DNA of 26,699 bases from Candidatus Bipolaricaulia bacterium (lineage in GTDB: Bacteria; Bipolaricaulota; Bipolaricaulia; JBHIAT01). The stretch spans positions 1-26,699 of the forward strand of contig JBHIAT010000032.1 in NCBI GenBank assembly GCA_046758705.1, written 5' to 3'. This document shows, in pieces, positions 1-26,699 of the stretch. A model generated the notes under the pieces. That model saw nothing but the letters and a program-made list of their open reading frames with translations. It had not been told where the DNA came from and searched no databases. Every line of letters starts with the position of its first letter. Position 1 is the first letter of the stretch. Position numbers and translations under genes: made by a program.

Positions 1-72
1 CGCTGTCGAACCGGCGATTCTGATTTTTGCTATCTAGAATGAGCGAACGGTAAGCTGTTGAGGATATGTAGA

Positions 73-1005
73 TTAGGATAGCCAGAAAACCAGCAACCCG
101 AACAGCCCAAAGATCGCAAAGATCAGGTAGAGAATGATCACCGTCCGTCTATAGCCCCATCCCTGGCTGAGCAGTTTATGGTGGATATGTTGCAGATCGG
201 CCTCGAAGATCGACCGACCGGCTCGAACCCGGCGAACGATCGCCAGGAATGTGTCGAAGATCGGCAGACCGAGGATCAAGATCGGGGCCAAAATCGGAAG
301 CTCACGCACCGCTTCATACTCCGGCTGAAATGCTTCCAGAACGAGAATTGAGATCACGAAGCCGACGAAGGTGCTGCCGGCATCGCCCATAAAGACGCGT
401 GCTGGGTGGTAGTTGTATCGCAAAAACCCAAGCAACGCCCCCAGCAGCGCGATCGTCAGGATCGTATTATCCAGGTTTCCCACGGCCACAGACAGATACA
501 GGACAAAGCCGCAGACGATCGCGGCACCGCCGGCCGCCAGCCCGTCGAGACCGTCGATCAGGTTGAAGGCATTCGTCCCACCGACGATCCAGAGCGCGGC
601 CAGGAGCCTTCCCCAACCTCCCAGCTCGATCTGTAGGCCGAACAGGTCGACCGAGGTGATGAAGATGCCGCCAAGGAAGATCGGAACTAAAGATGCGGTG
701 ATCTGCGCCATCAACCGCAGCTTCGGACTCACCCTGCGCAGATCATCGATCAGACTGACTATCCCGATGATCAGGCCGCCGAGGAACGGGCTCCACAGGG
801 CCGGTGCCGGGGCCAAGGCGGCGAGCGCGCCCAGGGGGGTGCCGAGTGCGATCGCAACCCCCCCCAACGGCCGTGCCCGTCCGTGTTGCTTGCGCGCGTC
901 AGGAAAATCCTTCAGCGGGAGCGATTCGGCAAGCCGTTCGATGATTCGGGAGAGAAGGAGGGTTGCCAGGAGGGAGATCACAAACGCAAGCAGGTAATCG
1001 GTCAT
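73..1005 (-). CDS. MraY/WecA/TagO-family undecaprenyl-phosphate GlcNAc-1-phosphate transferase
   Basis: Multi-TM protein with family motifs LIDD, NAFNLIDGLDGLA, YNYHPARVFMGDAGS and DLQHIHHKL. ATG at 1005 preferred over TTG at 1044 because a sigma70-like promoter occupies 1015-1044. Confidence 0.9.
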   Translation of the reverse strand: MTDYLLAFVISLLATLLLSRIIERLAESLPLKDFPDARKQHGRARPLGGVAIALGTPLGALAALAPAPALWSPFLGGLIIGIVSLIDDLRRVSPKLRLMAQITASLVPIFLGGIFITSVDLFGLQIELGGWGRLLAALWIVGGTNAFNLIDGLDGLAAGGAAIVCGFVLYLSVAVGNLDNTILTIALLGALLGFLRYNYHPARVFMGDAGSTFVGFVISILVLEAFQPEYEAVRELPILAPILILGLPIFDTFLAIVRRVRAGRSIFEADLQHIHHKLLSQGWGYRRTVIILYLIFAIFGLFGLLVFWLS

Positions 1006-1014
1006 TTTCGGATC

Positions 1015-1044
1015 ATTATAGGTCTCGAGCTGATCCTTCGGCAA
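1015..1044 (-). promoter_or_regulatory. Putative sigma70 promoter for the wecA-like gene
   Basis: Minus strand TTGCCG-N18-TATAAT, ending 9 nt before the ATG at 1005. Confidence 0.55.
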
Positions 1045-1089
1045 CCGGTGTTTTATTTTTCGTTGCCCTCCAGTATATTTAATAGAGAG

Positions 1090-2109
1090 ATGAGCGAAGC
1101 GACCGAGGTGCTGAGAAGCGGGTTAAAGGTGGGGCGACTCAGCCATGCTTACCTCCTGATCGGTGAGGGCGGCGTGCCGCACGCCAGGGAGCTGGCAGAT
1201 GAGATCATCTGTGGCGACGATCGCGACTGTGGCTCCAAGATCGCGCGCGGCGTCCACCCCGACCTTCAGATAGTGGCCCGGGACGGAGAGCGGATCGGGA
1301 TCGATCAGATCAGAGCGTTGAAACTGGATGCCCGCTACCCCCCGACGGAGGGTCGTTATAAGGTCTACCTCATTGATGAGGTCGAGGCGATGAGCCCGGA
1401 GGCGGCCAACAGCATCCTGAGATTGCTTGAGGAGCCACCTCCCTATCTTGTCTTCCTGCTGGTGTCGGCGAGCTTGGCGGGGGTCCCGGCGACGATCGTC
1501 TCACGCTGCCAGGTGCTCCGCCTGCGAACCGGCTCCCAGAAGCACCTCCGATCACAGCTGGCGGCTTACGATCTGGAGGATCGTGAGGTCGATTACGCGC
1601 TCTCCGTGGCCAAGGGACGAATCGACCGACTCACGGAGCTTCCCCTGGAGGAGGGGCTGCTGGCCCGTCGGCAGGCGGTGCACGCGGAGCTGTCCGATCT
1701 GGAACCCGATCAGCTTGTCGATCGCCTCCTGAACGGCGATTCTATTGTCCGGCGCGAGGCGTCGCTTGAGTTGTTGAAGCGGCTTCCCCACCTGCAGGTG
1801 TTTGAGGTGCTCGCGGTTGCCGGGCGACTGAGCCGCGCCTCGAATCGGGACGCCCTCGATCGCCTGTTCGAAGAAGCGGCCCTCTGGTATCGGGACCTGC
1901 TGTCAGTGATCGAGGGCGGAGCCGTATGGAACCTCGATCGGGTCGATCGTCTCAACGAGTTGAACTCCGATTTCGAATCGGGCAAGTTGATCGATCTGGT
2001 GGGTAAACTTGAGGAAGGACGGCGGAGTCTGCGAGAGAACGCCAACCTCCAGCTCCTCTGTGAGTCGCTGCTGTTCGAGATCCAGGCGGTCTCGGATTCC
2101 GAACCATAA
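1090..2109 (+). CDS. holB: DNA polymerase III subunit delta'
   Basis: RLSHAYLL, HPDL, IGIDQIR, KVYLIDEVEAMSPEAANSILRLLEEPP, the SRC motif and C-terminal NANLQL. Degenerate Walker A, as expected for delta'. The ORF-track extension to 883 overlaps the divergent gene, so the ATG at 1090 is used. Confidence 0.9.
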   Translation: MSEATEVLRSGLKVGRLSHAYLLIGEGGVPHARELADEIICGDDRDCGSKIARGVHPDLQIVARDGERIGIDQIRALKLDARYPPTEGRYKVYLIDEVEAMSPEAANSILRLLEEPPPYLVFLLVSASLAGVPATIVSRCQVLRLRTGSQKHLRSQLAAYDLEDREVDYALSVAKGRIDRLTELPLEEGLLARRQAVHAELSDLEPDQLVDRLLNGDSIVRREASLELLKRLPHLQVFEVLAVAGRLSRASNRDALDRLFEEAALWYRDLLSVIEGGAVWNLDRVDRLNELNSDFESGKLIDLVGKLEEGRRSLRENANLQLLCESLLFEIQAVSDSEP

Positions 2110-2129
2110 TATTAGATGGAGTGATTCAC

Positions 2130-2831
2130 ATGGCAGAGCATCGCTGTGAGCAATGTGGGAAGACGTTTAAGTCGGCAAACGCCCTAATCCAACATCAACG
2201 GGATGCCAATCATCGGCCGAAAAAGACGCAGGCGAAAGCCAAGGACAAAGCTGAGGTAAAATCTGTGGACAAGCGGTCGCAACGAACGCGTGCCAGGACT
2301 GGGAGAACCCGACAACGGACCTGGTTCATCGCCGGCGGGGTGGGGCTCGCTCTCATCCTCATCGCTGTAGGGGCGTTCGTGGGGCTTAACCGGGGTGAGA
2401 GCGACAACGTGAGCGACGCCCTAAACGCGGTCTCGGTCCCGCTTCAGGGATTCCAGCATATAGGTCAGGGACAATCCCACCCCCCATACAACTCCGTGCC
2501 GGCCACCTCAGGCTGGCATTACCCATTCACCGCCCCCTGGGGGGTGCACCACCAACCGGTCCCTGATGAGGTCCAGGTCCACAACCTGGAACATGGAGGG
2601 ATCATGGTCCAGTACCGACCCGGGATCGCCGACTGGATCGTCGACGAATTGCGCAGCTTTACTCAGAGAAACTGCCGGCTGATCGTCGCGCCCTACCCGG
2701 GTCTGGATCACGACATCGCGTTGACCGCCTGGGGCCGGATCGACAAGTTCGACGAGTTCGACCGCGACCGGATCGAGGCGTTTATCCAAGCGTACAGAAA
2801 TCAGGGACCGGAACAGGTCTCTTGTCCATAG
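2130..2831 (+). CDS. Membrane-anchored DUF3105-family protein with an N-terminal C2H2-type zinc finger
   Basis: N-terminal CEQCGKTFKSANALIQHQRDANH, K/R-rich linker, one TM helix, then YNSVPATSGWHY, VHNLEHGGIMVQY, IALTAWG and GPE motifs typical of DUF3105. SD-like GGAGTGA precedes ATG 2130. Confidence 0.8.
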   Translation: MAEHRCEQCGKTFKSANALIQHQRDANHRPKKTQAKAKDKAEVKSVDKRSQRTRARTGRTRQRTWFIAGGVGLALILIAVGAFVGLNRGESDNVSDALNAVSVPLQGFQHIGQGQSHPPYNSVPATSGWHYPFTAPWGVHHQPVPDEVQVHNLEHGGIMVQYRPGIADWIVDELRSFTQRNCRLIVAPYPGLDHDIALTAWGRIDKFDEFDRDRIEAFIQAYRNQGPEQVSCP

Positions 2832-2838
2832 CCCCGAT

Positions 2839-2868
2839 TTGATCGGTCGGTGTGCTCCGATCTATAAT
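2839..2868 (+). promoter_or_regulatory. Putative sigma70 promoter for lnt and the blue-copper gene
   Basis: TTGATC-N18-TATAAT; an inverted repeat GATCGG..CCGATC (2841-2862) lies within it. Confidence 0.45.
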
Positions 2869-2925
2869 TGACTATGTCTACCCTGAGGGGGTTATGAAGA
2901 ACGCGATCCTGGGGAGGAAGAACGA

Positions 2926-4461
2926 TTGAAAAGTTGGCATTGGGGACTTGCGATCGTCTCAGGGGTGTTGACCGCGCTCGGTCTCCCCGGCCTGGGACTC
3001 GATCCGCTGATTTGGTTCTCGTTGGTCCCGCTGTTCTTCGCGTTGGAGCGGACCAGCACCAGATATCGGAGGAGTTTCCTGCTGGCCTACTTGACTGGGA
3101 TCGCGTTCTTCGGCGTCCTGTTCCATTGGTTCCTCGTCCTGAGGCAGTGGGAGGATTTGTTCCCCGTCCTCGGGATCTGGGGCGGTTACTTCATTGCCCT
3201 CCCCTATCTGGTGATAATCTTGCTGGCGAGCATCTATTGGGGAATCTGGGGGCTGATTTACTCGTTCTTCAACGCGCGGTTCGGGACCCTGGCGATGCTG
3301 CTCATGACCCCGGCCCTGTGGGTCTCCTTCGAGTTCATCCGCGCTCAGGGCGAGTTCGGTCTCACCTGGGGTGACCTGGGCTATGCCCTCTACCGGAGGG
3401 TGTCGCTGATCCAGCTTGCCTCAATCACCGGCGTCTGGGGGATCTCATTCGCGATCGTCTTGGTCAACTACCTGCTGTTTCTCGCCCTCAACCATTTGAG
3501 ATATCGGTACGTGTTGGTCGCCGGCGCGATCATTGGTCTGCTGTTCGGGGTCGGTCTGCCCCAGATGGACGATCGAACAACGGTGGACGTGGGGGGGATC
3601 GAGGTCGCCATCGTCCAACCGGGGATCTCCCGTTGGCAGCAGCTCAACGCTCAAGGTCCAGGGTCGCTGCTGGAAGACTATGGGGTGCTGCTCGACGGGT
3701 TGCGGCCCGTTGACTTGGTCGTCCTTCCCGAATCGTTTCTCCAGGATTACGTCCTCAAGCGGGCGGCGCTGATGCAACCGTTCCGGGCGTTCGCGATCGA
3801 GCGCTCGACTTACCTGGTCTTGGGAACGCACGACTATCGAGACGGGAAGCTCTACAACACCGTCGCACTGATCACTCCGGCAGGAGAGGTGGCCGGCGTC
3901 TATGACAAACGACATCTGGTGCCGTTTGGAGAGTACATCCCGTTCCGAAGGCTGTTGAGCCGGTTGGGGGTCGCCGACGAACTCCCCGTTGACTTCGATC
4001 GGGGGACCGACTACCGGCTGATCACCGCATCGCTGGGAACGATCGGGGCGCCCATTAGCTTCGAATCGACCTTCCCATCGATCAGTCGGACGTTCACCCG
4101 TCAGGGGGCCGAGCTGTTGATCAACGTCACCAACGACGTCTGGTACGGGGATAGCCCCGCCCCGACCCAGCAGTTCTCCAAGGCGGTGTTCCGGGCGGTT
4201 GAGAATCGGCGTTACCTGGTGCAAAGCTCCCACACCCGCATCTCCGGAATTATCGCCCCCGATGGGGAGATCCTGCACCGGTCCACCTCTAACGATCAGG
4301 AGATTCTCTACGGGACAGTGTCGCTACAGGATGAGCAGACGTTTTACACCCGCTACGGTGACTGGTTCGTTTATCTATTGGCCGCCTACCTGGTCGGTGC
4401 CATCGTCTGGTGGGGTGTGCCGAATGTGATGAAAACTCTGAAACGCCCAACTGAGAGGTGA
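2926..4461 (+). CDS. lnt: Apolipoprotein N-acyltransferase homologue with the catalytic Cys replaced by Ser
   Basis: N-terminal TM bundle, W-G-x-L-G-Y, IQLASITGVWGISF, nitrilase-fold LPES, YDKRHLVPFGEY, TND-W, FRAVEN and C-terminal TFYTRYGD. The usual IC(Y/F)E reads ISFE. TTG start with SD GGGGAGG. Confidence 0.9.
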   Translation: MKSWHWGLAIVSGVLTALGLPGLGLDPLIWFSLVPLFFALERTSTRYRRSFLLAYLTGIAFFGVLFHWFLVLRQWEDLFPVLGIWGGYFIALPYLVIILLASIYWGIWGLIYSFFNARFGTLAMLLMTPALWVSFEFIRAQGEFGLTWGDLGYALYRRVSLIQLASITGVWGISFAIVLVNYLLFLALNHLRYRYVLVAGAIIGLLFGVGLPQMDDRTTVDVGGIEVAIVQPGISRWQQLNAQGPGSLLEDYGVLLDGLRPVDLVVLPESFLQDYVLKRAALMQPFRAFAIERSTYLVLGTHDYRDGKLYNTVALITPAGEVAGVYDKRHLVPFGEYIPFRRLLSRLGVADELPVDFDRGTDYRLITASLGTIGAPISFESTFPSISRTFTRQGAELLINVTNDVWYGDSPAPTQQFSKAVFRAVENRRYLVQSSHTRISGIIAPDGEILHRSTSNDQEILYGTVSLQDEQTFYTRYGDWFVYLLAAYLVGAIVWWGVPNVMKTLKRPTER

Positions 4462-5027
4462 TCGGATTGAAACAAAAACACAGCACCAAACTGGGTCTGA
4501 CGAGACGGGGGCTCTTTAAGGCAACGGGCGCCGTCGTTCTGGGTGGGGTGCTGGCGTCGTTAACGAGTAGACCGGCAGTCGGTCAGGGGCGGGTGGACGT
4601 GCTGATGCTCACCACCAACAGTAGTCACTTCATGTTCGTCCCCACCGGTCTGTGGGTCGAGCCGGGGACGGTGGTTCGCTGGATTCAGGAAAGCGACTTC
4701 CACAGCGCCACCGCCTACCATCCCGACAACTTCGGCAAGGAGCTGAGGATCCCCGAGGGCGCGAAGTCCTGGGACTCCGGGGTGCTGATCGAGGTCGGTG
4801 CCACCTTCGAGCACCGGTTCGAGGTCGAGGGGGTCTACGACTACTACTGCATCCCCCACGAGTTCCTGGGAATGGTCGGTCGGATCATTGTCGGGGAGCC
4901 CAAGGGTGGCCCGGGGACGAAACCGTTGGAACAGGGCATCCCGCCCCAGGCTCAAAGTATGATGCCGTCGATCGAGGAGATCATGGCGCGCAAGGTGGTG
5001 TCGTTCCCCCCAGGAGTGGTGAGCTAA
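4458..5027 (+). CDS. Tat-exported plastocyanin/halocyanin-like type-1 blue copper protein
   Basis: Twin-arginine signal LTRRGLFK plus hydrophobic stretch; copper ligands H(SATAY) and YYC-IP-H-EFLG-M. GTG start overlaps the lnt stop codon (GTGA). Confidence 0.85.
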   Translation: MIGLKQKHSTKLGLTRRGLFKATGAVVLGGVLASLTSRPAVGQGRVDVLMLTTNSSHFMFVPTGLWVEPGTVVRWIQESDFHSATAYHPDNFGKELRIPEGAKSWDSGVLIEVGATFEHRFEVEGVYDYYCIPHEFLGMVGRIIVGEPKGGPGTKPLEQGIPPQAQSMMPSIEEIMARKVVSFPPGVVS

Positions 5028-5074
5028 GTCGGGATTTTCGTGATCCATCCAAGAGAGTCAGGTGTTGAAAAGCG

Positions 5075-6145
5075 TCACCGCTTCCATCGCGGGTCCAGCG
5101 CGTCACGCAGGCCGTCGCCCAGGAAGTTGAAGCAAAGCACGGTCAAGAAGATGAGCAGGCCGGGGAACAACGCAATGAAGATGCCATTGGGGTAGAAGAA
5201 GAACTCCTGGGCCCGGGAGAGCATGTTGCCCCAGGAGACTGCCGGCGGCTGGATACCTAATCCCAAAAACGAAAGCCCCGATTCAACCAGGATGGCCTCC
5301 CCCGTTTGCAGGGTGGCCTGGACGATGATGACGTGGGTGGCGTTGGGCAGGAGATGGCGAAACAGAACGCGAAACGATGAGCCACCAAGGGCGCGGGCGG
5401 CGTCGACAAACTCGCGTTCGCGCAGACTGAGCACCTCACCCCGGACGAGGCGGGTCGTGCTCATCCAGGAGAGGATAATAATGACGAAGATGATGATGGC
5501 AATGCTCTTGGACCCGCCCAGAACCTTGTTGAGGTAAGTGGTGAAGTTCCCTTGGGAGCTTGCCAGCAGGCCGCTCAGGATGAGCAGCAAAGGGAGTTGG
5601 GGAATGGAGAGCATGGTGTCAGTGAAGCGGCTGATGACGGAGTCCAGGCGACCGCCCATGTAGGCGGCGGTCGCCCCGAGTAGACTGCCGATAAACGTTG
5701 AGATCAAGGCAGCCACAAACCCGACCAACAGCGAAACTCGGCCGCCGTGGAGCACGCGTGTGAGAATGTCGCGGCCCAAATCATCGGTGCCGAACGGGTG
5801 TATCCCGCAGCGCCACAACAGCACGCGCGAACGCACGCACTTGTCGAGTGCTCTCGGACTCTCTATCACGTTTAAACTGGGCCCGCTGAAACTGAGCCGG
5901 CGGTTCTGACGGGAGAAATCATAAGGGGTCAGCCACGGGGCGAGAATGGCTAACAAGACTAAGGTCACGATCACGGTGGCACCCAAGATCGCCAGCCGGT
6001 GCCGCCGGAAGCGGCGCCAGACGAGCTTCCAAGTCGATTCGCCTCGCCGAACCGGTTCCTCGAGCTCCGGCTCCAGTTCCGGCGAGGGAGGCGTGGGGGT
6101 TCGGCGTCTGCGAACACGAACACGAACACGAAGGCGATCAATCAT
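5075..6145 (-). CDS. oppC: Peptide/nickel ABC transporter permease (OppC/DppC type)
   Basis: WRRFRRHRLA, HPFGTDDLGRD, EAA loop REFVDAARALG, ESGLSFLGLG and GDGLRDALDP. Confidence 0.92.
   Translation of the reverse strand: MIDRLRVRVRVRRRRTPTPPSPELEPELEEPVRRGESTWKLVWRRFRRHRLAILGATVIVTLVLLAILAPWLTPYDFSRQNRRLSFSGPSLNVIESPRALDKCVRSRVLLWRCGIHPFGTDDLGRDILTRVLHGGRVSLLVGFVAALISTFIGSLLGATAAYMGGRLDSVISRFTDTMLSIPQLPLLLILSGLLASSQGNFTTYLNKVLGGSKSIAIIIFVIIILSWMSTTRLVRGEVLSLREREFVDAARALGGSSFRVLFRHLLPNATHVIIVQATLQTGEAILVESGLSFLGLGIQPPAVSWGNMLSRAQEFFFYPNGIFIALFPGLLIFLTVLCFNFLGDGLRDALDPRWKR
6111..6132. repeat. Hexamer tandem repeat (CGAACA)x3.7 in the oppC 5' end
   Basis: cgaaca cgaaca cgaaca cgaa; encodes RVRVRVR on the minus strand. 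Confidence 0.8.
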
Positions 6146-7106
6146 ATCGGATACGCGGGTCGACGAGAGCGTAGACGATATCGGCTAACAGGTTGAAGAT
6201 CAGGATGAGCACGGAGATGAACATCAGTGAGACCATGGCCACGTTGAAGTCATTGACCAAGATCGACTCGTAGATGCCACGTCCCATACCGGGCCAGTTG
6301 AACACAGTCTCGGTGAGAATCGCGCCGGAGAACAGCAACGGGACGGCCAGGGCAATTAGAGTGATGATGGGAAGGATCGCGTTGCGCAGCGCGTGGCGGA
6401 AGATGACGATCCGTTCGGACAGGCCCTTGGCGCGGGCCGTTTGGATATAATCGAGGTGGATGACCTCGAGCATCGAGCTGCGCATGAAGCGTGTCCACTG
6501 GGCCATTTGCAAAGTGGACAGGGCTGTGACCGGCAGGATCAAGTGGCGAATCCGATCGACGATGGTCGGCCAGAGTCCCTCAATACCTGGGGTCTGCAAG
6601 CTTCCCGCCGGCAACCAGCGAAACACCACCGCGAAGAAGTAGATCAGCAAGATACCATACCAGAAGATAGGAATGGACACGCCGAAAAAGTTAAAGATGG
6701 TAATGCCGTAATCGGTCGGCGTGTGCTGGCGCAGGGCGGACACGATACCGGCAGGAATGGCAATCACGAAGGCGACGGCCAAAGAGACTCCGGAGAGCAG
6801 CAAGGTGTTGGGCAGGCGGTTCTGGAAGACGTACTGTGCGGCCGGCATACCGTATGTGCGCGACGGCCCAAAGTTCCCTTGGACGGCCTGTCTTAACCAG
6901 AACCAATAGCGAATATACCAGGGTTTGTCCAGACCATAGAGCTTGATGAGTCGGTTGTAGTCTTCTTGGGTGAACCCGGGGTTGCCGCGGCGCAGATCGT
7001 CAATCGGATCTCCAGGCTTGAGGGCCAGCAAAGCAAATACGATGGCGGAGATCACGAGCAGCGTCGGAATGAGCTGCAAAGTGCGACGGATCACATACGC
7101 GAACAT
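6138..7106 (-). CDS. oppB: Peptide/nickel ABC transporter permease (OppB/DppB type)
   Basis: YVIRR, PGDP, YGLDKP, DYIQTARAKGL, HALRNA, ETVFNWPGMG and DPRIRY. Confidence 0.93.
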   Translation of the reverse strand: MFAYVIRRTLQLIPTLLVISAIVFALLALKPGDPIDDLRRGNPGFTQEDYNRLIKLYGLDKPWYIRYWFWLRQAVQGNFGPSRTYGMPAAQYVFQNRLPNTLLLSGVSLAVAFVIAIPAGIVSALRQHTPTDYGITIFNFFGVSIPIFWYGILLIYFFAVVFRWLPAGSLQTPGIEGLWPTIVDRIRHLILPVTALSTLQMAQWTRFMRSSMLEVIHLDYIQTARAKGLSERIVIFRHALRNAILPIITLIALAVPLLFSGAILTETVFNWPGMGRGIYESILVNDFNVAMVSLMFISVLILIFNLLADIVYALVDPRIRYD

Positions 7107-7124
7107 AGCATTTCACGTTTATAG

Positions 7125-7169
7125 TATACATCACCGGGGGTGTGTCATCCCCACCCCCGGTGATGTGTA
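7125..7169. terminator. Long stem-loop between the solute-binding protein gene and oppB (mRNA stabiliser or partial terminator)
   Basis: TATACATCACCGGGGGTG-N9-CACCCCCGGTGATGTGTA: 18-bp stem with one mismatch. Confidence 0.7.
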
Positions 7170-7194
7170 TCGATGCGTCGCTCACGTTAGCGGA

Positions 7195-9099
7195 CTAGCG
7201 AACAGCGACAGCGCCGTTCTGCGCCCAGCCCCACTCCCACGCGTTCCAGAACTGGGTTCGAGCGACCGGCGTAATCTTGCTGAAGTTCACCAAGCCAGTC
7301 TTCTTGGTGACGACTTCGACGCGTTCATAAAGCGGGACCGTCGGCAGCTCGGTGGCGTAGATCTGCTGCAAGATCTTCACGATCTCCGCCCGCTTAGCGG
7401 GGTCGAACTCTCGGAGTGCTTGGGCACGCAGTTGGTCGAAGATCGGGTTGATCCAACCTGAAATGCCCACGCCCGAAAAGCCGTTGAGTGCTAAGGGAGT
7501 GTTCTCAGGTTCTGGGTCAACCGGGGCCTCCAACAGATCATTGGCCCACAGCTCGTTGGACAGGGGGTCCGCCGGGGCCTGACCGATGCCGCCGCCTTCA
7601 GCGTACTCTACGATCCCGCCCCAGGTGCACTCCGACTGGTGGTACAGAAATTCAGAGCTAAACACGACGCTCCCCGGCAGGTTCTGGACCTCCAACGCGA
7701 TGCCCACGTCGGCCAAGAACTCCTGCAGGATCTCTCCGGTGCGCACCCGGAACGACGCGGTGGTACTTACCCACGGCAGCCGAAACTCGACCACTCGTCC
7801 ACCATCGGTGGTGCGCTCGAGGACCCCGTTGTTGTCGGAGTCCGCCCAGCCAAGCTCAGCCAGCAACGCCTGCGCGGCATCGGGGTTGAACGGCCAGGTG
7901 GGCAGTGCCTCGTTGAACCCGACGTCGCCGCGAACGACGAACGAGTTGGAAACAATGGCTCCCGGGAAGACCGTCGATCCCAGATCCTCACGGTCGATTG
8001 CCTGAATGATCGCCTGGCGGGTCCGCGGGTCAGCGAGCTGGAGGTCATCCGCGATCCGACAGTCCACTTGACCAGGGAAGCGCCCATCCAGGCCGTTGTC
8101 GTCCTCGAACAGGTTGAAGTTGAGCTTCTCGATGAAGCCGGAGGGCGCGACCTCGACTTCGGCGCGGTTGCCCAATTGCCTGCGCAGGACCTCCGGTTCC
8201 AGGCCGGCCAAGCCGATGTCGTCAGAGGCGTCGATCTCCCCAGCGATGATGGCCGACAGCAGCGTCGGCTGGTTGACGATGAATCGCACGGTGATCTCCC
8301 GAACGTAGTTCCTGGCAGGGCCCGGCGGAGGCAGGAAGAAGTCAGAGCGGCGGCTCAGGCGGATGAATTGGTTGCGTTGCCACTCCTCGACCTTGAAGGG
8401 TCCGCTCCCGACCACCTTAGAGGGGTCCAGACCTGTGGCAGGATCAGCCCCCAGGAAGTCGCCGAGGGCCTGCTCAGGATTGGTACGAAGCTGACTGATC
8501 ACCTGGTTGACGATCGGCTCCCAGATGTGCTTGGGGGCGATGTCGTAGAAGCGCGTCAAACCGATGGATCCCCCGATGTTCGCGAAGAACAGGTTGGGCT
8601 GCTGGTAGACGATGGTGAAGCTCTTGCTCCTGGAGCCGCCTTTGCAGGTGACGCTGTTGATCAGGTTCGAAAACGCCCGGGTCGTCACCGGAAGGTCAGG
8701 TGTGTTCTGGACCTCGAAGGTAAACTCCGCGTCGGCACAGGTGATGGACCTGCCGTCCGACCAATTCGCGTTGGGCCGCAGCGTCCAATCGACCTCCTGG
8801 CGGACGAAGTTGCCGGCCGCATCTCGGATCACCCGCAGGCGGCCGTTGTCTGCTGAGGGCACTTCAGTGGCCAAGCCAGGTTGCAGGTTTCCATCGGAGT
8901 CAAAGTAGGTCAGCCCGATGAAGAACAAGCTCATCACGTTCTCTTTGGTATCGGCGGCACCCTCCCAGGGGTTCAAGTTGGACGGTTCCTGGGTGGTGCC
9001 GATGACCAGGTTGTTGGTTGTGGGGCCCGCGAAATTAGGAGCAGACCAAGCGGTGATAACTAACCCAACGAAGAGCAACAATGAAAGTGTTTTACGCAT
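7195..9099 (-). CDS. oppA: Family 5 ABC solute-binding protein (OppA/DppA type)
   Basis: Signal peptide, QEPSNLNP, LQPGLA, LRPNANWSDG, GSGPFK, RQAIIQAIDRE and LLAELGWADSDNNGVLE; strong SD AAGGAGG; lies upstream of oppBC. Confidence 0.9.
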   Translation of the reverse strand: MRKTLSLLLFVGLVITAWSAPNFAGPTTNNLVIGTTQEPSNLNPWEGAADTKENVMSLFFIGLTYFDSDGNLQPGLATEVPSADNGRLRVIRDAAGNFVRQEVDWTLRPNANWSDGRSITCADAEFTFEVQNTPDLPVTTRAFSNLINSVTCKGGSRSKSFTIVYQQPNLFFANIGGSIGLTRFYDIAPKHIWEPIVNQVISQLRTNPEQALGDFLGADPATGLDPSKVVGSGPFKVEEWQRNQFIRLSRRSDFFLPPPGPARNYVREITVRFIVNQPTLLSAIIAGEIDASDDIGLAGLEPEVLRRQLGNRAEVEVAPSGFIEKLNFNLFEDDNGLDGRFPGQVDCRIADDLQLADPRTRQAIIQAIDREDLGSTVFPGAIVSNSFVVRGDVGFNEALPTWPFNPDAAQALLAELGWADSDNNGVLERTTDGGRVVEFRLPWVSTTASFRVRTGEILQEFLADVGIALEVQNLPGSVVFSSEFLYHQSECTWGGIVEYAEGGGIGQAPADPLSNELWANDLLEAPVDPEPENTPLALNGFSGVGISGWINPIFDQLRAQALREFDPAKRAEIVKILQQIYATELPTVPLYERVEVVTKKTGLVNFSKITPVARTQFWNAWEWGWAQNGAVAVR

Positions 9100-9202
9100 G
9101 TCTCCCTCCTTATGGTTTTCTCATTGGATCTTTTGCAGTCTGTAAGTCTGTACACCACCCCCCTCTCTCTTTCCCGTGACCGCTGGCTTCAGCGGGGTAA
9201 AT

Positions 9203-9232
9203 ATTATACACTCAGTGATCAGTCGAAGTCAA
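9203..9232 (-). promoter_or_regulatory. Putative sigma70 promoter of the opp cluster
   Basis: Minus strand TTGACT-N18-TATAAT, followed by a small hairpin CCGCTG-N4-CAGCGG (9180-9195). Confidence 0.65.
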
Positions 9233-9257
9233 AATTTCAAAATGACGTGAAATCTAG

Positions 9258-10604
9258 TCAGCGATTGGCCGACTCGCTCAGCGGTTCGATCCTCACTCCA
9301 TCCTGTCCTTCGAATTGGCGCAATCGGCTCTTCTCCATCGTGGCCTCCACGACGATCGCCTCGGCCTCGTAGCGCTGCTTGGACACCTCCCCGACTCGGT
9401 GGATCGTTCCAATGAGCCGGCTCTGAGCATAGGGAATCGTAAACCTGGCGTGGCACACCTGATCACCGAGCAACTCGGCGATCTTGACCAACAACCGGTC
9501 GAGGTGGGTTCCATTGCGGGCGGAGATGGCGACGGGATCTTCGATCTCAGCCTGGGCTCGGGCCAGCCTGGCCGGCAACGCCTCGGCGCTGAGCCGATCG
9601 ATCTTGTTGAGGGCGACGAGGGTCGGGGGGTTCTTATCTGTAAAGATCTCCTGGTTGAGCGTCCGGTTGACCGTCCGCCAGTGATCGGACCATTCGGGGT
9701 GCGAGACGTCGACGACATGGATCACCAGATCGGCGTCCTGGATCGACTCGAGCGTCGCACTGAACGCAGGGATCAACTGATGGGGCAGCCGTCGGATAAA
9801 GCCGACCGTATCGATCAACACGATCCGGCGGCCGTCGGGGAGCGAGACCTGTCGGGTGAGCGTATCGAGGGTGGCGAACAGTTTATCCTCGACGAACGCA
9901 TCGGCACCGCTCAATCGATTCAACAGGGTCGACTTGCCGGAGTTCGTGTAACCGACGAGCGCGACGACGGGAATGCGATTCTTGATCCGCCGCTTCCGTT
10001 GGATCTGCCGTTCGATCCGCGCCTTGTTGAGCCGTTTCTTGATGCGGTGGATGTTCCGGACGACCTTGCGTCGGTCGGTCTCCAGGCGAGTCTCGCCGGG
10101 ACCTCTCATTCCGATGCCGCCGCCAAACTGCTCCAGTGCTGCCCCCCAGCCGCGAAGTCGGGGGAGCAGATACTCGAGCTGGGCGAGCTGCACCTGGAGC
10201 TGAGCCTCCTTGCTCTTCGCCCGCTGGGCGAAGATATCCATGATCAGCTGGGAGCGATCGATGATCTTGCACCCGATGCGCTCCTCCAGGTTTCTGGCCT
10301 GAGCCGGGGTGAGTTCGTCGTTGAAGATGACCACATCGGTCTCGAGGGTGTGGACGAACTTCCCGATCTCTTCGGCCTTCCCCGCGCCGATGAAGTGGGC
10401 GGGATCCGGTCTGTCCCGCTTCTGGACGACCCAACGAAGCACCTGGAGGCCGGCCGTCTCCGAGAGCGAAACCAACTCATCCCGTTCATCGCGCGCTGTC
10501 AGGTCGCTCCGATCTCGTGGCAGCTGGAGCTCGACGAGGACGGCTCGTTCCTCCCCATAGACCCGGGCGCGTCGGCCGACTCGATCCTCGATCAACCGGC
10601 TCAT
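9258..10604 (-). CDS. hflX: Ribosome-splitting GTPase HflX
   Basis: IFAQRA, GPGETRLETDRR, G1 GYTNSGKST, LFATLD, DTVGF, NKID and SAR. Confidence 0.97.
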   Translation of the reverse strand: MSRLIEDRVGRRARVYGEERAVLVELQLPRDRSDLTARDERDELVSLSETAGLQVLRWVVQKRDRPDPAHFIGAGKAEEIGKFVHTLETDVVIFNDELTPAQARNLEERIGCKIIDRSQLIMDIFAQRAKSKEAQLQVQLAQLEYLLPRLRGWGAALEQFGGGIGMRGPGETRLETDRRKVVRNIHRIKKRLNKARIERQIQRKRRIKNRIPVVALVGYTNSGKSTLLNRLSGADAFVEDKLFATLDTLTRQVSLPDGRRIVLIDTVGFIRRLPHQLIPAFSATLESIQDADLVIHVVDVSHPEWSDHWRTVNRTLNQEIFTDKNPPTLVALNKIDRLSAEALPARLARAQAEIEDPVAISARNGTHLDRLLVKIAELLGDQVCHARFTIPYAQSRLIGTIHRVGEVSKQRYEAEAIVVEATMEKSRLRQFEGQDGVRIEPLSESANR

Positions 10605-11894
10605 CTACAACTCCTGCTCCTGTTCCTGTTTCTCTTCGATATCGGCTCCCAGGTGCCGAAGGTTATCGATGAACGCATGATAGCCCCGGTCGATATGGCC
10701 GTTGTCCTTGACGCGCGTCGTTCCGGAAGCGGCCAGACCGGCGAGAGCCAAAGCCGCGCCCGCGCGGATGTCGGGCGCCTCCACGATTGCCCCCTGGAGT
10801 TTTTCCACGCCGTTGATGATCGCCGTCGATCCGAAGACCTGGATGTTGGCCCCCATCCGGTTCAGCTCATCGGCATGGGAGAACCTGCGGTCGAAGACCG
10901 TCTCCTTCACCACGCTCTTCCCGTCGCAGACGGACAGCAATGTGACCATCGGCGCTTGAAGATCTGTGGGAAAACCGGGATAAGAGAGGGTCGCGATATC
11001 GGTGGCCTGCAGTCGCTGACGGCTCGTCTGTCTCACCCAAATCCCTCCTGCTTCATCGATGATCTCGACCCCCACCTCGCGAAGCTTCGACAGGACCGAG
11101 CTGAGGTGATTGGGACGGCAGCCGCTCACGTAGACCTCCCCGCCGGCGATCGCGGTGGCAATCATATAGGTGCCGGCCTCGATACGATCGGGGATAATGG
11201 TATGCTCGGCTCCGTGCAACCGTTCCACCCCCTCGATCCCGATCTGCGACGGTCGGATCTGGATCCGGGCGCCCATGGCGTTGAGAAACCGAGCCAGATC
11301 TGAGATCTCAGGCTCCGAGGCCGGGTTGCTGATCACCGTCCATCCCGGGGTGATCACGGCGGTCATGATGATATTCTCGGTAGCTCCCACCGACGGTTTG
11401 TCGAGATAGATCTCTGCGCCGCTCAGCTCGGGTGCAACCGCATGAACAAACCCCTCTGAGAGCTCCACCGTCGCCCCCAGGTTGCGCAGCCCCTTCAGAT
11501 GGAGATCGACCGGACGGGAGCCGATGTTGCACCCCCCGGGCAGGGCGACCCTGGCCTGCCCCAGTCGGGCGAGCAGCGGTCCCAAAACGAAGAATGACGC
11601 GCGCATGCGCTTGACCAACTGCGGAGGGACCTCTGGGTTGAGCGGTCCCCGGGATCGAATCACATACCGACCGCTTCCCCCCGCCCCGTCGTCGATCCGC
11701 TCAATCTCTTTCCCCAATTTCTGGAGCATCTCGACGATGGTGCGGACATCCCCAATATCCGGGATGTTGTTGAGAATCACCGGTTCATCGGTCAACAGGG
11801 AAGCGGTGATGATCGGTAACGCGGCGTTCTTGGCTCCGTTGACCATCACCGTCCCGTCTAGCTCCCCTGGGGCGTGGATGATAATGTTCTTCAT
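10605..11894 (-). CDS. murA: UDP-N-acetylglucosamine 1-carboxyvinyltransferase
   Basis: GAKNAALP, MRAS, LPGGCNIGSRPVDLH (catalytic Cys retained), SVGATEN, PDRIEAGT, YPGFPTDLQ and DIRAGA. ATG 11894 has SD GGGAGAG; alternative start at 11909. Confidence 0.97.
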   Translation of the reverse strand: MKNIIIHAPGELDGTVMVNGAKNAALPIITASLLTDEPVILNNIPDIGDVRTIVEMLQKLGKEIERIDDGAGGSGRYVIRSRGPLNPEVPPQLVKRMRASFFVLGPLLARLGQARVALPGGCNIGSRPVDLHLKGLRNLGATVELSEGFVHAVAPELSGAEIYLDKPSVGATENIIMTAVITPGWTVISNPASEPEISDLARFLNAMGARIQIRPSQIGIEGVERLHGAEHTIIPDRIEAGTYMIATAIAGGEVYVSGCRPNHLSSVLSKLREVGVEIIDEAGGIWVRQTSRQRLQATDIATLSYPGFPTDLQAPMVTLLSVCDGKSVVKETVFDRRFSHADELNRMGANIQVFGSTAIINGVEKLQGAIVEAPDIRAGAALALAGLAASGTTRVKDNGHIDRGYHAFIDNLRHLGADIEEKQEQEQEL

Positions 11895-11930
11895 CCCAAA
11901 CTCTCCCATGCGGGGCAGGAAACCGGAGCG

Positions 11931-13154
11931 TCAGGGTAGATACCGCCGCGGATCGACCGAGTTACCACGCCTGCGGATCTCGAAGTGGAGATGGTTACCG
12001 GTCGAGAATCCTGTGCTGCCCATCAGGCCGATCAGCTGCCCCTGCTCTATGAACTGGCCCGGATAGACGAGGATCGAGGAGAGATGGGCGTAGCGGCTCA
12101 CGAGTCTATCGCGGTGATCGATGGTCACCAGTTTTCCGTATCCACCCTTGAAGTCAGCATAGACCACCCGTCCCGCTCGTGCGGCATAGATCCTGTCTCC
12201 CTTATCCCCAGCGATATCGATCCCTTCGTGAAACTGCCGTTGTTCGGTGACTGGATTAGGACGCCAACCGTAGGGTGAGTTGATCAAGCCGAGGACAGGC
12301 CAGACGAACGTGGTGAGCTTCCCCTTGGAGAGCCGCAGGGCGTTCACCCGTGGGGAGAGGTCAGCATCAGGGATGAACAGTTCCTGGTTAGGATAGATCA
12401 GATCCTGATCCTTGATGTCGTTGGCCTTGATGATCTTGCCGATCGGGACGCTGTAGGTGTAGGAGATATCACTTAGCGTCTGGTCCCGTTTGACCTGATG
12501 TAGGACACCCCGTTGATTGGGGATCACCAGGATCTGGCCGGGGTAGAGGAGACTGACATTCGCGATCTCGTTGTTGCCCACGATGGTGTTGTAATCGACA
12601 CCGAGTCCATAAGCGATGCCCAGCAGCGTGTCCCCTTCCCGCACCCGGTAGCGGATGATCCGAACCTCACCCGGCCCCTGCTTATCTGATACACTTGGCC
12701 GTTCGACTGACCGTTCGGCCACAAACTCCGGTTCCAGGGCCTGTGTTCGTTCGATCTCGATCTTGATGGGGCCCCCCAACCCTGCCTCTGCCTCCACCTC
12801 CACCTCCGCTTCCGCCACCGTCTCCTGCTGTACGGCCGCTGCATCACCGTCGGCTTCAGACCCGGTCTCGACCTCCACGTTCACCGGTGGGAAGGGCAAG
12901 AGAGCGTCTTGAGGCTCGGGATCCGGTCCTTCCTGTTCCTGAGTCGGGGCGGGCACGGACGCCGTGCGCTCCTGCTCCTCTATCCCTCCCATCACTTTGA
13001 AGGAGATATGATACGGGGCGCGCATCGGCTTGACCAGCACCTGGGCCGGTTGGTCGACAGACCGGTTGAATCCGGCACCGAACCAATATCCCAGAATAGC
13101 TGCTGCCAGTATGAGGGCAAAGGTAACGAACATCTTCCCCTTCAAAATTGCCAA
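11931..13154 (-). CDS. LysM-repeat M23 family peptidoglycan DD-endopeptidase
   Basis: N-terminal TM, acidic/Pro linker, two LysM repeats (YRVREGDTL.., HQVKRDQTL..), intact M23 motifs HEGID, YAHL and HLHFE. The start may be ATG 13133. Confidence 0.9.
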   Translation of the reverse strand: MAILKGKMFVTFALILAAAILGYWFGAGFNRSVDQPAQVLVKPMRAPYHISFKVMGGIEEQERTASVPAPTQEQEGPDPEPQDALLPFPPVNVEVETGSEADGDAAAVQQETVAEAEVEVEAEAGLGGPIKIEIERTQALEPEFVAERSVERPSVSDKQGPGEVRIIRYRVREGDTLLGIAYGLGVDYNTIVGNNEIANVSLLYPGQILVIPNQRGVLHQVKRDQTLSDISYTYSVPIGKIIKANDIKDQDLIYPNQELFIPDADLSPRVNALRLSKGKLTTFVWPVLGLINSPYGWRPNPVTEQRQFHEGIDIAGDKGDRIYAARAGRVVYADFKGGYGKLVTIDHRDRLVSRYAHLSSILVYPGQFIEQGQLIGLMGSTGFSTGNHLHFEIRRRGNSVDPRRYLP

Positions 13155-13174
13155 CCCCTTGACCGTATCTATAT

Positions 13175-13203
13175 TTTATACCATATTATTCGTTGCGCAT
13201 CAA
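13175..13203 (-). promoter_or_regulatory. Putative internal promoter for M23-murA-hflX, overlapping the rho stop codon
   Basis: Minus strand TTGATG-N17-TATAAA with a TG extended -10. Confidence 0.4.
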
Positions 13204-14436
13204 CTCTAAGAACTGTTCGTTGTCCTTGGTCGCCTCCATCCTCTTTTTAATGAACTCCACGGCTGCCTGCTTGTCTCCCATCTCAACGATCATTTTTCTC
13301 AATATCCAGACCTTTTTCAACACCGACTCGTCGAGCAGCAGCTCCTCCTTGCGGGTCCCGGTGAGCTCCAGGTCGATCGCCGGGAATATCCGCTTGTTGG
13401 CGAGTGATCGATCGAGGGCGATCTCCATGTTTCCGGTCCCTTTGAACTCCTCGAAGACGACCGAATCGAGTTTGCTCCCTGTGTCGACCAGCGCGGTGGC
13501 AATGATCGTCAAGCTGCCCCAGTTCTCGATATTTCGCGCGGCACCGAAGAACTCCTTAGGTTTGTAGAGGGCCGTTGGATCGATCCCCCCGGAGAGCAGC
13601 TTGCCGCTGGACTGCACCGTCAGATTGTAGGCGCGGGCGAGACGGGTGATGCTGTCCATGAGGATCACCACGTCCATCTTCGCCTCCACCAGCCGCTTCG
13701 CTTTGACGGTCACCAGCTCGGCAACCCGGGTGTGCTTATCCGGTTCCTGATCGAAGGTGGCGGCAACCACTTCCCCCATGCGGATCGATCGTTTGACGTC
13801 GGTCACCTCCTCGGGCCGTTCGTCGATGAGCAGAATGATCAGATAGACCTCCGGATGGTTGGCCGCCAGGCCGTTAGCGATTTGTTTGATCAGGGTCGTC
13901 TTGCCCGCCTTGGGCGGGGAGACGATCAGCCCACGCTGACCCTTTCCGATCGGGGCGAACATATCGATCATACGGGTGGCGACGTCATCAGGGTCATGCT
14001 CGAGCTCCAGATGCTCGGTGGGATGGTAGGGGATCAGATCGGCGAAGTCCACCCGGTCCCTGGCATCCTCAGGATCCTGGAAGTTGATCGCCTCGACCTT
14101 GAGCAAGGCGAAGTACTTCTCTCCCTCCTTCGGCGGACGGACGCGTCCGCTTACCGTGTCACCGTTCCTCAAGCCGAAGCGTTTGATCTGGGACGGAGAG
14201 ATGTAGATGTCGTTTTTGCCCGGCAGGCAGGTCTTATCCCGCAAGAAGCCGTATCCATCCGGCAGGATCTCTAGAACGCCGTCGGAAAAATGGAGTCCCT
14301 CCTCCTCCGCCTGTGCCTTGAGGATGGCGAAGACAAGCTTATTCTTCACCATGCCGCCGCCGCCGTCAACACCGTATTGGCCGGCGATCTTGCGGAGCTC
14401 CTTGACGTTTTTGGCTTTTAACTCGGCTATCTCCAT
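13186..14436 (-). CDS. rho: Transcription termination factor Rho
   Basis: [64 protein letters not shown] and EFKGTGN; SD GAGGTGA. Confidence 0.98.
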
Positions 14437-14734
14437 GATATCTCACCTCATAAGGGTTTAAAGATACGGGTGCACGGTACAAAACCCGCCGTTCTTTGTT
14501 CTGCTCAGGTTGCTAGTTTGGTTATGGCTTAAAATGACCGTTTCCAGTTACAACAAACAATTAACGTTACTGTTATTCCCCTACGATCAGCTTTGAGAGC
14601 TGTCTGCGTCTCCATGACGTTCATACAGGTGGGTTCTAAGGTTAGAACTGCAATTGGAACACTCATAAGAGTAAGAGTAAAGAATTTGGGATAAATCAAA
14701 AAGCAAATTTAGTAAGGCCAGGTATTCAAAGGTT

Positions 14735-14763
14735 ATTATAGCATAGGACTGAGGCCAGGTCAA
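14735..14763 (-). promoter_or_regulatory. Near-consensus sigma70 promoter of rho, implying a ~290-nt 5' leader
   Basis: Minus strand TTGACC-N17-TATAAT with a TG extended -10. Confidence 0.75.
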
Positions 14764-14779
14764 GCTACCTCCGCCCCCC

Positions 14780-14980
14780 CTATCCGTGTAGATATCTCTC
14801 CATGCCGAACGGGAGGTAGGCTCTGGGCGGGCCCAGCACCGTCGCTCGAACGATCCCGTCCGCTGCCCAGCGCAACGTCATCCTGTGGACATGCCGCCCC
14901 GTTCCCGGGCGAACGGGCTGCGATTCCGGTTCCGGTTCCGGCTCTGGCTCTCGCTTCGGTTCCGGTCCGTTATTCACCAC
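14780..14980 (-). CDS. Small protein downstream of floA (YqfB-like position), PE-repeat N-terminus
   Basis: Overlaps the floA end by 11 nt with SD GGAGGTG; C-terminal [13 protein letters not shown] resembles the motif I recall from proteins encoded after floA. Confidence 0.6.
14924..14941. repeat. Hexamer tandem repeat (TTCCGG)x3 encoding PEPEPE
   Basis: ttccgg ttccgg ttccgg, followed by degenerate copies up to about 14965. Confidence 0.75.
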
Positions 14981-15962
14981 CGTCCACCTCCGTCTCCGGT
15001 TCTTCCAGCTTGGAGATCGACTCCCGCATCTGAGTATCGGCGATCAGATTCCTCATCTGGAAGTAATCGAGGCCACCGATATGGCCGCTTCTGAGTGCTT
15101 CCGCCACCGCCTTGGGGACTTCAGCCTCGGCTTGGACAACCTGAGCTCGCATCTCGGCGACCCGGGCCTGCATCTCCTGCTCCTGGGCGACGGCCATCGC
15201 CCGGCGCTCCTCCGCCTTCGCCTGAGCGATCCGCTTGTCGGCCTCGGCTTGATCGGTTTGGAGCTCGGCCCCGATGTTCTTGCCGACGTCGACATCGGCG
15301 ATGTCGATCGACAGGATCTCGAACGCCGTCCCGGCATCGAGCCCCTTCTCCAGAACGACTTTGGAGATCGAATCTGGATTCTCGAGCACCTGGGCATGGC
15401 TTTCGGCTGAGCCGATGGTGGTGACGATCCCCTCGCCGACCCGGGCGATGATCGTCTCCTCGCCGGCGCCGCCGATGAGGCGCTCGATGTTGGCCCGCAC
15501 CGTGACCCGAGCCTTGGCCTTCACCTCGATGCCGTTCTTGGCCACGGCCGCGATGGTCGGTGTCTCGATGACCTTAGGATTGACGCTCACTTGGACGGCC
15601 TCAAGGACATCGCGACCGGCGAGGTCGATGGCGGCGGCTCGCTCGAAGGAGAGTGGGATTTGGGCACGCTCCGCCGCAATCAGGCCGTTGATCACCCGGT
15701 CGACGTTGCCTCCGGCGAGATAGTGGGCCTCGAGCCGATCGACCTGAATATCCAGGCCGGCCTTGACCGCCTTGATCAACGGCTGCACCACCGCCGCCGG
15801 GACCACCCGCCGCAGTCGCATCCCGATCAGCGTCCCCAGTCCCACCCGCACCCCGGCGGCCAGGGCCGAGATCCACAGGCCGAGGGGGATGAATCGGAAC
15901 AGCAAGATAGCCAGGATCACCACGATACCGATCAGCACCCACAACAAGATCAGCGATTGCAT
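14970..15962 (-). CDS. floA: Flotillin-like protein FloA (YqfA)
   Basis: [39 protein letters not shown] and [24 protein letters not shown] before ATG 15962. Confidence 0.96.
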
Positions 15963-15986
15963 ATCACCCTCCTTCACTCCAACGTT

Positions 15987-17348
15987 TTAACTGCCCTGAT
16001 CCGAATCCGGTTTTTGCGCACTCGTCCCCGCTTCGCGCTCGATCTCTCGGGCGATGATCCGGCGCCCCTCCACCCGGACGATCCGGATCGGAGCGGCGGC
16101 GGGGATGAACTCCCCTTCGGCCACCACATCGTAGCGCTCGCCGTCGACCTCCGCCGTCCCCGCCGGACGCAGCGGGGTGACCGACCAACCTTCCTTGTCC
16201 TGAAGCATCTGGTAATCGGGCACTCCGACGTAGCCGATCTCCCGACGCTGTGCTGTGCTGAGCACCAGCCGTCGCCACAGCCGGGATCGGGGCAGGTAGC
16301 GCAACAGGATCAGGGAAACGACGGCAGTGACTCCGAGTGCGATCCCCAGCGACTGCAGACCCTCCTGCCAGCCGGGGAACGCGAGCACAATCCCCGCCAA
16401 AAGAGCGGCGAACCCGGTCAGGCCGGCGATCCCGAAGCCGGGGATCACGAAAATCTCAACGGCCAGCAGGACCAACCCGACGACAAACAGCAGGATCGAC
16501 TCCAGCCCAGCGACCTGGGCCACCAGGTGTCCTCCGAAGAACAGCCCCAGGCTGAGCAATCCCAGGCTTCCCGGCACGCCCCAGCCGGCGGTGGTCACCT
16601 CAACCAATAGCCCCAGGAACCCGAGGGTCAGCAACAGAGAACTGATGGTGGGATCGGTCAGGAATCCGGCAGCCCGCTCCGCCCAGTTCCTCGGCACGCG
16701 GATGATCGAACCTCCCTCGATCCCTTCCTGAGCCAGCGCCTCCTGCAAAGATTCCGCCACGCCGTCGATGAAGTCGAGCTCGGCGGCCTCGATCGCGGTC
16801 AACGTCAACAATTTTCCTGTCTCAACGACGCCTTCGATCTCGACGTCGGGATCGACCATCGCCCGGGCGATGTTTGGGTCGCGGCCCTTCGCCTCGGCGG
16901 TCGCGGCCATCTCGGCGCGAAAGAAAGACTGGGCTTTTTCGCTCGCCGGTTGCCCCTCGCCGGTGACCACCTGGGCGGCGCCGATGCTGGCCGTGGCAGA
17001 CATATAGATCGAATCGGCAGCGATGGCGATGAACGCACCGGCCGAGATCGCCCGACCGGTCACCAGTGCGATCGTTGGCGTCTCCGAGTGGATGAACGCA
17101 TCCTTGATACGAAGCGCCGAATCGACCCGGCCGCCGAGCGTGTTGATCTCAAGCACGATCGCCCGTGCCCCGGCCTGCTCCGCCTCTCCCACCGCCCGCT
17201 CGATGTAGGTTGCCAGGCCATGCTCGACCGTGCCGGTCACCGAGATGACGTGAACGGCACCTTGATCATCGCTCGCCCATACGGTCGTTATGATGAAGGA
17301 GAAAAAGCAGAAGAGTGATACGAGGATTACAGAGCTGAAGATCTTCAC
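15987..17348 (-). CDS. nfeD: Long-form NfeD (YqeZ-like) membrane serine protease
   Basis: Signal peptide, ClpP-like domain (INTLGG, AISAGA Ser, SEK Lys, KLLTLT), TM domain (EIFVIPGFG) and C-terminal OB fold (TPLRPAG). GTG 17348 overlaps the upstream stop; alternative TTG at 17369. Confidence 0.93.
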   Translation of the reverse strand: MKIFSSVILVSLFCFFSFIITTVWASDDQGAVHVISVTGTVEHGLATYIERAVGEAEQAGARAIVLEINTLGGRVDSALRIKDAFIHSETPTIALVTGRAISAGAFIAIAADSIYMSATASIGAAQVVTGEGQPASEKAQSFFRAEMAATAEAKGRDPNIARAMVDPDVEIEGVVETGKLLTLTAIEAAELDFIDGVAESLQEALAQEGIEGGSIIRVPRNWAERAAGFLTDPTISSLLLTLGFLGLLVEVTTAGWGVPGSLGLLSLGLFFGGHLVAQVAGLESILLFVVGLVLLAVEIFVIPGFGIAGLTGFAALLAGIVLAFPGWQEGLQSLGIALGVTAVVSLILLRYLPRSRLWRRLVLSTAQRREIGYVGVPDYQMLQDKEGWSVTPLRPAGTAEVDGERYDVVAEGEFIPAAAPIRIVRVEGRRIIAREIEREAGTSAQKPDSDQGS

Positions 17349-17638
17349 AGATACCCTTTGGTCTTCCAATCTTCTATGGCCTGCTTATCGGATACGGGCA
17401 CCCGGACCCGCTTCTCCCAGAAGCCGCTGACCTTGATGAGCTCCACCGCCTCCACCGCCTTCCCATCGACGAAGGCGAGCGGGTGACCCTGCATGCAGGC
17501 TCCACCCTTCTCTTCATCCAGCTCAGCCATCGACCCGCAGAGCGGACAACGTACATCCACGATGACCGCGCCCTGTATGTCTCTCTTCTTGAGGTGGGTG
17601 ATCATCCACGCCCGTATCCGGTCCAGTCTCAAGGCCAT
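17345..17638 (-). CDS. Small hypothetical protein with a putative Zn-ribbon (CPLC..C-x3-H)
   Basis: 97 aa; overlaps both neighbours in the same orientation; CPLCG-x11-CMQGH. Confidence 0.65.
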   Translation of the reverse strand: MALRLDRIRAWMITHLKKRDIQGAVIVDVRCPLCGSMAELDEEKGGACMQGHPLAFVDGKAVEAVELIKVSGFWEKRVRVPVSDKQAIEDWKTKGYL

Positions 17639-17844
17639 CTTGGTCCACTCTCTTTCCTGCCGGCTCTTAAGAGCCGTCTGACAAGGCCTCTGAACCTATC
17701 CTTGTGTGAGCTGGATCTGACAACCATCCCGCCACATCTCGGACAGGAGAGGCTGTGTGAACCACTCCTGACGAATGCCTGATTATCCGAGCCCTCCCAC
17801 TCGCAACCGATGGAGGTACAGTGGACCTTTATGTCAGATCCCAT
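17629..17844 (-). CDS. Small hypothetical Zn-ribbon protein (C-x4-C..CPRC) with a basic tail
   Basis: 71 aa; CTSIGCEW..CPRCGG; overlaps the next gene by 10 nt. Confidence 0.6.
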   Translation of the reverse strand: MGSDIKVHCTSIGCEWEGSDNQAFVRSGSHSLSCPRCGGMVVRSSSHKDRFRGLVRRLLRAGRKESGPRWP

Positions 17845-18001
17845 CCTTTCACTTTAGGATCTATACCGAATAATTCCAACAGGGCAGGCCAGGTTAGGAT
17901 GGGATTAGGGGCAGGAATCACCCCGCCTCGATCCACTCGTCTCGTATCGTACGTAATCTATCCCTGCTATAAGCGTAAAGAAAACGCGGTTAATAATCAA
18001 A

Positions 18002-18033
18002 TTGCACAGGCGATCGCTTCTCATTACAATGAG
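18002..18033 (+). promoter_or_regulatory. Putative ilvD promoter with a palindrome over the -10 box
   Basis: TTGCAC-N17-TACAAT; CTCATT-AC-AATGAG at 18020-18033. Confidence 0.55.
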
Positions 18034-18079
18034 CGTAACTCAAGAGTCAAGCGCCCACCGAGACGAGGAGGAATCGACC

Positions 18080-19753
18080 ATGATTGAGAGGACCCCAAAG
18101 CACCGCAGCCGTACGATCACCGACGGGCTTGATCGCGCTCCCGCACGGGCGATGTTCAAGGCGGTCGGATTGACGGACGAGGATCTGGCCCGTCCGCTCG
18201 TCGGCGTCGCCAACACCTGGATCGAGGTGACGCCCTGCAACTATCACCTGCGTCGGCTGGCGGCCAAGGTGAAGGAAGGCATCCGGGCCGCCGGTGGCAC
18301 GCCCATCGAGTTTAATACGATCGCGATCTCCGATGGGATCACCATGGGGACTGAGGGTATGAAGACATCGCTCATCAGTCGGGAGATCATCGCCGACTCC
18401 ATCGAGCTCACCGCGCGCGGTCACATGTTCGATGCCGTCGTCGCCCTGTCCGGCTGTGACAAGACGATTCCCGGCACGACCATGGCCCTCGCTCGCCTCG
18501 ATGTCCCGTCACTCATGCTCTACGGGGGCTCGATTATGCCCGGTCGGTTTCAGGGTCGTGACGTCACCATCCAGGACGTCTTCGAGGCGGTCGGCGCGTA
18601 CGCATCCGGCAGGATGACCGACGAGGAGCTTCGCCAGCTGGAAGGACAAGCCTGTCCCGGCCCCGGTGCCTGCGGCGGCCAGTTCACCGCCAACACAATG
18701 GCGACCGCCATGGAGATCCTCGGCATCTCCCCGATGGGAAGCGGAAGCGTCCCAGCGATGGACCCCCGTAAAGATGAGGTCGCGTTCCAGGTCGGTCAGT
18801 TGGTGATGAAGTTGTTGCGTCAAGATCTGCGCCCGAGTGCGATCATCACGCGCGGCGCTCTCGAGAACGCCATCGCCGCGGTCGTTACCACCGGCGGTTC
18901 CACAAACGGGGTCCTTCATCTACTGGCCCTCGCCCGCGAGGTGGACGTCCCCCTGGCGATCGACGACTTCGATCGGATCAGCGCGCACACGCCACTCCTC
19001 GCTGACCTGAAACCCGGCGGTCGGTTCGTGGCCACCGATCTGTACCAAGCCGGCGGCATCGCTCTCATCGCCAAACGGCTCCTTGACGCTGGATGTCTCC
19101 ATGGGGACGAGATGACGGTCACCGGACGCACGATTGGTGAAGAGGCACAGGACGCTGCCGAGACGTCAGGCCAGGAGGTCGTGCGGCCACTCTCAGATCC
19201 GATCAAGCCGACCGGTGGACTGGTGATCCTGAAGGGTAATCTGGCTCCAGACGGGTGTGTCTTGAAGGTGGCCGGTCACGAACGGATGACGCATCGGGGT
19301 CCGGCGCGCGTCTTCGATTGTGAGGAGGACGCATTCGTCGCCATCCAGGACCAGGAGATCACGCCGGGGGATGTGGTCGTCATCCGGTATGAGGGGCCCA
19401 AGGGCGGGCCCGGGATGCGCGAGATGCTCGCCGTCACCGGGGCCCTCGTCGGCGCGGGGCTCGGAGATTCGGTGGCGTTGCTGACCGACGGTCGCTTCTC
19501 AGGTGCGACCCACGGTCTCATGGCCGGTCACGTCGCCCCGGAGGCGGCTTATGGAGGACCGATCGCCGCCCTGCGCGACGGCGACACGATCGTCTTCGAC
19601 GTGGCCGCCCGCCGACTCGATGTCGAGCTGTCCGATGAGGAAATCCGTGAGCGACTCAGTAACTGGTCACCGCCACAACCGCGCTATCATAGGGGTGTGA
19701 TGGCGAAATACGCCCGTCTCGTCTCCTCGGCGGCCGAGGGCGCGATCACCTAA
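18080..19753 (+). CDS. ilvD: Dihydroxy-acid dehydratase
   Basis: [60 protein letters not shown] and GHVAPEA; SD GAGGAGG before ATG 18080. Confidence 0.97.
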
Positions 19754-19835
19754 AGGTTCGACCCGACCGCGTCAAGATGAGCCATTTTCCGACGACAGAA
19801 AAGTTGAGAAAAATTCAGGCGCTGCCCGGATCGCT

Positions 19836-21263
19836 ATGGCGCGTCTTCGGCCCACTAAAAGTCGTTACCCGCTTGTTGTCATCTGTCTCGCGTTCATCTC
19901 TGGCATCCTGCTCGCCGACCGGTTTTCTTTTAATCCGACCGCCCTCACCATCGCAACAGTCGTGCTGTTCATATCGGCCATCTTTCTCCATCTTTTCAGG
20001 TTCAGAGTAGAGATTCTTTTTGTTCTGCTGACCGTCGTCGCATTGGGGGTCGTGCGTCATGCGGTCTCCCAACTATCGTTCGAGACACTTTATGCCAGAT
20101 TGGAAAATCTGCGTACCATCACCGGAACCGTGATCGATTACCCGGCTCACGGTGGGGGACGGAGTCGCTTCATCCTTAAGCCTGAGGGAGAGCCGGGCGC
20201 CGTTCAGATCTTCTACGATCACGGACCCCAGGATTATCTCAGTGTGGGCTACGGGGATCGTTTGCGTCTCTCCGGGACATCCGAGGTCCCGTGGACGTCG
20301 GATGCGTTCGACTACCGGGCATACCTGCGCCATCGGGGGATCTGGGGGATCGTGCGGGTCAGGGAGATGGATGAAATAGAGCGGTTGGGTACGGGAGGGC
20401 ATCCGGTGTTGCGCTGGGGGTACCAAACCCGGGAGACGCTCTTCGGAGTCATCGATCGCTACGTCTCCAATCCCGAGGCCGGGTTGCTCAAGGCGATCCT
20501 GTTTGGCGAACGGGCGTACCTCGACCGGGAGATCGAAACCAGCTTCCAGCGTACCGGCCTGGCACACATCCTGGCCGTCTCCGGGCTGCACCTCGGGATC
20601 ATCATCGGGATCCTATGGTGGGGGCTCAAACGGTTGCGCTGGTCGGAGGCCCGGATTTACCTCATCCTGCTTCCCATCGTGTTGATCTATCTGATCATCG
20701 TGGGTTTTCGGGTGAGCCTGGTGCGCGCGACGGTCCTGTTCGGATTCATGGGGCTCGGCTGGGTGCTGGCCGAGCTTGGCCTGATCCTGAAGCGGTGGCG
20801 GAATCTGTATCAGGCGCTGGCCGCGGCTGCCCTGATCCTGCTGATGGTGAACCCAGGAGCACTCTTCGACGTCGGCTTCCAGCTGAGCTTCGCCGCCACT
20901 CTGGCCATCATCGCCTGTACACCGACCTTCGAGGCGATATTGCAACGGCTGGGGGTTCAGTTTTTCAGATCCCTACTTGCCGTCTCGATCGCCGCACAGC
21001 TCGGCGTCGCCCCGATCATCGCCTACCACTTCCATCAGGTTTATCTGGTCATCATCCTGGCGAACCTGATCGTCATCCCGTTGACCGCGGTCGCACTGTT
21101 CGGAGGAATTGGAGTGTTGGTCTTCGGTAGCCTGGGGGTTCCAGGGATCGCCCCCGCGATCGGGCTGTTGGAAAGTTGGGCGTTGAAGGCACTGGCCGGG
21201 GCGGCCGGGTTATTCGCCGGGTTGCCGTTCGCGTATTTTGATTTGACTTGTTTATGTATCTAA
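19836..21263 (+). CDS. comEC: ComEC/Rec2 competence protein (DUF4131/OB plus competence domain, no C-terminal metallo-beta-lactamase domain)
   Basis: FDYRAYL, TGLAHILAVSGLH, SLVRA, NP-x2-LFDVGFQLSF and LANL; the ORF ends right after the TM domain. Confidence 0.88.
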   Translation: MARLRPTKSRYPLVVICLAFISGILLADRFSFNPTALTIATVVLFISAIFLHLFRFRVEILFVLLTVVALGVVRHAVSQLSFETLYARLENLRTITGTVIDYPAHGGGRSRFILKPEGEPGAVQIFYDHGPQDYLSVGYGDRLRLSGTSEVPWTSDAFDYRAYLRHRGIWGIVRVREMDEIERLGTGGHPVLRWGYQTRETLFGVIDRYVSNPEAGLLKAILFGERAYLDREIETSFQRTGLAHILAVSGLHLGIIIGILWWGLKRLRWSEARIYLILLPIVLIYLIIVGFRVSLVRATVLFGFMGLGWVLAELGLILKRWRNLYQALAAAALILLMVNPGALFDVGFQLSFAATLAIIACTPTFEAILQRLGVQFFRSLLAVSIAAQLGVAPIIAYHFHQVYLVIILANLIVIPLTAVALFGGIGVLVFGSLGVPGIAPAIGLLESWALKALAGAAGLFAGLPFAYFDLTCLCI

Positions 21264-21271
21264 TCTATAAT
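21243..21271 (+). promoter_or_regulatory. Near-consensus sigma70 promoter overlapping the comEC stop
   Basis: TTGACT-N17-TATAAT, ending 13 nt before ATG 21285. Confidence 0.7.
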
Positions 21272-21284
21272 CACTGAAAATCAC

Positions 21285-22496
21285 ATGGCTGAGACGGAAA
21301 CCAGAGCGCGGACGCAGAGAGATGGGCGAGGTCTTGGAATTCGACTCCCATTCAGGATTTTCGGCATCCCCATCGAGCTTCACTTCACGTTTCTCATCTT
21401 CATCCCGGTCCTCGCCTGGATCATCAGCCGGCAGTTGGACTTTTATGCCAGCCTGTTCATCCTCGATCTCGACATCAATGCGCTTGAGACAGGCGTGCCG
21501 TCGCCGTTCGTCCTCGGGTTGATCGCCGCGATTGGCCTGTTCGTCGGGGTGTTCCTTCACGAGCTCGGCCACTCCTGGGTGGCGATCCGTTATGGGATCC
21601 AGATCCGAAAAATTACGCTCATGATCCTCGGCGGATTGGCCTATATGGAACGGATGCCCAGGGAACCGAGGCAGGAGGCATGGGTAGCGATCGCCGGGCC
21701 GATCGTGAGTTTTGCGCTTGGAGGAATTGGAATTGCAGTTCTGTTAGCCATTCCTGACGCGTCCCCCCAAGCTCAGTTCATCGTCGGATACCTCGGCTAC
21801 ACCAACCTGTTCCTCGGCCTGTTCAATCTGATCCCGGCGATCCCGATGGACGGCGGCCGGGTGCTGCGCGCGTTCCTGGCCCGTTCTCGACCCTACGCCG
21901 ACGCGACCCGGACCGCCGTGGCCGTCAGTCGGTCCCTGGCGATCTTGATGGGACTGTTCGGATTGTTGCAGTTTAACCTGTTCCTGATGTTCATCGCGTT
22001 CTTCATCTATGCTGCCTCCGGCCAGGAGATGCAGCAGTCCGAACTGAGCCAGTTGCTCAAAGATGTCCGGGTCAAGGACCTCATGGTCAGGCAAGTCGAC
22101 ACCGTTCCTTCAGATATGCCTGTTTCAGAGCTGTTTCAGCTCATGCTGGAAAAACGACATATCGGCTACCCGGTCGTCGATCGCGAGGATCGCTTGGTGG
22201 GCATCATTACCCTCCGCGACCTCCAGCAGGTGGACGGTGCTGGGACGAATCGTCTCGTCGAGGAGATCATGACGCCGGCCTCGGAGATCGTCACCATCGG
22301 CGAGGAGGAGTGTACCATCGATGCGTTGGAGAAGCTCACCCGGAATAATCTCGGGCGATTGGTGGTCATCAACAGCATCGACGAGATGGTCGGTATCCTC
22401 AGCCGGACTGATCTGGTCCGGGCGTTGCAGATCTTGAGGCTTCGGGGCACGCTGTTCCAGGCCTTAGGTGAAAAACCGGGGTATGGATCGGGATAA
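21285..22496 (+). CDS. Site-2 protease (M50) with a C-terminal CBS pair
   Basis: HELGH, IAGPIVS and FNLIPAIPMDGGR; tandem CBS domains (VKDLMVR..GYPVVD..GIIT; VEEIMT..GILSRTD). Confidence 0.93.
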   Translation: MAETETRARTQRDGRGLGIRLPFRIFGIPIELHFTFLIFIPVLAWIISRQLDFYASLFILDLDINALETGVPSPFVLGLIAAIGLFVGVFLHELGHSWVAIRYGIQIRKITLMILGGLAYMERMPREPRQEAWVAIAGPIVSFALGGIGIAVLLAIPDASPQAQFIVGYLGYTNLFLGLFNLIPAIPMDGGRVLRAFLARSRPYADATRTAVAVSRSLAILMGLFGLLQFNLFLMFIAFFIYAASGQEMQQSELSQLLKDVRVKDLMVRQVDTVPSDMPVSELFQLMLEKRHIGYPVVDREDRLVGIITLRDLQQVDGAGTNRLVEEIMTPASEIVTIGEEECTIDALEKLTRNNLGRLVVINSIDEMVGILSRTDLVRALQILRLRGTLFQALGEKPGYGSG

Positions 22497-22528
22497 GGCG
22501 TTCCACAGAAGCCTATCAAGGGGGTAGG

Positions 22529-22714
22529 ATGGCCGTCGAGGATCTTGCCGAAGGGATAGCCGCCAGTGACACACTGATCGCCGTCTGGTACGACGATGAG
22601 GCGGGCGAGGTCTTGGTGCAGTATGGGTATGTCAGCATCAGCCTGCCGCCCGAGGACTTTTCCGACCTGATCGAACTGCTGCTCAAGGCGGAGGAACGGC
22701 TGGAGCGGTTATAA
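22529..22714 (+). CDS. Small acidic hypothetical protein
   Basis: 61 aa; SD GGGGTAGG; fills the gap up to the convergent gene; protein-like composition. Confidence 0.6.
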   Translation: MAVEDLAEGIAASDTLIAVWYDDEAGEVLVQYGYVSISLPPEDFSDLIELLLKAEERLERL

Positions 22715-22722
22715 GTTCGGTT

Positions 22723-23763
22723 TCAGTTCGTCGATGATCCCGATCCGCCACCCTCCGATCGGGAGATCTCGATCCCAAACTGATCCAGTAGAAACTCCAC
22801 AATCAACAGTTGCTTGGCTACCCGCGCTTCAAGCGTCTCCCTGAGATCGGTCTCGACGGTGAACGCCAGCGCCGGCTCGGGAAGCTCATAATGAGCGGCC
22901 CAGGTGACGTCGGTCGGGATCGGGGTCTCGTCGATGGTGACCAAACTCAGATCTGCATCGATCAGCTGCCGATTCAACGTATCGAGGATGCCGTCGAGGG
23001 CCTCCCGTGAATCGGGGTCGTCGACGCTGATCATCGACGGGTAGTGATAGGCTGACTCATGCAGATCGATCAAAAGGTCGATCTGAAGATAGCGTCTCTG
23101 TCCGTCGGGAAAGATTCCCAACATCAGCCGAAAGATGTTCTCCCCAGCCTGTCGGATGTTTGGGTCGAGCGCTCGGCGGTAGCCTTCCGGGTCGAGCAGC
23201 TCCGCGACGGTATCAGCGTAGCGCACCGACCTGGAAAACAGACCCGCCTCATAGAGCGCCTGATCGCCGGTCATCCACCACCAGATCCCGCGCTCGCCGA
23301 CGAACTGGTCGAGGATGAACCGATCTCTTCCGGCGATCGGACGCCGCGCCGGAAATGCCCGGCCCAGGTTGTAATAGTGATTGGGGAACGGCCCATGAGA
23401 GGATCGGGTGCCTTGTTGGTAAGCGACCGGGTTTTGAATCGGCAGGATCACCAGCACACCGCGATCGACTTGGTACGCTTCGACCAGTTGTTGCAATGCG
23501 TGAACGCTGGCGGGCTCATCCCCGTGCATCCCCGCCAGCACCAGCGCCACCTTCCCCTCCCGGTCACCCCACTTAACCACCACCTCGGTGGCGTATCCCT
23601 CGATCTCCTCGGAGAGGAGCATCCGCTCCTCCATCCTGCGCACGGTAGAGGAAGGGGAAGGGGAAACCATCAGCCCCACCAGCACGATCAGGAATAGGAA
23701 CAGAAGCCGGACCAGGGTTCCCATCCATCGATTTCTATGCCAGGTTGCAGTTGACCGTGTCAC
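22723..23763 (-). CDS. Exported/membrane-anchored M14-like zinc peptidase (succinylglutamate desuccinylase/aspartoacylase superfamily)
   Basis: N-terminal TM, AGMHGDE, LPIQNP, NLGRAFP, IDLHES and FTVET. Confidence 0.78.
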   Translation of the reverse strand: MTRSTATWHRNRWMGTLVRLLFLFLIVLVGLMVSPSPSSTVRRMEERMLLSEEIEGYATEVVVKWGDREGKVALVLAGMHGDEPASVHALQQLVEAYQVDRGVLVILPIQNPVAYQQGTRSSHGPFPNHYYNLGRAFPARRPIAGRDRFILDQFVGERGIWWWMTGDQALYEAGLFSRSVRYADTVAELLDPEGYRRALDPNIRQAGENIFRLMLGIFPDGQRRYLQIDLLIDLHESAYHYPSMISVDDPDSREALDGILDTLNRQLIDADLSLVTIDETPIPTDVTWAAHYELPEPALAFTVETDLRETLEARVAKQLLIVEFLLDQFGIEISRSEGGGSGSSTN

Positions 23764-23776
23764 TTTGCCTCATTAA

Positions 23777-23859
23777 ATCATACCACAGAGCCCGATTGGA
23801 CTCAACTGTCCTTCGACTCTATCCGCACCTTGACGGGGATCCGATCGACACGCTATATT
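23777..23859. promoter_or_regulatory. Back-to-back divergent promoters
   Basis: Minus strand TTGAGT-N17-TATGAT with TG (23777-23805); plus strand TTGACG-N18-TATATT (23830-23859). Confidence 0.55.
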
Positions 23860-23881
23860 TAAGATAACAAAGCGAGGCAAA

Positions 23882-24883
23882 ATGCAAAATCCCTTGACCC
23901 TGTCGTTACGATCACTTCCTGTATTACTCTGTCTCTGTATCCTATGGACGCTATCTATCCATTCTCTCGCCTTCGGTGCTGAAGCCGGTGACCTGGTGAC
24001 CCTGTGGATGTTTCGCCCCGATGGTGCCCGATTCGCCTTCGCCGAGGAGAAGGCCAGCCCACTGATTCGTGGGTTCATTCCACCCTCCGCCAGCGTCCTG
24101 TCCCTCAAGCTGATCAATCCGGAGGGGAAGGTCCGAAATCTGACGGATATCATGCATCTCACCTCACTGGGGTACATCTACGGGAACGTCCCGGTAGAGG
24201 CGTTCGACGAACAGGGCCGCTACACGCTGAGGTTGCGGGTCGAGATCGGAGACGAGCTGGTGGAACGGTCCGCCGACTTCTTCATCCTGGATGGCGAGCT
24301 ACCCGAGGCAAAGGTCATCCAGGTCCAATATCTCTGGCCTTACCTCTACCGGGTCCGGAACGGGGATACCGTCTACAAGATCGCCACCATGTTCGTCACC
24401 GATGAGCGCTCGATAGAGGTCATCAACCACATCGATCGGGATGTGATCGAAGTGGGTCAAGTTCTCCAGCTGGGGCGATTGATCTATGATCCCCAAGGGT
24501 ACCGGATCGTGATCGACAAGCAGGGGAAGCAACTGCACATCTATCTGGACGGCGTCCGTCTGAAAAGCTATCCGGTGACGATCGGAGCCACCGGTTATAA
24601 CAGTCCAACGGTCACCTTCTGGATCGTTCAAAAACAGGAGAACCCCACGCTCTACTGGGAGGGCTCGGTCATCCCTTCTCCCAACGCTCTGGGACCCCGG
24701 TGGCTACAGTTCTTCAACCATCAATACGGGACACAGTTCGACCTCCACGGGACCAACAAACCGTGGAGCATCGGCCGACAGTTCTCTCACGGCTCCATCC
24801 GGATGTTCAACGACGATGTGGTGGAACTCTATCGGATCGTTCCGATCGGCACGATCGTAGAGATCGCCAATGACCTTTTCTGA
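23882..24883 (+). CDS. LysM plus YkuD L,D-transpeptidase-family protein with the catalytic Cys replaced by Ser
   Basis: Signal peptide, beta-rich N-terminal domain, LysM (YRVRNGDTVYKIA), YkuD motifs KSYPVTIG, NALGPRW and HGTNKPWSIG..SHGSIRM (canonical SHGCIRM). Confidence 0.88.
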   Translation: MQNPLTLSLRSLPVLLCLCILWTLSIHSLAFGAEAGDLVTLWMFRPDGARFAFAEEKASPLIRGFIPPSASVLSLKLINPEGKVRNLTDIMHLTSLGYIYGNVPVEAFDEQGRYTLRLRVEIGDELVERSADFFILDGELPEAKVIQVQYLWPYLYRVRNGDTVYKIATMFVTDERSIEVINHIDRDVIEVGQVLQLGRLIYDPQGYRIVIDKQGKQLHIYLDGVRLKSYPVTIGATGYNSPTVTFWIVQKQENPTLYWEGSVIPSPNALGPRWLQFFNHQYGTQFDLHGTNKPWSIGRQFSHGSIRMFNDDVVELYRIVPIGTIVEIANDLF

Positions 24884-24895
24884 GCGCAAATGGGT

Positions 24896-24924
24896 TTGGA
24901 AAATCTCGGTGCTCATGGTAAAAT
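24896..24924 (+). promoter_or_regulatory. Putative promoter of fxsA / Rad52-like / yqgF
   Basis: TTGGAA-N17-TAAAAT with a TG extended -10. Confidence 0.5.
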
Positions 24925-24971
24925 GAATCAAATCAATCTATCAGGGCAAGCACGAGTACGAGGGGGGTATT

Positions 24972-25391
24972 ATGCTTTTTAGGCTTTTTCTTCTCTTCAT
25001 CATCGTACCGATCGTCGAATTGGTCGTCTTATTACAGTTGGGACGATACATCGGTGTCTGGCCGACGCTGACGCTAGTGATCCTCACCGGAATTCTTGGG
25101 GCGATGCTGACCCGGATAGCGGGGTTATCGGTACTGGTACGGCTCAGGGATCGGCTGAGCGCCGACGAGATGCCGACGGAGGAGCTATTCGATGGGGCGA
25201 TCATTCTCGTCTCCGGGGCGCTGTTGATCACCCCCGGGTTGCTCACCGACCTGGTGGGTTTTGCCGGCCTCATTCCGACCAGCCGGAGCTGGATCAAGCG
25301 GTTGCTGAGACGCCGGGTGAAGCGGGTGCTGGAGCGGCGGGCCAAGATCACCGTCGACTTTGAACCCAAGGACAATGGGAATTGGAGGTGA
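24972..25391 (+). CDS. fxsA: FxsA family membrane protein
   Basis: FIIVPIVEL, IGVWPTL..ILTGILG and GALLITPGLLTDLVG; SD GAGGGGG. Confidence 0.92.
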   Translation: MLFRLFLLFIIVPIVELVVLLQLGRYIGVWPTLTLVILTGILGAMLTRIAGLSVLVRLRDRLSADEMPTEELFDGAIILVSGALLITPGLLTDLVGFAGLIPTSRSWIKRLLRRRVKRVLERRAKITVDFEPKDNGNWR

Positions 25392-25396
25392 GATGA

Positions 25397-26158
25397 ATGA
25401 CAGACAAGCAACTTGATTTGGAGACTCAACAGAAACAGGGGACGAACACACCCAACCCTGGTCCATCGCTGTCCGAGGCACAGATTCAGGAGCTCAAAAA
25501 GCCGCTCGACGAACGCCGGGTCGAGAAGCGCCAGGCAAAGTTCGGGATGGTTCAATACCTGCCGACCTACGACATCATCGAGCGCGCCAACGAGATCTTC
25601 GGCTTCGGTGGCTGGCAGCGGGAGATCATACGGCTGGAGCAGGTCTACGAGGAGGAGGGCGAGGGCTTCCACAATGTCGCCTACCTTTGTGAGTCGCGGA
25701 TCCGGGTCGGCGACATCGTTCACGAGGATGTAGGGTTCGGCTCAGCGATCCACTACAGCGAGGTCGCCTCGGCGCACGAGAAGGCGGTGAAGAGCTCAGT
25801 GAGCGACTCGCTCAAGCGTTGCTTCCGTGCGTTCGGTTCTCAATTCGGCTTGAGTCTGTATCGATCCGGGGACCGGAAGAAGGTCGAGGAAGTTGAAGAG
25901 TCTCCGCCCCCATCCCAACCGGCACGGGCGACCAAGGATCAGCTCTCCAAGCTCCAGAACGAGCTCAGCACCTACGAGCTCACCGAGGACCAACTCATCG
26001 AGTACGTCAACACCAAGATGGAGAGCAACTTTACCGGGTTGGAGGAGCTGTCGATCCAGGTAACCAGCCGGGTGATCGAACGGTTCACCCAAGAGAAGAA
26101 GCAATTCGCCGACGAGATCCTCAAGGTCATTCAGGAAACCGATTCTGCTCCCTTTTAG
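25397..26158 (+). CDS. Rad52/Rad22-family single-strand annealing protein
   Basis: ANEIFGFGGW, HEDVGFG and EKAVKSSVSDSLKRCFRAFG match Rad52 core motifs; SD GGAGGTG overlaps the fxsA stop. Confidence 0.9.
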   Translation: MTDKQLDLETQQKQGTNTPNPGPSLSEAQIQELKKPLDERRVEKRQAKFGMVQYLPTYDIIERANEIFGFGGWQREIIRLEQVYEEEGEGFHNVAYLCESRIRVGDIVHEDVGFGSAIHYSEVASAHEKAVKSSVSDSLKRCFRAFGSQFGLSLYRSGDRKKVEEVEESPPPSQPARATKDQLSKLQNELSTYELTEDQLIEYVNTKMESNFTGLEELSIQVTSRVIERFTQEKKQFADEILKVIQETDSAPF

Positions 26159-26176
26159 CGACAATCCTCTGATGAA

Positions 26177-26638
26177 GTGAAGCCGGCGATGGATGAGGAG
26201 CAGGCTGTTAGGATTTTGGGTTTGGATCTGGGGGAGCGGCGCATCGGCCTGGCGGTCAGCGACCCGACCGGGACCATCGCCAGCGGTCGGGGAGTCTATA
26301 CCCGACAGAGGCTGGATCAGGATCTTGACCATCTGGAGCGGCTGATTGAGGCGGAAGGGATCATCGAGGTGGTGCTTGGCTACCCGCTCAATATGGACGG
26401 TTCCATCGGTGAACGCGCCCAGCAGACGCTCGCGTTCAAGGAGGAGCTGGAGGCACGGGTGGAGGTGCCCGTGGTGCTGTTCGACGAGCGGCTGTCAACC
26501 GCAGAGGCTGAGCGGGTACTGATCGAGGCGGACCTGAGCCGACGACGCAGGAAGCGGGTGATCGACGAACTGTCGGCGGTGGTCATCCTGCAAAGCTATC
26601 TGGATTGGCGACGGGCGTCGGTTGCTGAAGGCGAGTGA
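26177..26638 (+). CDS. ruvX: YqgF/RuvX pre-16S rRNA nuclease / Holliday junction resolvase-like protein
   Basis: RILGLDLGERRIGLAVSD, GYPLNMDG, FDERLST and D-x2-SAVVILQSYL. The start may be ATG 26189. Confidence 0.95.
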   Translation: MKPAMDEEQAVRILGLDLGERRIGLAVSDPTGTIASGRGVYTRQRLDQDLDHLERLIEAEGIIEVVLGYPLNMDGSIGERAQQTLAFKEELEARVEVPVVLFDERLSTAEAERVLIEADLSRRRRKRVIDELSAVVILQSYLDWRRASVAEGE

Positions 26639-26699
26639 ACCGGTCTGAAAAATTGACATAAGCGATAGACCAATGCCATAGAGGATCACAGAACAGCGC

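Follow-up and report, generated by a model that had tools for sequence, protein, structure and literature searches.

Textbook accounts treat apolipoprotein N-acyltransferase (Lnt) and the L,D-transpeptidases, both of them drug targets, as enzymes that depend strictly on a thiol, and the cysteine nucleophile of Lnt forms a thioester.

Serine has been placed at the nucleophile position in both families. For the C387S mutant of E. coli Lnt, the passages on this protein describe an O-acyl intermediate (PMC6828757), no acyl transfer to lipoprotein, and use as an inactive control (PMC6828757 and PMC5500888); the latter also places His425 adjacent to the nucleophile. BCG_2279c, a Ser-type paralogue that occurs naturally in M. 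bovis BCG, failed to replace Lnt in the account given in PMC3850990. The part of PMC11410929 that concerns LdtMt2 C354S reports no product, and PMC6593411, citing Peters 2018, attributes copper inhibition of L,D-transpeptidases to the Cys thiol. Here, we analyse a stretch of 26,699 nucleotides from a Candidatus Bipolaricaulia bacterium (contig JBHIAT010000032.1; hereafter, the window) that encodes a homologue of each enzyme with serine at the nucleophile position (Table 1).

RESULTS

The Lnt homologue of the window

Translation of lnt and alignment of its product to E. coli Lnt confirm the reading, first made from the sequence alone, that serine occupies the site of the Cys nucleophile. The whole protein contains no cysteine. 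It consists of an N-terminal polytopic membrane domain, LNT_N (PF20154; residues 12 to 183; 105.2 bits against a cut-off of 27.1; E = 4.9e-30), and a C-terminal nitrilase-fold domain, CN_hydrolase (PF00795; residues 259 to 471; 113 bits against a cut-off of 23.2; E = 2e-32). In a PDB search, E. coli Lnt chains match it with an E-value of 1.4e-34 (aligned residues 46 to 490), and the top-scoring chain is 5vrh, which is itself the C387S mutant. As had been claimed, the remaining catalytic residues are intact in both proteins of interest (Glu269, Lys328, Glu336, and Glu380, the equivalent of E. coli Glu389, in Lnt; His289 and Arg307 in the YkuD protein), and both open reading frames are uninterrupted. 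The window Lnt departs from the consensus at 6 of the 46 positions that have at least 90% consensus in Cys-type sequences (median, 1; 95th percentile, 3.4), and these six deviations include the nucleophile-adjacent His and an invariant Gly, the column of which is also invariant in alignment A5.

Table 1. Features of the window discussed in the text
Feature	Coordinates	Strand	Basis or remark
DUF3105 membrane protein, directly upstream of lnt	2121..2831	+	Pfam DUF3105, 1.5e-27
lnt, serine-type apolipoprotein N-acyltransferase homologue, 511 aa	2926..4461	+	Pfam LNT_N + CN_hydrolase
Glu269 (E. coli Glu267 equivalent), kept, GAA	3730..3732	+	Invariant column of alignment A1
Gln273, signature position of Ser-type clade, CAG	3742..3744	+	Pro in 96% of Cys-type relatives
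Lys328 (E. coli Lys335 equivalent), kept, AAA	3907..3909	+	Alignment to E. coli Lnt and A1
Glu336 (E. coli Glu343 equivalent), kept, GAG	3931..3933	+	Alignment to E. coli Lnt and A1
Ser378, nucleophile position (E. coli Cys387), AGC	4057..4059	+	HMMER alignment, ISFE vs AI[C387]YE
Gln416 (E. coli His425 equivalent), CAG	4171..4173	+	His in the other 119 sequences of A1
Ser435, signature position of Ser-type clade, TCC	4228..4230	+	Ala in 95% of Cys-type relatives
Arg438 (E. coli Gly447 equivalent), CGC	4237..4239	+	Gly in the other 119 sequences of A1
Cupredoxin (plastocyanin/azurin family), twin-arginine-like signal, 4-nt overlap with lnt stop	4458..5027	+	Pfam Copper-bind, 3.6e-10
murA, cytoplasmic control; Cys127 kept (TGC, 11529-11531)	10605..11909	-	LPGGCNIGSRP vs LPGGCAIGSRP of solved MurA
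P0002, predicted secreted LysM + YkuD-fold protein, 333 aa	23882..24883	+	Pfam and PDB alignment to B. subtilis YkuD
Asp287, GAC	24740..24742	+	Gly in 148/149 relatives; Asp also in C6 paralogue (BLASTP alignment)
His289, catalytic His of HGT motif, kept, CAC	24746..24748	+	Invariant column of A3
Ser305, nucleophile position of SHG[C]IR, TCC	24794..24796	+	SHGSIRM vs SKGCIRM of B. subtilis YkuD

The window genome (G000, 93.9% complete) has one LNT_N match, the Ser-type lnt itself, together with Lgt (PF01790, 2.6e-81) and LspA (PF01252, 1.1e-37). The same was found in G113 (88% complete), whose single LNT_N match is also a Ser-type lnt and which also has Lgt and LspA, so that the search for a Cys-bearing Lnt paralogue yielded only Ser-type proteins in these two genomes. 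The window Lnt may be regarded as a putative N-acyltransferase of diacylglyceryl-Cys lipoproteins.

The Ser-type lnt clade and its gene neighbourhoods

Among 214 distinct Lnt homologues, the residue at the nucleophile position is Cys in 205, Ser in 8, and Arg in 1. Seven of the eight Ser homologues group with the Arg homologue. This group is separated in profile-search score (778 to 925 bits, compared with ≤668 bits for the rest) and has SH-aLRT support of 84 with the window Lnt and 99 without it in a quick IQ-TREE run with an unfinished search; P0286 was placed in it by 85% identity. Its members, which are 48 to 85% identical to P0016, share a four-position signature (N233x, P273x, C378S, and A435S), in which the residues of the Cys type (N233 in 79%, P273 in 96%, C378 in 100%, and A435 in 95%) are each absent from 7/7 aligned clade rows; the window Lnt has G233, Q273, S378, and S435. 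Based on the scores, the tree, and the signature, we conclude that the lnt of the window belongs to a small Ser-type clade branching among the Bipolaricaulota-type Cys-Lnt proteins.

The expectation that the serine would be conserved in lnt orthologues was borne out within this clade, where the rest of the triad is also kept. E259, K319, E327, and E375 (P0016 numbering) are invariant in it, and other periplasmic cysteines are absent from 6 of its 7 Ser members. One member, P0021, has Arg at the nucleophile position and has lost one Glu. The serine is encoded by AGC in all three Ser-type lnt genes for which there is DNA (the window, G113, and L077), and the two ykuD genes described below use TCC and TCG; the proposed codon test, in which use of both TCN and AGY by a single family would indicate selection, is thus negative.

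In a FastTree of 46 rows, families f3, f4, f5, and f8 each form a single group and 6 of the 7 f7 rows form a clade (support, 97), while G113, which belongs to f7, falls outside this clade and is placed with G000. The tree thus indicates that Ser-type lnt does not follow family taxonomy. In the genome-only tree, the Ser group also contains a Cys-type row, G001 (support, 87; the branching is unsettled). At E ≤ 1e-30, Lnt was not detected in 41 of the 184 genomes of the phylum and was present in 0/19 of f6 and 0/4 of f9, so Lnt may be dispensable in this phylum.

We read three Ser-type neighbourhoods. In the window, the gene order is DUF3105, lnt, cupredoxin, and the claimed overlap of lnt with a blue-copper gene is real, the four shared nucleotides being GTGA; paralogues of this cupredoxin lie on contigs C63 and C146 of the same genome. 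In G113, the order is DUF420, DsbD_TM, thioredoxin-like, Ser-type lnt, multicopper oxidase, and HMA P-type ATPase (CopA-type), which adds one independent case to the copper link suggested earlier. In L077, the order is thioredoxin-like, ResB, ResC-like, DUF420, and Ser-type lnt. By hand count, the neighbours at 46 Cys-type lnt loci include LGT at 16, PKD/PD40 at 37, DsbD_TM at 2, and copper families at none. A copper neighbour is therefore present at 2/3 Ser-type versus 0/46 Cys-type loci (one-sided Fisher P = 0.0026, with kin that are not independent). Ser-type lnt has left the usual lgt and PKD/PD40 setting and adjoins copper and haem/thiol-redox maturation genes. In L078, a clade relative represented by the N-terminal part of a truncated gene, lnt is directly behind lgt.

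The LysM-YkuD protein and its paralogue

Alignment to B. subtilis YkuD likewise confirms the serine reported at the Cys site of the SHGC motif. The protein (LysM, E = 3.2e-9; YkuD, PF03734, residues 207 to 328, 68.5 bits against a cut-off of 23.4, E = 1.2e-18) has only two cysteines, residues 17 and 19, both in the signal peptide. Putative export to the cell wall would fit its LysM domain and a hydrophobic N-terminal leader seen in the translation. Arg307, which follows the nucleophile, is in an invariant column of A3. The protein deviates at two near-invariant Gly residues (G244V and G287D), and it is most likely impaired; 3-3 cross-linking or L,D-carboxypeptidase activity may be considered putative.

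Here, the expectation of serine in orthologues failed: the nucleophile is Cys in 149/149 nearest YkuD representatives and in 8/8 word-search matches. However, a second YkuD-domain protein of the window genome (on contig C6; 429 aa; 25% identical) carries a TCG-encoded Ser at the corresponding position, with FDLEGE and YGSIGL opposite FDLHGT and HGSIRM, and has lost the catalytic His and Arg. Since this more degenerate paralogue shares both the serine and the rare Gly-to-Asp change, we conclude from the alignment that the YkuD serine predates a duplication. YkuD was found in 1 of 184 phylum genomes, the window genome, and in none of the other 183. No copper-related gene adjoins ykuD in the window.

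Genuineness of the serine codons

Logan contigs of runs X1 to X3 across positions 2926 to 4613 have 0 differences from the window and support AGC at the lnt codon; X1 to X3 are possibly the source samples, so this agreement, which covers the lnt codon, excludes an assembler slip rather than every error. The exact 333-aa YkuD protein is present on 3 contigs across NCBI and Logan records, and the exact proteins of the window are recorded in both. Against Cys in 205/214 Lnt homologues and in 149/149 nearest YkuD domains, serine at these two sites exceeds what chance would give. Because the contigs of three samples are identical over lnt and both serines are old, Ser378 and Ser305 are not errors. 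Both are genuine, old, inherited substitutions.

Other cysteine proteins of the window genome

As had been stated, cytoplasmic MurA retains its Cys. A transglutaminase-core protein of the window genome has an intact Cys (GYCEYF), and at least three cupredoxins retain their Cys ligands. Searches for further Cys-enzyme families did not find NlpC/P60, sortase, or Peptidase_C39_2, and no YkuD was found in G113, which has Ser-type lnt. Exported proteins of the window genome contain 0.52% Cys compared with 1.10%, and 42.5% compared with 13.2% are Cys-free, values that come from a crude predictor of our own and cover this genome alone. The number of Cys per exported protein is even in 121 cases and odd in 74, a bias that points to ordinary disulfide use.

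DISCUSSION

The sequence-only reading proposed that one lineage may have replaced its exposed envelope thiols with serine, or kept both proteins as non-catalytic scaffolds. The serines themselves and the conservation of the Lnt serine hold, and the copper link gains one case; the purge of exposed thiols is not supported. Ser-Lnt occurs without YkuD in G113, Ser-type lnt departs from family taxonomy, YkuD is confined to a single genome of the phylum, and cysteine is kept in the transglutaminase-core protein and the cupredoxin ligands. The Lnt and YkuD substitutions are separate events with separate histories, and since the transglutaminase-like protein also retains its Cys, envelope thiols have not been replaced throughout the lineage.

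We give a probability of roughly 45% to the following explanation: the two serines are genuine and separate, Ser-Lnt is a working variant, the YkuD protein is weakened or not a transpeptidase, and envelope thiols were not purged. Under this explanation, phospholipid would acylate the serine, the acyl chain would probably still be passed on, and the Ser form would have an advantage where copper or oxidants threaten a free thiol in the periplasm. Ser-Lnt most likely still forms an O-acyl enzyme, as E. coli C387S is described to do, and its place next to copper genes would fit a metal-proof form of Lnt. The window copy has gone further than its relatives: because its His425 equivalent is Gln and an invariant Gly is Arg, it is less sure to be active than the clade at large. 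The LysM-YkuD protein would be a weakened or non-transpeptidase protein that binds peptidoglycan or, at best, a serine-based hydrolase. On the other side of this explanation stand the described failures of E. coli C387S to transfer its acyl chain, of BCG_2279c to replace Lnt, and of LdtMt2 C354S to give product, together with the deviations of the window Lnt and the two altered Gly of the window YkuD, the Arg in P0021, the 41 genomes in which Lnt was not detected at E ≤ 1e-30, the SH-aLRT value of 84, the Cys-type row G001 in the genome-only tree, and the number of neighbourhoods, three.

An alternative that we consider unlikely, though it deserves serious weight, is that the two are pseudoenzymes, folds without catalytic activity that persist as scaffolds for binding lipid or peptidoglycan. 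It would agree with the inactivity of laboratory Cys-to-Ser mutants in both families and the failure of BCG_2279c to replace Lnt, as far as the cited accounts go, as well as with the additional losses in the window Lnt, the two altered Gly residues of the window YkuD, and the missing His and Arg of its paralogue. However, a dead site should drift, and the Glu-Lys-Glu residues are invariant and Ser is kept in 7/8 clade members across the observed range of identity. The four-position signature resembles remodelling rather than decay, the Ser-type protein is the sole Lnt in genomes that retain Lgt and LspA, and P0002 retains His289, SHG, and Arg307.

With the two substitutions separate, only convergent selection could supply a common cause. 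That copper or oxidants at hydrothermal vents independently selected oxygen nucleophiles in Lnt and YkuD seems to us improbable. The runs that contain the window DNA bear the label hydrothermal vent metagenome, none of the three Ser proteins has a Cys in its mature form, copper-protein genes lie directly beside 2/3 Ser-type and 0/46 Cys-type lnt genes, and copper is reported, in the statement cited above from PMC6593411, to inhibit L,D-transpeptidases through the thiol. Yet Ser-Lnt exists without YkuD in G113, ykuD has no copper-related neighbour, the transglutaminase-core Cys is kept, the Cys depletion rests on the crude predictor and shows the even-number bias of ordinary disulfides, and NlpC/P60, sortase, and Peptidase_C39_2, which might have extended the idea to more families, were not found. 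We are similarly doubtful of the broader proposal that Ser-type Lnt is an isoenzyme spread by horizontal transfer and proof against copper and oxidants, which would complete lipoprotein N-acylation via O-acyl-serine and travel with copper and haem maturation genes, and that, with the Ser-YkuD pair, it would reveal repeated thiol-to-serine conversion of envelope acyl-enzymes in uncultured bacteria.

Still less probable is a changed reaction, in which Ser-type Lnt halts after the first half-reaction (and so serves as a phospholipase A1 or a source of lysophospholipid) or acylates another acceptor tied to the neighbouring redox proteins. E. coli C387S is described as performing step 1 alone, the gene has shifted from the lgt setting to cytochrome c and copper maturation clusters, and the signature changes fall on positions conserved in Cys-type relatives. 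However, neither G000 nor G113 has a second, Cys-type Lnt for the normal job, the truncated lnt of L078 is still directly behind lgt, and the alternative acceptor is hypothetical, with no direct support. Errors of sequencing or assembly, or neutral drift of very recent date, which the sequence-only reading had left possible, have a negligible probability: AGC and TCC are each one base from TGC, and run X4 has a variant contig (3950-4427; 6 differences, among which codon 378 is not readable as listed), but the three-run agreement is exact, Ser recurs in seven clade proteins (by AGC again in G113 and L077), and the YkuD serine is common to a paralogue of just 25% identity.

If a natural, sole-copy Ser-Lnt has been selected and is copper-linked, it would be direct material on the chemical need for a thioester and might explain why cutE was long ago linked to a copper phenotype. 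It would also be a warning that annotation pipelines name such proteins ordinary Lnt or Ldt. If these are instead dead folds, they would be clean examples of envelope pseudoenzymes. The novelty is limited because, in the account of PMC3850990, mycobacteria already have Ser-type Lnt homologues on record, all of these proteins being known from sequence rather than activity.

Comparison with known systems

The window Lnt has the LNT_N and CN_hydrolase build of E. coli and P. aeruginosa Lnt (CutE; PDB 5N6H, 5N6M, and 8B0K; E of 1e-34 over 46 to 490), with the equivalents of Glu267, Lys335, Glu343, and Glu389 and with Lgt and LspA in the genome. It differs in having Ser for Cys387, Gln for His425, and Arg for Gly447, and its gene is beside a cupredoxin gene rather than lgt. 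It shares its nucleophile-position residue with the C387S mutant (PDB 5VRH); in contrast to that laboratory protein, the natural clade has three more signature substitutions, kept over deep divergence. Mycobacterial BCG_2279c and Rv2262c-Rv2261c, compared by description, are also natural Lnt homologues with Cys387 replaced by Ser (PMC3850990, in the part describing them). BCG_2279c is described there as a paralogue additional to a functioning Cys-Lnt, in another phylum, whereas the Ser form is the sole Lnt of the window genome.

P0002 has the LysM and YkuD order of B. subtilis YkuD (PDB 1Y7M and 2MTZ), to which it aligns over residues 155 to 328 (E = 3e-17), and shares with it the His of HGT, the G of SxG, and the IR that follows the nucleophile. 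Unlike that protein, it has Ser for Cys, G244V, G287D, and an added N-terminal region of ~120 residues with no Pfam match. M. tuberculosis LdtMt2 C354S also has Ser at the SHGC nucleophile position; it is a laboratory mutant for which PMC11410929, in the part on this mutant, describes neither transpeptidase product nor carbapenem adduct, whereas P0002 is a natural protein known from its sequence.

Nucleophile codons and genomic setting

The serines that the sequence-only reading placed at the Cys-nucleophile positions of Lnt and of a LysM-YkuD protein (P0002) are both present. Lnt codon 378 is AGC and aligns to E. coli Cys387, and the top PDB match of the protein is the C387S mutant 5vrh. Codon 305 of the LysM-YkuD protein is TCC, which gives SHGSIRM versus SKGCIRM in B. 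subtilis YkuD. The retention of Cys in MurA is likewise borne out (Cys127, within LPGGCNIGSRP, in an alignment with a MurA of solved structure). Cys is entirely missing from Lnt, from the mature LysM-YkuD protein, and from a second YkuD-domain protein of the same genome (the C6 paralogue). The earlier doubt about sequencing error falls away for lnt, since Logan contigs from three runs (X1 to X3; all of the same study, with the label hydrothermal vent metagenome, and perhaps the source samples) match positions 2926 to 4613 with zero differences at depth 8 to 13. NCBI and Logan both list the exact LysM-YkuD protein, on 3 contigs. Run X4, with a small share, has a variant contig (3950 to 4427) across the lnt codon with 6 differences, incompletely itemized; that sequencing or assembly error lies behind the serines is exceedingly improbable.

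The contig (Table) is C32 of genome G000, a bin of 3.7 Mb in 319 contigs that is 93.9% complete and 4.7% contaminated. The best relatives of its Lnt carry the source names Candidatus Bipolaricaulia/Bipolaricaulota, C32 and C6 match the rest of the bin in composition, and the window is ordinary chromosome. The DUF3105 protein begins with a zinc-finger-like C-x2-C...H-x5-H segment and a basic linker, followed by a membrane helix and the DUF3105 domain, an odd layout for an envelope protein; a literature search on DUF3105, judged by title, yielded nothing pertinent. The M23/LysM peptidase beside murA shows ordinary peptidoglycan machinery. Annealing genes of the Rad52/Rad22 family are frequently of phage origin.

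Table. Features of the window in gene order, with two intergenic stretches at the end
Feature	Position	Strand	Remark
Family-4 glycosyltransferase			MraY-like by reading
DNA polymerase III delta-type subunit			
DUF3105 protein	2121-2831	+	Directly before lnt
lnt	2926-4461	+	Ser codon 4057-4059
Cupredoxin	4458-5027		4-nt overlap with lnt
Opp-type ABC transporter			
GTPase			HflX-like by reading of domains
MurA			
M23 peptidase, two LysM domains	11931-13154	-	Directly adjoins murA
Rho			
FloA			
NfeD			
IlvD			
ComEC			
M50 protease			
AstE/AspA-type protein (zinc deacylase fold)	22723-23763	-	Divergent from LysM-YkuD gene; 118-bp gap
LysM-YkuD protein	23882-24883	+	Ser codon 24794-24796
Rad52/Rad22-family single-strand annealing protein	25397-26158	+	Adjoins RuvX; overlaps unannotated opposite-strand ORFs
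RuvX			
Intergenic, upstream of rho	14437-14969		~530 bases; no ORF of ≥100 codons
Intergenic, nfeD to ilvD	17370-18001		~630 bases; no ORF of ≥100 codons

Ser-type Lnt forms a conserved clade

Lnt was detected at E ≤ 1e-30 in 143 of 184 genomes of the phylum. At 57 matched places (the best-scoring 48 plus nine partial ones among the phylum matches), the nucleophile is Cys in 55 and Ser in 2, which are the window and a second genome, G113. Database homologues (214 distinct proteins) have Cys at this position in 205 cases, Ser in 8 and Arg in 1. The clade to which most of the exceptions belong has Ser in the window protein, P0007, P0012, P0015 (from G113), P0016, P0022, and P0286, and Arg in P0021. 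A quick IQ-TREE analysis, with P0286 outside its sampling, gives an SH-aLRT value of 99 for six clade members and of 84 when the window protein, on a long branch (0.84), is added. In a clade-profile search, members score 778 to 925 bits and all other proteins score ≤668. Four signature positions, N233, P273, C378, and A435, which are 79 to 100% conserved in 113 Cys-type rows, are altered in 7/7 aligned clade members, while the active-site Glu, the Lys, and two further Glu residues are invariant across the clade. The only other periplasmic Cys seen in the clade is in the Arg-bearing P0021, and migration of the nucleophile to another Cys is ruled out by this survey of the Ser-type members. Two candidate marks of the Ser type were set aside: the Trp237 equivalent is Trp in just 63 of the 113 Cys-type rows, and Tyr407, found in 8/8 Ser types, is also found in 51/205 Cys types and is weakly informative.

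The use of both TCN and AGY codons had been proposed as a sign of selection. Only AGC was seen, in 3/3 clade lnt genes with DNA, and this is what a single TGC-to-AGC event would give, so the test is negative and uninformative. Synonymous sites in lnt are saturated, because protein identity is 48 to 73%. The window Lnt additionally has His-to-Gln and Gly-to-Arg changes at positions that are otherwise invariant, and this copy may therefore be less active or differently active. A JGI-sourced protein, P0376, has Ser in the motif ISYE, is 37% identical to P0016, lacks the clade signature, and is a second, isolated Ser origin outside the clade.

Scanning genome contigs with P0016 gave 19 loci, all of them in Streptomyces (30 to 34% identity) and all with Cys. 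Three Streptomyces genomes have two Lnt paralogues apiece; the 4 read (L107 and L109 excluded) also have Cys, and thus no actinobacterial Ser-type Lnt appears among these loci and paralogues. A metagenome scan returned the contig encoding P0016 itself, one weak match, and a truncated relative, L078, in which lgt is followed by the N-terminal half of lnt, ending before the catalytic part.

Replacement and relocation of lnt

The search for a Cys-bearing Lnt paralogue, which the sequence-only reading had called for, found a single LNT_N match in G000 and likewise one in G113, and both genomes keep Lgt and LspA. FastTree was run on 46 Lnt proteins from the genomes, after removal of two partial rows; each of the families f3, f4, f5, and f8 of the phylum comes out as one group, and 6/7 rows of f7 form a clade (97). 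G113, although assigned to f7, lies outside that clade; its neighbors, in a group that is weak and unresolved (87), are G000 (f1) and an f2 row of the Cys type. At E ≤ 1e-30, Lnt was found in 0/19 genomes of f6 and 0/4 of f9, where weak matches resemble plain CN-hydrolases, so parts of the phylum may do without N-acylation.

The neighborhood of Cys-type lnt is stereotyped. In a hand count of 46 loci (~1.5 kb on each side, 124 flanking ORFs), a PKD/PD40 protein is present in 37/46, DsbD_TM in 2/46, and lgt in at least 16/46, a lower bound since the choice of ORFs concealed some. The gene adjoining lnt at those 37 loci (among L005 to L052) encodes a secreted, TolB-like PKD + PD40 beta-propeller, often with lgt on the opposite side, and lgt, lnt, and PKD-PD40 are a conserved trio. 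Ser-type lnt lies elsewhere. In the window it stands between the DUF3105 and cupredoxin genes. In G113 the order on one strand is DUF420, DsbD_TM, thioredoxin-like, lnt, multicopper oxidase, and HMA P-type ATPase, and on the contig encoding P0016 (L077) it is thioredoxin-like, ResB, ResC-like, DUF420, lnt, and two DOMON proteins. The gene lnt was originally described as the copper-tolerance gene cutE; copper-family neighbors are found at 2/3 Ser-type versus 0/46 Cys-type loci (P = 0.0026, with n = 3 and kin that are not independent). In G000 and G113, the ORFs scanned around lgt include no lnt remnant. We conclude that the Ser type replaced the Cys form in its genomes and that the gene was relocated.

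DOMON genes accompany lipoprotein-pathway genes twice, once as the two genes 3' of the Ser-type lnt (L077, 8505 to 9916) and once where a second lgt copy lies beside DOMON and cytochrome b genes (G113:C38, L105). The window cupredoxin gene has a second sequence type in Logan contigs at comparable depth, over positions 4477 to 4863. In G000, three or more cupredoxin paralogues keep their Cys ligands, among them those at 78% identity on contig C63 and 48% on C146, whose neighborhoods are uninformative (mostly proteins without a Pfam match).

The YkuD serine has a separate history

Among the nearest YkuD domains (the best 150 of 7,387 matches), Cys is present in 149/149 representatives, and a word-based search gave Cys in 8/8 YkuD matches. 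The window domain keeps H289, S302-H303-G304, and R307, and departs at G244 and G287, each of which is Gly in 148/149 of the nearest relatives. The C6 paralogue, a YkuD domain with two PKD domains, carries Ser (codon TCG) in the corresponding column and lacks the catalytic His and Arg. BLASTP (25% identity overall) aligns FDLHGT and SHGSIRM of the window protein with FDLEGE and TYGSIGL of the paralogue. The pair thus has a rare Asp and the Ser in common, and on this alignment the Ser predates their duplication; the shared Asp is less certain than the shared Ser, because MAFFT sets the first motif two columns off. A YkuD match occurs in 1/184 phylum genomes, G000 itself, so the fold either was acquired or belongs to this lineage alone. 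Transpeptidation has more likely than not been lost in the two proteins, certainly in the C6 paralogue and probably in the window copy. The AstE/AspA-type and LysM-YkuD genes may be a putative pair for peptidoglycan-peptide processing.

Discussion

Both Cys-to-Ser replacements are real, old, and independent of each other, and Ser-type Lnt is a conserved, signature-bearing, displaced, and relocated clade. We put the probability that this clade is functional at roughly 0.45. Selection would be acting on a role for which the Glu-Lys-Glu machinery is still needed, most simply acylation on serine. This may extend to full N-acyl transfer, with help from the signature changes and perhaps from high temperature, and the gain might be insensitivity to copper or oxidants.

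That both proteins are instead catalytically dead pseudoenzymes is doubtful: the losses in the YkuD pair and the added changes in the window Lnt are compatible with it, and the invariant active-site residues across the Lnt clade speak against it. A copper or oxidant cause common to both serines, as a rider to these readings, is unlikely. LD-transpeptidases are reportedly inhibited by copper via Cys thiols (excerpt of PMC6593411, citing Peters 2018), and copper genes adjoin two Ser-type lnt genes. However, the purge of thiols from one lineage that had been proposed does not hold up, because G113 carries Ser-type Lnt and no YkuD, which separates the two histories, and because the sole transglutaminase-core membrane protein found in G000 has its Cys-His-Asp intact. 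This domain would face outward, as it does in TgpA of Pseudomonas. Searches of G000 for NlpC/P60, sortase, and Peptidase_C39_2 gave no match. By a crude home-made predictor, exported proteins of G000 have 0.52% versus 1.10% Cys, are Cys free in 42.5% versus 13.2% of cases, and have an excess of even Cys counts. Cys-poor exported proteins with even counts are usual for disulfide-forming bacteria and not special to G000, and we judged this depletion unspecific. A changed reaction of Ser-type Lnt, to which its altered signature positions could point, is more improbable still.

Our prediction of a functional Ser-type Lnt may be set beside known systems. A limited search found no literature on a naturally occurring Ser-YkuD, nor on Bipolaricaulota with Ser-Lnt, a weak negative. 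The phylum is treated as atypical diderms, like Thermotogae (excerpts of bioRxiv 10.1101/2021.05.31.446380 and PMC6092417). LdtMt2 C354S gives no product in the excerpted results of PMC11410929. Natural Lnt homologues with Ser at the nucleophile position are described in part of PMC3850990 (BCG_2279c and Rv2262c/2261c), where BCG_2279c did not compensate for Lnt loss. In E. coli Lnt, His425 lies beside Cys387 and is proposed to enhance its nucleophilicity and stabilize the oxyanion (excerpt of PMC5500888), and the C387S enzyme forms an oxygen-ester acyl intermediate with transfer to lipoprotein blocked (excerpt of PMC6828757).
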